A stretch of DNA of 64,000 nucleotides from Macrostomum lignano (taxonomy: Eukaryota). Of this stretch, positions 1-64,000 are shown piece by piece (within the stretch, counting starts at the first letter, position 1; each line of letters opens with the position of its first letter). The position numbers were made by a program, and so were the translations under genes. Under the pieces are notes generated by a model, which did no database searches, was not told where the DNA came from, and saw only the letters and a list, made by a program, of their open reading frames with translations. The stretch covers positions 248,001 through 312,000 of the forward strand of contig NIVC01000340.1 in the NCBI GenBank assembly GCA_002269645.1, read 5' to 3'.

Positions 1-609
1 ATCTTTACTTCATGCACAAAACTCCTGCTAGCCAATACTACTATACTGATTTCAAACTGACAAGTAGTATGTTTAGTAAAATAAGATAACATTCTACAAA
101 ATCTGAAGACAAAAGAATCATTCATGTGTATTAAAAGGGCCGGCTCAATTATAAATAGTTTCGGTCATAAATGATAAAAACAAACAATTATTTTAGGTTC
201 ATCGTCTATCTAACAGAGGTCAATTTATTACTAAAAATAAGTAAAGCATAAAAAACCACTGTATTTACTTTCACTTATAAAAAGTGAACTATATTTTAGA
301 AAACAATTAATAGAAACACAATGCAATGCAGAATCATAGAATCATACACAGAATATATATTATTAAATAATTTAGGATGACATTATTACAAAACTGTAAA
401 ACAAGAAATAAGATTATAATAAAAGAAGCTTAAAAATTGAAGGAACAAAATTGTTAGTAAGAAACTATTTGTTGCAGAAGATCGTGACAAACGGTAGATA
501 AAATATTTAAAACTAACTACATCCTATCTATTCTGGAATAGTTTTAATATTAACAAAAAAACAATAGTATAACACTCATTTCACACATATTTAACCAACA
601 TTTCGACAT

Positions 610-1965
610 CATTCAAGCTGTGAAAAGCCCTATCGGAGACAAATTGACATCAATTTGACATCATTTTACACTACCTGGGATTAGTCTCTATCCGAGATAT
701 CTTGAAATTATTTAACACTAACTGGGACAAGTCAATATCAGAGACATTTTGACTTCGATTTGACATCATTTTACACTAACTGGGATAAGTCTATCAGAGA
801 CATTTTGACATCAATTTGACATCATTTTACACTAACTGGGACAAGTCCCTATCGACATTTTGACATCAGTTTTACATTATTTTACACTAACTGGGACAAG
901 TCCCTATCGACATTTTGACATTAGTTTTACATCATTTTACACTAACTGGGACAAGTCCCTATCAGAGACATTTTGACATCAATTTGACATTATTTTACAC
1001 TAACTGGGACAAGTCCCTATCAGAGACATCAATTTGACATCATTTTACGCTAACTGGGACAAGTCCCTATCAGAGACATTTTGACATCAATTTGACATTA
1101 TTTTACACTAACTGGGACAAGTCCCTATCAGAGACATTTTGACATTATTTTACGCTAACTGGGACAAGTCCCTATCAGAGACATTTTGACATCAATTTGA
1201 CATTATTTTACACTAACTGGGACAAGTCCCTATCAGAGACATCAATTTGACATCATTTTACGCTAACTGGGACAAGTCCCTATCAGAGACATTTTGACAT
1301 CAGTTTTACATTATTTTACACTAACTGGGACAAGTCCCTATCGACATTTTGACATTAGTTTTACATCATTTTACACTAACTGGGACAAGTCCCTATCAGA
1401 GACATTTTGACATCAATTTGACATTATTTTACACTAACTGGGACAAGTCCCTATCAGAGACATCAATTTGACATCATTTTACGCTAACTGGGACAAGTCC
1501 CTATCAGAGACATTTTGACATCAATTTGACATTATTTTACACTAACTGGGACAAGTCCCTATCAGAGACATCAATTTGACATCATTTTACGCTAACTGGG
1601 ACAAGTCCCTATCAGAGACATTTTGACATCAATTTGACATTATTTTACACTAACTGGGACAAGTCCCTATCAGAGACATCAATTTGACATCATTTTACGC
1701 TAACTGGGACAAGTCCCTATCAGAGACATTTTGACATCAATTTGACATTATTTTACACTAACTGGGACAAGTCCCTATCAGAGACATTTTGACATCATTT
1801 TACACTAACTGGGACAAGTCGCTATCAGAGACATCAATTTGACATCATTTTACACTAACTGGGACAAGTCCCTATCAGAGACATTTTGACATCAAGTTGA
1901 CATTATTTTACACTAACTGGGACAAGTCCCTATCAGAGACATTTTGACTTCATTTTACACTAAAT
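610..1965 (+). repeat. Minisatellite array, units of ~51-60 bp (TTTTACACTAACTGGGACAAGTCCCTATCAGAGACATTTTGACATCAATTTGACATTA and shorter variant)
   Basis: Directly visible tandem copies; degenerate at both edges. Confidence 0.97.
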
Positions 1966-2257
1966 AGGACACGTCCCCGCAACAGCTAGATAGTTTGTCA
2001 ATTACGACAACTGTTTTTTAAGTTTCTTTTCCTTCAGATGCAGAATTAAAAGTCAGTGTGTAATCAGTAATTTTTTATGCTTTCGGCTCTCGGTTCGACG
2101 GCAGAAGCAAGCAAGACTTTTTTGTTTGCACTCTTCAGTAAGTGAATCCATTTTCTGATGCATAAATATTATTAATATTATGATCATATTTGAAAAGAAA
2201 ATAACAGTTGAAAGCAATTCTTTGTCGTTCTCTCTAAATAACAAATCGCGCACTGAT

Positions 2258-3235
2258 TCAAGCAGACTGGCCGAGCAATTCGTTAGCTGCCTGCTGAGAA
2301 GTGAGAGTGGCGTCAAGCTGCTTGAGCTGCGGCAGTATTAGCAGCACTTTACGCCTATAAGCCGCATCCGGCGTCTTGTCCGACGTGTAGAAAATCGGAT
2401 TGTGCTCAAACAGCACAGTGCTCAACCTTGGCAAGCTGGTTAGTTTTTCAATTTCGGCAAAATTATCTAATCGATTATTGTCAAGCCACAGCTCTTCGAG
2501 GGAAGTCAAATTAGACAAATTATCCAGACTTGAAATTCGATTCTGAGCCAAATCAAGGATTCGCAGATTAGTCAACGTGTCAAGATTTTCAATTCGTTGG
2601 ATACCGTTCTCAGATAAGTAGAGCTCGTTAAGCTGGGTGAGATGGCCAAGATTCTCAATGCTGGTGAGCCTATTAGCGGCTAAAGCTAAGATTCTCAACT
2701 GCGTGAGCCGTTCCAAGCCTTCAATGCGAGAGATCTTATTAGAGCCGAGGTATAACTCGCGCAGATTAGTCAGAGTGTCCAGACTTTCAATCTGGCGGAT
2801 TCTATTCGCGCCTAATTCGAGAATCTCCAACTCAATCAAACTGTCCAAGCATTCAATCTTGCCAATACGATTCTGCACCAAGTAGAGTTTACGCAGCCTC
2901 ACTAAAGTCTCCAATCCTTCAATCTTTGATAGGCGATTAAATGACACGTCCAAGTGTTCGAGTTTAGTCAGCTGCTCCAAGTTCTCCAGGCGTTCGATTT
3001 GATTGTCGTACAGATCGAGTTCGGTCAGGGTGCCAGCCAGGCAGCCCACATTCTCAATCGCTTTGAGCAGATTGTTGCGAAAGCAGAGCGCACGAATTTT
3101 GGTTAGACACTCTAGACCAGCTAAACGGCCAATGCGGCTGTGCTCAAAGTCCAGCGACTCAGCCTCGGGGTCCGTTATCTCAGGGACCAGCGGCTCAGCT
3201 GACTGCTGCTGCTGGTGAGAATCTCCGTTGGACAT
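2258..3235 (-). CDS. PPP1R7: Protein phosphatase 1 regulatory subunit 7 (Sds22), leucine-rich repeat protein, single exon, 325 aa
   Basis: LDFEHSRIGRLAGLE start of LRRs, ~11 Sds22-type LRRs (LxxLDLYDNQIxxIENL) and LRR cap (NPI...YRRKV..LPQLKQLDA). True ATG at 3235 (MSNGDSHQQQ); the longer ORF to 3424 is repeat-derived. Confidence 0.92.
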   Translation of the reverse strand: MSNGDSHQQQQSAEPLVPEITDPEAESLDFEHSRIGRLAGLECLTKIRALCFRNNLLKAIENVGCLAGTLTELDLYDNQIERLENLEQLTKLEHLDVSFNRLSKIEGLETLVRLRKLYLVQNRIGKIECLDSLIELEILELGANRIRQIESLDTLTNLRELYLGSNKISRIEGLERLTQLRILALAANRLTSIENLGHLTQLNELYLSENGIQRIENLDTLTNLRILDLAQNRISSLDNLSNLTSLEELWLDNNRLDNFAEIEKLTSLPRLSTVLFEHNPIFYTSDKTPDAAYRRKVLLILPQLKQLDATLTSQQAANELLGQSA

Positions 3236-3295
3236 GATGTCTGCAGTGCATAAGGCGAAAGTGGGTTGGATTGTAAATATGGAGACTCTGGGGAT

Positions 3296-3500
3296 TTGGG
3301 ATCTGGCTGGCTGGTCCAGCAACTGAGGATCTGGGAGGGTGGAGGTGGTCCAGCAACTGAGGATCTGGGAGGGTGGAGGTGGTCCAGCAACTGAGGATCT
3401 GGGAGGGTGGAGGTGGTCCAGCAACTGAGGATCTGGCAGGGTCCCAGCCCAGCAACTGAGGATCTGGCAGGGTCCCAGCCCAGCAACTGAGGATCTGACA
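3296..3500 (-). repeat. Dispersed minisatellite family A (core CCAGATCCTCAGTTGCTGG on gene-sense strand), copy 1
   Basis: ~7 cores with variable spacers, ending ~60 nt upstream of the PPP1R7 ATG. Confidence 0.95.
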
Positions 3501-3907
3501 GAAATGACAGAATACCCGAATCAAGAGCAGCAATCGATCTGGTAAAAAACTTGCTAAATAACAATCTACTAGAAGCAACTATCTATCAATTAAAAATGAC
3601 CCTTTAACACACTAAAATAAACAACTATAAACAGGAATCGCATCATGCATAAGAAATGACAAACAAACATATCGTGTTTTATCTTAGAAATGGAGAAAGA
3701 TTATCAGTTATGAATAATAACTTACAGCAGAAATATTTGACATTGTATTTTTGATTATTAATTTATTAAACGTATTGATGAAATATGATACAATTTATCA
3801 TTAATTAGGTCACGCTGACTAATTAGTAATCAATTAATTAGTTCTATCATGCTATATTAGCATGGTTTGTAAATGCCGTGAGCACAACCTCAAACAGTGC
3901 ACTCAGC

Positions 3908-5511
3908 TCAATCACCAGACGATGAGCTGCTCGAAGAGTCACTGCTCATAGTTTCAACTTGCTCAGCGGATGCACCAGCTGTTGGTTGAGCTTGAGCAGT
4001 TGAAGAGGCTGCAGATGAAGCAGACATTTGCTGCGGATATTGTTGTTGCTGTTGCTGCTGCTGCTGTTGTTGCTGTTGCTGCTGTCTTCCAGCAGCGGCG
4101 GCGGCAGCAGCGGCGGCAGCTGCAGCAGACAAAGAGGCCACCTCTTCAACAATACCCGGCTGAAAGTTGCCGTGCTCATCGACGTGCTTGAGCAGGCCTC
4201 TGGCCATCTCGTTGGCGGTCGGGTAGGGCCGGCGCGGATCGCCGAGGCCCCAGCCGAGGGGCGCCATCACGCCGTTGCTGGCGCTGATTTTGTGCGCAAA
4301 TTTGACCAACTCCTCAGAGTCAGCAGGGTTTTGACAGGCGGTTTGCAGCGATTCTAATTTCTGACGCGAGTAGAATATCGCTACCTGGGATTGGGGTGGC
4401 GGGGAGCGAGTGTACATAAATTGCACTGTCTAGAATAGCTGTGATAGTTATTGGTCGAGAGCGTGAGTAAACAGTCTAAATGGCTCTTATTGGTTGGGAG
4501 CGACTGTACCCTCCTAGAATGGTTCTGATTGGTCAAGAGCAAGTGTACACTGTCTAGAAAAGCTGTGATTGGTCGGGAGCAAATGTACACTGTCTAGAAA
4601 GGCTGTGATTGGTCGGGAGCAAATGTATACTGTCTAGAATGGCTGCGATTGGTCGGGAGCAAATGTACACTGTCTAGAAAGGCTGTGATTCGTCGGGAGC
4701 AAATGTATACTGTCTAAAAAGGCTGTGATTCGTCGGGAGCAAATGTATACTGTCTAGAAAGGCTGTGATTGGTCGGGAGCAAATGTATACTGTCTAGAAT
4801 GGCTGCGATTGGTCGGGAGCAAATGTACACTGTCTAGAAAGGCTGTGATTGGTCGGGAGCAAATGTATACTGTCTAGAAAGGCTGTGATTCGTCGGGAGC
4901 AAATGTATACTGTCTAGAAAGGCTGTGATTGGTCGGGAGCAAATGTATACTGTCTAGAATGGCTGCGATTGGTCGGGAGCAAATGTACACTGTCTAGAAA
5001 GGCTGTGATTGGTCGGGAGCAAATGTATACTGTCTAGAAAGGCTGTGATTCGTCGGGAGTAAATGTATACTGTCTAGAAAGGCTGTGATTGGTCGGGAGC
5101 AAATGTACACTGTCTAGAATGGCTGTGATTGGTCTGCAGCAAGTGCCTTACCGACAGTAATCGATCAGCTTCCATTAGCTGCCGCTGATGCTGACCAATG
5201 GCCAAATCCTGCTGATCAATAAGAGCTCGCAGCTGATTGGCTTTCTCGTGCAGCTGCTGCTGTTTGGCGGCCTGATCGCGCAGTCGGTGCAGTTTAGCCT
5301 CGCGCAAACGAAGCTGCTCAACTAAGGCTTCGCAGTTGAGTTCTAGAGGCTGCTGCTGCTGCTGCTGCTGACCGGATGCTGAGCGGTCCGAAGTGCTGCA
5401 TTGTTCTCGAGTTGCTAAAGCCTCGAAAAGAGCTTTAGATAATAGTTCGATGTCTTCAAGCACTGACAGCATCTTTACTTTGGTGGACGTGGATAGAGCT
5501 AGAGAAGACAT
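3908..5511 (-). CDS. MED4: Mediator subunit 4, two exons (5511-5152, 4384-3908)
   Basis: N-term STKVKMLSVLEDIELLSKAL, coiled coil, and the conserved SEELVKFAHKISASNGVMAPLGWGLGDPRRPYPT motif. GTAAGG donor and CCCAG acceptor join in phase 0. Poly-A/poly-Q/Ser-rich tail. Confidence 0.92.
4430..5135. repeat. 40-bp minisatellite filling the MED4 intron (TGTCTAGAAAGGCTGTGATTGGTCGGGAGCAAATGTACAC)
   Basis: ~17 tandem copies. Confidence 0.97.
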
Positions 5512-5694
5512 GACCTATGCGGCATAAACCAACATTGACAATAATTAGTTACCGAAAATGGAACAGTCAATCTGAAATCACTAATTACATTCTATTTTGT
5601 GCTAGAATACCCTCATAATTACTTTTTAATCTGATTATCTGTAAATATAATCTATCGAATAGTAGGCTTTCTTAGTCTAATCGATCCATCTCAC

Positions 5695-8555
5695 AACTAA
5701 CTGATCTATGGGATAATCTACACCCACTTCATAACTGATCTATGGGATAATCTACACCCACTTCATAACTGATCTATGAGATAATCTATACCTATTTTAT
5801 AACTCATCTATGGGATAATCTATACCTATTTTATAACTCATCTATGGGATAATCTATACCTATTTTATAACTCATCTATGGGATAATCTATACCTATTTT
5901 ATAACTCATCTATGGGATAATCTATACCTATTTTATAACTCATCTATGGGATAATCTATACCTATTTTACAACTCATCTATGGGATAATCTATACCTATT
6001 TTATAACTCATCTATGGGATAATCTATACCTATTTTATAACTCATCTATGGGATAATCTATACCTATTTTATAACTCATCTATGGGATAATCTATACCTA
6101 TTTTATAACTGATCTATGGGATAATCTATACCTATTTTATAACTCATCTATGGGATAATCTATACCTATTTTATAACTGATCTATGGGATAATCTATACC
6201 TATTTTATAACTCATCTATGGGATAATCTATACCTATTTTATAACTGATCTATGGGATAATCTATACCTATTTTATAACTCATCTATGGGATAATCTATA
6301 CCTATTTTATAACTCATCTATGGGATAATCTATACCTATTTTATAACTCATCTATGGGATAATCTATACCTATTTTATAACTGATCTATGGGATAATCTA
6401 TACCTATTTTATAACTCATCTATGGGATAATCTATACCTATTTTATAACTCATCTATGGGATAATCTATACCTATTTTATAACTCATCTATGGGATAATC
6501 TATGCCCATTTTACAACTCATCTATGGGATAATCTATACCTATTTTATAACTCATCTATGGGATAATCTATACCCACTTCATAACTGATCTATGGGATAA
6601 TCTATACCTATTTTATAACTAATCTATGGGATAATCTACACCCACTTCATAACTGATCTATGGGATAATCTAAACCTATTTTATAACTCATCTATGGGAT
6701 AATCTATACCTATTTTATAACTCATCTATGGGATAATCTATACCTATTTTATAACTCATCTATGGGATAATCTATACCTATTTTATAACTCATCTATGGG
6801 ATAATCTATACCTATTTTATAACTCATCTATGGGATAATCTATACCTATTTTATAACTCATCTATGGGATAATCTACACCCACTTCATAACTGATCTATG
6901 AGATAATCTACACCCACTTCATAACTGATCTATGGGATAATCTACACCCACTTCATAACTGATCTATGGGATAATCTACACCCACTTCATAACTGATCTA
7001 TGAGATAATCTACACCCACTTCATAACTGATCTATGAGATAATCTACACCCACTTCATAACTGATCTATGAGATAATCTACACCCACTTCATAACTGATC
7101 TATGAGATAATCTACACCCACTTCATAACTGATCTATGGGATAATCTACACCCACTTCATAACTGATCTATGGGATAATCTACACCCACTTCATAACTGA
7201 TCTATGAGATAATCTACACCCACTTCATAACTGATCTATGAGATAATCTACACCCACTTCATAACTGATCTATGAGATAATCTACACCCACTTCATAACT
7301 GATCTATGGGATAATCTACACCCACTTCATAACTGATCTATGGGATAATCTACACCCACTTCATAACTGATCTATGGGATAATCTACACCCACTTCATAA
7401 CTGATCTATGGGATAATCTACACCCACTTCATAACTGATCTATGAGATAATCTACACCCACTTCATAACTGATCTATGGGATAATCTACACCCACTTCAT
7501 AACTGATCTATGGGATAATCTACACCCACTTCATAACTGATCTATGGGATAATCTACACCCACTTCATAACTGATCTATGGGATAATCTACACCCACTTC
7601 ATAACTGATCTATGGGATAATCTACACCCACTTCATAACTGATCTATGAGATAATCTACACCCACTTCATAACTGATCTATGAGATAATCTACACCCACT
7701 TCATAACTGATCTATGAGATAATCTACACCCACTTCATAACTGATCTATGGGATAATCTACACCCACTTCATAACTGATCTATGAGATAATCTACACCCA
7801 CTTCATAACTGATCTATGGGATAATCTACACCCACTTCATAACTGATCTATGGGATAATCTACACCCACTTCATAACTGATCTATGAGATAATCTACACC
7901 CACTTCATAACTGATCTATGAGATAATCTACACCCACTTCATAACTGATCTATGAGATAATCTACACCCACTTCATAACTGATCTATGGGATAATCTACA
8001 CCCACTTCATAACTGATCTATGGGATAATCTACACCCACTTCATAACTGATCTATGGGATAATCTACACCCACTTCATAACTGATCTATGAGATAATCTA
8101 CACCCACTTCATAACTGATCTATGGGATAATCTACACCCACTTCATAACTGATCTATGGGATAATCTACACCCACTTCATAACTGATCTATGGGATAATC
8201 TACACCCACTTCATAACTGATCTATGAGATAATCTACACCCACTTCATAACTGATCTATGGGATAATCTACACCCACTTCATAACTGATCTATGGGATAA
8301 TCTACACCCACTTCATAACTGATCTATGAGATAATCTATACCCATTTTATAACTCATCTATGATAATCTACACCCACCTCATAACTGATCTATGGGATAA
8401 TCTACACCCACCTCATAACTGATCTATGGGATAATCTACACCCACCTCATAACTGATCTATGGGATAATCTACACCCACCTCATAACTGATCTATGGGAT
8501 AATCTACACCCACCTCATAACTGATCTATGGGATAATCTACACCCACTTCATAAC
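5695..8555. repeat. 34-bp minisatellite of ~2.9 kb between eIF3h and MED4, two subtype blocks
   Basis: ATAACTCATCTATGGGATAATCTATACCTATTTT dominates ~5790-6870; ATAACTGATCTATG(G/A)GATAATCTACACCCACTTC dominates ~6870-8550. Confidence 0.98.
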
Positions 8556-8851
8556 TAATCTAAATGAAAATAAGCAAGTCAAAATTTCTTTTTCAGCTCA
8601 CTAATCACTAATCGAACAAGCTTCGGCAGAACAAAGAAACCGAAGGTTGAACTGCATTTCAATTTCTTTTCAGTCGCAATTTCTATTTTAATTTTTGCCT
8701 TCTTTTGTCATTTCAACTGAAACAGAATCGGCTTGAAAATTGAGCTGTAAAATTCTCAATTTTTTAAGCAAGCTGCAGTCCTGTGGATCGAATGCAACGA
8801 ATTTATCAATCAAAGCCTACACCAATTATTATCATCAGAGTCCAGCTGAAC

Positions 8852-11800
8852 TCAATTGAACTGGATACCCTCAGCCAGCATGAGTTTGCCGTAGGACTGT
8901 CCAACAGTCTCCAGCAGTTCGCTAGTGAACTGGTGCAGCTGGGCCGACACCAGCACGGGATCGAGGGCCACTGGCGGATTTCCAATCTTAGGCAGCTTCG
9001 ACTTGTCGATGGCGTCCTCGCTGAGAGGCTCTTCGCCGCGTTGGGCTCGCTGCTGATTCTCGTAGACTATCTTCATCTTCTGGTCCTGGGTCACGGGATT
9101 GATTGTGTTAGGGTCACGTGATAGATTGTGTGAGGGCCACGTGATTGATTATGCGAAGGTCACGTGATTGATTGTGTGAGGGCCACGTGATTGATTATGC
9201 GGGGGTCACGTGATTGATTATGCGGGGGTCACGTGATTGATTATGCGGGGGTCACGTGATTGATTGTGTGAGGGCCACGTGATTGATTATGCGGGGGTCA
9301 CGTGATTGATTATGTGAGGGCCACGTGATTGATTGTGAGGGCCACGTGATTGATTATGCGGGTGTCACGTGATTGATTGTGTGAGGATCACGTGATTGAT
9401 TATGTGAGGGCCACGTGATTGATTATGTGAGGGCCACGTGATTGATTATGCGGGGGTCACGTGATTGATTATGCGGGGGTCACGTGATTGATTATGTGAG
9501 GGCCACGTGATTGATTATGCGGGGGTCACGTGATTGATTGTGTGAGGGTCACGTGATTGATTATGCGGGGGTCACGTGATTGATTGTGTGAGGGTCACGT
9601 GACTGCTACTTGAGGGTCACGTGACTGCTACTTGAGGGTCACGTGATTGATTATGTGAAGATCATGCGATAAATAATGTGAACATCAAGTGACGGATAAT
9701 GTGAAGATCATGCGATGCATAATGTAAAGGTCATTTGTAGGCAATTAGGATTATAAAAATAATTAGCGAAACACCCGCATACCTGAAGCGCCTTCTCATA
9801 CTTCTTATACGATCGTTGATAATTAAGATATTTGGAGGACTCTTGCAGAATCACTTCGCAACCAGTCGACAGAGACTTCATCTGCCTCTCGAGCTGGCTG
9901 CCCATAGCCAGGCTCAGGCCGGAGAATGCGTTACTAGCGACGCTGTCCTCTAGCTCAGCTAGCAGTACATTAGCCAGGTGACTATTGCGAATAATCACGG
10001 GCAATTCTTGCACTAAATTAGCCTGATTAACCATCAGCTCTTTCATGCGCTGCTGATTCACATTGTCCTCATCGCTCATCAGCTTCACCAGCGCCGGGGA
10101 CAGGCGGAATGCGCGAAATTCCAGCTGACCGCGGCTGGTCTTCAGCGGATTGTACACCAGAGCAACGGCGTCCAGTACACCCACCTGGAATTAGGTGAGA
10201 CTTGAACAATTTATATTTTACTTAGGCTTTTGTACTTAGTTAACTCATGGAGAAACATGCAGTTCGAATGCACTTTTAAATCACATTTCCAGTTAGAGAA
10301 TAATGCACTTTTAATAATCTCTAACTAGAGAATCATGTACTTTTACGAGTAATAATCTCTAATTAGAGAATCATGCACTTTTGATCATATCTAATTAGAG
10401 AATCATGCACTTTTGATCATCTCTAAATAGAGATTCATGCACTTTTGAATAATCCCTAATTAAAGAATCATGCACTTTTGATCATCTCTAAATAGAGATT
10501 CATGCACTTTTGAATAATCCCTAATTAGAGAATCATGCACTTTTGATCATCTCTAATTAGAGAATCATGCACTTTTGATCATATCTAATTAGAGAATCAT
10601 GCACTTTTGATCATATCTAATTAGAGAAGCATGCACTTTTGATCATCTCTAATTAGAGAATCATGCACTTTTGATCATATCTAATTAGAGAATCATGCAC
10701 TTTTGATCATATCTAATTAGAGAATCATGCACTTTTGATCATCTCTAATTAGAGAATCATGCACTTTTGATCATCTCTAATTAGAGAATCATGCACTTTT
10801 GATCATCTCTAATTAGAGATTCATGCACTTTTGAATAATCCCTAATTAGAGAATCATGCACTTTTGATCATATCTAATTAGAGAATCATGCACTTTTGAT
10901 CATCTCTAAATAGAGATTCATGCACTTTTGATCATATCTAATTAGAGAATCATGCACTTTTGATCATCTCTAAATAGAGATTCATGCACTTTTGAATAAT
11001 CCCTAATTAGAGAATCATGCACTTTTGATCATCTCTAATTAGAGAATCATGCACTTTTGATCATATCTAATTAGAGAATCATGCACTTTTGATCATATCT
11101 AATTAGAGAATCATGCACTTTTGATCATATCTAATTAGAGAATCATGCACTTTTGATCATATCTAATTAGAGAATCATGCACTTTTGATCATATCTAATT
11201 AGAGAATCATGCACTTTTGATCATCTCTAATTAGAGAATCATGCACTTTTGATCATCTCTAATTAGAGAATCATGCACTTTTGATCATATCTAATTAGAG
11301 AATCATGCACTTTTGATCATCTCTAAATAGAGATTCATGCACTTTTGAATAATCCCTAATTAGAGAATCATGCACTTTTGATCATCTCTATTAGAGAATG
11401 ATGCTCTTTAAAAATCTTGAATTAAATAATCACACGATCTAAAATCTCACATTACTAATAAAATGACCAAATTAGTTACTAAACACACCTGATAGTGGAA
11501 CTGCGATTCCACAAACTCTTTAGTAAGAAACTCGGCCCCAGCGGAGCTCTGGTACCAGCCAACAGTCAGATAGTCGGCATTGAGCTGGCGAAAATTCTTC
11601 TGTATATCCAGCTGATACTTGGCCGCGTCAAATTCGGCAACTGGCACAATGCCAAAGCCGCTATTGGCCGCCTCTTCGTCGTCGGATTGGCGAGGAAACG
11701 GGAAACAGTTGGTGATCTCCAGGCGGGTGTCCTGGACCAGACCGAACAGTAGTCCCTGGAGCAAATGGAAACGGTTTTTGTATTAAATACGATTTTCTAC

Positions 11801-12902
11801 TAATGAAGACTACTATGAGTAGGCAGAAGGGACATTAAGTTTCCAAAAAGGTGTTGTACAGTTCATGATTTACTGAAGTTACTGAAGCACATGATTTTAG
11901 GGAATAAAATTAAAGGCCGCTTAAGGACACTATCATGCATATTAATTTAACTAAACAGTGTGCCAATTTTTGGTCTAGTTCAATTATTCCACTGGTATAT
12001 TTAGCGCCACAGGTGAGATTTTAGCGCCATATGTGGGTTTTAGCGCGATAGTTAAGAATTTAGCGCCACAGATGATACTCTAGCGCCATAGTTGAGAATT
12101 TAGCGCTATAGGTGAGTTTTAGCGCCATAGTTGAGAATTTAGCGCCATAGGTGAGTTTTAGCGCCATAGTTAAGAATTTAGCGCCATATGTGAGTTTTAG
12201 CGCCATAGTTAAGAATTTAGCGCCATATGTGAGTTTTAGCGCCATAGGTGAAATTTTAGCGCCAATGGTGAGATTTTAGCGCCATAAGTGTGATTTTAGC
12301 GCCATAGTTAAGAATTTAGCGCCATAGGTGAGAATTTAGCGCCGCAGGTGAGAAATTAGCGCCGCAGGTGAGAAATTAGCGCCTCAGGTAAGAATTTAGC
12401 GCCGCAAGTGAGAAATTAGCGCCATAGATAAGAATTTAGCGCCGCAGGTGAGATTTGAGCACCGCAAGTAAGACTTTAGCACCACAGGTGAGATTCTAGC
12501 GCCGAAGGTGAGAAATTAGCGCCATAGGTGAGAATTTAGCGCCGCAGGTGAGAAATTAGCGCCACAGATGAGATTTACGGCATATCGGCATACATCAATG
12601 ACTACAACTCTCACCTGAACAATCCTATTACCGCTCATCTGCTCCTCGTGAAAGTGTTTAGCAATTTTCAGCACTACAAGGCCTTCCATGACAACTTGTT
12701 GAACGCTGCTAGCGTCCTCGTCGTCAATTGCCGGAGCGGAGGCGGCCGCAACGGCGGCGGCGGCAACGGAAGCAGCGCTCGGCTGCGGCTGCTGCGAATG
12801 GCTGCCACCGCCGCCATAGCCTCCGTGACCGTGGCCGTGGCCGTGACCGTAACCGTAACCGTGACCGTGCTGATACGGCCTTCGATGATGGGAGTAGGAC
12901 AT
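8852..12902 (-). CDS. EIF3H: Translation initiation factor 3 subunit H, four exons (12902-12615, 11755-11489, 10184-9783, 9085-8852), 396 aa
   Basis: VQQVVMEGLVVLKIAKH, QGLLFGLV..RLEITNCFPFP, VGWYQS, VALVYNPLKTSRGQLEFRAFRL, IIRNSHLANVLL, C-term GEEPL...GKLMLAEG. All introns GT-AG, phase 0. Confidence 0.93.
9090..9720. repeat. 23-bp minisatellite in eIF3h intron 3 (GTCACGTGATTGATTATGCGGGG)
   Basis: ~25 copies, each with a TCACGTGA palindrome; array abuts the acceptor. Confidence 0.96.
10300..11400. repeat. 32-bp minisatellite in eIF3h intron 2 (TAATTAGAGAATCATGCACTTTTGATCATCTC)
   Basis: ~33 tandem copies. Confidence 0.97.
11995..12570. repeat. ~20-bp minisatellite in eIF3h intron 1 (TTAGCGCCATAGGTGAGAAT)
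   Basis: ~28 copies. Confidence 0.96.
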
Positions 12903-13324
12903 TATTCCTCTTTTTCTTTGCAGCGATTGAAAACTTTGGGGATGTTATTGCATGCATTAGTAATTAAAAATATTGATTATAACCACAACTGCCTGCTTAC
13001 ATGTTAGTAATATGAATAGCATATAAAAGTTAAAAAAACTCACAATTAAAAAGAGGAAATAATTACTTGGCCAAGCACCCACGTTGTTTTGTTTTAAAAA
13101 GTACAATTAAGGTTTATTCAATTGTGATCAACTTGTTTTAAATTGGTAGGAAGAATACAATAAAAACTAGTAAAAGCACACTGTATAAGGAAGAACATTG
13201 TAGCGAGCTACATTTTTATTAATGGACTTAAAATAATTTTAAATAGAAAATTTGCAATCAAATCAAGTTAGTATAGGTGGATTCTTTTACAAAATAAAAA
13301 CTCTCGATTCGGTCTGGGCCACTT

Positions 13325-13740
13325 TAACCAATGATAAAAAAATTGTCGGGAGAGTAAAGGAAAGTTTGGGGCAACTCCAGCCAATGAGTGTGGAGCTTTG
13401 GCAGAGAAGGGAGGAAGATGTGTAAGACCATTACAGCCAATGAGAGCGAAGCTTGAGGAGCGGGAGAAGGAATATGTTTAAAACCATTACAGCCAATGAG
13501 AGCGAAGCTTAAGGAGCGGGGGAAGGAATATGTTTAAAACCATTTCAGCCAATGAGAGCGAAGCTTGAGGAGCGGGGAGGAAAATGTGTAAAACTATTTT
13601 AGCCTATGAAAGCGACGTCTCAGGAGGGGGAGGGAATGAAAAATGATTAAGACCATTTCAGCCAATGATAGCGGATATAGGGGAGAGGGGGACGGAAAAT
13701 GAATAGGACTATTTCAGTCAATAGTAGCAAAGCTTGGACC
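13325..13740 (+). repeat. Degenerate ~56-bp tandem repeat carrying CCAAT boxes, between TMEM205 and eIF3h
   Basis: AGCCAATGA at ~13379, 13436, 13492, 13548, 13660, plus degenerate copies. Confidence 0.85.
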
Positions 13741-13792
13741 TATTTTCAAAAAGAGAAATTATTAAACTTTCGATGCCTTCGTGAAAACAATC

Positions 13793-14326
13793 CTAACTAG
13801 ATTTTTTCACAGGAGTAGCATTTGAATTATCAGTTGGCAAACTGAAGCGCAACAGTAGCAGACGCAGATAAACAACGCTAATGCACATTTGCGCCATATT
13901 AATGGCCATACTGCAGCCGTGAAGTTTACGAAAACTTGGCGATTTAGCGTTCATAGCTCTGGTGACAGCTGGGCCCAGTACAAACTGGTGAGTTGCCGCC
14001 AATACTGTTGCCATTAGCAACGCGCCAGCATATCTGACGCCTGACGATTGCGGTAAAATAGCCCGATAACGAATAAGAAATATTAACAACAGACCCGAGT
14101 AAAGCATTGTCTGCACCATGAAGTACTTCGGAAGTAGTACACCCTGTACTTCTTTAAAAGTCTCAATATTAACGTTGCGAAATAAAGTTGGCCCGCTGAC
14201 CAGAGTCATCCAGAATTGCGTGCCTAACAAGAGAGCCCAGGTGAACAGGTGAACAGCATCAGTCCATGGACCGACGCTGCTAACATTGCCACCGATTCTC
14301 TGTTGCTGCTGCTGCTGACTGGGCAT
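13793..14326 (-). CDS. TMEM205: Transmembrane protein 205 (DUF4149), single exon, 177 aa
   Basis: VHLFTWALLLGTQFWMTLVSGPTLF...FKEVQGVLLPKYF and FRKLHGCSMAINM match the TMEM205 pattern; four hydrophobic segments. Confidence 0.85.
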   Translation of the reverse strand: MPSQQQQQQRIGGNVSSVGPWTDAVHLFTWALLLGTQFWMTLVSGPTLFRNVNIETFKEVQGVLLPKYFMVQTMLYSGLLLIFLIRYRAILPQSSGVRYAGALLMATVLAATHQFVLGPAVTRAMNAKSPSFRKLHGCSMAINMAQMCISVVYLRLLLLRFSLPTDNSNATPVKKSS

Positions 14327-15117
14327 ATTGATGAAGAACTACGAGTAGGGGTAACTTGAGTGCTTTCGGCTTAAGGAAGCATGAATAGAATATTTGGTCA
14401 GTCTGATAGTCTTTGCATCCTTGAAAGCAATTATTAAATAATGCCAGTATTCCAAAAAAACTTATTAAAATCATACATGTACTTAGTTTACTATAGTACT
14501 TACTTTTACTCTATTAAAACTGGGCAGAAAAAGCAAAGCGTAATTAAGAAGTTAATCAAAGTCATTTTAAAAGTACACATTTTTATTAAATCCGAATATA
14601 GGACTGAAAATATTTGACGCATACAGTAAACAGATAAAATCAATTTTAAACACGAATAGGCTATTCAAACTCACAAAAGCACCATACTGAGGAACTAGAT
14701 AGCACGTAGATTAATAAACTAAAAAACGCAATTATCAATTGCAGATATGAATAAAAACCGAGTTCAAAGTAAAAAGAGATGTCAAAATTCAAATACCTGA
14801 TGAAAATTATGTTTAATTTAAAAAAATGCTTTTCCATTAAATGTATGATATGAGCAGTCATCATAGAGTGACATTTTTTTATTAAAAAGGAATTTTATTT
14901 GCGTTTACGCAAGAAACTAAAAATATAAATGTGTCTAGAATAAGTAATATATTTTGAAATGACAGTGATTTCTTGCGAGATAACAAGAGCCTTAACGGAA
15001 AGGTAAATATTGACACTGGATGCATTTGAGGCGAAACATTGAGACGCATTTATTTGTACAAAAAAAAATTAACAAGTACATGTACACTGTGATTCGACTG
15101 ACTGCCTAACCATATAA

Positions 15118-16040
15118 TCCAGGCAACTGAGGATCTGGGAGACTGGCCCAGCAACTGAAACTCTATGAAGCTGTCCCAGCAACTGGGGATCTGGGAGGCT
15201 GCTGGCTCAGCAACTGAGTATCTGGGAGGCTGGCTCAGCAACTGACATCTGTGAGGCTGGCCCAGAAACTGAGGATCTGAGAGGCTGGCCAGGCAACTGA
15301 CATATGTGAGGCTGGCCCAGCAACTGAGGATCTGGGAGGCTGGCTCAGCAACTGACATATGTGAGGCTGGCCCAGCAACTGAGGATCTGGGAGGCTGGCC
15401 CAGCAACTGAGGATCTGGGAGGCTGGCTCAGCAACTGAGGATCTGGGAGGCTGGTGGCTCAGCAACTGATGATTTGGGAGGCTGGCCCAGCAACTGAGGA
15501 TCTGGGAGGCTGGTGGCCCAGCAACTGAGGATCTGGGAGGCTGGTGGCCCAGCAACTGGGGATCTGGGAGGCTGGTGGCTCAGCAACTGATGATTTGGGA
15601 GGCTGGCCCAGCAACTGAGGATCTGGGAGGCTGGTGGCCCAGCAACTGAGGATCTGGGAGGCTGGTGGCCCAGCAACTGGGGATCTGGGAGGCTGGTGGC
15701 TCAGCAACTGAGGATCTGGGAGGCTGGTGGCCCAGCAACTGGGGATCTGGGAGGCTGATGGCTCAGCAACTGAGGATCTGAGAGGCTGCTGGCCCAGCAA
15801 CTGAGGATCTGGGAGGCTGGCCCAGCAACTGAGGATCTGGGAGGCTGGCCCAGCAACTGAGGATCTGGGAGGCTTGCTCAGCAACTGAGGATCTGGGAGG
15901 CTGGTGGCTCAGCAACTGATGATTTGGGAGGCTGGCCCAGCAACTGAGGATCTGGGAGGCTGGTGGCCCAGCAACTGAGGATCTGGGAGGCTGGTGGCCC
16001 AGCAACTAATGATCTGGGAGGCTGGCCTAGTAACTGAGAA
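15118..16040 (-). repeat. Dispersed minisatellite family A, copy 2 (24/27-bp units)
   Basis: CCAGCAACTGAGGATCTGGGAGGCTGG on +; lies between the POT1-like stop and the TMEM205 start. Confidence 0.97.
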
Positions 16041-16187
16041 TCTGAGGGGAGGGGGTTGACGATGACCCATAAACTAAGAATTAAGGAGGGTGATAGCCAA
16101 AATGATCAGATCAAATGAGAAAGCACTTGTCTAGCTAACAAACAAGGAAACAGACGACACAATGGAACAATCTCTAAAGTCCGTCAA

Positions 16188-17411
16188 TCAAAAGATCCGC
16201 TCGATTCCATTGTCCAATTGGAAACAGACAGCGCCGTTGGCATTGCGAAAATAAGTCACTTGGACTAGTACGCGTCGACCCAACAGACTGTGCTGCAGTT
16301 GTCTAAGCACCTGATGTTGGCAAAAGTCTATTGCGTGTTCAACGTGCAATACTGTGCCAAGCAATCTCTCTGCGCTAGCATTGAACGCGTGAGCAAGGAT
16401 TCCGCTTGCGCTTACAGTAGACGAATCTTTTTCTGGCGATTTGCCCGCCTCATCATGACTAACATTTGACAGTAGCAATGCAATTCGTTTTTTAACTTGC
16501 ATCGGCAATCCTGTCGGACATTTGACACAATTTGGCGGCTTGTAATCTCGGCTGAGAGTGGAGGTGACTGTTTGAACTTGATTGCAGGTAGAGCAAGACA
16601 GCCACACTAATAAATCTGGTACACTGGGCATCAGCTTTGCGACTTTTGCTAAGCACAGGCCAATATTGCAAGCAGTTGATGGCAATGACACGGCTAAGGA
16701 TAGCAGCTCGTTAACTGACAATTCAGGTCCAAGGGTCCCCAAATGTTTCTCACGCTTACTGCAGTCGATTATTTGTTCAGTTTCATCTGTTTTGCTAAGA
16801 ATTTGCTTATTGGGCAGGCTCAGCTGACTGTTACCATTATGATCCAGCTTTAATAGTGCATTAGCTGCTGTACTGTTGCCAAATGAAGCTAGCTTACTAT
16901 TAGCTGTGGATTTACCAACGGCTCGACACCTGAGCTGGTACTGATGCCATACAAACAGACGCGTCACTGTACGCAAATCAGCCTCAGTAACATTGGCACC
17001 AATTCGAAGATTGAGACTGCCTCTGTTGAAATGAACATTTGAAAATGTATAGACCACCGCGCCATCGCTTGGCAATATTAAAATTTGTGAGCCTTGAAAA
17101 CTAGCTCGATGCACAATGGCCACCCAGCCTGAGTGCAATTGAGGCAGGCCTCCGCACCCAGCCTTTCTTGGCCAGTTGCTAACAGCCATACATGACAAGC
17201 CATTTGGCACAGTAGGATCGCACAATCGAAATGCCACCTTTCTACTACTAATCCAAATGATGCGATTAACAATGCCAATCACGTGACAATTCAAATTCAG
17301 CCATGAGAAATGCAATAGAGCGGATAGTTGCACAAAATTGTATTGGTATATTTGTATTCTGTTAATTTTCTGATCATCTTTTTTCTTTTGCTGATGCCTG
17401 GTGACTGGCAT
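16188..17411 (-). CDS. POT1: POT1-like telomeric ssDNA-binding OB-fold protein, single coding exon, ~407 aa
   Basis: N-term fits POT1 OB1 (VIGIV...LCDPT...LSC...LPQL.SGWVAIVHR...VYTF). C-term has CSTC/CVKC zinc ligands and a ..VQVTYF..NG.VCFQ. end like POT1 OB3. ATG at 17411 downstream of a CCTCAG acceptor. Confidence 0.62.
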   Translation of the reverse strand: MPVTRHQQKKKDDQKINRIQIYQYNFVQLSALLHFSWLNLNCHVIGIVNRIIWISSRKVAFRLCDPTVPNGLSCMAVSNWPRKAGCGGLPQLHSGWVAIVHRASFQGSQILILPSDGAVVYTFSNVHFNRGSLNLRIGANVTEADLRTVTRLFVWHQYQLRCRAVGKSTANSKLASFGNSTAANALLKLDHNGNSQLSLPNKQILSKTDETEQIIDCSKREKHLGTLGPELSVNELLSLAVSLPSTACNIGLCLAKVAKLMPSVPDLLVWLSCSTCNQVQTVTSTLSRDYKPPNCVKCPTGLPMQVKKRIALLLSNVSHDEAGKSPEKDSSTVSASGILAHAFNASAERLLGTVLHVEHAIDFCQHQVLRQLQHSLLGRRVLVQVTYFRNANGAVCFQLDNGIERIF

Positions 17412-18199
17412 GGACAACTATTTCAATGACAACCTGAGGAAGCAAAGATAGTAGCACAGATAAACAAAAAAGGAATTTAAATAATGAGTAAGAAGTGAAG
17501 TGCATACACCACTGTTTCAATAAAATAATGTTTTCTCTAAAACATTTATATTTAGCTAAGATTAACTGTAGAAACAGTGCATCTACTTCCTAGCATAATA
17601 GAATTAATTGCTCAATTGCTCTGGCAAAAAAACAATTATACAAAAAGCTCAATGCATATCAATATACAACCCATTGTCATCAATATAAACCTTCTTACAA
17701 GTATCTAAAAAATTACTCCATTTTAGTAACCAAAAAAACTAACATGCTGCACAATGGGCTATGAAATAACTGTGGCTAAGCTGTTGGTTGCACTTTAATT
17801 ATTATTATTATTATTACTATTATTATTATTAGCATCATTAACTAAACATTTCCCAAATAAACTATATAATAAAGAAAATAATGTTCAACATATCTTATAC
17901 TTGCTAAAAAATTAGGTATCTGGCCCAACCCATTGTCATCTGGCCAGTGCTGCCACTCAATGGTTGGTAGAGGTTTGCCTGACTGCTTTCCTCAGTGAGG
18001 GCTGCCAACAGCAATTAGAGAGTATATTTAGTAAGGTGACATGACATGATTAAAGCTAAGGCTGCTTTTACAAGCTCAAACTCTAGCTTTTAATTGGTAA
18101 CTAGAGGTCATGATCTTATATTAATAAGAGGTGGCTTTGGTGATTGCACTATACAAATAGAGGAATTCAGCTGATTATAAGAAAATGCTATATTGGCAG

Positions 18200-19220
18200 A
18201 CTAAGTTGGCCATTTTATTTTTTTAATTGAAATATATGCAAAAATCATTGAGCAAAATTTATGTATCAAACTAAGCATCATCAACTCTGCTCTGGATGAT
18301 TTGCTTGAATTGGCTTTATCTGGACATGGATGATGTCAAAGGAAAAAGTGAAATGTGCAACACTATATTCTGCACTGATCCTTTGAATCTGATTAACAGA
18401 ATGATAGCATGTTGTCAAGTGAGTATAGATGATGGCACATTGATAAAAGTTGACATTGATAGCAGAGTCAACTTCTTGAAGATCAGCCTACTATATGCCA
18501 AAAGCAGAAGGTATATGCCTGAAGGTGTATCTTTATCCATTGTAAAGATAGGAAGTTCACTAATTCCTGCTTGCCATTGTTAAATCTGTTTCTGATTCCT
18601 ATAAGCTATAGCAGATCATAAATCATTTTTATCTGCAAAGATTTTTATTCTGTGCAGCAGTTGACATGAAAAGTTCTAATGCAATCCTGTGATTTTAGTG
18701 CTGCAGAACCATTTATCTATGACTACAAGATCATTTTTAAATCCAGGCCAAATGAACATACTAATACAGCTGCACCTATTTGGTATGACTAATCAACTAT
18801 TTGAAGAACTAGACATTTAAATACAAGCATTCTACAATCATCAAATTAGCACCAATAACTAGCTAGCTCAGATTGGTTTTGGAGACCATAGCAACACAGT
18901 AAGAAATCCTATGTTGCTTCTGCAATTTAAAAGCACTTTGCTTTGACATTGAGTATGTATTGAGACCTAAAGAATTGTCATGGCATTTGAAGAAGCCTGT
19001 CATGATCTTGGAATCCACATCATTCCAAAAGTCTATGCTGCTTTTGACCACATTTGTCTAGTTTTTGAATATGTCCAATCTAAGTGGAAAACCCAAGAAA
19101 GTTGAAACTGCATACCATGATTTCAACAAAATATGGCAATACTTTAGACTGATTTTCATTATCAATCATATATAGATTGACTATCCAAATGTGTTGGTGC
19201 ATATTGCTATTGTCATGTTT
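18200..19220 (+). pseudogene. Decayed DDE transposase, Transib/RAG1-like type
   Basis: Collinear fragments across frameshifts and stops: KVDIDSRVNFLKISL (~18446), FLLAIVKSVSDSY (~18564), AVDMKSSNAIL (~18656), AFEEACHDLGIHIIPKVYAAFDHI (~18983), VETAYHDFNKIWQYF (~19101). Confidence 0.55.
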
Positions 19221-22200
19221 AAATAAAGTATGATTTAGAAACACGCCTTTGCTTTTTTTCAATTGCAGAAGAAATTTTTCTTCATGCTATAAACATGTCA
19301 TCTATTTTAAAGACTTTCTTCTAATACTGCTAATAAAGAGGACAATAAATAGCTAATGGTAACTGAGCTATGATAGAGAATTCTTGGTGTTTTATTGCTG
19401 TTATATTATAAGTAGTTTTTTAGCTCTATAGTTATTGTCATTATATCTTTCATTTTACTTTGTACTTGCAATTAGGTACATTTGTTGTTTTTTATATTTT
19501 TTGTATTGTTGCCTATATTGATTTTCAATTTTGATTGTTCTTAGACCAGGGCAATGGTTTTGGAAAATACTAATACCACTATTCAGCAACCGGTGAATGG
19601 CAGAACTAGCCTGAAAATGTCTTAAGAAAGAAGCAAGCCTATTTGCAATGTGTCAATCTGAGTTGTGGGCATCTCAGAATATGAGAAATTCTTTCAAATT
19701 TTAATGTGGCTTTGATAGCTATTGATGCAAACAAAAAAGTCAATGGGGCTATCTGTCTTAAGTCAATAGCATATCCTGAGATTTATCTGGCCTAAGATGA
19801 CTGAGTCAGCATGACCTATATGGCTTATATGTGACCCCAAATAAGAGTAGATTTCTTAGCCAGACTGTCTTCACTAGTTCAGTGCAACATAAGCCTAAAG
19901 TTTATATTTATAGCAACTTATATATATAGTATGATATAGTGGATTAGTATGAAGGCTACTAATTACTTAGGCTAAGATAAAAAGCACAAGATACAATTAA
20001 ATGCAGCCTAAAAAGTCCCAATGGCCATACATTCCTATTGTTTGATTTGTTAAGAGAATGTAACTGGACATATGCCACTCTTGAAAAACATTTTCTTAGC
20101 AAGAAATAGCTGGATTACATAGTGCATTTGCTAGCATATTGGCAATTGCAACCTTAGCACATCAATGATTGTATTATTCCTAGAGCCAATAGGCATCAAA
20201 CTGTGACCAATGTCATTAGCAAATGTTAGCAGGAGCCTACATAGCATCAGAAATACCTATCACTTGCACCAGCCATACCATAGCAATTTTGCTAGAAGTT
20301 TCAACATGCAGGTTGCAGCATTGCCATTTAGCTGCAGCTAAGAAGAGAAAAACTGTATGTTCTAGCCAATTGATAATCATCTGATGAATAAATAATTTAA
20401 TCATAAATACTGATTAAATTGTTTTAGATCTGGGTATTTACTTTTGTGAAATGGCAAATCTAAAGCAGCTCTGATTTAATTGGAATCTAATAATTCATTT
20501 AATTATTCAATAATAATTTCTATATTTGTAAGTTAATAAATTACAAAATTAATTATCATTATGTTGCATTGTTTATGAAACTTTTTTCTATATAAAGTGC
20601 ATCTAGAAAAGATAAACTACAAAATATACTTGTAACATACTTATAATATTTAAATATTAGTGTCAAAACAATAGCATTTTTACTTAAAGAAGAGAGGCAA
20701 AAAAGCAAATGCAAGGCATATAGATGTAGTTAGCTATGTGGAAGAACATCAAATTTTCAAAACATACTACTTACAGTAGACTAAAAGGATTTTATTCAAA
20801 AATATAATGCAATTGCCTAGCATGGTCCTACCAAGGATGCCAGGTAGGCCAACATTTGTTACATCTAAAATCTATCTCCCCAACCAAATGTGAACAGTTT
20901 CTAGAACATTAAGCTGTAGCTGTCCTTTTGTTACAGATACACCTACCTGATTAAAGGCATGGGTATAGTGGAAAAGCAACCATAGGGTCAAATAGGTAAT
21001 AGAATTGCAAGAAAATGATATTTGCAAACCATTTGCTAAATAATAGAATCATTCCAACATAAGTCAAAACATCAACAATATTTGCTTGCAATGTTTATTT
21101 GAGAAATATTTAGGCTGTCTATCAATCATGTCTAATGGGAGAATAATTTTTAACTAAAGTAAATGATGTCTAGTTTAAGAGAAGTGAGATAGCTAAAACA
21201 AATGATATATATTTATAGTATGTGCAATTGGCTAAAGGCATTTTGCACATATTCATAGAAAGCAGCTCCACAATTTTGGCTCCTATAAGTAAATTATTAA
21301 TCATTGATACACATTCAATTTCATGTTTTTTACATATTTACAAGCATGAATTTGCATTTGTATTTATAGCTTAGACTATAGATAGCAGCTGCTAGCTGCT
21401 ATGAAGCCAGAAACTTACTCTTACACTTACTCTCTTATACTCTCATACTCACTAGCAATCAGTAAAATAATATAGTATATATATCATGTTGCATACTAAA
21501 TTAATATGGCTTAGGTTAACTTGACTATGTTAATATAGTTTTAATAATATTTTATGGTACTATTGATTTACTAGTCATTTCATAGCCTTTTAGATTTGCA
21601 AACATATTTGTAGGGCAATATCTGCATATAATGACCCCAGAACTTTAATGAAACATCTTTTTATACAAAAATTTAGATTGCAAAGCCATAAGCTCCTAGC
21701 AGTTCTGTGTATCTATAATAAATCTACTATGAAAAGTGTAGTGACTGTAAGGTTATGGTTCTTATATGTGCAAGTGTTATCATAGTTGTAACATAGACAT
21801 TGTTGCAATATTCTAGCTAAAAAATTTTAGGCATATAAAAAATCTCTTTAATATTCGTCAATTCTAAGTTCACACTTAGAGCCACAAACAAATATTAATG
21901 ATGATGATGAGGTCCAAAACTAATGCAGAAAATAACAAGAAGTAGCAGGATAGCCATATTTATAAGTATGGAGAGAAAGAGAAAGTTTGCAAGAAAGTTC
22001 AATGACAGATGGCAAACCAAGAGCAGGTAAGAACAGGTAGCAAATCAGTGTGCATATACAAAGATTTGTGTGTTGAGATTCTAAACGAAGCAGCAAATCA
22101 TTAAAGCTTTTGCTTTGGCTGAGCAACAGCAGCAGACATAAGAAGCACTAGCTTTCAGCAAGCAATGCTCTCAGACCTGGGCTATAATCAAATAAGTGTA

Positions 22201-23599
22201 AAATGAATCATGTCCTCAGTTCTGAATGTAAGACTTGAATGTACAGTTTTACAGTTCTGAATTATATCTAATAACCTCATTAGGTGTTTAACAGCACAGC
22301 AAACAATGCCAAGCTGACACCAGACTATTATTTGCCAGGTAAGCTACTACAATTAGTTTGCAACTAGTCAAAAAAGTTCTATCATGCCATTGCCAAACAA
22401 ATTTTGCCTAAAGTCTACAAAGTTGTTACTAAGTTTTATAAGCATGATTATATATTGTGCTAGACTCCTAGGGTATAAGGAATTTATTAAAATTGCTGGA
22501 AAGTGCATGCAAAAGCTCTATCTTGTGATTCAAATGAAGGAACTTTACTAAATGGTCCACAAAAGGCTCTAAGAGTTTTGCACTCTACAACTGGCCCATA
22601 TGCTACTATAAGGAGACACTTGATTAAAAGCATGCTGTTGCACCTAGATGGAACTTTTGCAACAGAAGAAAAGAAGCAAGAGGTATCAGAAAAACAGAAG
22701 CAGCAAGGGAACAATAGAGGCATTATTATTAGAAAGTGGAAGCAAAAGAATCAGAAGCAGATTTGATGACAAAAGAAACAGAATGGACACTAATGAAAGC
22801 AAGAGACAATCTTGAAAATTGAGGTTATACAAGCATATTTGTATCAAAAAGATAATTCTATTAAGTTTGGCATTTTCTTTGTTTTTTTCATTTAATTATA
22901 TAATGTTTAATTATTGTTTAAAGAAGGTCAATGCCAATGTGTATATTGCCAGTGGAAATTGGGGAAGCAAGGTAGCAAAAATGTTAGCCAGCTGACTGAA
23001 ATCCAAGGAGTGCATACATGCGCAACTTCTGAAATTACGCTGGCCGTGCAACTTAGTTTTCGATAAAAAATGCGACTTACCTATGAAAGAGCCAAGCAAA
23101 AACTTTAGGTAAACGACAGGAGTAACTATGACCATATTTTTAAAGCTAAATGCCTCGCCAGCTAATTAGTGCTGCGTGCAGATTTCGCGTTTTTATAATA
23201 GCTAATCAGTATGTCATCTAGTGGCGGCATGAAGCAATTAGTAAATTGTCAGTACAGTGTAGTGAGCATACTACAAAAGTCATGATTCATGAATGTCCAG
23301 AAGTAAGTGAAGTGAATACAGTGTGACCTATAGCTCAAGAACGATTTGCTAAACGATTTGGCATGGAAGATGAGAGCCCTGATTCAGATGGCTCATCAGA
23401 TGCAGAATACGAATCCAGTAGAGATACAAGCTGTGAAAACCCACAGATTTTTAAACCACTGAATTCTAATTCCCGGAACTATTTTTGCATAGATTCTAAA
23501 TTTGAAGTCATGCTCAAACAAAAACTTGTTAACAGTTAGGAAAAAGGCAAAGATGGGAGTAATGCATGTTAAACTAAGATTTGAGGCCTTTGCAAATTC

Positions 23600-24198
23600 T
23601 CTCCATTCCTCAATCTTCTCATCCTCTTTTTCTTTTCTCTCTTATCCCTTATCCCTTCTCTCTTTCCTCTCCTCTCTCCTCTCTTTCCTCTCCTCTCTCT
23701 TCTTTATCCTCTCTTCTCTCATCTACTCTCTCCTCTTTCCTCTTTCCTCTCTTCTGATCTCATCTATCATCTTTTCTTTTCTCTTTCCTCTAATCTCCTC
23801 TTCTCTCTCATCTCTTTTTCCTCCCTCAGCTTTTCTCTCCTCTTCTATCTTTTCTCCCATCGCATCGCTCGCCTCTCCTCTGTTTGCTTATCTCTAATCT
23901 TCTATTCCCTCTACTTTGAAGTAAGAAAATATGCACATATTTTTGCTGAAGATAAGAGGAGAGAAGAGGGCATTGAGGAGAAAGGGTAGAGAGAAAGGGG
24001 GAGAAGAGAGGAGAGTAAAAATGAGAGGAGAGAGAAGAGGGAAAGGGGGGAGAGAGAGAAGAGGGGAGGCAAGGTAGAGAAGAAGAGAGAGATGAGAGTT
24101 GAAGAGACACCAACCTTGCTGGTTAGGAAGTTTCAAAGAACCCGAGGGGCGAGGGCCAGATAGAGGGGCTTCGTGAGCCGGAGTTTGCCAAACCCTGC
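23600..24198. mobile_element. hAT-like non-autonomous element remnant with CT-rich and GA-rich arms
   Basis: Ends ...GCCGGAGTTTGCCAAACCCTG, a hAT-type TIR related to the end at 33068; left boundary unclear. Confidence 0.5.
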
Positions 24199-24339
24199 TC
24201 CAGAGTTTAAGAAATCAATGGGAAACTGTTGACGCGGGCTTCTGATTTCAAAGATCTTGTCTATTGTTGAAGGCTTCTATTCTGTTTTTGCTCTCTTGCC
24301 ACACTTGCACCTACTACCCCCTGATTGCCTCTGATTGTG

Positions 24340-24915
24340 ACTTACTTCCCTCTTATTGCGACTTAGTTGCTTCTTTTTGTGACTTACCTAATCCTTTTTG
24401 CGACTTACCTAATCCTTTTTGCGACTTACTTAATCCTTTTTGCAACTTACCTAATCCTTTTTGCGACTTACCTAATCCTTTTTGCGACTTACTTAATCCT
24501 TTTTGCAACTTACTTAATCCTTTTTGCAACTTACCTAATCCTTTTTGCAACTTACCTAATCCTTTTTGCGACTTACCTAATCCTTTTTGCGACTTACTTA
24601 ATCCTTTTTGCGACTTACTTAATCCTTTTTGCAACTTACCTAATCCTTTTTGCGACTTACCTGATTCTTTTTGCGACTTACCTAATCCTTTTTACGACTT
24701 ACCTAATCCTTTTTGCGACTTACCTAATCCTTTTGCGACTTACCTAATCCTTTTTGCGACTTACCTAATCCTTTTTGCGACTTACCTAACCCTTTTGCAA
24801 CTTACCTGATCCTTTTTGCGACTTAGTTTGCTTCTTTTGTGACTTACCTGATTCCTGTTGCGACTTACCTGATCCTTTTTGCGACATACCTGATTATTTT
24901 TACAACTTAGTTTGC
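24340..24915. repeat. 21-bp minisatellite (TGCGACTTACCTAATCCTTTT)
   Basis: ~26 copies; minus strand reads AGGTAAGTCG in most units. Confidence 0.96.
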
Positions 24916-27158
24916 TTTTTTTGCGAATTGTTTTTCTTTTGCTTCACCATTTTCCTTGAACTGCTCTTTCTTTCGCTTTCCTCTTGCCTTTCTTGGTTCT
25001 TGTGTTTTTCTGTTTTTGGTTGACTCAATTTTGCAACTTACCCCTGGTTAGCCACGATTTACGGTGGCCAGATCGGCCAGGTCGGCCAGCAGTTGCGCAT
25101 GTATGAAGGAGTGAGTATGATTTTGATAAGCGCTGCCTATTACTAGCTTAAAGAGTTTTGCTTTAGACATTGCTAATGACATAACAAAGTTAACAAACTG
25201 TGTCTATTAAATCTCTTTTTCAACAAGCACTGGTTAAAATTTGACAGAAATCATGACTTCATATCATGACAGACTTCAACAATACAATAATCCAATACAA
25301 TAACAATATATACAACAATATATACAATCCAAACTATGGGTCCACAATGCAATCCTCAGCTCAAATCTATCTTGTGTATTTACAGTATTTGGCTCAAAAA
25401 TTGAACTTTATCTAATAATATTAGGGCGGTAATTAGGCCTAATAAACAACAAATTGCAATAGACCCTAGCCCATAATTTCTCTTTGATCAACAAACATAG
25501 CATAATCTTTAAACATTTTGCTTGAGGGATATAAAACAACTAATTTTAGGCTAATGACTTTGAGAATCTAATGGTCCACAATAAACAATAATAGGTTAAT
25601 TATGGTGGCCATGGGTAATATAATAAATATATATATTTAAACTGTGTTTAAAAAAGTGTTTATAGTTTTATATATAAAATACATTGATTTATAAAATACT
25701 ATTATGTAAGACCTAGGCCTAGTAAATTAAATGCATTAAATAAAATAAAAAAATTATAGGGGGCCTATGATATGAAACACTTTCATTAGGCCTAGTGACT
25801 AGTCCCTAAAGAACTAAAAATATAATCATTGAATAGGCCCTACATGACAATTTTTATTACATTTTCACATTCTTTCCTTGATAGTAAAATGGGTTCAAAA
25901 AAGGCCCAGTGCAAAAATGTCCCAACTTTACTTTTGTGGTTTTTTACTCATTAAATTAAGAAATAAAACTAAATATTAACTTAGCAGAACTAATTCTGCA
26001 AGATGCTAGTCTCTCTCGTCTACTTGACAAGGTCAGCTACATTTTCATCATTTTTTTCATTTTTCATTTAATCATTTATTCATTTTTATGGCAGATTGCG
26101 GCGGTGGAGCTGCTTTTTTGGTCAGCATTTCTAAGAAACTATACAAGGTATATTTCAAACCGTTAAATCAAAACTGATTGCGCTTTTTATTTTTAGTGCA
26201 TACTAAACTAAACATTTTGGATTTTTTCAATACAATAGTGTACTTTAATTCTAAATTAGTTCTATAGTTTTTTTAAACTTTATGCTTGTAAGATTGGCCG
26301 AAGAAATTTAAACAGTGGAATGATAAAACTTAATTTTTAAGCATTCAAGTTGGAATGAAAACACACACTGTACAATGCAATGCACCTATCATCAATCAAC
26401 ATAATTTATCATTATTATCATACTTATACCAGCTTCTAGTCCTTTTTGACTTGTCTGAATTTTCCTCTCCTAGCTAGGCCTACTTAAGCCAAAGTTTCAA
26501 GCTATGATATTGCATTACATATAATGATATATAAATCATAAAATTGAAAAAATGAAGTTATTTTTGCCTTTGCGACTGTCATTTACTTATGTACCATATA
26601 CATAATATTAAAAGACAATTCTGACTGTGTCAAGGAATTCTGGCTGTTTTGCTCCTAAGCCAGTTTGACTTTGACTATAGGCATTTTAGACACAATATTG
26701 ATAAGGCCTATATTGTAGTTTACACTTCTACAGATACATTTATTTAAAATTAAGCTGTTAGAGATATAGAAGTTAGAAAGTTAGAAATAGAATTAGAAAT
26801 AAAATATTGATATTGACCCACTTAACTTAGGCCTATGACTTACTGATATATTGACTTACTTGATAATATATTACAAGTTGCACCTGACTGCAATATTTTA
26901 TTTTTAAACATCTTTAATACTTTAAACACTTTAGCATACATAATCCATGCATTGCATATGTGCATTCAAACAACATATGAAAATAGTTAATAATTTTAGA
27001 TTAATATATAATATATAATATATTACTTTGTGTATATGCAGACCTTTACCACAAACAATATAACAAACATGACTAGCCTATCTGCTGGGTATGATGATAA
27101 AGAGTTATTTTAAAATATTTTATAACTTATAAACAAATACTCAATGCTCCATTTATAT

Positions 27159-28437
27159 GGGAGTACGACGTTTGCTTGCGGGAAGTTTGCTTGCCAAACT
27201 TTGCTTGCAGGAATTTTGCTTGCCAAACTTTGCTTGCAAAATTTTGCTTGCCGAACTTTGCTTGTGGAACTTTGCTTGCTGAAGTTTGCTTGCCAAAGTT
27301 TGCTTGCCAAAGTTTGCTTGCCAAAGTTTGCTTGTAGAATTTTGCCTGCCAAACTTTGCTTGTCAAACTTTGCTTGCGGAATTTTGCTTGCTGAAGTTTG
27401 CTTGCCAAACTTTGCTTGCAAGAAATTTGCTTGCAGGAACTTTGCTTGCCAAAGTTTGCTTGCCAAGCTTTGCTTGCAGGAATTTTGCTTGCCGAACTTT
27501 GCACTTGCAAAATTTTGATGTCTGCTTTCTAGAAATTTACAATCACACAATCGCAAGGTTTTAACTTGCAGAATTATTTTCTTGTTTGCTTGCTTGTTTT
27601 GATTGCTTGTAAAGTTGGTCAGTCAATTATTACTTACTACAGATGCTTTGCAAGTGGATTCTTATCAGGGTTGACGTAAACTGACTTGACACTAAGCTTT
27701 CAAACTAGGCTTATAGAGTTTCATTCTAAGAATGTAGTATATAGAATGCTTAGAGATTTAGTATAGGTAGAAGATAGGGATCAGTAACAGTATAAATCTT
27801 TGTAGTTCCTGATTTCAGCACGATTGAGCAGGTATGATAATTGCAGTGATGCTAATATATAATAATGCATATACTAATAATATTTTAGTATATAAAATAT
27901 ATATAATTAATAATCCACCATATCCTCATACAAAATCATAACACTATAGGCGACTTTCACAAATCTTAGAAAATGAAAATTAGAAATACAAGAGCTCAAA
28001 AAATAGGTTTCTTTAAGGTTCCGCAAAACTTTGGCTGGCAAACCTCACAAGAAAATTTCCTGCAAGCAAAGTTTGGCAAGCAAATTTCCTGCAAGCAAAC
28101 TTCGGCAAGCTTATGTGCAGCAAGCAAATTTCCTGCAAGCAAAATTTGGCAAGCAAAGTTTGGCAAGCAAAGCTCGGCAAGCAAACTTCGGCAGGCAAAA
28201 TTCCGGAAGCAAAGTTCGGCAAGCAGACTTTGGCAAGCAAAATTCCACAAGCAAAATTCGGCAAGCAGACTTCGGCAAGCAGACTTCGGCAAGCAAAACT
28301 CCGCAAGCAAAGTTCGGCAAGCAAAATTCCGCAAGCAAACTTTGGCAAGCAGACTTTGGCAAGCAAATTTCCGCAAGCAAAAGTCCTGCAAGCAAACTTC
28401 GGCAAGCAAACTTCTCACAAGCAAAGTTAATAGACCC
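27159..28437. mobile_element. Foldback-type MITE with long TIRs built of 14-15 bp TTTGCTTGC repeats
   Basis: Left arm 27159-27530 and inverted right arm ~28020-28437; GGG...CCC termini; ATTTATAT duplicated at 27151-27158 and 28438-28445. Confidence 0.85.
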
Positions 28438-28724
28438 ATTTATATATAGCACAACAAAGACTGTTACTGAAATGGATGACCTTAAAATGACTGTATTCAA
28501 TAAAATCACTGAATTGACTGTCACATAAAATAACTAATATTGTGTAATACTATTGTGTATAAACTCATTTGTTCTTTTTTATAGATTAACAAAGTATGCA
28601 ATTGTGAGTTTCATTATTTTTTACTATTTTGAAAGTACTTTTAAGTGTTGAAATGGCTTTGTTTAGCATATTATTTTGTTAAGCTATTTGCAATATAAAT
28701 GTTATAGTAACTTCTTTCTAATGC

Positions 28725-30680
28725 ATGCCTATTATGAATAGCCTATTGAAGCTAAATAAAGTGATTCGATCTAGCAAAATGGTGCTAAGATCCATGTCAT
28801 CTATAAAACTAGCTGGTGTCCTACCCCCAATTCCAACTCCATTCAATGCCAAAGAGGACATTGATTTTGACAAGCTGCAGATTAATTTTGAAGTGTGGAA
28901 TAAGCACTCCCTTGCAGGTAAAATAATAAGTGTATACATATGAGGTATTTTTTTAAAGAAAATTGATCTTATCTAAGGAAGCACCCCCCTGTCACACAGG
29001 CTATGTTGTCATTGGCACCAATGGCGAATCAGCCAGTTTGACTCTTGACGAAAAAGCCGCCCTAGTAACTAAATGCCGCCAGTTGATGAAGCCAGGCAGC
29101 CTCCTGGTTGCTGGCGCCGGCTGCGAGACTACCAGAGCCACATTGGCCACCTGCGAGCGACTTGTTGAGGCAGGAGCCGATGCTCTCCTGGTACTCAACC
29201 CCAGCTTCTTTCGCAATCATATTAGCGAAGAGGCGCTTTATGATCACTATATGACAGTTGCTAAGCAGTCTCCAAGGCCGATAATACTATATAATATGCC
29301 CGCTAGCACCGGCTATGACCTGCCAGTCAGCCTGATGGCCCGTCTGGCTGACCATCCCAATATTGCTGGCGTTAAGGATAGCAGCGGCGACGTGGTTAAA
29401 CTGGCCACCGTGGTGGACGCTGTCCGGCCGGGCTTCCAGGTGAGCAAATGTCTGCGTGTGTACAAGCTTTATAATATGGTTACTCTTTAAGCCCTTCCTC
29501 AGTCCCTGAATCTGCCTCTCCGCCCCTTCCTCAGTCCCTGAATCTGCCTCTCCGCCCCTTCCTCAGTCCCTGAATCTGCCTCTCCGCCCCTTCCTCAGTC
29601 CCTGAATCTGCCTCTCCGCCCCTTCCTCAGTCCCTGAATCTGCCTCTCCGCCCCTCTCTCAGTCCCTGAATCTGCCTCTCCGCCCCTTCATCAGTCCCTG
29701 AATCTGCCTCTCCGCCCCTTCCTCAGTCCCTGAATCTGCCTCTCCGCCCCTCTCTCAGTCCCTGAATCTGCCTCTCCGCCCCTTCATCAGTCCCTGAATC
29801 TGCCTCTCCGCCCCTTCATCAGTCCCTGAATCTGCCTCTCCGCCCCTCTCTCAGTCCCTGAATCTGCCTCTCCGCCCCTTCATCAGTCCCTGAATCTGCC
29901 TCTCCGCCCCTTCCTCAGTCCCTGAATCTGCCTCTCCGCCCCTCTCTCAGTCCCTGAATCTGCCTCTCCGCCCCTTCATCAGTCCCTGAATCTGCCTCTC
30001 CGCCCCTTCATCAGTCCCTGAATCTGCCTCTCCGCCCCTTCATCAGTCCCTGAATCTGCCTCTCCGCCCCTTCATCAGTCCCTGAATCTGCGTCTCCACA
30101 GTTTGTCCCTCTTCTCGGCAATTCCCGCGTCCCGACTATCACACCAAAGTCGCGTACGTTTGATTAATTTATCCACTTTAACTTTATGTGCGATTAACTC
30201 CCATGTCTACCAGTCTGACAGTAGTAAATTCAGGCCTGCGGTACACCCTGTGTGCTTGCTTAGCCTAGGTCACAGCGTGGCGTATGATTCAAGCTACAGG
30301 TAATTTGAATTTTCCCAATCTAATACCGCAACAAAAAGGTGCTCTCTGGCACTGGCAGCGTGCTTCATCCCGGGCTTCAGCTGGGCTGCGTTGGCGGAGT
30401 CTGCGCCATCGCCAACGTGCTGCCCGGCCCCACAGCCCAGCTGTACCATCTACACTGCAGCGGCGACCACGAAGCGGCTGCTCAACTTCAGCGCCGTATA
30501 ATCGGCCCGAACGGCCTGGTAACTAGGCGACTGGGCGTGCCCGGACTCAAAGCCGCTATGGAACTGTTTGGCATGTACGGCGGACCCTGCCGGCTGCCTT
30601 TGGTGCCGCTTAGCAAAGAGAAGAGAGCCGAATTGAGGGCCGAATTTGAGCGGAACGGATTCCAACCGGTGTCTGCCTGA
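28725..30680 (+). CDS. HOGA1: 4-hydroxy-2-oxoglutarate aldolase, mitochondrial (DHDPS family), three exons (28725-28917, 29000-29439, 30339-30680)
   Basis: LAGVLPPIPTPF, GYVVIGTNGE, AGAGCETT, PIILYNMP, HPNIAGVKDSSGD, FQ|VLSGTG, GVPGLKAAMELFGMYGGPCRLPL; transit-peptide-like N-term. Confidence 0.93.
29490..30100 (+). repeat. 32-bp minisatellite in HOGA1 intron 2 (CCTCAGTCCCTGAATCTGCCTCTCCGCCCCTT)
   Basis: ~19 copies. Confidence 0.97.
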
Positions 30681-30809
30681 TCAATCTGATTAGTAGCTGT
30701 TTGTGTCACCGCCGCTTACCGAAACATTAAGATGGATTCGTATAATGTAAACACGGTCACCATACCGTGACACGGTCACGGTACATGGTCATCATTTCAT
30801 TTTCTTAGT

Positions 30810-31800
30810 CTGCCTCTGCCTCTCCGCTCCTCCATCAGTCCTTGAAACTGCCTCTCCACTCCTCCATCAGTCCTTGAATCTGCCTCTCCACTCCTCTCTC
30901 AGTCCCTGAATCTGCCTCTCCGCTCCTCTCTCAGTCCTTGAATCTGCCTCTCCGCTCCTCTCTCAGTCCTTGAATCTGCCTCTCCACTCCTCTCTCAGTC
31001 CTTGAATCTGCCTCTCCACTCCTTTCTCAGTCCTTGAATCTGCCTCTCCACTCCTCTCTCAGTCCTTGAATCTGCCTCTCCACTCCTCTCTCAGTCCTTG
31101 AATCTGCCTCTCCACTCCTCTCTCAGTCCCTGAATCTGCCTCTCCACTCCTCCCTCAGTCCCTGAATCTGCCTCTCCACTCCTCTCTCAGTCCTTGAATC
31201 TGCCTCTCCACTCCTCTCTCAGTCCTTGAATCTGCCTCTCCACTCCTCCCTCAGTCCTTGAATCTGCCTCTCCACTCCTCTCTCAGTCCTTGAATCTGCC
31301 TCTCCACTCCTCTCTCAGTCCTTGAATCTGCCTCTCCACTCCTCCCTCAGTCCCTGAATCTGCCTCTCCACTCCTCCCTCAGTCCCTGAATCTGCCTCTC
31401 CACTCCTCTCTCAGTCCTTGAATCTGCCTCTCCACTCCTCCCTCAGTCCCTGAATCTGCCTCTCCACTCCTCCCTCAGTCCTTGAATCTGCCTCTCCACT
31501 CCTCCCTCAGTCCCTGAATCTGCCTCTCCGCTCCTCCCTCAGTCCTTGAATCTGCCTCTCCACTCCTCCCTCAGTCCTTGAATCTGCCTCTCCACTCATC
31601 CATCATTCCCTGAATCTGCCTCTCCTGCGCCCTTTCTTCAGTCCCTGAATCTGCCTCTCCGTCCTTTCTTCAGTCCTTAAATCTGCCTATCCGCCCTTTC
31701 CTCAGTGCCTGAATCTGCCTCTCCGTCCTTTCTTCAGTCCTTAAATCTGCCTATCCGCCCTTTCCTCAGTGCCTGAATCTGCCCTCGCACCTCTCCTCAA
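30810..31800 (+). repeat. 32-bp minisatellite downstream of the HOGA1 stop, same family as the intron 2 array
   Basis: CTCAGTCCTTGAATCTGCCTCTCCACTCCTCT, ~30 copies. Confidence 0.97.
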
Positions 31801-32572
31801 CTCGTTCCAAGGCTCTATGCTCAATATTTCATGCATGTTGATTAAATCATTAGCTTTTGTCCAGGCTTATGAAATCTTTTTAAAAGAATTATTATTTGTA
31901 CTGATAGTTAACTACTGAAAGTACGATGTTGCGTATTTAAGTGGCAATCATGTGGTAATATAAAATTCTTTAAGGCGCTTATGATATCACTTTAATTGTG
32001 CTGAATGTTGCGTACTTTTTTCAGAGTGTTACCAACTAATATTTTTATGCTAGTTATTGAAATTTCCGGTGTTAGTCGTTTGAATGTGTGTTTGTTTGAA
32101 TTTTTAATACGCTCGTAACTTGTGCCAGTTCTTCCTAAGCTGTATTTTGATAATAGATAATAGATAACAATAATAGATTTTTTGCAGCCAATTACTAAAT
32201 AGGCCCGGTTAAATTTAGTGTACAATGATACATATGCATCTGTGTTTCATGCTTTTAATGTTCTACTCAGTAAATATATGCGCCCTTTGCCGAGTACTTT
32301 ATTTCTTATTATTGTTTTAATAGTTTGCCAATTTACAGTTAGATTTGTGGTTTGCTTAATAAAAGTTTCATATTTAAGTTAGGGTTCTGAAGATAAAGTC
32401 TAGCATTATAATGTAAAGCTTAAATATTTTAATCTGAGTTTAGGTTTGAGATTTAAGTTGGATCTGGGATGATTGTCTAAGTCAATGTCTAAAAATTGGC
32501 ATCTTAGATTAACAAATTAACATATTAACATTTTCAAATTTTCAGAAGAATCGCAACACCTGACAAAACAAC

Positions 32573-35500
32573 ATGACACTGTGGGACATCGCTTTGGAAA
32601 ATGCTAAAAGCAAGGAGAGCTGTAAGTTCTGGATTATTTCAGTTTTTGCAAACTTTTTGCCTCGTGGCCAGATCAAAAATCCAGCTCATGGCTGCGGGAT
32701 AGATGGGAGTGGAAATGAAAAGAAATAAAAGATGCGAGATGAGAAAAGAAAGGAGAGACGAGAGATAGGGTGAGAAAAAATATACGAGTAGAAGATAAGA
32801 GGAGAAAAGAGGGGAGAAGGGAGAGAAGAGGAGAGAGAGCAGAGAAGGGAGACAGAGAGAGGAGAGAAGGGAGAGAGGGCATTGATCGAGAGGAGAGGGG
32901 AGAGAAGGAGGGAGAGGTGAGAGGAGCGAAAGAGGGGAGAGATAAGAGATAAGAGAATAGATAGGATATCAGAGATAACTCTAGGATTGCTATTGTGAAG
33001 TTTCAAGGGACCCCACGGCCGCATAGAGAGCCGCATGTGGCCCACGGTCCGGAGTTTGCCGAGCCCTGTACTAAGCGAAGCATGTAGTACATGATGAATG
33101 TCCGATGAATTTAACGTCCCAGAGTCACTTGCGTCGGCCCACAGTCGTTTCAGATCGTTGTTGCAGATGATAGGTACGGTAAAATAGGAAACTATTGACT
33201 CTAAATGGCTCTAAAACAACGAGATGTCACGGTACAAGTTACCGAAAGTTTGTCTAAGAGTCGTCTAAAAATCAGTTTAAAACTTTCTATTGTCCTCGAC
33301 TTTAAATTAACGACATTAGTGGAGTTGAGTCGTATTTTAGGCGTGGTAAAGTTGCTGAGTTGTGTTTGAAGCGTATTCGCGTTGCTTGATGAACTAGAGT
33401 CACATAGGGGTCGCCATCATAAGCTCGAAAAATCACATCGTCGAAAACAAGGCTCCATCACAAGCTCGAACAATCACATCATCGAAAACAAGGCTCCATC
33501 ACAAGCTCGAACAATCACATCGTCGAAAACAAGGCTCCATCATAAGCTCGAAAGGTCATAAGCTCGAAAAATCACATCGTCGAAAAATTTAGCAACCACC
33601 ATCAAAAGCTCGAAAAGGCACAAGCTCTAACCCTAACCCTAAGGCACCAGTACCCTAAATTAACCCTGAACCCTAACCCTAAGGCACTAACCCTAACCCC
33701 AACCCTAACCTAACCCTAACCCTAAAGGCACAAGTTCTAACCCCGACCCTAACCTAAACCTCTAAGGCACAAGCACTAACCCTAACCCTATTCGAGCTTG
33801 TGATGGTGGCTGCTAAATCAGTTTTCGATGATGTGATTTTTCGAGCTTATGACTTTTCGAGCTTATGCTGGTGATTGCTAACCTTTTCGACGATGCTTAT
33901 GATGGTGGTTGCTAGACTTTTCGACGATGTAACTTTTCGAGCTAATGGTGGTGGTTGCTAGACTTTTCGACGATGTGACTTTTCGAGCTTATGGTGGTGG
34001 TTGCTAGACTTTTCGACGATGTGACTTTTCGAGCTTATGGTGGTTGCTAGACTTTTCGAGCTTATGATGGTGGTTGCTAGACTTTTCGAGCTTATGCTGG
34101 TGGTTGCTAACCTTTTCGACGATGTGACTTTTCGAGCTTATGATAGTGGTTGCTAGACTTTTCGACGATGTGACTTTTCGAGCTTATGGTGGTGGTTGCT
34201 ATACTTTTCGACGATGTGACTTTTCGAGCTTATGATGGTGGTTGCTAGACTTTTCGACGATGTGACTTTTCGAGCTAATGGTGGTTGCTAGACTTTTCGA
34301 GCTTATGATGGTGGTTGCTAGACTTTTCGAGCTTATGCTGGTGGTTGCTAACCTTTTCGACGATGTGACTTTTCGAGCTTATGATAGTGGTTGCTAGACT
34401 TTTCGACGATGTGACTTTTCGAGCTTATGGTGGTGGTTGCTATACTTTTCGACGATGTGACTTTTCGAGCTTATGATGGTGGTTGCTAGACTTTTCGACG
34501 ATGTGACTTTTCGAGCTAATGGTGGTGGTTGCTAGACTTTTCGACGATGTGACTTTTCGAGCTTATGGTGGTGGTTGCTAGACTTTTCGACGATGTGACT
34601 TTTCGAGCTTATGGTGGTTGCTAGACTTTTCGAGCTTATGATGGTGGTTGCTAGACTTTTCGAGCTTATGCTGGTGGTTGCTAACCTTTTCGACGATGTG
34701 ACTTTTCGAGCTTATGATGGTGGTTGCTAGACTTTTCGACGATGTGACTTTTCGAGCTTATGATGGTGGTTGCTAGACTTTTCGAGCTTATGATGGTGGT
34801 TGCTAACCTTTTCGACGATGTGACTTTTCGAGCTTATGATGGTGGTTGCTAGACTTTTCGACGATGTGACTTTTCGAGCTTGTGATGGTGGTTTCTAAAT
34901 CAGTTTTCGACGATGTGAATTTTCGAGCTTATGACTTTCCGAGCTTGTGATGCTGGATGCTTTTCGACGATGTAATTTTTCGAGCTTGTGATGGGCCCCC
35001 AGTCACATCTCCGGCATTTTAGTGGCGTTCTCTAGTCGCTAAAAATTCTCAGAAGAAGCGCTTTAGCGTCACTGTAGAATCTTTATAATGCGACGCGTTA
35101 CAGAGTCAGGGTTAAACAAGTTACAGTTACACAATAAATACTCAGTGTAGCCTATATTGAAATTTAATTGTACTCCAACTAGCCTACTGGGTTAGTAGAA
35201 TGTTATTCGCCAGCACAGCGACTCTTGCACGACTATTTCGCGACTCTTTTACGATTCTACAACTCACGTGACGCGCTTATAACGCGTTAGAGTCGTTAAA
35301 AAGTCACAAATCACAAGAGTCACCTCAGAATTGCTAGAGCCACTAGAGAGAGTTGTTTGCAACGACTGTTTAGCGATTAGGTCACGGTAGCGTTTTCAAC
35401 GGACATGATGCATTTAGTTATCCTTATTGCAGCTGTCTCCCAGCAGGAGTCGCACGTGCTGTTTCTCGGCTCCAAATCGGCCGGCAAGACCACATTGATC

Positions 35501-38500
35501 AATCGGCTGTTAGAGAAAGATGAATCGCCCAAGCCTACAGTGGCTCTAGAGTACACGTTCGGGCGTAAGAGCAAAGGTCACGCTTCTAATAAAGAAGTTG
35601 CTCACGTCTGGGAATTGGGCGGCGGCTTCAGCATGACTCGCCTATTGGACATGGTCATTGACGCCGACAATGTACTCAACTGTTCCGTTGTACTGCTAGT
35701 TGATTTGAGCCAGCCAGGCACAATTTGGTCGGCTGTTGAAGCTTTAACCGCGGCGGTGGTTGCCTGCGTTGGCAGGGTGATCGCATCTGCGCCTAAAGAG
35801 TCTCGGCTGAAGGAGCAGCTCAGGCAGAAACAGAAGGACCGCCTGCAAAACGTTGAGGTGATTCAGTTTTTAATACCATTATTTATGTACTATGAAGGAT
35901 TTGAGTGTGTTTACACCGTCAAATAAGGGAGATGTTGTTGATAACACCGTCAAATGGTGGTAGCACCGTCAAATAAAGGATCTGATAGTGGTAGTGCCGT
36001 CAAACAAAGGATTTGGAGGTGTTTACGCCGTCAAATGAAGGATCTGAGGTTGTTTACGCCGTCAAATGAACGATCTCTGAGGGTGGTGAAGTCAAATGAA
36101 GGATCTGAGGAAGGTAACACAGTCAAATGAATGATCTGAGGGTGGTGACACCGTCAAATGAATGATCTGAGGTTGTTTACACCGTCAAATGAATGATCTG
36201 AGGTTGTTTACACCGTCAAATGAATGATCTGAGGTTGTTTACACCGTCAAATGAATGATCTGAGGTTGTTTACACCGTCAAATGAATGATCTGAGGATGG
36301 TAACACAGTCAAATAAATGATCTGAGGGTGGTAACACAGTCAAATGAATGATCTGAGGATGGTAACACAGTCAAATGAATGATCTGAGGTTGTTTACACC
36401 GTCAAATGAATGATCTGAGGATGGTAACACAGTCAAATGAATGATCTGAGGTTGTTTACACCGTCAAATGAATGATCTGAGGATGGTAACACAGTCAAAT
36501 GAATGATCTGAGGATGGTAACACAGTCAAATAAATGATCTGAGGGTGGTAACACAGTCAAATGAATGATCTGAGGATGGTAACACAGTCAAATGAATGAT
36601 CTGAGGTTGTTTACACCGTCAAATGAACGATCTCTGAGGGTGGTGAAGTCAAATGAAGGATCTGAGGGTGGTGACACCGTCAAATGAATGATCTGAGGAA
36701 GGTAACACAGTCAAATGAATGATCTGAGGTTGTTTACACCGTCAAATGAATGATCTAAGGGTGGTGACACCGTCAAATGAATGATCTGAGGTTGGTGACA
36801 CCGTCAAATGAATGATCTGAGGATGGTAACACAGTCAAATGAATGATCTGAGGGTGGTAACACAGTCAAGTGAACGATATGTTGGTGGTAACACACCATT
36901 TATCAGTTGTGTGGATTTCGGAACTTTAAGCTTCAACACACAGTAACATACTGATTTTTTAGGCTGACGACGCCCAACTCATGACGCCGTTCCCTCTGCC
37001 TCTAACCATTGTTGGCGGCAAATTCGATCAATTCCAAGAGAAAGTCGATCACGAACGGAAACGCGTTGCTACGCAGACGTTGCGCTTTCTAGCGCATAGT
37101 TATAACGCGTCGTTGTACTTTTTCTCGACAGTGAAGCAGGAGCAGGCGGCGTCTAGACTGAGGTCGCATCTCACCCAGCTGGCGTTTGGCTCTGGCGGTC
37201 ATCATCCGCATCAGGTATACACTTTGAGGCAGGCGATACTTTTTTTAGTTGACCAATGATATTTTCGTGTCTGGCTTTTTATTTTTTATTAGAGGCAGGG
37301 GGGTTGTGTGCACCCTGGCGCACTTTAAGCGACATAGGCACACAACCGGCGAGAGACATTATTGCCCATTCCGCCGACTCCCCTGAGCAGGCACACAAGC
37401 GCGCGGATACGTACGCAGGCACACACTCACACAGGAGCGTACAGCGGCCCTAACTTTATATTATCGTTAGGCATGTACACTACACTGCGCCTTGGGGGGT
37501 TGGCTCTCAAGGCCGTTAATTGCACGAGCAGAGCCAAGCGGAGATTCCAATTCAGCCCCAAATTAATGTGACTGCACTTGGAATCGAGCCTGGGTCGCTG
37601 GCACACCAGAGCCGCTGGGCTACGGCCCCCCTTCGTGTCTGGCTACTAATTGTAGAAATAGTAATAAAATTATATCAAAGCTCGAAAAGGGCCGTTTTGT
37701 CGCACTTAAAATTGGAATATTTTTACCGAGGTAATTAGCTATTGAAATCTCGCAATGGAACAACTGTTATAGGCTCATGAATGAGACCTCAATTTATCCT
37801 CTAGATCAATTGCTTTTAATTGCGTGTCTACTTGTGCATTGAATGTTGATTTTTTCACCAGGACGAGGTTCAGGCGGACGTTGGCCGCCCCATCATTCTG
37901 CCTGCCGGCCGGGATTCGTTCGCTAAAATTGGCCAGCCTCCTGCTGATGATGGCGACTACAATCGGCTGTCAGCTAAGTAAGGGCAGATTTTGTTTTTTT
38001 TATTCAACTAATAACAAAGCTAAGTTATTGCTTTGCGTTAACATTGACATTTTTTATTAATTGCAGAACTCCATTGGATCTATGGAAGCACGTGTTTTAT
38101 CAGCACTTTCCAGAGGAGGTGAAGCCTCGATTTCTATCTGATACATACTATAGATATAGATTTATCTAAGTTGTTTATCTTGGCACTTTGAGGCCCATTA
38201 AAATGTATGGTTACTTTTGATACGCATATATGTCGTAGGCCCCATTTCGGTATTCATTTGTTAAGTAGTGAAGATTAGTTGTTGTTATAAATTTTGAAAG
38301 GCATATTTTTAATGCTCATAATTTGTAATGTGAGTGTAAATAAGTTGAAGAGCCATTCTTCTCAGTTACCTGACATTATAGTAGTATGCTAGAAATCAGC
38401 GCATTTCCCGTTAGGGAGCCAAGGAAGGATGGTTATTATTATTATTTTTTTAAAAACTACATTTAGCTTCTCCTTGGAAAAACCTCAGCCATTCCCCTAG

Positions 38501-38838
38501 TAAGCCTTGGCACCTTAGTTACCGCGCATATCAAAGGCTTCCTGACCTAGAATTTGAATACAAATTTTCTAATTAGTTATATTGCATATGTATATGATTG
38601 TTTTTGCCACTTTCAGCGTCATCAATTCTCAGGCGGTCGCCATCCTGTCCCGGAGAATCCCACTGTCGATCCGAACGATCCGCACAAATTTGACGAGCCG
38701 GCCGTGGATCGGGCTCGCGCAGCCAAAGATGAAGAGCTAGAAAAGTACAAACGCATTAGCGATAGAAAAATGCGCGACTTAATGCAACAGGCGGTCAATG
38801 AAGGAATCAATGTCAGCTTTGCTCGACAGCTGGAGTAG
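32573..38838 (+). CDS. DYNC2LI1: Cytoplasmic dynein-2 light intermediate chain 1, six exons (32573-32621, 35433-35857, 36963-37214, 37862-37977, 38067-38118, 38617-38838)
   Basis: Exon 1 MTLWDIALENAK (absent from the ORF track); P-loop FLGSKSAGKTT, KPTVALEYTFGR, VAHVWELGGG, PFPLPLTIVGGKFD, PAGRDSFAKIG, PLDLWK. All junction phases are consistent. Confidence 0.92.
32640..33068. mobile_element. hAT-like MITE in DYNC2LI1 intron 1
   Basis: Left CAGTTTTTGCAAACTTTTTG..GGCCAGAT, right ..GGAGTTTGCCGAGCCCTG, GA-rich interior; no clean TSD. Confidence 0.55.
33406..35000. mobile_element. Asymmetric foldback MITE with tandem-repeat TIRs and a telomere-like core
   Basis: 8-bp TSD AGTCACAT at 33398-33405 and 35001-35008; left arm AAGCTCGAA..CACATCGTCGAAAA repeats; right arm a long inverted array (33790-35000); degenerate (CCCTAA)n at 33627-33790. 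Confidence 0.88.
35915..36895 (+). repeat. 31-bp minisatellite in DYNC2LI1 intron 2 (CACCGTCAAATGAATGATCTGAGGTTGTTTA)
   Basis: ~30 copies. Confidence 0.96.
37290..37631 (-). mobile_element. tRNA-derived SINE family B, copy 1
   Basis: Minus strand: GTAGCCCAGCGG (A box), GGCTCGATTCC (B box), GTCACATTAATTTGGGGCT, CCCCAAGGCGCAGTG, GGGCCGCTGTACGCTCCTGTGTGAGTG; homologous to 49670 and 57797. Confidence 0.75.
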
Positions 38839-39873
38839 CAGACAGCTGATTTTTAAGCACAGAAGTACTAAAAATTCTTCTTTAAACTTATGAACTATCT
38901 TGAATATAAGTGACTACGAATTTAATGTTTAACATGTCCGTTACCGTTTTTCCTCAAGTCAATTGATCTAAAAATAGCTTACTTAACGTCTGATTTGTTT
39001 AATTTCGTGGCAACTGCAGTTTAAATAAAATTATACATTCCATTTGATGAGTTTTTAAGTCCTGTGTACAAGCTAGGTCAGCAGTTTTTGCATTGTTATT
39101 GAAAACAGCTCCTATTGATTTGTACTTTCAACAGATTCGGACTTAGTCAAAGATCCAGTTAAGTAAGTTTAGAAAGTTTATTTTGGCGAAAACGCGATCA
39201 AAATTGGTCAAGAATTGCTCTCTAGAGCTTTATGGACATACAAATATTAGAGATTTAGTATATTTAGATTAATAGGCAGTCACAATTCTAAGCTGTTGCC
39301 GTAGTGCTTGTTTCTTTGATCAAGATCGAGTTGTAAATTTCTAAGGATAATTTGGTTTAAAATTGATTTTTTGAAAAGTTGAAGTGCAGATGATTTTATT
39401 TCTTATCACTTACTGTCGGCCTATTTTATATATTTAGTATTTAGTAGAACGGCTAACTAAATCCGTCCAAATGTGTCCACTTTTCTGCAATTGAAATCTC
39501 TAAATTGTTGTAATTGTAATCACCTATTAAAGTAAAATTAACTCCTATGTGGTTATTTCATTCTTGGATTTTTCGATCTGTTTTTTGTTCCTAATTTTGA
39601 CAAAAGTACAAAATTATTTTTATAAATTTTGAAGATTTTATGAAGACACAACAATAAATAAATAAATTTGCGTACCTTCAACAATCTTACGATAAAATCA
39701 AAAGCATTCGCAAGTTAATTAAATGTTCGCATTTAACCAATTTATTATAAAAAGTATCATCAATTAAATTCTATCGTCTATATCGTTTAAATTCATGAAC
39801 CTAGAAAAGATTTACAAGTGCAAGAATAATAATTTTAGCTTGGCTTGGCGTTTGGAGTCCCGAGTTACTGTTT

Positions 39874-40135
39874 GGGCCTTTTCATATTACCAATTCCAGA
39901 ACCAGAATCGGTTTGGAATTCCAAGAAAAACAGCAGTATAACTATTAAACTCTGTTAATATTTGACTGCCTTAACAACCTCACTTAGCACAATTTTTTTC
40001 AAATTCTTTTTGGCGATTGTCATTCAATAATAAAAACTTTATAGCACGTATCTCCCTCTAGTTATGGAGACAAAAAGTTATACTTCACAAATTGGTTCTG
40101 GTTCTGGAACCAGAACAAGCAATATGAAAAGGCCC
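39874..40135. mobile_element. 262-bp MITE, PIF/Harbinger-like
   Basis: 15-bp perfect TIR GGGCCTTTTCATATT, subterminal CCAGAACCAGAA, flanked by TTT on both sides. Confidence 0.75.
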
Positions 40136-40667
40136 TTTTTTGCAAGATTTTAAAAAAAATTAAAACAAAAGCAAATAAGCATTTTACACTTTTGTCAGTG
40201 AATGCGATATTTGTTAAATTTACTTAATAAAAATTGCTTTTTAACTTACTTTTTAGAATAATTTTATTTATTTGTAAAAAAAACACGACTTTTTAATTTA
40301 TTCTGCATCATCCTGTCTTAAAATGCGAATCAACGAACACAGTGAGAACTTCAAGCTAAAGTCTTCGTTTAAGCTTAAAGGCTAACAAAAACTAAGCTGA
40401 TAATAAAAAGTTGTTTCTGAATTGTAGTTTTCTAGGAACATTTTCCTATGGCATTAGTACATTGTGATTCTGTTTACCAAGTAACATATTAGGCTTAGGC
40501 CTAAGTTATTCTCAAGGTCAAGGATAAAAATATAACCCTAAATCAATAGAGGCATTTCTTTAGCATTAAATTTCAACTAGACACTAGTTTCCCACGAAGT
40601 AAAAATTTCACTAACACTATCTTCATCGGACTCTACACTTACAGTCCTATACAAACCTGCAGGCACA

Positions 40668-41433
40668 ATGAGCGATGCAGGGAATCGCGACCAATACAAA
40701 GGCTGGCTATATAAATGGACCAACTACATTCGTGGCTACCAAAAGCGGTGGTTTGTTCTTCAGAATGGACTGCTATCTTACTATAGGTAAGTTAGGCCTG
40801 TGCATATAAGCCCCTATGTTTTAGTTAGGTCCATAACTAATTGTTGTATTATAGTAATTTCAATTTTTTCTTTTTAGGCCCGACTATAATATTTCATATT
40901 TGTAATAGTTATATTTGTTGGAATTAGATTGCTAAAAATGAAATAAATCAATTTTATTTTTTATGTCCAATAGCATTTTTATTGGCTTAGTCAGTTAGTA
41001 GGCCTAGCAATAATAATAATAAATATTTTTCTAATTTATTATTTTATTTATTAAGTTTTTTTATAATCCCACCCTATTTCCTTACCTTATTGCTAAAATG
41101 GAATATAGGCCTATTTTCTATTGCAATTGACCAAGACCAAAGTATAGTCAATATTTTAGCTAAGAGTATAAGATTTGTTAGATAGAAATTAAGGACTGTG
41201 GTAAAGTTGCGCATCTGAGAAAAAATAGAATTAAGAAGGTGAGCGCTATCATTTTTTATGTGACATGTTTTGCCTCGCGTCAGGCATCGTCAGGCTCTTA
41301 AAATTAGTAAAGATTTATTTGTTCATTAATGTTTAACAATTAAGACTAGGAATAGGTTGATAAAAGTCAGAAATGTATATAAATTAACAGTAGGTTGTAT
41401 AGTCCAACTAAGCGCTCACAGAGTTGCCGTGAG

Positions 41434-41476
<43 letters not shown>

Positions 41477-44400
41477 AGATGAGCACAAGTGTACACCTAG
41501 AATATTCTAAGGAAGGCACTAGCACTGTGATTGGCAAGTTGCTTATTTAGGATTGGTTTACGCAATTTTATATACAGGGCTTCAAGCACTTTTAGTCTGT
41601 ACTCATTTGAGTATATATGGATGGTAGAAAAGTTTTTAATCTATTTGGCTATCACAGCATTCTTTGCATATCATCAGGTGATCATGCACAGCCAAAATCT
41701 TTTGCCTATGTTCTCTACTTCTCACGTATAGGTGTTGAGAAGTTTCACCTATGTAGGTGATACTCTGGTTGCCAGAGCATTGAAATTGGTAAATGACACC
41801 TGCCCGTAAGGAGCTGGGAATGTGGTATTTCAAATTCTTAACAAAATGACCAATTTTCTCGCAACAGAAAGTGACCATGAGCTTCACATTTAAATACTTA
41901 TTAAATGCTCTTATGGGGTTCTATCATTAGGTGGTTATGTATGGCCGACATCTTTTGCCTATGTTTTCTACTTCTCACGTATAGGTGTCAGGTAGTTTCA
42001 CCTATGTAGGTGATACTCTGGTCGCCAGAGCATTGAAATTGAAGCCCTGTATATAAAATTGTGTAAACCAATTCTAAATAAGCAACTTGCCAATCATGGT
42101 GCCAGTGCCCTCCTTAGAGTATTCTAGGTGTACACTTGTGCTTATCTCACTCTCTTTCTCTCTCTCTCTCTCTCTTCCTTTCTCCCCTCATTGCAACTCT
42201 GTGAGTGCTCCGTTGGACTGTACAACCTACTGTTAATTTATATACATTTCTGACTTTTATTGACCAATTCTTAGTCTTAATTGTTAAATTTATTGAACAA
42301 ATAAATCATTACTAATTTTAAGAGCCTGACGATGCCTGACGTGAGGCGAAACATGCCACATAAAAAATGATAGCGCTCACCTTCTTAATTCTAAATTAAG
42401 GACTAATTAAGCATTACTACAGGTTCTACTTTATGAACTTAAGGTTATATGATAGTCTTTTATTATCCTTTTGTTTGTTGTCTCCTATTTTCCTACTCCT
42501 AAATCTTATCTATATATTGAAAAATGCTGGCCTACAATGGACCTTAGTTTAAGAATATGCTTGGCATATAATAGGAGGCCTATCTAGTATACAAAAAGCT
42601 ATGCCATTGTGACAAAGGGGTTATAAACCTGTATGTACTTTTCTTTTGTTAATGTTGATGAGCTGTATACTGGTTTATTAGGATTTATATATAGTAAAGA
42701 AGCAATAGTGACATGCTTCAGCATAACCTAGAGATTCACCTGATTGTTTTTATTGGCAACATACATGTAAGTCACTATTGGACAGATAAGTAGTCACGTG
42801 ATTGCTCTTAGCCAATACTAATAGCAACTTACATGTGTGTATTGCCAATAGAAATGGACAAATAATTCCCAAGGTTACACATGTATGAATAGTGAACAAG
42901 GCAATTTACAAGAAGCTATTGAAATACTGTCAAAAAAGCTGCAAACTATTCAATATATTTATCTATTAAGTATTAGAGCTAGCATAAAACCAAGAGTGAC
43001 AAGCAACAAACTTGTAAAGAAATGAATGCCAAGAAGCCTCTTTTGAATTCTCAGCCGAAAGTACAAAATCAGAGTGGCGAACTCTTACAAACAATGATTG
43101 ATGATTATATTTATTTAATAATATTGGTCATTAAATCAAATTAAGCTACATTATAAAACTATATATGCAAAAAACAAATACATACAGTAGAAAATACAAT
43201 AAAAAAGAAATACTATATACAGTATAGCAGACATAAAGTAAACACAAAATTGTTTACTTTTAAATTAGATACACAGATTGTTATAAACTATACAAATAGA
43301 GTACAGAGAAATTCTATCTATTTTTATACTCTATAGTCATTTAAAATTGGAATATTAAGATTTAAACAAAAAAGTATTTAAAGTAAATCTGCTTATCATG
43401 TCAAACAATAGGTGTAGATTTTAACAGGCATGATTGCTCTCACTGAAATTATCCCACCATTGCAACCAGCTATTGTAGGGCTACTTTTCTAATTCCTATT
43501 ATTGAATATCCTAAAGCTGCCACCAAAGTTGTTGAAGGGCTAAACTTCTATCTTTATAATGTCTTAATGTTGGTAGCTGCCACCAAGACTATTCTATTAA
43601 TAAATTTTAAGTTTATTAATCTTTGAATAAGTCTGAAAAATGTTTCTTGGAATTAGTCAGAGGAGTATAAGGATATATCTGAGTAGTTGTCTGAGTATAT
43701 ATTTGAGAATTTGTCTGAGTATATTGTTCTTAGAACTATTTAGCCCTTACAAGTATCATTCTTCTGTTATTCCGGTAGCATTTATTATTATTCTGGTAGC
43801 GTTTACTGTTATTCTAGCCTGAGTACTATATTGGCTTACTGGTATATGTATTGCATGTACTTTCCAAGTCCTGGGCGTTACCAAGATCAGAGGGTCACAG
43901 CCTCCAGTTATTCTTTCATGTATCAATTAAGGATCTACTTCGTAGTCTCTTACTACTTCCACTTCTCAATAGTATATACTGTATGTGTTCTCTGCCACTT
44001 CACTTCTCTTCTACAAATGAATAACTTGGAAAACAATCTTCAATAACGTTCACTTGGAACTCTTACTATTCGCTTAATTGCTCTCTTTCTTAAGAACTGC
44101 TCAGAAGCTAGTTGCTCTCTCCTTGGCCCAGATCGCATCTATTTATACTAAAATTTTGAGTAGTTTTAAACAAAAAATTAATTCGTAAAATATTATGGAA
44201 AAATCATACAGTATAACAAATTGTTTACTTAATTTTAGGCACAAATTTAAAAGCATTGATGATCATAATAATATAGATCGCCCTGCACAAGATATACAAT
44301 TAGATAGAATAATTAAGTGCCAATAGTTACTTTGCAAAAATATTATATAAACTCAAACTGTCATACATGGTAAATTTATGTGCCATTGTGCCAGTGCATG

Positions 44401-47400
44401 GCATAGCCATTGTGGCATATTAATATTTACTTTTTTTTAATTATTTTTTTAAATGTTTACAACTAAATAATAAACAATAAGCAACAATTATTGTATATCT
44501 ATTTTGAAAAAATGATTTAAAAAATGTTTTTATAACTAAATATAAAACAAGAAACAATATACATTATGCATTTATTTAAAGATTTTTCTATTTGAAAAAA
44601 GCTTTTTCAAGACTACAAAAAGGAACCTAAAATTGAATTAAAATTTGGTACAGTGTTGTAATTTCATTTTGGCATATATATTATCTGCAATATTTTTTAT
44701 ATTCTAAACTTAAATTTAAGGCCAGGGGTCTTTTTTCTAGTAAATTGTGTAACAAATTTGAGAGTATGACCAATTTTTATTGCTTTTTGCTAAACCTATC
44801 TTGTTAGTTACACTGTAAGCAAAATAATGTATCTTTTTTGTGTATAGATTACTTAGGCTCCACTTATAAGCTTAGGTTGATAGGCCCTATCTTGCTTAAA
44901 ATTTTGGCTAGTAGGTTTCTTGCTGGCAAACTTTATGGACCCATTTTTGCTATAACTTGTGTACTAAGCCCTCCAAAGGAGGAATTCAAATTCAAAATTC
45001 AAATAGAGTGCCTTTTGAAATTATATAAAAATGTTTTTTTGAATAGTCAATCAAAGAAGTGATGCACAATTGTTCAAGCTCATTAAAAAATCAGCCAGAC
45101 AGATAAACAGCACAAAATTTGTGTATATAGATATGCTATGCTATCTCTTAGTTGGGAATATTTGCTTAGCTTCTATTGGTAGCATAGCAAAGAGGAGTAT
45201 AAGGATATACCCCCCCATATTTTAATGGATAATAAGAAATGAAAATAAGAAAACTTTTGTTTGAAAAAAGGCCAAGCAGTATCTATTTTAGCAAGGTGGC
45301 TAAAAGTGATTTATTTAAAAGTGGTAAATGAAAATGAAAATGTTTAAAATGATCTTTCCACAAATCTAGACATTGAACCATTCCTTGAAATAATATAATA
45401 AGATAAATCAGATGACAATACTTTTTGGTTTTAATAAGTTAGTATTCTTCTGACTATTGATAGCACATATAAGCCTGCTTGTTGAATATTTATATATAGC
45501 AAAAAATCACAAAACTGTTTCTGATTTTGACTCTTTCCTTATATGTAGTGATCCTCACATTTTCAAAATCCTATTATGCCATTAGGTTCTATACCTACCT
45601 AGTGGCATTTACATGTTAAAATGGCAGAATATGATAAACAAATTGCATTGTTGCTATAGAAATTTTAAAGAAAATTAGTTTTTTTCAGATACTTCCTATT
45701 GCAATCATATTTCTAATGTCGCTTAGTTTATGTATCTAAGCTACTGATGAAATTGTTTATTGTGAGCAAATTCACAACCCCCGCCCCCAAAGGAACCACG
45801 CCGAGATGGCCCACACCTGCCGCGGCACAATCAACCTGGCTAACGCCCAGATACTGCCATACGATTCTTGCACTTTTATAATCAAGAACAGCGGCACGCA
45901 GACGTTTCATTTGAAAGCGCCAACTGAAGTGGATCGACAGAAGTGGGTAACTGCTTTAGAGTTGGCTAGATCCAAAGCTCTGTCTGCTATGGCAGCTGGT
46001 AAGTAATTGTAGAATTATTATTTATGACATAGTTATTATATCCGCGACGGTCGAGTCTAACCTAGATTGAGCATTGAGCTATTTCTAATAAAAAATTCTA
46101 CGCTTGATTGACAGACACCGGCTCTGAAGATGGCGAGATCAACATGGGCACAGACTCCAAGGAGGTTGAACAACTAATTGCTCAGATTGATCAGAAGCTC
46201 ACTGATTTGCGCAACTTCAGTCAGACGCTAAATCACAACGGCGAAACTCTGTCTCGCCTATTGTCCGAGTTTGAGAATCGGCGCCAACCCGTCGGAGAGG
46301 GTCCGGGCGAGGACACTCTTGTCAAAGCGCTGAAAGAGCGGACCGCTATGCAAAAAATTATGCTTAACGCTATGCTCAATGTGAGTGCTCAATTATAACC
46401 TTCTGTACTGCTATTTTCCAACTCTCTGAAAATCATTCTACAATTTGTATTGAGAAATTTCCTTAGTCAATCCGCCTTGACAGATTCTTCTCTTAATCAA
46501 TCCGCCCTGAGATTCGTCTCTTAATCAAATCCGCCCTGAGACGTGTCCGCAATCCGCCCTGAGTTTCGTTTACAATCCGCCCGGAGACTCGTTCACAATT
46601 CGCCATAAGACGTCCACGATCCGCCCTGAGATTCGTCCACAATCCGCCCTGAGACTCGTCCACAATCCGCCCTGAGATTCGTTAACGATTCGCCCTGAGA
46701 TTCGTCCACAATCCGCCCTGAGATTCGTCAACAATCCGCCCTAAGATTCGTCCTCAATCCGCCCTGAGATTCGTCCACAATCCGCCCTAAGATTCGTTCA
46801 CAATCCGCCCTGAGATTCGTCCACAATCCGCCCTGAGACTTGTCCACAATCCGCCCTGAGATTCGTCCACAATCCGCCCCGAGATTCGTCCACAATCCGC
46901 CCTGAGACTCATTCAAATCCAGCAAGCATGCTGTTCAAGTCTACCACCTAGCCGTTAAAGCTCAGTCTACAGTCCGGGCTTTCGCCTAGCACTATAATTT
47001 CTGTAATCCCTCATCACGACCCTCAATTCGATTCAGTCATGCAAAGACGTCGGCGATTTCCTGGCCAACGAAGGCAAACGCTGGAAACGCCTGCTAGAAT
47101 ACGAGAGAGGCCAACGCCAGCAGCTGCAGGACATGGTTGAGCAGCTTGCTAAGCAGCACAGCTCGCTAGAGAAGAAAATCATATCGCAGGAGGGTCTCAG
47201 CTGCAGCCATCCGGGCTTCCCGTCCGGATCCGGCACTCAGCAGAGAGGAACGCTTAAGCGAGGTGAGTCCAATTTTAATGGCATATTTCACCACGAGAAG
47301 TTACGGACAATCGATCTCATCTTAGCAATGCGAATTTTATTATGATAAAAAATATTTTATCTCACCATGAGAATCGCCTATCTTACCCTGAAAATCGCTA

Positions 47401-50400
47401 ATCTCAACCCAGGGAATTACCCATCTCACCCTGAGAATCGCCCATTTCACCCCTGAGAATCACCCATCTCATCCTGAGAATCGCCCACCTCACCCTGAGA
47501 ATCGCCAATCTCACCCTGAGAATCGCCCATCTCACCCTGAGAATCGCCAACCTCACCCTGACAATCGACCATCTCACCCTGAGAATTGTCCATCTCACCC
47601 CTGAGAATCACCTATCTCACCCCTGATAATCATCATCTCACCCCTGAGAATCACCTATCTCCCCCTGATAGTCACCATCTCACCCTAAGAATCGCCCATT
47701 TCGACACCACCGCAGGCGGCGCAGCCAGCGACGACAGCGACGAAGAATTCCACGACGCCGAAGAGAATTTGGGCCTGGAGGAGAACCAGCAGGTTATCAA
47801 GATCAGCCTGCCGAATACGACACCGTCTGCCGCCTCAGCTGGCGGACTGTCGACCTCGCCGACTGATCAGGGCGTCGCCGCACCCGGCGGTTCATCTTCC
47901 AACGCGTCACCTGGCGGCGGTGGAGTATCCGACATCAACGCTGCCAACAAAGAGGCCTTCGCTGATGATTACGAATCGGACGTGTCCTACGAGGAGGACG
48001 AAGAGGAGGTCAAGGCCAGGCGTCGGGACAGTCGGCAGCTGAAGGTTTGTTGCACCCGTTGAAGCTGGTCTGCACAGAAATCGCTCATTACTGACTTGAC
48101 AATTGTTCTGCATGTGTCTAGTTGGGTTCGATCTTGTGTAATAAAAAAAACCCCTTGCTTCTCAGAATTTCTCTTCTCCCTCCCAGAGTGGCCATTCTTC
48201 CTCCCAGAATCCCCATTCTCCCTCCAAGAATCGCCCTCCTCCCTCCCAGAATCGCCCTCTTCCCTCCCAGAATCGCCCTCTTCCCTCCCAGAATCGCCCT
48301 TCTGCCTCATAGAATCTCTCTTCTCCCTCCCGAGAATCGCCCTTCTCCCTCCCAGAGTCGCCCTTCGCCCTCCCAGAGTCGCCCTTCTCCCTCCCAGAGT
48401 CGCCCTTCTCCCTCCCAGAGTCGCCCTTCTCCCTCCCAGAATCGCCCTTCTCCCTCCCAGAGTCGCCCTTCTCCCTCCCAGAATCGCCTTTCTCCCTCCC
48501 GAGAATCACCCTTCTCCCTCCCAGAATCGCCCTTCTCCCTCCCAGAATCGCCCTTCTCCCTCCCAGAGTCGCCCTTCTCCCTCCCAGAATCGCCTTTCTC
48601 CCTCCCGAGAATCACCCTTCTCCCTCCCAGAATCGCCCTTCTCCCTTCCAGAATCGCCCTTATTCCAAAAGTCGCCCTAAATAACGCCCAAATTATTTTT
48701 AAACTTGAAAGCATAAATAAGGAATGTCGCTGTTTTTGCCTATTTTTGAAGCAAAATTTGTACATATACGAGCCTGACAATGTGAAAAATCTATGGCCAA
48801 ATCATAATAATTATGATTTTTTAATCAGCTTCAGTTTGCATGTTGAGTTACGAGTTATATCAAAGCTGTCAGCACTTCAATAGAGACTAATCGCAATGTT
48901 ATTAATGTTAATATTAACAATATTATTCCACAATTCCTTACCAAATGCGCAGGTGATTCTAAACAAGCGATCACAGCCGAGCATGCGAAAGCAGAAACAG
49001 CAACAGCAGGAGCAGCAACAGCAGAGACTATCCGGCATCAGTCAGGATAGCACTAAGTCAGCCGTAGCCACTCGCCCATCCTCTTCAATCCGGGTGCGGC
49101 GCTCTGCGATACCTGAGCGGCCTAATTACAGTTTGAACCTGTGGAGCATCATGAAGAACTGCATCGGCAAAGAGCTGAGCAAGATACCTATGCCGGTGAA
49201 CTTTAGCGAACCCCTGAGCATGCTGCAGCGCATCACTGAGGAACTGGAGTACTCCAACTGTTTAGACAAAGCTGCTCAAGCTGCCGATCAATGGGAGCAG
49301 TTAGCCTACGTTGCTGCCTATACAATTAGCGCTTACTCCACTACTACTGTTCGAAGTGCTAAGCCCTTTAATCCGCTGTTAGGCGAGACTTACGAATTCG
49401 ATCGGACTGAAGATTTAGGCTGGAGATCGCTGGCCGAACAGGTAACTGGGTCGATTTTTTATGCATATTTTCAACTATGATTTATTACTACTTTTTCTGG
49501 ATTGTTTCGTGATGGGTTCGTAAAATCTCGTTTTTTGTGCCTTTAATAAACTACTATCGTAGTATAGTGTCTCTAGCAACTAGTCTTGCAGCCCTAGAAA
49601 CCAGTTTAGTGGCCCTAGCAACTAGTTTAGCGCTCTTAGCAACTAGTCTAGCATCTCTAACAACTAGCCTACGAGCCTTGTACGGCGCTCCTACGTGCCA
49701 GCGGCCCAGGTTCGATTTCAATTGCTGTCACATTAGTTCGGGGCTAAATTGAAATTGAAGGCACAATGCTGCTGTACACTCCTGTGTCAGTGGGTGCCTG
49801 TGCATATAGAAGATTCTGGTTAGGGGTAAAGCGATTTTTAAAATAATAACCATTTCTAATTTATATAAAGCACTTATTAATTAAAAGTACACCACTAGCT
49901 ATAGATATTTACTCAATCATTTTGAAACTAATCTGCAGGTGAGTCATCACCCGCCAGCTGCCGCATTTCACGTTGAAAGCAAAGCGGGCTGGACAACCTG
50001 GCAAGAGTTCACAATGTCCAGCAAATTTCGCGGCAAATACCTGTCAATCATACCGCAGGGCGTTGCCCATCTATTATTTAAACAATCGGGCAATCATTAC
50101 ACCTGGCGTAAGGTGACCAGCACAGTGCACAATATTATTGTTGGTAAATTGTGGATTGATAATCACGGCGATATGGATATTGTTAATCATACGACAGGTA
50201 ATATATAAAAAATTATGTGGAATTCTGCTATAAAAATGTGTATGTTTAATACAGGCTACTGTTTTTGTAAAGTTCAATACTCCAATACGCAAATAGGTTG
50301 AAATAATAGCATTAATTAATAAGTAGCCTAGTGGTTAGAGCGTCGGACTCACGACTGGAAGGTCGCGGGTTCGATTCTCGAGACCCACTCGAAACAATTT

Positions 50401-52948
50401 GTGTCCTTCAAAAGACACTTAACTCTGCATTGCATCTCAGTTCACCCAGCTGCAAAATGGGTGCCAGCATTAGCTGGGATAATTGAGGGTGTGTGGCGAC
50501 CCCTCCCCCCAGTTCTTGGACTAAAAGCGGCTGAGCTGTCGATTAAATATCTGCCTAATTATAGAGCCCCGGGTTTTGATCGCTTATAATTACAATCATT
50601 ATTATCTTATCACAACACAAAAACTATATGCGATATAGCCTACTCAAATCATAGGAATCAGTAGGCATATAACGAGTTTTATCGTTAAATTGAAACATAA
50701 TCCTTAAAGGTTACGTCATTTTTTAAATATTTCGAAACTTATTTGAAACTTTTTACCCTTTTCTTTTCTTAAATTAGGCGATATCTGCCGCCTCACCTAC
50801 AAGCCGTATTCTTATTTCTCGCGTGAGACGCCGCGTAAAGTCACTGGCGTCATTACCGACAAAACTGGCGTCACTCGTTACGTCATCACTGGCACCTGGG
50901 ACGACCTAATCGAAGGTGCTCGCGTATTAAAAGTTGACGATAGCAAGGCTAAGCAGGTGGCCGAGACTAAACCAGCTGTGGTTCTGTGGAAGCGCAATCC
51001 AATCCTGCCCAATGCCGAACGAATGTACAACTTTACCAAGTTCGCTATGGAGCTCAACGAGCCGGAGGAAGGCGTTGCGCCCACCGACTCTCGACTGCGA
51101 CCGGATCAGCGACTGATGGAGGAAGGACGCTGGGACGACGCCAACAAGGAGAAGGTCAGGCTGGAAGAGAAACAGCGAGCTAAACGGCGTCAGAACGAAG
51201 CCGATGCTGAAGCCGCTTCTTCTGCTGGTAAGTGGGTTCTCAATATACTTTTACAGCGGATTGCTAATCTATCTCATTTGGTTTCCATGGAAGCGGATGG
51301 CTAATCTATCTTATTGAGTTTCAGTGAAAGCGGATGGCTAATCTATCTTATTGAGTTTCTGTGGAAGCGGATGGCTAATCTATCTTATTGAGTTTCAGTG
51401 GAAGCGGGTGGCTAATCTATCTTATTGAGTTTCAGTGGAAGCGGGTGGCTAATCTATCTTATTGAGTTTCAGTGGAAGCGGATGGCTAATCTATCTTATT
51501 GAGTTTCAGTGGAAGCGGATGGCTAATCTATCTTATTGAGTTTCAGTGGAAGCGGATGGCTAATCTATCTTATTGAGTTTCAGTGGAAGCGGATGGCTAA
51601 TCTATCTTATTGAGTTTCAGTGGAAGCGGGTGGCTAATCTATCTTATTGAGTTTCAGTGGAAGCGGGTGGCTAATCTATCTTATTGAGTTTCAGTGGAAG
51701 CGGATGGCTAATCTATCTTATTGAGTTTCAGTGGAAGCGGATGGCTAATCTATCTTATTGAGTTTCAGTGGAAGCGGATGGCTAATCTATCTTATTGAGT
51801 TTCAGTGGAAGCGGATGGCTAATCTATCTCATTGGGTTTCCATCGAAACGGATTGCTAATCTATCTCATTAGGTTGTTGAAGTGAATTGCTAAATTAATT
51901 TTTATCGTTAACGATTGCTAATCTGACGTTAATCAAAACTATGATTGGTATTATCATATTTGCTTAAACCAAAAACGATTTTGTCTGTGCTGTGTCATCG
52001 ATGCCTCAAACTACAGAAGTACATTATAGCTCAGAAACTTGTTTGAAAGCAACTAACTGTTTATGTGCTGAAACAACACGCTGTTTTAGATTGTGAACAA
52101 GATAGCAACGCCAATGCCTCAGGTAATACACGTATATAGTTTTAACAAAATGTGTCTAACTAACAGTTGTGCTGCATTTCTCACTTCCATTTATTACTTT
52201 AAGTAAGGTAAATTAATCTTTTTCAAATTGTTGTTTTACTAGCTGTTGTTGTCATAGTAAATTATTACCACAGTTAGATAAAATCTACCAACTAACAAAA
52301 CACTGGTTTTTTAAAAAAAACCATACCCAAAGTAGCGTACTTTAAGTAGCCTCATTAGTATAATTAAAATATCACTGTAACTGTAACAAACTCGTAGACT
52401 AATTAAGCCTACTTTATGTGCTCTAACTAGAATAATAACGAAAAAGCGCTCTAATCAAGTAACCCACAGGAGCCTACTTTTTAAGTAGTCTAATTAACAT
52501 AATGTTTAAAATAATCGCTGTAATAAATAACCCACAGGAGCCTACTTTCAGTAGTCTAAGTGGTATAATACCACAAAAAATCGCTGTAATCAAATAACCC
52601 GCAGGAGCCTACTTTAAGTAGTCTAAGTGGTATAATACCACAAAAAATCGCTGTAATCAAATAACCCGCAGGAGCCTACTTTAAGTAGTCTAAGTGGTAT
52701 AATACCACAAAAAATCGCTGTAATCAAATAACCCGCAGGAGCCTACTTTAAGTAGTCTAAGTGGTATAATACCACAAAAAATCGCTGTAATCAAATAACC
52801 CGCAGGCCACGGATCATCCGATCATCAGGCAGCCTGGTTCAAGCCCAAGAAGGATCCGATCAGTGGTGGCACAATCCACTGCTTCACTGGCGAGTATTGG
52901 GACTGCAAACAGCGCAGCGAATGGTCCAAGTGTCCCGATCTCTTCTGA
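40668..52948 (+). CDS. OSBP: Oxysterol-binding protein (OSBP/ORP4 type). Exons 40668-40786, 45793-45998, 46115-46380, 47037-47262, 47716-48044, 48953-49441, 49939-50197, 50778-51227, optional 52090-52122, 52806-52948
   Basis: PH domain ([31 protein letters not shown]), FFAT-like [52 protein letters not shown]|VSHHPP signature, [12 protein letters not shown]-term GEYWDCK..W..CPDLF. Confidence 0.95.
41225..42395. mobile_element. Penelope-like retroelement remnant: GIY-YIG fragment with inverted 3' tails
   Basis: Minus-strand [25 protein letters not shown] (41887-41636) and EALYIK..KP.LNKQ; ~355-bp inverted repeat 41227-41583 vs 42041-42395; ~90-bp direct repeat at ~41697 and ~41950. Confidence 0.85.
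42320..42362 (+). ncRNA. Hammerhead-ribozyme-like motif in the Penelope tail; inverted copy at ~41255-41300
   Basis: CTGACGA-T-GCCT/AGGC stem-GAAAC-ATG(C/T)C; stem I pairing not evident. Confidence 0.45.
46470..46915 (+). repeat. 23-bp minisatellite in OSBP intron 3 (AATCCGCCCTGAGATTCGTCCAC)
   Basis: ~18 copies. Confidence 0.95.
47350..47700 (+). repeat. 21-bp minisatellite in OSBP intron 4 (CATCTCACCCTGAGAATCGCC)
   Basis: ~15 copies running up to the acceptor. Confidence 0.93.
48170..48680 (+). repeat. 21-bp minisatellite in OSBP intron 5 (CGCCCTTCTCCCTCCCAGAAT)
   Basis: ~23 copies. Confidence 0.95.
49570..49670 (+). repeat. Short degenerate 21-bp repeat (CTAGCAACTAGT) in OSBP intron 6
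   Basis: ~5 copies. Confidence 0.7.
49670..49830 (+). mobile_element. SINE family B, internally deleted copy
   Basis: GTGCCAGCGGCCCAGGTTCGATT, GTCACATTAGTTCGGGGCT, AAGGCACAATG, GCTGTACACTCCTGTGTCAGTG. Confidence 0.65.
50323..50600 (+). mobile_element. tRNA-derived CORE-like SINE family C, copy 1
   Basis: A box TAGTGGTTAGAGC, B box GGTTCGATTC, then AAGACACTTAACTCT..CAG..CACCCAGCTG.AAAATGGG resembling the MIR/CORE domain; simple-repeat tail. Confidence 0.8.
51255..51870 (+). repeat. 37-bp minisatellite in OSBP intron 8 (GAAGCGGATGGCTAATCTATCTTATTGAGTTTCAGTG)
   Basis: ~16 copies. Confidence 0.96.
52410..52805 (+). repeat. 67-bp tandem repeat that includes the acceptor of the last OSBP exon
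   Basis: AATAACCCGCAG|G ends at 52604, 52671, 52738 and 52805 (functional). Confidence 0.95.
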
Positions 52949-53305
52949 GATTGAATTTATTGATTAAACTGAATCTGTTGCGCTTTTGTGCTTGTCATCC
53001 GGATCATTGCAGATATTGCTCTTTAGCATGCCATGCAAGCGCTGTAGTCTGCATTGTGCACTATTTTATTGTGTCAGATCTCGGTTCCTACTGTAAGTAT
53101 TGAAATTGCTTATATAATATATTGTTATTATAATAATCAAATGGTTTGTTCAGTCAGTGCCTAAGACTGTTAATTCTTGCTTTTTTAAATCCTTCCCTGC
53201 AGTCTATCCAAGCTTATTTTTAACCTTTTCATCCTTGCGTTGGCTTACTACTACTGCTAACAGCTACCTGTCAGTAGTATACTATGATGATTTTCCGTTT
53301 GATCT

Positions 53306-53612
53306 GGGGGTCGAAGCTTAGTGGTCAGAGCGTCGGACTCACGACCAAAAGGTCGGGGGTTCGATTCCTGATCTCACTCGGAACAATTCGTCTCACTGAG
53401 CAAGACACTTAACTCTGCATTGCTTCAGCTCACCCAGCTGTAAAATGGGTGCCAGCATTAGCTGGGGATAATTGAGGGTGTGTGAGGATCCCACAGTCCT
53501 GGGACTGAACAGCCGTACGCAGCCTTCAAATGCGCCGCGCAAAATAGCTGCGGCTGAGCTGTCGGTTGCACATCTGCCCAATAGTACAGGTGTAATTTAT
53601 TATTATTAATTA
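53306..53612 (+). mobile_element. CORE-like SINE family C, copy 2
   Basis: Clearly homologous to the copy at 50323 (TCGGACTCACGA, CACTTAACTCTGCATTGC, GTGCCAGCATTAGCTGGG); (TTA)n tail. Confidence 0.8.
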
Positions 53613-54361
53613 TTGACATTATCTGTGTTGAAAGATTCCCGACTGTAGGGCAAATCTCACTGTGCATGAGTGAAAGGATAAATTGGTGTTAGCTTTGATC
53701 TATCTTTAACTATGGCAGTGTTTCTATTTTTATTCATTGCAGTGCATCCCTCTGACCGATTGCATATACGAATATGATAGTTATATATAACTGATCACTA
53801 ATGATTGACTTCTGTATTATCTGTTATCCGTGCACTAATGATATAATAAAGGTTTATTGTGTCTAAAAAACTGCATGTGCTTTTTGATTAATTTAACTAT
53901 TTATTGAAACAATAGGAATTGACCTTTCCATTGTATTCATTATTCTTGTCTATTAATAAATTGGCTTATTTTTTATTGGCATCCCCAGAAAACTACTTTG
54001 ATTGTCTTCTGTCTCTAAAACCACAGCGCACTACTAACAGCAGTGTCTTGAGACTTTTTTGTCCCGTTTTTGTTTTAATTTTCCGCCTTTTTTGTTAAAA
54101 CTACATTTATCGTTAAAGATCAGTAACCAAATTAAATTAAAAGTTTTCTCTGCTCTGCTATGCTGTGTGATCATGATTTTTGAACTAATAATAGTAGTAA
54201 AATTGCTACTTTACTACTGCTTTAAAGTAATGTAGCCGCTGACGAAATACACGATGAAAAAAAGAACGATTTGATTTTTTTGGTCTTTCAATTAAAACTT
54301 GTTTGTAATTATTTTTTATTTATACCTTTTTAGTTTCTTGTCTTTATTGTTTCTGGGTTTA

Positions 54362-54905
54362 TCACCAGCCTCCCAAATCCTCAGTTGCTGGGCCAGCCTC
54401 CCAGATCCCCAGTTGCTGGGCCAGCCTCCCAGATCCTCAGTTGCTGGGCCAGCCTCCCAGATCCTCAGTTGCTGGGCCAGCCTCCCAGATCCTCAGTTGC
54501 TGGGCCAGCCTCCCAGATCCCCAGTTGATGGGCCAACCTCCCAGATCCCCAGTTGCTGGGCCAGCCTCCCAGATTCCCAGTTGCTGGGCCAGCCTCCCAG
54601 ATTCCCAGTTGCTGGGCCAGCCTCCCAGATTCCCAGTTGCTGGGCCAGCCTCCCATATTTCCAGTTGCTGGGCCAGCCTCCCAGATTCTCAGTTGCTGGG
54701 CCAGCCTCCCAGATCCCCAGTTGCTGGGCCAGCCTCCCAGATCCCCAGTTGTTGGGCCAGCCTCCCAGAGTGTCAGTTGCTGGGCCAACCTCCCAGATCC
54801 CCAGTTGCTGGGCCAGCCTCCCAGATCCCCAGTTGCTGGGCCAGCCTCCCAGATCCCCAGTTGCTGGGCCAGCCTCCCAGATCCCCAGTTGCTGGGCCAG
54901 CCAGC
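54362..54905 (+). repeat. Dispersed minisatellite family A, copy 3 (24-bp CCAGCCTCCCAGATCC(T/C)CAGTTGCTGGG)
   Basis: ~22 copies ending ~70 nt upstream of the PSMB7 ATG. Confidence 0.97.
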
Positions 54906-54973
54906 CCCAAGATTCCGGATTACCTACTCACTAACCGTGTGTCGAACCTCGCACTCATGCCACTAAGTCTTCA

Positions 54974-56169
54974 ATGGCCATGCTAGAGGAGCCATCCTGT
55001 CCCGGATTTGTATTCGACAATGTCCTGCGCAATCAGCACCTGCTGGCGAAGTGCGGCGGAGGCAGCCAAGCTGACGCCGCCGCCTCTTCAACCTCGGCGC
55101 TGCCGCGGGCCAAGAAGACGGGCACCACCATAGTTGGCTGCGTATTCAATGGCGGCGTGGTTCTGGGCGCCGATACGCGAGCAACGGAGGGCAACATTGT
55201 GGCCGACAAGGACTGCAGCAAGATTCACTACATATCGGACAGGATCTACTGCTGCGGCGCTGGCACCGCCGCCGACACCGAAATGGTTACTAGGCAGATT
55301 TCGGCTCAAATTTGTCTGCACCGACTGTCTACTGGCCGGTTGCCGAGGGTGATTACGGCCAAGCAGCTGCTCAAGGATTACCTGTTTAGGTAATCCTCTC
55401 TTATTAATTGTGTTTTGGCTATACTGTGTGTTGGGTTGCACTTTCTTAGAAAGAAACACCCGGAGAACTTTAAATGTTGGTCAGAAATACGATTGACTGA
55501 CTGACTGACTGACTGACTGACTGACTGACTTGAGTGACTGACACTGACTGACTGACTGACTGACTGACTGACTGACTGACTGACTGACTGACTGACTGAC
55601 TGACTGACTGACTGACTGACTGACCTACTAATCAACTAACTCTAACTAACTAACTATCTAACTTACTTATTTACTAACCAACTAACTATCTAACTGCCCT
55701 CAGATACCAGGGCTACATCGGCGCCGCCCTAGTCATTGGCGGCGTAGACTACCAGGGTCCGCACCTGTACTCGGTGGCTCCCCACGGCTCGGTGGACTGC
55801 GCCCCCTACATCACCATGGGCAGCGGCAGCCTCGCCGCCATGGCGGTCTTTGAAAGCCGGTTCAAGCCGGATCTGGACCAGGGCCAGGCTGTCCAACTGG
55901 TCCGGGACGCCATCCTAGCCGGCATCTTCAACGATCTCGGCAGCGGCTCCAATGTTGACGTCTGCATCATCCGTCAGGACGGTGTTGAATACCTGCGGCC
56001 CTACCTGAGAGCCAATGAGAAAGGCCAGCGGGCGGCTGTCTACCGAGGCGGCAAGCCGGCTGTGCTGCGCACCGACCGCCGTCCAGTGCTGGCCGACATC
56101 ATCAGCACCCGGATCATCCGCGACTCCGGGGCCGCCCAGGCTGCTGGCGAGACGCCAATGGAAACTTGA
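54974..56169 (+). CDS. PSMB7: 20S proteasome subunit beta-2 (beta type-7), two exons (54974-55389, 55704-56169)
   Basis: Propeptide [10 protein letters not shown], catalytic KTG|[66 protein letters not shown]. Confidence 0.96.
55490..55695 (+). repeat. (CTGA)n microsatellite grading into CTAA(C/T) repeats in the PSMB7 intron
   Basis: Directly visible. Confidence 0.95.
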
Positions 56170-56274
56170 TTGATGGTTCAGACTGAAACCAATATGACTA
56201 AGTGTTGAAACATATCCCCGCTTGGTTTCACAATCCCAGGCTTCATGGGGCTGGGGTTGTGAATATTTGAGGGA

Positions 56275-56575
56275 TATGACAGTATAAGGATTTATGATTG
56301 AGGATGTGAAGATTGAGGATGTCAAGATTGGGGATGTGAAGATTAGGGATGTGAAGATTGAGGATTAGAAGATTGAGGATCTGAAGATTAGTGGTGTGAA
56401 GATTAAGGATGTGAAGATTGGGGATGTTAAGATTGGGGATGTGAAGATTAGGGATGTGAAGATTGGGGATGTGAAGATTAGGGATGTGAAGATTGAGGAT
56501 TAGAAGATTGGAGATGTGAAGATTAGTGGTGTGAAGATCGAGGATGTGAAGATTGGGGATGTGAAGATTGGAGAT
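56275..56575 (+). repeat. 15-bp minisatellite (GATGTGAAGATTGGG) downstream of PSMB7
   Basis: ~20 copies. Confidence 0.93.
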
Positions 56576-57089
56576 ATACAGTTTAGGGCGACGTAAACTT
56601 GTGAACTTCTTAGAAATTATAAGGTCAAAGAGATTTGGGAAACAGAGCAAGTTTTCGGGGCTTTACAGAGCGCCCTCCCTCCTGCCCCCTCCCCCCGCCA
56701 GTTTAAGTTGTTATTCAGCAAAGCTCCTAATAGCGATACCAGTGTCGTATGTACTCTGCCTATAATTGTTTCCTAAGTACAACAAATGTTCATCTATGTA
56801 CTCCCTCTTAGTTTTCCGTATGTTACTTCAATTTTATTACGAGTAATATTTGAATTTTCTATTTACAATAGTTATCTTACTTTGTTGGTCGTAACAGTCT
56901 AAAAATAGAAAGTTCAAATAATTCATGTGCGTACTGCTAAATATATTTAAATATATTATATAATCAATAAATTCTCTCAGCGCTTAAGCTATCTAAATAA
57001 ATACTGCTAGCTTGAGCGAGTCTGTTCAAAACCTGCATTGAAAAGTTTCAGTCGAAACTGAAGTTTTTGTTTGTTTACCGTTTCTCGTT

Positions 57090-57722
57090 TCCTCAGTTGC
57101 TGGGCCGAGCAGGCTGAGTAAAAGCATGTGTCCCAGATCCTCAGTTGCTAAGCCAGCCTCCCAGATCCCCAGTTGCTGGGCCAGCCTCTCAGATGCCCAG
57201 TTGCTGGGCCAGCCTCCCAGATCCCCAGTTGCTGGGCCAGCCTCCCAGATCCCCAGTTGCTGGGCCAGCCTCCCAGATCCCCAGTTGCTGGGCCAGCCTC
57301 CCAGATCCCCAGTTGCTGGGCCAGCCTCCCAGATCCCCAGTTGCTGGGCCAGCCTCCCAGATCCCCAGTTGCTGGGCCAGCCTCCCAGATCCTCAGTTGC
57401 TGGGCCAGCCTCTCAGATCCCCAGTTGCTGGGCCAGCCTCTCAGATCCCCAGTTGCTGGGCCAGCCTCTCAGATCCCCAGTTGCTGGGCCAGCCTCTCAG
57501 ATCCCCAGTTGCTGGGCCAGCCTCCCAGATCCTCAGTTGCTGGGCCAGCCTCCCAGATCCCCAGTTGCTGGGCCAGTCTCCCAGATCCCCAGTTGCTGGG
57601 CCAGCCTCTCAGATCCCCAGTTGCTGGGCCAGCCTCCCAGATCCTCAGTTGCTGGGCCAGCCTCCCAGATCCCTAGTTGCTGGGCCAGCCTCTCAGATCC
57701 CCAGTTGCTGGGCCAGCCTCCC
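57090..57722 (+). repeat. Dispersed minisatellite family A, copy 4
   Basis: ~25 copies of the 24-bp unit. Confidence 0.97.
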
Positions 57723-57796
57723 AATTCCTCGGTTGATTTATTAATTAAAATTCGCTGTGAGTTTTGAGTCCAGCGACGCCAGTGCATTTTGTTTTA

Positions 57797-58055
57797 GACA
57801 GAGCAGCTCAGCGGTAAACAAGTCCGGCTCTCGCACTGCATGACCCCTGGTTTGATTCCCTGCGCTGCGACATTAATCTGGGGCTTGTGTGTATGAAAAA
57901 TTTGCCCTTGGGGTTGTGGTGCGATTCGCAGCCATGAGAGCCAGTCCCCAAGGCACAATGTACAAATTTGTACATGATCCTGATTAGAAAGTCAAAGGGC
58001 CGCTGAACACCGGGCCTGTGTATGAATGAGTGTCTGCGTACAGTATTTGCGCACT
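57797..58055 (+). mobile_element. SINE family B, copy 3
   Basis: AGCTCAGCGGTAAA (A box), GGTTTGATTCCC (B box), GACATTAATCTGGGGCT, GAGAGCCAGTCCCCAAGGCACAATG, GGGCCGCTGAAC. Confidence 0.7.
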
Positions 58056-58109
58056 TTTATGTGCTCAGGATTAGACTGAATGAGCAGAATTGCCTCAGCT
58101 ACCGCAGTT

Positions 58110-59180
58110 GGTATTGCTATAGATGCAGCAGTGGGTATTGCTATAGATACAGTGGATATTGCTATAGATACAGCAGCGGGTATTGCTATAGATACAGTGG
58201 ATATTGCTATAGATACAGCAGCGGGTATTGCTATAGATACAGTGGATATTGCTATAGATACAGCAGCGGGTATTGCTATAGATACAGTGGATATTGCTAT
58301 AGATACAGCAGCGGGTATTGCTATAGATACAGTGGATATTGCTATAGATACAGCAGTCGGTATTGCCATAGATATAGCAGTTGGTATTGCTATAGATACA
58401 GCAGTGGGTATTGCTATAGATACAGTGGATATTGCTATAGATACAGCAGCGGGTATTGCTATAGATACAGTGGATATTGCTATAGATACAGCAGCGGGTA
58501 TTGCTATAGATACAGTGGATATTGCTATAGATACAGCAGCGGGTATTGCTATAGATACAGTGGATATTGCTATAGATACAGCAGCGGGTATTGCTATAGA
58601 TACAGTGGATATTGCTATAGATACAGCAGCGGGTATTGCTATAGATACAGTGGATATTGCTATAGATACAGCAGCGGGTATTGCTATAAATACAGTGGAT
58701 ATTGCTATAGATACAGCAGCGGGTATTGCTATAGATACAGTGGATATTGCTATAGATACAGCAGTCGGTATTGCCATAGATATAGCAGTTGGTATTGCTA
58801 TAGATACAGCAGTGGGTATCGCTATAGATACAGCAGTGGGTATCGCTTTAGATACAGCAGTGGGTATCGCTATAGATGCAGCAGTGGGTATTGCTATAGA
58901 TACAGTGGATATCGCTATAGATACAGCAGTTGGTATTGCTATAGATACAGCAGTGGGTATCGCTATAGATGCAGCAGTTGGTATCGCTATAGACACAGCA
59001 GTGGGTATCGCTATAGACACAGCAGTGGGTATCGCTATAGACACAGCAGTTGGTATTGCTATAGATACAGCAGTGGGTATCGCTATAGATACAGCAGTGG
59101 GTATCGCTATAGATACAGTGGGTATCGCTATAGATACAGCAGTGGGTATCGCTATAGATGCAGCAGTGGGTATCGCTGTC
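58110..59180 (+). repeat. 24/21-bp alternating (45-bp higher-order) minisatellite (GCTATAGATACAGCAGCGGGTATT / GCTATAGATACAGTGGATATT)
   Basis: Directly visible; produces the spurious long ORFs at 57992-59249. Confidence 0.97.
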
Positions 59181-59232
59181 CTGAAAATTTGCTATAGTCT
59201 TGCTCAATCGGAAAATCCTGAAGCAACAAGAG

Positions 59233-59740
59233 ATGGTCCCATTTACTAAGGTTGATGACAAGAAAACAAAAAAATCACTTCGTAACCTCTTAAAAGCCGA
59301 ACAAAGGTAAAGCTTCATTTTAACGGTATAGCTATTGTTTTTTTTTATCAATAGGCTTGAATTTCAAAATGGGGATACACGAGCTACGTCAGTTAAAATG
59401 GATGTTTGGATCAGCATTCATCTTTTCGATACTCTTGATAATCTTAATACACTATCTGAAAGTAAGACCAGTTTTTGTGTGAACTCATCCACGTTCGATT
59501 CATGTTTCGCTTTCTGCAGTCAATTTTCCACTCGGGGCTTTCAAAAGTGAACACGGAGACTCTAGGCTGTCGCTTCGCCTAGTCAAAATAGTCCATGGCC
59601 CAAACCAAAATTGCTGGAAAGCGCAATCAGTTTTCCAACCGAGGCAATATTGGCAGAGGACTCCATGGAGTGAGTAGAGGTAGTTGTATGTTCTGTTCTT
59701 TTGCTATTTAGCCAAACTGGTTGTTAGTATACCAGTATAG
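59233..59740 (+). CDS. Candidate small orphan gene, four exons (59233-59306, 59355-59461, 59520-59669, 59712-59740), 119 aa
   Basis: Three short canonical GT-AG introns (48, 58, 42 nt) join in frame (360 nt including stop); acceptor at 59197 upstream of ATG; no recognised domain. Confidence 0.35.
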
Positions 59741-59849
59741 TAAAAATGGACTCAAGAAAAATTCCTTTAGATACAGTGTATTCCATGACAAGTGTTTGAT
59801 TTTAATTTTTATTATTAATTCTCGTTCGTAGAATAAACATTGGATCCTA

Positions 59850-60190
59850 AAACCACTTGATCGTTTAATAAACACTTGATCTCAAAAAGAAACACTTTAA
59901 CGAAAAATCAATAATTGTAAAAAACACGATCGTAAAATAAGCACTCGATGATATCATAAAATGATAACCACGGGATCATAACATGATAAACACTCGATCG
60001 TAAAATTATAAACACTCGATCGTAAAACGATAATTACACTCGATGATATCATAAAATGATAAACACCGGATCATAAGATGATAAACACTCGATCGTAAAC
60101 TGATAAACACTCATCGTAAAAAAATAAACACTCGATCGTAAAATGATAAACAAGTGATCAGCTAGTGATAAACACTCGATCATGCCTATA
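59850..60190. repeat. Degenerate ~20-bp repeat (TGATAAACACTCGATCGTAAAA); scattered copies to ~60870
   Basis: Directly visible. Confidence 0.8.
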
Positions 60191-60922
60191 GTAAAAACAC
60201 CTTGAATGCAATATGAAGTAAGCAATTTAGCATCGAATAAATACTAGCATCTTAAGCTAGGGTTTTGAGACAACACGATAAACGCTCGATGGCGCATTAT
60301 ACTTCCTTGATAGCAGCCAAATGATAAAACTTGCTACAGTCTGTTTTGTAAAATAAAATCTTAAAGAGGCAGAATAAACAGAAATAAACAAATCGGTGAG
60401 TGTGATAAGCCCGATAGTGCGTGATAAACCAGCAATCACCACCGATAAACACTTGCTTATATATTATATCAAGACTCAATAGTGCATACTAAACATTAAA
60501 AGTAGTAATAATCGTTTCTTTAAGTATAGTAAAACGATGATGCAAATCTTAAACACTCGTAAATGATATCTGATAACATCTGATAAACCATGAAATAGCA
60601 TGAAAAATAATTGATATTGTACACTGTATGTCGAGTACACGATTGTGCAGCATAAACATTCAATTGTGCACGATAAACACTCGATATTTTGTATTATAAA
60701 CACTTGTTAGTGCGTGCTTAATAAAATTTTTATAACACGTGATAAATGTTAAACAATTGTTCGTCTATGATAAACATTCGGTAGTCCAAGATAAACACTC
60801 AATAGTCTAATGATAAACACTTGATCTTCTTTTATAAACAACCCAATCGTCAATGCTTAAACACTCGATATTGTATGTTCATCTTGATCAGTTTTGAAAA
60901 CTACTTTCCCAGTGAGTAGTAT

Positions 60923-62077
60923 CTATCCAGCTCCGTTTGCATTTACTGTCGCCACTTGGGCCTCCGAGTTGGTGCCGCTGTACTGCCGATTCTTGATGCA
61001 GTCGACTTTAAACGTGGCCAAAACGCTCCTCTTAAACGGCAGGTTGCGAGCCATGAGCACAAAGAAATTGATGCTCTGATTCACCAGTCCGATGACCAGG
61101 CTCATAAAGAACAAATTTGCGGCCACACTGATGAGGCTCATGTCTCCATAGCTTACCAAGGTGAAGTCGAGCACCTCCAGAAACAGGCGAAACACCAGCA
61201 GCGGCGTGTGCAGGATCAGGTAGAGGACAGTCAGTATGAGCACAACCAACGCACCGAAGTATTCATTCGAGTTCAACTCCTGCTGCTCATTGCCAGAATT
61301 CGACAACATCCGGTGCTGTTTCAGAGCCGACACAACTTGACGCACTAGGAAACAGTTGAGTATGAGCATGAGCAGAATCCCGAGCAGAGGCGGATTAGAC
61401 ATCACGGATGTGTAGACCATCATGCCCAGCCGATATTCGGGCAGGTGAGAGCAGAGCAGCACAACCGCAGTGGCCGTCTCCGACACGGCGTGGTGCCCAA
61501 CGAAGATGCCGTTCGGCAGGGCGATCAGAGCGGACAGGACGAACGTGCCAGCCAGGACCTTGACAGCGGTTCCGATGCCGACATTCTTCATGGCCAGCGG
61601 CCGGTGGACAGCCAGCAGTCGGTCCATCACCAGCACCAGCAGCCAAGCGCAGGACAGAGCCTGGCAGAAGTTCAGCGAGTAGCGGGACACCTTGCACATG
61701 CTGTCGCTCAGGTTGGAGGCGAAGAACCCGAAACTGCCAGCCGTGAGCCAAGGCAGGCCTTTGTTGAGAAACACACTGAATATGCCGACGATGATGAGGC
61801 TAAGGTTGTCAGCAGCGGCGATGCAGCCCAGGTACAAATTCTGACGAGTCAGCGGCCTGAGGCTGCCCAGCATCACGTAGGCAACGATGGAGTTCCCAAT
61901 CAAGCCGACAATGATGACGATCGGTAGCAGCAGTCCCGACATGACGCCCACCACGTGCGACAGGACGCAGAACAGGTGCTTGCCCGGATCTCCGCTCTGA
62001 CAGTCTCTCACCATCTGCAAAGCACTCTCGACGTACAAAGTGACGCGGCGACCAGGCGATCCAGCTGAGTCATTCAT
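60923..62077 (-). CDS. Intronless-CDS rhodopsin-like class A GPCR, neuropeptide/orphan type, 384 aa
   Basis: Seven hydrophobic segments; GLIGNSIV (TM1), YLGCIAAADNL (TM2), C..S (TM3), MDRLLAVHRP (DRY-like), LHTP (TM6), SINFF (TM7). Confidence 0.9.
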   Translation of the reverse strand: MNDSAGSPGRRVTLYVESALQMVRDCQSGDPGKHLFCVLSHVVGVMSGLLLPIVIIVGLIGNSIVAYVMLGSLRPLTRQNLYLGCIAAADNLSLIIVGIFSVFLNKGLPWLTAGSFGFFASNLSDSMCKVSRYSLNFCQALSCAWLLVLVMDRLLAVHRPLAMKNVGIGTAVKVLAGTFVLSALIALPNGIFVGHHAVSETATAVVLLCSHLPEYRLGMMVYTSVMSNPPLLGILLMLILNCFLVRQVVSALKQHRMLSNSGNEQQELNSNEYFGALVVLILTVLYLILHTPLLVFRLFLEVLDFTLVSYGDMSLISVAANLFFMSLVIGLVNQSINFFVLMARNLPFKRSVLATFKVDCIKNRQYSGTNSEAQVATVNANGAG

Positions 62078-62922
62078 GTCGCTTCAGCGAAATCTGAGCA
62101 CAAAATGATTTAGATCGCGAATTTTTCTCAGTAGGTCGAGATTGAGAAAAAAGCTGAAATGTTGCTCTCGATTTTTTTCATCGGGTCTTCATCGATTTGG
62201 ACGCATCGTCCAATGACAGCAGACAGGTGCTTGTAGCGACTCTTCAACTGGTTACAATTTGTCAATTCGTTTTTTGTCAGCAACCGGATATTAATTCATT
62301 TACCTGGGAAAAGAGTAGCGGAGGGATCGAGGATCATGCAGCTGGCGTCCCAGATCGGGTTGAATTCTTCAAGCCACTGCAGATACTTGCGCAGAAAGAG
62401 GCAATTAATGCTACGGGCCATTTTAGTTACAGGTAAAATTTTAGCATGTAGTTTTTTTACCTCAAAGCACTCAACTAAGTCAAGACTACAGTTTGTTTGG
62501 CTACTTATAGTAGTATCAGGTATTTTAAACTATTTTAAACGGAACGGAGTAAAAAAACAAGCACTTACCCCGTGTCAACTCTTCATACTCTAAGCAAGGT
62601 GAGCACATTATAGGTAAGGCCCCATGGCTACAGCTTCACAACACAGCACAGGTACGAATAAAACTGCTATTCATTCTGCACTAACTTACTCCGCACAAAT
62701 AGCATCTGCTCTTCTACTAAACACACTTTTTTTACTGACCAAAAGCAGCAGCAGCAGGTGCTCAATTTCTTGTATTTGCCCTGCTGCTGCTCTCTCGCTC
62801 AATTTCTGTCCGCACTTTCGAGCACTTCATCTCTCTCTGTCTGTCCCAGCTGCCGCACTCTCACCCAAGATTTGGATATCTACGAAAAACGAAGAGAGAA
62901 AAACTGAGAGAGAGAAAACGCG

Positions 62923-63334
62923 ATGGACTCTCTGCAAGCAAGTCCGCCAAGAAGTCTGCATCAGCTGTACACAATTCTTCTTGAAGAGCTGTCACGAGTT
63001 CGAGCGCAGCTAACCAGTCTAGAATTCGAGTTTTACAGTCAGGACGGCACAGAAGATGACGCAATGCAGGCTCCCAGATCAGGTGCCGCAGATTCCGATG
63101 TCGACGCTTACGCATTTATCTGCCGTTGGGCACCGGTTGCTAAGGAGGTGATGCAGTGCCACAGCCTCGCTGAGCTGAACTCGATGCGCCAGATGCAGTC
63201 CGCCATCGTGCTGGGTCGGGATCCCGAGCTGAGGGAGGCGCAGCCGGATCTCAAGCATATCAAGCCGGAGACTTGCATTAAACTGACTCGACTCCAGAAT
63301 CGCCTGCTGGCCTATGTGCCTAGCAGGTTTACGG
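62923..63334 (+). CDS. Probable first coding exon of an unknown gene, continuing beyond the window
   Basis: Non-repetitive 137-codon ORF with GC-rich codon usage like the other genes; GTGGGT donor-like site directly before an intron-type array. Confidence 0.55.
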
Positions 63335-63344
63335 GTGGGTGACA

Positions 63345-64000
63345 TGTGTGTTAATTGCGTCAGGAGCTGGGTGTGATTGCGTCAGGAACTGGGTGTGACT
63401 GCGTCAGGAACTGGGTCTGACTGCACGCGTCAGGAACTGGGTGTGATTGCCAGGAACTGGATGTGACTGCGTCATGAACTGGGTGTGACTGCGTCAGGAA
63501 CTGGATGTGACTGCGTCAGGAACTGGGTGTGACTGCGTCAGGAACTGGATGTGACTGCGTCAGGAACTGGGTGTGACTGCACGCGTCAGGAACTGGATGT
63601 GACTGCGTCAGGAACTGGGTCTGACTGCACGCGTCAGGAACTGGGTGTGATTGCCAGGAACTGGATGTGACTGCGTCATGAACTGGATGTGACTGCGTCA
63701 TGAACTGGGTGTGACTGCGTCAGGAACTGGATGTGACTGCGTCAGGAACTGGGTGTGACTGAGTCAGGAACTGGGTGTGACTGCACGCGTCAGGAACTGG
63801 GTGTGACTGAGTCAGGAACTGGGTGTGACTGAGTCAGGAACTGGGTGTGACTGAGTCAGGAACTGGGTGTGACTGAGTCAGGAACTGGGTGTGACTGAGT
63901 CAGGAACTGGGTGTGACTGAGTCAGGAACTGGGTGTGACTGAGTCAGGAACTGGGTGTGACTGAGTCAGGAACTGGGTGTGACTGAGTCAGGAACTGGGT
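63345..64000 (+). repeat. 22-bp minisatellite (GTCAGGAACTGGGTGTGACTG[C/A]), runs off the window end
   Basis: ~29 copies. Confidence 0.96.

Follow-up and report, generated by a model that had tools for sequence, protein, structure and literature searches.

Classical VNTR minisatellites share with the tandem arrays described here head-to-tail units of 14 to 67 nt, high identity within the array, and shifts of copy number at a fixed consensus. Our arrays lie in a 64,000-nt stretch of Macrostomum lignano DNA (the window, whose positions serve as coordinates) and differ from VNTRs in two respects: for a region rich in genes they are extremely dense (33% of 64 kb, with mostly an own array in each large intron or spacer), and several extend into working splice sites. 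Foldback-type transposons consist of long inverted arms of short tandem subrepeats. Two pairs of inverted arrays in the window have this form (Table 1) but lack a transposase, and one pair encloses telomere-like CCCTAA repeats. Recursive splice sites, or ratchet points, are juxtaposed YAG/GTRAGT motifs (slash, splice junction) in long Drosophila and vertebrate introns; acceptor-like sequence in long introns is common to both systems, whereas the juxtaposed motif is missing from all sense units here. In a model attributed to Zhuo et al. (2007), introns reportedly arise from tandem arrays, with donor and acceptor in the units and splicing between units. Our units are likewise splice-site-like, and every OSBP intron 8 and MED4 unit copies the working acceptor, but the donors lie in unique sequence beyond the arrays, and sense units lack a donor-like GTRAG.

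The introners of Micromonas and other organisms are near-identical copies of whole introns across unrelated genes (PMC3488318). They resemble the present case in the placement of intronic repeats near donor and acceptor and in the lineage-specific position of some host introns (eIF3h introns 1 to 3), whereas here tandem arrays are mostly particular to one intron, intergenic DNA is also array-filled, and one host intron (OSBP intron 8) is ancient. In Caenorhabditis elegans, the intronic minisatellite CeRep25B is situated close to alternative exons (PMC4039745), and minisatellites borne by Helitrons have been remodelled into PATCs (preprint 10.64898/2026.08.08.743475). Those repeats, like ours, occupy introns of expressed genes and are partly borne by mobile elements, and roles in splicing and chromatin have been proposed for them. 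A search for Helitron ends and shared flanks in the window found none, and the sole carrier identified has inverted-repeat ends.

Arrays in Introns and Spacers

We called tandem arrays with TRF, using three dinucleotide shuffles of the window as a control. The ~35 arrays, with up to 84 copies and within-array identity of 78 to 97%, cover 21,010 nt, against 51, 0, and 0 nt in the shuffles. Their share is 43% of intron, 38% of intergenic, and 2% of coding nucleotides. The gene models contain 19 introns in total; that of eIF3h was validated by the ~100% identity of its spliced product to the annotated M. lignano protein BOX15_Mlig021371g3 (395 of 396 residues). Twelve of the 16 introns longer than 300 nt hold arrays, which make up 20 to 94% of each, as do six of the seven spacers between same-strand genes (27 to 86%); the three small introns measure 64, 89, and 116 nt. 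Array-free among the large introns are OSBP introns 1 and 7 and DYNC2LI1 iB and iD, OSBP intron 1 being 5 kb long and containing transposon remnants. The arrays occupy almost any noncoding DNA, introns and spacers alike, and explain much of the length of both. For comparison, simple and tandem repeats form 15% of the published genome (PMC5730564).

These counts bear out the claim, made in an earlier note on this DNA, that arrays fill most large introns and spacers. Its wording that each holds a different array is inexact: unit comparison among window arrays gave six families that recur across loci, including one of 28- to 34-mers at four loci and families of related units in OSBP introns 3, 4, and 5 and in HOGA1 intron 2 and its 3' flank. 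What it listed separately as OSBP intron 8 and the last OSBP intron is a single intron with two arrays. The F1 arrays, four in number, are oriented alike with respect to neighbouring genes; two of them lie 70 to 75 nt upstream of start codons.

Table 1. Array-bearing introns, other arrays, and related segments in the window (L001, homologous copy)
Feature	Position	Strand	Remarks
58-nt unit array (higher-order 108/166 nt), ~23 copies	618-1956	.	downstream of PPP1R7; L001 at most 4 copies
F1 array, sense unit CCTCCACCCTCCCAGATCCTCAGTTGCTGGACCA	3312-3501	-	~75 nt upstream of PPP1R7 start codon
MED4 intron 1, 767 nt	4385-5151	-	begins GTAAGGCAC; 40-mer array 4467-5142, 17 copies
34-mer array, 84 copies, 97% identity	5698-8562	-	86% of eIF3h-MED4 spacer; L001 10 copies
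eIF3h intron 3, 697 nt, 94% array	9086-9782	-	23-mer TCACATAATCAATCACGTGACCC x25; lineage-specific position
eIF3h intron 2, 1304 nt, 86% array	10185-11488	-	32-mer x35 (L001 x53); lineage-specific position
eIF3h intron 1, 859 nt, 67% array	11756-12614	-	20-mer TCTCACCTATGGCGCTAAAT x29; lineage-specific position
56-mer array x5.8, unit contains AGCCAATGAG	13378-13701	-	DUF4149-eIF3h spacer
F1 array, ~31 copies	15123-16044	-	spacer upstream of DUF4149 gene
2.1-kb segment with 21-mer array	22996-25116	.	missing in L001; inverted-repeat ends
Two 14-mer arrays, inverted orientation	27171-27502 and 28062-28414	.	foldback-like
HOGA1 intron 2, 899 nt	29440-30338	+	32-mer CCCTTCCTCAGTCCCTGAATCTGCCTCTCCGC x19 at 29492-30097
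32-mer array x30, family F3	30815-31783	+	downstream of HOGA1; related to HOGA1 intron 2 array
Inverted arrays	33414-33627 and 33834-34934	.	flank degenerate (CCCTAA)n at 33627-33790
DYNC2LI1 intron, 1105 nt, 78% array	35858-36962	+	31-mer x28 at 36030-36895
OSBP introns 3, 4, 5	46381-48952	+	arrays 46450-46907, 47359-47699, 48173-48661; family F6
OSBP intron 8, 1578 nt, phase 1	51228-52805	+	37-mer array 51255-51870 (x16.6); 67-mer array 52406-52806 (x6)
F1 array x19	54365-54902	+	~70 nt upstream of PSMB7 start codon
PSMB7 intron, 314 nt	55390-55703	+	(TGAC)n and (CTAA-type)n repeats at 55494-55695
15-mer array	56296-56575	+	PSMB7 3' flank
F1 array x21	57131-57723	+	1 kb downstream of PSMB7
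24/45-mer array x47, contains TTGCTATAG	58100-59177	.
22-mer array x29	63356-64000	.	continues past window end

Turnover between Homologous Copies

The Mlig_3_7 homologous copy (L001) is ~96% identical to the window and has the same arrays in the same places. The unit consensus was identical in five of eight arrays, and the remaining three differed at one, four, and six positions. The window and L001 had copy numbers of 84 versus 10, 35 versus 53, 25 versus 31, and 17 versus 13, and the length of a single intron differs by up to ~580 nt through array copy number. The 2.1-kb segment that L001 lacks has near-terminal inverted repeats of 19 nt (23013-23031 and 25087-25105) with the 21-mer array (24328-24909) between them and probably represents a mobile element that harbours a minisatellite. 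Homologous copies diverge rapidly in array copy number and keep the same unit sequence, and at least one array lies inside such a probable mobile element. The lineage-specific intron expansion proposed earlier is supported by the array share of intron bases, by these copy-number shifts, and by a published mean intron length roughly double the value for two congeners (PMC10468722).

Arrays at Working Splice Sites

Working acceptors in the window have low information and read CAG/G after a G-poor stretch. The 67-nt unit of OSBP intron 8 has ...AACCCGCAG/G at its end, with unit-end CAGs at 52469, 52537, 52604, 52671, 52738, and 52805, and the sixth copy is the working acceptor at 52805. The position and phase of this intron are conserved with isopod, frog, fluke, and tapeworm; the intron is ancient, and its array is therefore a secondary fill-in. 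OSBP intron 7 has a lineage-specific position. The MED4 intron 1 array starts 9 nt past the donor, and two degenerate units reach the acceptor, whose CCAATCCCAG aligns with the unit's CCAATCACAG and is homologous to it. In eIF3h intron 3, 2 nt separate the last unit from the end of the acceptor AG, and the 515 nt upstream of the acceptor contain no AG. The earlier suggestion that splice-adjacent DNA was amplified is supported for two or three of the 13 intronic arrays (OSBP intron 8, MED4, and possibly eIF3h intron 3).

Elsewhere, the array of OSBP intron 4 stops 16 nt short of the acceptor and the PSMB7 repeats 8 nt short; the last 167 nt of the PSMB7 intron lack AG, and a run of CTAAC and CTGAC lies close upstream of its acceptor. 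In HOGA1 intron 2, 19 strong CAG sites precede a weak, A-rich working acceptor, AAG/G. The arrays of OSBP introns 3, 4, and 5 are related 21- to 23-mers in a common orientation, and the candidate acceptors of intron 5 are 48883, 48952, or 49045. On its antisense strand the eIF3h intron 1 array reads AGGTGAGA, which is donor-like. The annotated intron length in L001 is further evidence for the MED4 intron.

Splice-Signal Resemblance

We scored units with a window-trained acceptor PWM, for a pyrimidine tract with YAG, and for a branch point with YAG, taking antisense and shuffled units as controls. Among ~19 independent families, which are too few for a genome-wide answer on splice-signal enrichment, none of the three tests gave a significant excess of splice signals in sense units over antisense or shuffled ones. 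The PWM score was higher on the sense strand in 11 of 14 intronic arrays; most scores fell short of the median for real acceptors, and only three families beat the shuffles at p<=0.05. Strong tract-plus-YAG sites on the sense strand characterize three families, against ~1.3 predicted by composition alone; antisense, no family has them. The sense tract-plus-CAG sites of F1, HOGA1, and OSBP intron 5 are strikingly good, with none antisense. Complete branch-plus-YAG modules in intronic families numbered one sense and three antisense (~1.4 predicted by shuffles).

Neither YAG/GTRAG nor YAG/GTRAGT was found in any sense-strand unit. The only AGGT-rich array, that of DYNC2LI1, reads CTGAG/GTTGG and is poor on either side. 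Donor-like GTRAG occurs on the sense strand of array-bearing introns only as single copies in eIF3h intron 2 and OSBP intron 8, against 11 to 17 antisense occurrences in three arrays, and several arrays lack any AG. Intronic array bases contain 27.5% C versus 17.4% G on the sense strand, a skew absent from nonarray intron sequence. Every splice motif quoted in the earlier note was present on the strand given, but at no more than chance level in the three tests; neither a general sense-strand enrichment nor the proposed decoy or recursive function is supported.

Explanations for the Arrays

The arrays are probably ordinary hypervariable minisatellites of the M. lignano genome, their splice likeness being mostly chance together with two or three acceptor takeovers. 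They would expand and contract through replication slippage and unequal exchange. Within an intron, only sequences required by the spliceosome would bound their spread, which would be why several arrays reach a donor or acceptor. Where an array overgrows the 3' end of an intron, as may have happened in OSBP intron 8 and MED4 intron 1, the last unit would become the working acceptor, and the other units would thereby be acceptor-like by descent; in eIF3h intron 3, the array seems merely to abut the AG. The likeness elsewhere would come from low-information acceptors and from a few families being rich in C and T, and the mild sense-strand scarcity of GTRAG and of complete branch-plus-YAG modules more likely reflects selection against harmful cryptic sites than a function in splicing.

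Selection of the units as sense copies of acceptors or branch points, which would aid the removal of long introns as decoys, recursive sites, or stepwise platforms, is highly improbable in our assessment. The sense tract sites, the F1 orientation, the C skew, and the HOGA1 CAG sites lean toward it as trends among ~19 families, and the sense bias of the PWM, the true acceptor copies in OSBP intron 8 and MED4, and the PSMB7 run near the acceptor would also fit. It is opposed by the lack of YAG/GTRAG in the units (the DYNC2LI1 array being no exception), by the branch-plus-YAG counts, by PWM scores mostly below those of real acceptors, by arrays without AG, and by similar arrays filling the intergenic spacers. 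That last observation, with an intergenic array density about that of introns, also weighs against the idea that array-bearing DNA or instantly expanding repeats inserted at exonic CAG/G and created introns, in which case many array-filled introns would be young and introner-like rather than inflated old ones.

Such intron birth appears unlikely, although eIF3h would suit it: the gene has lost all six ancestral introns, at positions common to Hydra, crinoid, brachiopod, and annelid, and its three introns, all at unique positions (after amino acids 96, 185, and 319), are phase 0, 67 to 94% array, and cleanly inserted at CAG/G with the protein alignment intact. Arrays almost reaching the donor or acceptor are also reminiscent of Micromonas introners (PMC3488318), and three adjacent OSBP introns hold related arrays. 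However, the ancient OSBP intron 8 holds two arrays and the lineage-specific intron 7 none, the eIF3h introns differ in their arrays and have no termini in common, and splice consensus alone predicts CAG/G at both junctions. Comparison of array units with flanking exons found them unlike, with neither derivation from exons nor traces of tandem duplication. Very unlikely, too, is the retention of the arrays as enhancers, promoters, or insulators, whether as clusters of protein-binding sites or as mechanically special DNA. CCAAT-box words in the MED4 intron unit (GACCAATCAC x17) and upstream of eIF3h (AGCCAATGAG x6), TCACGTGA x25 in eIF3h intron 3, the fixed orientation of F1 arrays just upstream of two start codons, and the unit consensus conserved across the window and L001 are what such a role would lead one to expect, and in C. 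elegans Helitron-derived intronic minisatellites are chromatin insulators (preprint 10.64898/2026.08.08.743475). But factor-like words are expected in any 20- to 60-nt unit, concerted evolution and young duplicates predict a conserved consensus, and copy-number variation of up to eightfold between copies argues against tight constraint.

Gene Models and a Second Copy of the Locus

Gene models were built from open reading frames, Pfam domains, and splice logic, and an all-against-all comparison of unit consensuses grouped the tandem arrays into six families, F1 to F6 (see the table). The eIF3h model was reported to match the NCBI protein BOX15_Mlig021371g3 at 100% over 396 residues (395/396 by our own count). 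This protein comes from NIVC01000517.1 of assembly Mlig_3_7, and its locus, here called L001, is collinear with positions 1–26458 of the window at about 91–98% identity. Because L001 is collinear yet different in sequence, the window is a second copy: allelic, duplicated through hidden polyploidy, or from a different assembly. Hidden polyploidy is known in M. lignano, the flatworm from which the window comes. Exact-sequence look-ups returned no match for the single-exon PPP1R7 and GPCR proteins or for the spliced OSBP, PSMB7, and MED4 models, probably owing to allelic or copy differences, so these models draw on homology and splice logic only.

Genes and array families in the window
Feature	Position	Strand	Details
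PPP1R7	2261–3238	minus	intronless
MED4	3911–5511	minus	
eIF3h	8858–12902	minus	hand-built exons 12902–12615, 11755–11489, 10184–9783, 9085–8858
DUF4149 gene	13796–14326	minus	
Unnamed gene	from 16191	minus	
HOGA1	about 28775–30677	plus	
DYNC2LI1	about 35441–38835	plus	5' end approximate
OSBP	40668–52955	plus	
PSMB7	54974–56168	plus	
Rhodopsin-type receptor	60926–62077	minus	
ORF	62923–63339		
Family F1	3312, 15123, 54365, 57131		28–34-mer
Family F2	33414/33834		inverted pair
Family F3			HOGA1 intron 2 and HOGA1 3' flank
Family F4	27171/28062		inverted pair
Family F5	59934/60746		
Family F6			OSBP introns 3, 4, and 5

The genes include two head-to-tail clusters on the same strand, one of five genes (2261–17417, minus) and one of four (28722–56168, plus). 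As M. lignano is known to resolve polycistronic precursors via spliced-leader trans-splicing (PMC5730564), the array-bearing spacers of such clusters may be transcribed. Repeats also reach into coding sequence: an N-terminal extension of eIF3h (12725–12902; roughly 60 residues, rich in His, Gly, Tyr, and Ala and absent in orthologues) is partly encoded by a (CCGTGA)n microsatellite at 12823–12869, and MED4 contains repeat-encoded poly-Ala and poly-Gln runs at 4040–4126.

Arrays Fill Most Large Introns and Spacers

Using TRF, we found about 35 distinct arrays in the window, with units of 14–67 nt, 3–84 copies, and 78–97% within-array identity. Together they cover 21,010 nt, or 33% of the window; three dinucleotide-preserving shuffles placed 51, 0, and 0 nt in arrays. 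The share was 43% of intronic, 38% of intergenic, and 2% of coding bases. Sixteen of the 19 modelled introns exceeded 300 nt, and 12 of these 16 held an array occupying 20–94% of their length; minus the arrays, the array-bearing introns measured 44–561 nt, and the three small introns were 64, 89, and 116 nt long. Among the same-strand spacers, six of seven contained arrays (27–86% covered). The earlier note's claim that minisatellites occupy most large introns and spacers is borne out by these counts. The two introns it had listed as OSBP i8 and the last OSBP intron turned out to be a single intron holding two arrays.

Four large introns (OSBP i1 and i7, DYNC2LI1 iB and iD) carried no array, and two of them, OSBP i7 and DYNC2LI1 iB, contain SINE-like pieces. 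These pieces form two pairs with 84–85% identity (50325–50503/53315–53492 and 37544–37604/49695–49755), the copies being located in OSBP i7, the OSBP 3' flank, DYNC2LI1 iB, and OSBP i6. Their translations look tRNA-related; Rfam and ARAGORN tRNA scans found no RNA gene and left the SINE-like repeats without a match. The size of OSBP i1 (5 kb) is due to transposon debris rather than arrays: its segment 41226–42393 has internal direct and inverted repeats and holds a GIY-YIG endonuclease remnant (41639–41920, minus) of the Penelope-like-retroelement type.

Simple and tandem repeats make up 15% of the M. lignano genome (PMC5730564), and introns average 1,114 nt in this species, compared with 558 and 692 nt in two others of the genus, in a study that describes what the repeats are as still to be worked out (PMC10468722). 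The window offers a base-level view of this tandem-repeat fraction in the gene-rich DNA of a regeneration model with a hard-to-assemble genome, and there arrays determine how long most large introns and spacers are.

The earlier note had also described a different array in most large introns and many spacers. Most large introns do have their own, but the six families are shared across loci. The four F1 arrays are all oriented alike with respect to the strand of the genes around them, and two of them end 70–75 nt upstream of a start codon (PPP1R7 and PSMB7). Comparison of the flanks of the four F1 arrays revealed neither common sequence nor transposon ends. OSBP i3, i4, and i5 were the only introns within the window with a common family. 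With the arrays masked, self-comparison showed that introns share only the two short SINE-like pairs and the internal repeats of OSBP i1, and array units showed no similarity to flanking exons beyond that of shuffled sequence.

Both inverted array pairs are reminiscent of foldback elements. In the spacer between HOGA1 and DYNC2LI1, the inverted same-family arrays at 33414–34934 enclose a degenerate telomere-type (CCCTAA)n stretch of about 160 nt (33627–33790), giving a foldback-like palindrome with a telomere-repeat core. Just upstream of HOGA1, the reverse-complement 14-mer arrays at 27171–27502 and 28062–28414 lie 560 nt apart and look like the arms of a foldback-type element.

Copy Number Changes While the Unit Is Kept

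L001 carries the same arrays in the same places as the window, and their occurrence in this independent sequence rules out an assembly artefact as their source. The unit consensus was identical between the copies in five of eight arrays and differed at 1, 4, and 6 positions in the remaining three; the MED4 array is the one with six fixed differences in 40. The 34-mer of the eIF3h–MED4 spacer is present in 84 copies in the window and 10 in L001, and the 58-mer at 618 in 23 and 4 or fewer; the corresponding numbers are 35 and 53 for the eIF3h intron 2 array, 25 and 31 for that of eIF3h intron 3, and 17 and 13 for the MED4 intron. Between copies, the arrays thus show textbook minisatellite behaviour: tandem units of minisatellite size and, as in a VNTR, a variable copy number with the unit kept. 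To the left of the window start, L001 (reverse-complemented, 1–4697) holds a further 4.7-kb array of about 204 copies of a 23-mer (ACTCTAAGGACAGTTTAGAGGCG), ending about 380 nt before the region that matches the window's first base.

The window contains a 2.1-kb segment (22996–25116) that L001 lacks. Inverted repeats of 19 nt lie close to its two ends, and a 21-mer array (24328–24909) lies inside it; a mobile element thus carries at least one of the arrays. This was the only array found to be transposon-borne; the flanks of the four F1 arrays are unrelated. The segment has inverted low-complexity arms, CT-rich and GA-rich, and its low-complexity part is similar to 32724–32978.

Arrays at Working Splice Sites

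Several arrays reach splice sites. The MED4 array begins 9 nt past the donor, the repeats of PSMB7 and OSBP i4 stop 8 and 16 nt before the acceptor, the final unit in eIF3h i3 stops 2 nt before the end of the AG, and the 67-mer array of OSBP i8 contains the acceptor itself. Arrays ending within 16 nt of an acceptor numbered four, against a rough expectation of about 1.3 from non-array lengths.

In OSBP i8, six units carry a terminal CAG (at 52469, 52537, 52604, 52671, 52738, and 52805). With splicing at 52805, LEEKQR and WF are separated by 26 residues, the commonest distance in homologues, and the intron, in phase 1, interrupts a glycine codon 10 residues ahead of a conserved tryptophan. Armadillidium, Hymenolepis, Echinostoma, and Dendrobates (an isopod, a tapeworm, a fluke, and a frog) have their last intron at this position, phase and glycine codon having been compared in Armadillidium only. 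The spacing and the conserved position show 52805 to be the real acceptor. An acceptor at 52832 was rejected: it would leave 17 residues where 17 homologues have 19 or more (mode 26), and it would break the position and phase common to the four other animals. With 52805 real and the position ancient, the last 67 nt of the intron, acceptor included, have been tandemly copied, and the spliceosome has to choose the last among six near-identical acceptors.

The MED4 intron closes with 82 nt made up of two degenerate units, and its acceptor CCAATCCCAG can be aligned to CCAATCACAG of the unit; a competing acceptor at 4430 was set aside, as the annotated L001 intron length fits 4385. The last unit of eIF3h i3 adjoins the AG, and the 515 nt upstream are AG-free. 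Amplification of splice-site-proximal DNA, suggested earlier as the origin of the arrays, thus holds for OSBP i8 and MED4, where the acceptor lies within units, and perhaps for eIF3h i3, where the array only adjoins it, but it is not general. In HOGA1 intron 2 (29440–30338), the sole possible acceptor, AAG|G (CAACAAAAAG|G), is weak and A-rich and has a branch-like CTAAT, and nineteen much stronger-looking CCCTTCCTCAG sites lie in the array 240–850 nt upstream of it.

Splice-Like Motifs Are Not Significantly Enriched on the Sense Strand

The view that array units represent sense-strand splice signals rested on quoted motifs, and every string was indeed found on its stated strand. We ran the proposed comparison of sense, antisense, and shuffled units within the window. 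The 19 real acceptors are information-poor, reading CAG|G after a G-poor stretch with no strong pyrimidine tract, and we trained a position weight matrix on the window's acceptors, excluding the four that touch arrays. Sense scored above antisense in 11 of 14 intronic arrays, most array scores fell under the real-acceptor median, and only the HOGA1 family, OSBP i5, and one F1 array exceeded shuffled units at P ≤ 0.05. By family, our own arithmetic gave sense above antisense in 9 of 12 (P of about 0.15 in a two-sided sign test), and combining the shuffle P values by Fisher's method gave about 0.26.

A strong pyrimidine tract (8 or more of 10 pyrimidines) followed by YAG was found on the sense strand in three families (F1, HOGA1, and OSBP i5) and on the antisense strand in none; composition predicts about 1.3. 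The branch module, defined as YTRAY 5–40 nt upstream of YAG with no YAG between, is present at 12 of the 19 real acceptors; among intronic array families, it occurred in one on the sense strand (array i8a of OSBP i8) and in three on the antisense strand, and shuffles predict about 1.4. Such modules being no commoner on the sense strand than in either control, the proposed decoy 3' splice sites find no support. Sense GTRAG was missing from array-bearing introns except for single copies in eIF3h i2 and OSBP i8, and GTRAGT was missing altogether, while antisense GTRAG occurred 12 times in OSBP i4, 17 times in eIF3h i1, and 11 times in eIF3h i3. AGGT is frequent only in the DYNC2LI1 array, where it reads CTGAG|GTTGG. 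The recursive junction YAG|GTRAGT was found on the sense strand in no array unit of the array-bearing introns, and with the acceptor–donor junction missing from all units, recursive splicing is left without support.

What stood of the comparison was a weak lean of the sense strands toward pyrimidines: intronic array bases are 27.5% C and 17.4% G on the sense strand (non-array intron sequence differs), and sense C-richness by family was 10 versus 6. Acceptor and branch signals were not significantly enriched over antisense or shuffled units and, if anything, the sense strand avoids complete splice modules and donors. With about 19 independent families, the numbers are too small for a genome-wide answer. 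The annotated eIF3h protein shows that its arrays are removed together with the introns. For the idea that arrays copy splice signals and serve in splicing, the window gives no support.

Within eIF3h intron 1 (segment 11999–12614), the donor context AG|GTGAGA has its exact reverse complement, TCTCACCT, in all 29 downstream units, so pairing between the 5' splice site and the array would be possible in the pre-mRNA. The complementarity may be due to chance, since GTGAG and CTCAC are both splice-related words.

Intron Ages and Relation to Known Systems

Six eIF3h intron positions are common to Hydra, the crinoid Anneissia, the brachiopod Lingula, and the annelid Capitella (comparison loci L002, L003, L006, and L007), after about residues 76, 140, 196, 230/231, 280, and 325 in M. 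lignano numbering. M. lignano has none of the six; its own three introns, after residues 96, 185, and 319, are in phase 0 at CAG|G, leave the protein alignment undisturbed, and are 67–94% array. In the C-terminal region of OSBP, compared with loci L004, L005, L008, and L009, the widely shared RKV|TG intron is lost, i7 (50198–50777) is lineage-specific and array-free, and i8 (51228–52805) is ancient and has two arrays. With new and old introns both array-filled and spacers about as dense, the simplest reading is that arrays colonise any noncoding DNA.

Two accounts would tie the arrays to the origin of introns. An origin of introns in the tandem duplication of exon segments containing AGGT was rejected, as intron ends and array units are unlike the flanking exons; across the 19 introns, ungapped identity between intron ends and adjoining exons was 3–14 of 30 nt, with no resemblance. 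The other account holds that repeat-bearing DNA, either arrays or their carriers, inserted at exonic CAG|G sites in the Macrostomum lineage and became new spliceosomal introns, so that intron turnover would be driven by the tandem-repeat dynamics that also fill the spacers. We consider this quite unlikely; if it were true, eIF3h would be the type case, having lost six ancestral introns and gained three in phase 0 that consist of array for 67–94% of their length.

Among known systems, the window arrays fit the definition of minisatellites in unit size, tandem order, and copy-number hypervariability, and as tested they fit neither the definition of decoy acceptors nor that of recursive splice sites. 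Like introners (PMC3488318), they extend to splice sites and occupy some introns at lineage-specific positions; such a host position applies to eIF3h i1–i3 but not to OSBP i8, conserved in four other animals. Unlike introners, however, they are locus-specific tandem arrays that also fill spacers, and where introners form near-identical whole-intron copies across unrelated genes, only OSBP i3, i4, and i5 share a family within the window. The nearest animal parallels are the intronic minisatellites CeRep25B of C. elegans (PMC4039745) and Helitron-borne arrays (preprint 10.64898/2026.08.08.743475); no Helitron features were seen in the window arrays. The arrays are real and their density striking, and reading them as splice signals finds for the most part no support; they are best explained by ordinary minisatellite dynamics within limits set by splicing.

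Arrays that differ strongly in copy number between duplicated gene copies and in places sit directly on working splice acceptors matter for gene annotation, for transgene and promoter design, and for read mapping. Acceptor choice in OSBP i8 and a possible link between the heavy intron turnover and the repeats in eIF3h open old questions to testing in an animal for which transgenesis is established. Array units also contain words resembling transcription-factor sites: CCAAT boxes occur as GACCAATCAC 17 times in the MED4 intron (4467–5142) and as AGCCAATGAG six times upstream of eIF3h (13378–13701), and the palindrome TCACGTGA, a transcription-factor-like word, occurs 25 times in the eIF3h intron 3 array (9088–9658).

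Follow-up and report, generated by a model that had tools for sequence, protein, structure and literature searches.

Gene clusters and repeat load of the locus

The window, meaning the whole stretch of 64,000 nucleotides that was analysed, is part of contig NIVC01000340.1 (positions 248,001 to 312,000, forward strand) in the Macrostomum lignano assembly Mlig_3_7 (GCA_002269645.1). It contains a minus-strand gene cluster, in the order geneX-TMEM205-eIF3h-MED4-PPP1R7, and a plus-strand cluster, OSBP-PSMB7. The genes and arrays (A1 to A4) relevant to this analysis are the following:

2258-3235, minus strand: PPP1R7 (sds22), single exon, 325 aa
3296-3501, minus strand: array A1, two units of 31 bp, three of 34 bp and one decayed unit
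3908-5511, minus strand: MED4, two coding blocks, a 40-bp array in the intron, AATAAA at 3767
13793-14326, minus strand: TMEM205-like (DUF4149), single exon, 177 aa
15118-16060, minus strand: array A2, ~33 units of 28, 31 and 27 bp, mixed
16188-17411, minus strand: geneX, annotated as 407 aa, no Pfam match, with A2 just 3' of its stop codon
54362-54909, plus strand: array A3, 18 units of 28 bp, decayed at the ends
54974-56169, plus strand: PSMB7, exons 54974-55389 and 55704-56169, (TGAC)n in the intron
57090-57736, plus strand: array A4, a partial unit, a unit split by ~20 nt and 20 units of 28 bp

PPP1R7 has a candidate spliced-leader (SL) acceptor, cTGCAG at 3246-3241, which lies 5 nt before the ATG and 47 nt past A1 and fits the M. 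lignano [T/C]TNCAG motif. In PSMB7, it is the second ATG (54980) that aligns with the start codon of related species, and the cis acceptor (ccctcag|A) is similar to the motif found in the arrays. In two congeners, PSMB7 mRNAs carry the M. lignano SL at their 5' end, ~24 nt upstream of the start codon.

Tandem repeats make up 33% of the window, with 32 arrays of at least 150 bp, and arrays of unrelated families are present in every spacer and in many introns. Simple and tandem repeats together account for 15% of the M. lignano genome (PMC5730564). All four spacers of the minus-strand cluster contain an array, and the family described here occurs in only two of the four. An initial sequence-only reading of this DNA had considered most other array families to be locus-specific, which is the case within the window but not beyond it, as two of these other families, of 18 bp and 23 bp, are found jointly on two different contigs (L033 2-694 and L034 15652-19221).

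A minisatellite family with a common core

Scanning the window with the core CCAGATCCTCAGTTGCTGG, allowing up to three mismatches, gave 72 matches against 0.02 expected, all confined to four clusters at 3316-3498 and 15120-16017 on the minus strand and 54373-54895 and 57133-57711 on the plus strand, which bears out the original proposal that four arrays have a common core. Tandem Repeats Finder (TRF) sets the array limits at 3312-3501, 15123-16044, 54365-54902 and 57131-57723. The arrays contain 6 to ~33 copies of units that are 28, 31 or 34 bp long, with a few of 27 bp, and the family consists of a 19-bp core followed by a spacer of 9-15 bp; the three main unit lengths correspond to spacers of 9, 12 and 15 bp, and the values of 24, 27 and 30 bp first given were wrong. 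On the sense strand, each 28-bp unit carries three CAGs and the palindrome GCTGGGCCAGC, in agreement with the earlier description of up to three YAGs and a palindrome per unit. The A1 core is invariant despite the differing A1 spacers, although this contrast is partly circular because being shared was what defined the core. Head-to-tail units in the 10-100 bp range are found at several loci with unrelated flanks, which places the family among the dispersed minisatellites.

The family can be written as the pattern CCAGAT[CG]C[CT]CAGTTGCTGG. There are no solo core copies in the window, and three other M. lignano loci, which carry TMEM205 paralogues, are related to one another and total 61 kb, contain no copy at all; nhmmer detected no diverged copies beyond the four arrays. 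Scans of the window for Rfam families and tRNAs returned no matches, and the unit sequence and the family were not found in the searched literature. Metagenome collections yielded 26 matches on soil contigs, which were rejected as family copies and are regarded as chance or bacterial because they are single-copy and lack arrays.

Some of these arrays can be followed in a duplicated genome copy, L033, which contains A1 (18870-19052) as well as a counterpart of A2 (8346-9215) with 0 mismatches and a one-unit indel. The family arrays are nearly unchanged between duplicated copies, and some neighbouring arrays differ up to ~8-fold in copy number.

Positions of the arrays relative to genes

A1 starts ~260 nt past the MED4 AATAAA, with 60 nt separating its end from the PPP1R7 ATG (3235). 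A3 starts 70 nt after an ATTAAA (54291), and the first PSMB7 ATG follows 64 nt past its end; the observation that two arrays stop some 60-70 nt short of a start codon is therefore accurate. In addition to this near-equal distance, A1 and A3 have the same decayed end, CCAGCCAGCC. There is no CAG between A3 and the PSMB7 ATG; going upstream from this gene, the first CAGs are those at the end of A3.

The other two arrays were said to precede TMEM205 and a candidate gene at 59233. A2 does lie upstream of TMEM205, but the ATG is 791 nt away. It begins 127 nt after the geneX stop (16188), and because there is no poly(A) signal in this interval and the first AATAAA (15054) comes 64 nt past the array, a location in the 3'UTR of geneX is the more likely one, and A2 is probably part of it. 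A4 starts ~95-125 nt past the PSMB7 AATAAA signals (56966 and 56996); an ATTAAA (57744) and a dispersed, SINE-like element (57804-58005) come after it. Further along the plus strand there are only two short ORFs with GT donor ends (59233-59306 and 59597-59662), and a downstream plus-strand gene for A4 could not be verified; the next solid gene is a GPCR on the minus strand (60923-62077).

A fifth copy is found in an M. lignano ARL gene model (UniProt A0A1I8J1R5), where it takes the place of the final 38 Arf-domain positions and therefore follows an internal exon. The match was made with array peptides and was rejected as a sign of cross-species conservation, the matched protein and the window both being M. 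lignano; its orientation is not independent evidence because only sense-frame peptides were queried. By predicted signals and the gene model, two of the five copies (A2 and the ARL copy) are inside transcription units. The setting of the family is thus mixed: A1 and A3 come after a poly(A) signal and ahead of an ATG, A2 is separated from the geneX stop by no such signal, A4 has no verified gene downstream, and the ARL copy is in a gene model.

Orientation and acceptor-like motifs

All four arrays are in the sense orientation with respect to their flanking genes, across two clusters of opposite absolute orientation (A1 and A2 in the minus-strand cluster, A3 and A4 in the plus-strand cluster), as originally described. 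The accompanying caution, that chance agreement among four cases is not negligible, is justified: for four out of four, p is at best 0.125, and it rises to 0.5 when A1/A2 and A3/A4 are counted as linked pairs.

Among 23 arrays, this family has the highest density of pyrimidine-CAG motifs on the sense strand (5-7 per 100 nt), and these motifs look like genuine 3' splice sites of M. lignano, for example the one in PSMB7. A general sense bias of acceptor-like motifs in arrays was considered and is absent, with six of the other arrays sense and six antisense. Folding of the sense RNA was compared with shuffled sequences and gave z = +0.5, -1.6, +1.5 and -0.6, none of which is significant, and the structured-RNA reading suggested by the palindrome was rejected on these grounds.

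Origin and possible roles of the family

The A1-A4 family is, in our view, best explained as one of many non-coding minisatellite families that have accumulated in the same-strand gene clusters of M. lignano, an explanation that we consider likely though well short of certain. Its sites would comprise 3'UTRs, spacers of the intercistronic or outron type and, in at least one case, the inside of a gene model. The arrays would have expanded in place from short seeds, through slippage or unequal exchange, and would be transcribed in the sense direction within pre-mRNAs, to be discarded with the outron or spacer or, as with A2, retained in the 3'UTR. They would have no sequence-specific job, and their common sense orientation would be a coincidence or, at the most, reflect weakly better tolerance, because the sense strand is C-rich and lacks stop, ATG and donor signals. 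The family is an undescribed one of a known kind, probably transcribed but neutral. This explanation draws on the heavy repeat load, the mixed positions, the dispersal of other minisatellite families and the lack of a carrier, of RNA structure and of solo copies. Weighing against it are the uniform sense orientation in two oppositely oriented clusters, the near-equal ATG distances and common decayed end of A1 and A3, the high pyrimidine-CAG density, the CAGs of A3 being the nearest ones to PSMB7, the constant core of A1 and the small change of the arrays between duplicated copies.

Alternatively, the family could be a mobile minisatellite, with a non-autonomous transposable element that favours gene spacers either carrying the arrays or providing their seeds, a reading that we consider unlikely. 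The unit is present at at least five loci with unrelated flanks, A4 lies 80 nt from the SINE-like element, whose copies in L034-L036 are also ~90 nt from a different, CT-rich array, and the 18-bp and 23-bp families go together from one contig to another. However, the sequence linking the SINE-like element to the array is not conserved, and such adjacency is expected by chance because a third of the DNA consists of arrays. The four arrays have neither a flank in common nor terminal inverted repeats, and no conserved element ends of a MITE, Helitron or SINE carrier were found at their edges, leaving the mobile alternative of the initial reading without support.

A further proposal is that the arrays act as an orientation-dependent outron or intercistronic RNA element, in which the tandem pyrimidine-CAGs attract factors for splicing or 3'-end formation, or are themselves SL acceptors, and which would help to part the upstream cistron from a trans-spliced downstream gene. 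M. lignano trans-splices an SL onto ~30% of its genes, has operons and uses the acceptor motif [T/C]TNCAG (PMC8629364), and with the SL on the PSMB7 mRNAs of two congeners, the trans-splicing setting guessed at the outset was correct. The positions of A1 and A3 between a predicted poly(A) signal and an ATG, the two to three acceptor-like sense CAGs per unit and the CAG-free stretch from A3 to the PSMB7 ATG are all consistent with such a role. Against this, two of the four spacers in the putative minus-strand operon lack the family and contain unrelated arrays instead, A2 and the ARL copy are outside spacer positions, PPP1R7 has a good acceptor of its own downstream of A1, the unit does not match [T/C]TNCAG exactly and there are only four cases; an RNA element is accordingly a doubtful reading, to which we give little weight. 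A more specific and bolder form, which we would regard as a long shot, is a sense-only element whose tandem acceptor-like units form a landing pad or insulator that uncouples upstream 3'-end formation from SL addition, with the last CAG of an array sometimes used as a real SL acceptor, possibly for PSMB7.

The arrays could also be promoters or enhancers made up of tandem putative transcription-factor sites that drive the downstream gene, which is improbable. The reverse complement of the core contains CAACTG, which we take to resemble a Myb site (YAACKG) and an E-box variant. CCAAT and TCACGTGA are classic promoter motifs, and they are present in other arrays of the window, the former in a 56-bp array (13378-13701) and the latter in a 23-bp array (9088-9658). 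A1 and A3 are directly upstream of genes, and 1-2 kb of upstream DNA is sufficient for reporter expression in M. lignano (PMC5730564). However, A2 and the ARL copy are within transcription units, and only ~60 nt remain after A1 and A3 for both core promoter and 5'UTR. This proposal also leaves the sense rule unexplained, because factor sites usually act either way round.

That the arrays encode a repeat protein is effectively refuted: A3 and A4 are open in all three sense frames and one UniProt model (A0A1I8J1R5) translates such an array, but a period of 28 bp is not divisible by 3, A2 has stops in every frame, and a search of 5.8 billion proteins produced this one model only, in which the repeat supplants the conserved Arf end.

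Relation to known systems

Sense-oriented, pyrimidine-rich RNA signals that lie past the 3' end of a cistron and ahead of the next SL acceptor are known from the outron (Ou) and intercistronic Ur elements of C. elegans and from the intergenic polypyrimidine tracts of trypanosomatids; these are short and single, occur at essentially every such spacer and are experimentally required. In contrast, the arrays described here are 190-940 bp long and occupy a minority of spacers. Tandem repeats are also found in promoters, as in the promoter repeats of yeast and in human VNTRs, and these resemble the present family in being variable arrays just upstream of coding regions, but differ in that two of the five copies here are inside transcription units.

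The family is also similar to dispersed euchromatic satellites and minisatellites, in which one short-unit family is scattered near genes (PMC10048060). Some of those families are borne by transposable elements (PMC10048060), whereas no carrier, common flank or inverted terminal repeat was found here.

The closest parallel is within the same species, where the operon spacers of M. lignano have repeats between same-strand trans-spliced genes (Ustyantsev and Berezikov 2021, PMC8629364). Those spacers are short once the repeats are subtracted, as are, likewise without their repeats, the MED4-PPP1R7 spacer (~290 nt from poly(A) signal to acceptor) and the geneX-TMEM205 spacer (~940 nt from stop to ATG). 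In that work, repeats were taken in bulk as neutral filler, no families were named and orientation was not considered. If the sense rule were to hold genome-wide, the family would be the first sequence-defined repeat element linked to operon or outron processing in flatworms, an idea that is cheap to test because transgenesis and public SL-read and poly(A) maps are available for M. lignano. At present the finding mainly exemplifies a known feature of this genome, in which tandem repeats crowd the spacers of trans-spliced clusters. Such arrays break transcript assemblies and leak into gene models, as in UniProt A0A1I8J1R5.

Four arrays of one minisatellite family

With as many as 3 mismatches permitted, the core CCAGATCCTCAGTTGCTGG is matched 72 times in the window against 0.02 expected from shuffles, and all 72 matches fall in four clusters, which bears out the proposal of the sequence-only reading that four arrays share a core. 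A whole-window nhmmer search with a three-unit query found no more diverged copies outside these arrays, which make up 3.5% of the window.

Arrays of the family, with limits from Tandem Repeats Finder (TRF) and units obtained by cutting at a fixed anchor
3312-3501, minus strand: A1, two units of 31 bp, three of 34 bp and one decayed
15123-16044, minus strand: A2, 28-bp and 31-bp units mixed, with a few of 27 bp
54365-54902, plus strand: A3, 18 units of 28 bp
57131-57723, plus strand: A4, 20 units of 28 bp

Cut in this way, the units show 9, 12 or 15 bp after the core, in place of the 24-, 27- and 30-bp spacers originally described. CpG is absent from the 2,243 bp of the arrays, where about 207 would be expected from C and G content; the observed/expected ratio for the window as a whole is 0.66.

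Position and orientation relative to genes

Genes of the two clusters, defined from ORFs, Pfam matches and two protein searches
16188-17411, minus strand: geneX, a 407-aa gene without a Pfam match
13793-14326, minus strand: TMEM205-like
9708-12902, minus strand: eIF3h
3908-5511, minus strand: MED4
2258-3235, minus strand: PPP1R7
54974-55389 and 55704-56169, plus strand: PSMB7

The plus cluster also holds a DHDPS-family gene (probably HOGA1) and genes for a dynein light intermediate chain and an oxysterol-binding protein. A1 and A2 are in sense with the minus cluster and A3 and A4 with the plus cluster, as had been noticed, and the accompanying caution that four cases leave room for chance is justified, the two-sided p for four of four being 0.125, or 0.5 if A1/A2 and A3/A4 each count as a linked pair. 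Placement between co-oriented genes holds for A1-A3, whereas for A4 the downstream plus-strand gene is only putative, the strand carrying there no more than two short ORFs with GT donors at their ends; the next solid gene is a GPCR on the opposite strand.

The arrays occupy mixed positions. The MED4 stop is followed by AATAAA (3767), about 260 nt, A1, 60 nt and the PPP1R7 ATG, and ATTAAA (54291) is followed by 70 nt, A3, 64 nt and the PSMB7 ATG, in agreement with the claim that two arrays end some 60-70 nt before a start codon. A2 probably belongs to the geneX 3'UTR, since no poly(A) signal occurs in the 127 nt between the geneX stop and the array and the first AATAAA comes 64 nt after it, with the TMEM205 ATG 791 nt past the array. 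PSMB7 has two AATAAA signals, about 95-125 nt past which A4 starts; an ATTAAA comes after the array.

Neutral filler, carrier or processing element

On balance, the evidence places A1-A4 among the many tandem repeats that are known to occupy the transcribed non-coding DNA of M. lignano, and we consider it somewhat probable that they are neutral, transcribed filler, given their mixed positions and the lack of any sign of a carrier, structure or universal presence. The z-scores for folding of the sense RNA of the four arrays are +0.5, -1.6, +1.5 and -0.6.

Dispersal by a mobile carrier is unlikely, as the eight flanks have nothing in common beyond a partial unit and inverted terminal repeats were looked for at the four arrays and not found.

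A role in RNA processing, which we judge quite unlikely, draws on A1 and A3, which are placed exactly as an intercistronic or outron element (outron being the RNA 5' of a spliced leader, SL, acceptor) would be. In sense, the family has 5-7 YYYCAG per 100 nt, the highest density among 23 arrays; in the remaining arrays acceptor-like motifs are in sense in six and in antisense in six, and thus follow no general orientation rule. A perfect cTGCAG precedes the PPP1R7 ATG, with its end 5 nt upstream. The search with the PPP1R7 protein found no close relative. CAG is absent between A3 and the PSMB7 ATG, the nearest upstream CAGs being the last ones of A3. The PSMB7 protein matched two RNA-seq contigs (84% and 78% identity) from other Macrostomum species, 82% identical to each other, whose 5' ends share ...CTGCGAAGACTCAATTTATTGCATG and then differ; CTGCGAAGACTCAATTTATTGCATG corresponds to the 3' portion of the M. 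lignano SL, which is 35 nt long (PMC8629364). The window gene has two in-frame ATGs 6 bases apart (54974-54982); the second is the one to which the start codons of the two related species align, with their SL junction about 24 nt upstream of it.

That the arrays serve as promoters is very unlikely.

Copies at other loci

A second copy of the region (L033, NIVC01000517.1), with ~96% identity in unique DNA, carries A1' and A2' in the same position and orientation as in the window, and these are not independent insertions. A2 and A2' differ by no mismatch and one indel of a single unit; A1 and A1' are 99.1% identical, the adjacent unique spacer 97.3%. The remaining families are likewise kept in place. 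The copy number of A1 and A2 is nearly constant, unlike that of a 34-bp unit (84 copies at window 5698-8562, 10 at L033 16491-16841) and a 32-bp unit (35 at window 10293-11409, 53 at L033 12924-14620). An exhaustive search found a protein 100% identical to the window's TMEM205, which is placed on two contigs of GCA_002269645.1 (Mlig_3_7). One of the two loci, L032 from NIVC01000340.1, matches the reverse complement of window 3793-24326 at every base, which identifies the window as M. lignano.

A4 was translated in its three sense frames, all open, and searched against 5.8 billion proteins. The single match was to an 'ARL3' gene model of M. lignano (UniProt A0A1I8J1R5) whose C-terminal ~70 residues are the repeat peptide, in a GATGCTCAG variant. 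Its Arf domain ends at profile position 136 of 174, the last 38 positions missing, which puts the array, in sense, behind an internal exon; the model with its minisatellite-derived end is probably an annotation artefact. Because the queries were sense-frame peptides only, the orientation is not independent evidence, and a match within M. lignano is uninformative on conservation.

Three mutually related loci around TMEM205 paralogues (L034-L036, 61 kb) contain no CAGTTGCTGG; the family is thus unevenly spread. Nor is dispersal confined to it, since 18-bp (CCCCAGATAGCAAGCATC) and 23-bp (CTTTTATGTTTGACATGGTGGCT) minisatellites adjoin on different contigs, at L033 2-694 and L034 15652-19221, a pairing that hints at a composite element. 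The view that most other families are locus-specific accordingly holds only within the window.

Repeat load of the window

Tandem repeats make up 33% of the window, with 32 arrays of at least 150 bp. Every minus-cluster spacer holds an array, the family varying by spacer.

Arrays in the spacers of the minus cluster
geneX-TMEM205: A2
TMEM205-eIF3h: array of a 56-bp unit with CCAAT
eIF3h-MED4: array of the 23-bp TCACGTGA and a 2.9-kb array of a 34-bp unit
MED4-PPP1R7: A1

Further arrays are intronic, in MED4, eIF3h and the DHDPS-family, dynein chain and oxysterol-binding genes. The M. lignano genome comprises 15% simple and tandem repeats, and annotating it required a pipeline that bridges repetitive stretches within 3'UTRs (PMC5730564); repeats in this species were read as having accumulated neutrally (PMC8629364).

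In three arrays each unit contains a classic promoter motif: 13378-13701, upstream of eIF3h (CAGCCAATGAG, a CCAAT box, x5.8); 4467-5142, in the MED4 intron (GACCAATCACAG, x17); and 9088-9658, in the eIF3h-MED4 spacer (TCACGTGA, a palindromic E-box, x25). The DHDPS-family gene is closely preceded by two inverted arrays about 560 bp apart (27171-27502 and 28062-28414), whose shared 14-bp unit occurs as TTTGCTTGCCAAAC and in reverse complement. Between the DHDPS-family and dynein chain genes, an interstitial telomere-like (TAACCC)n tract (33627-33790) is flanked by two minisatellite blocks (33414-33627 and 33834-34934) that by eye appear to be mutual reverse complements, and the whole (33414-34934) looks like subtelomere-like repeats joined head to head. 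Short dispersed elements of ~200-350 bp (57804-58005, 37282-37622, 50323-50525 and 53315-53614) have copies 71-86% identical in L034-L036; the first directly follows A4, and in L034 and L035 it lies ~90 nt from a CT-rich array.
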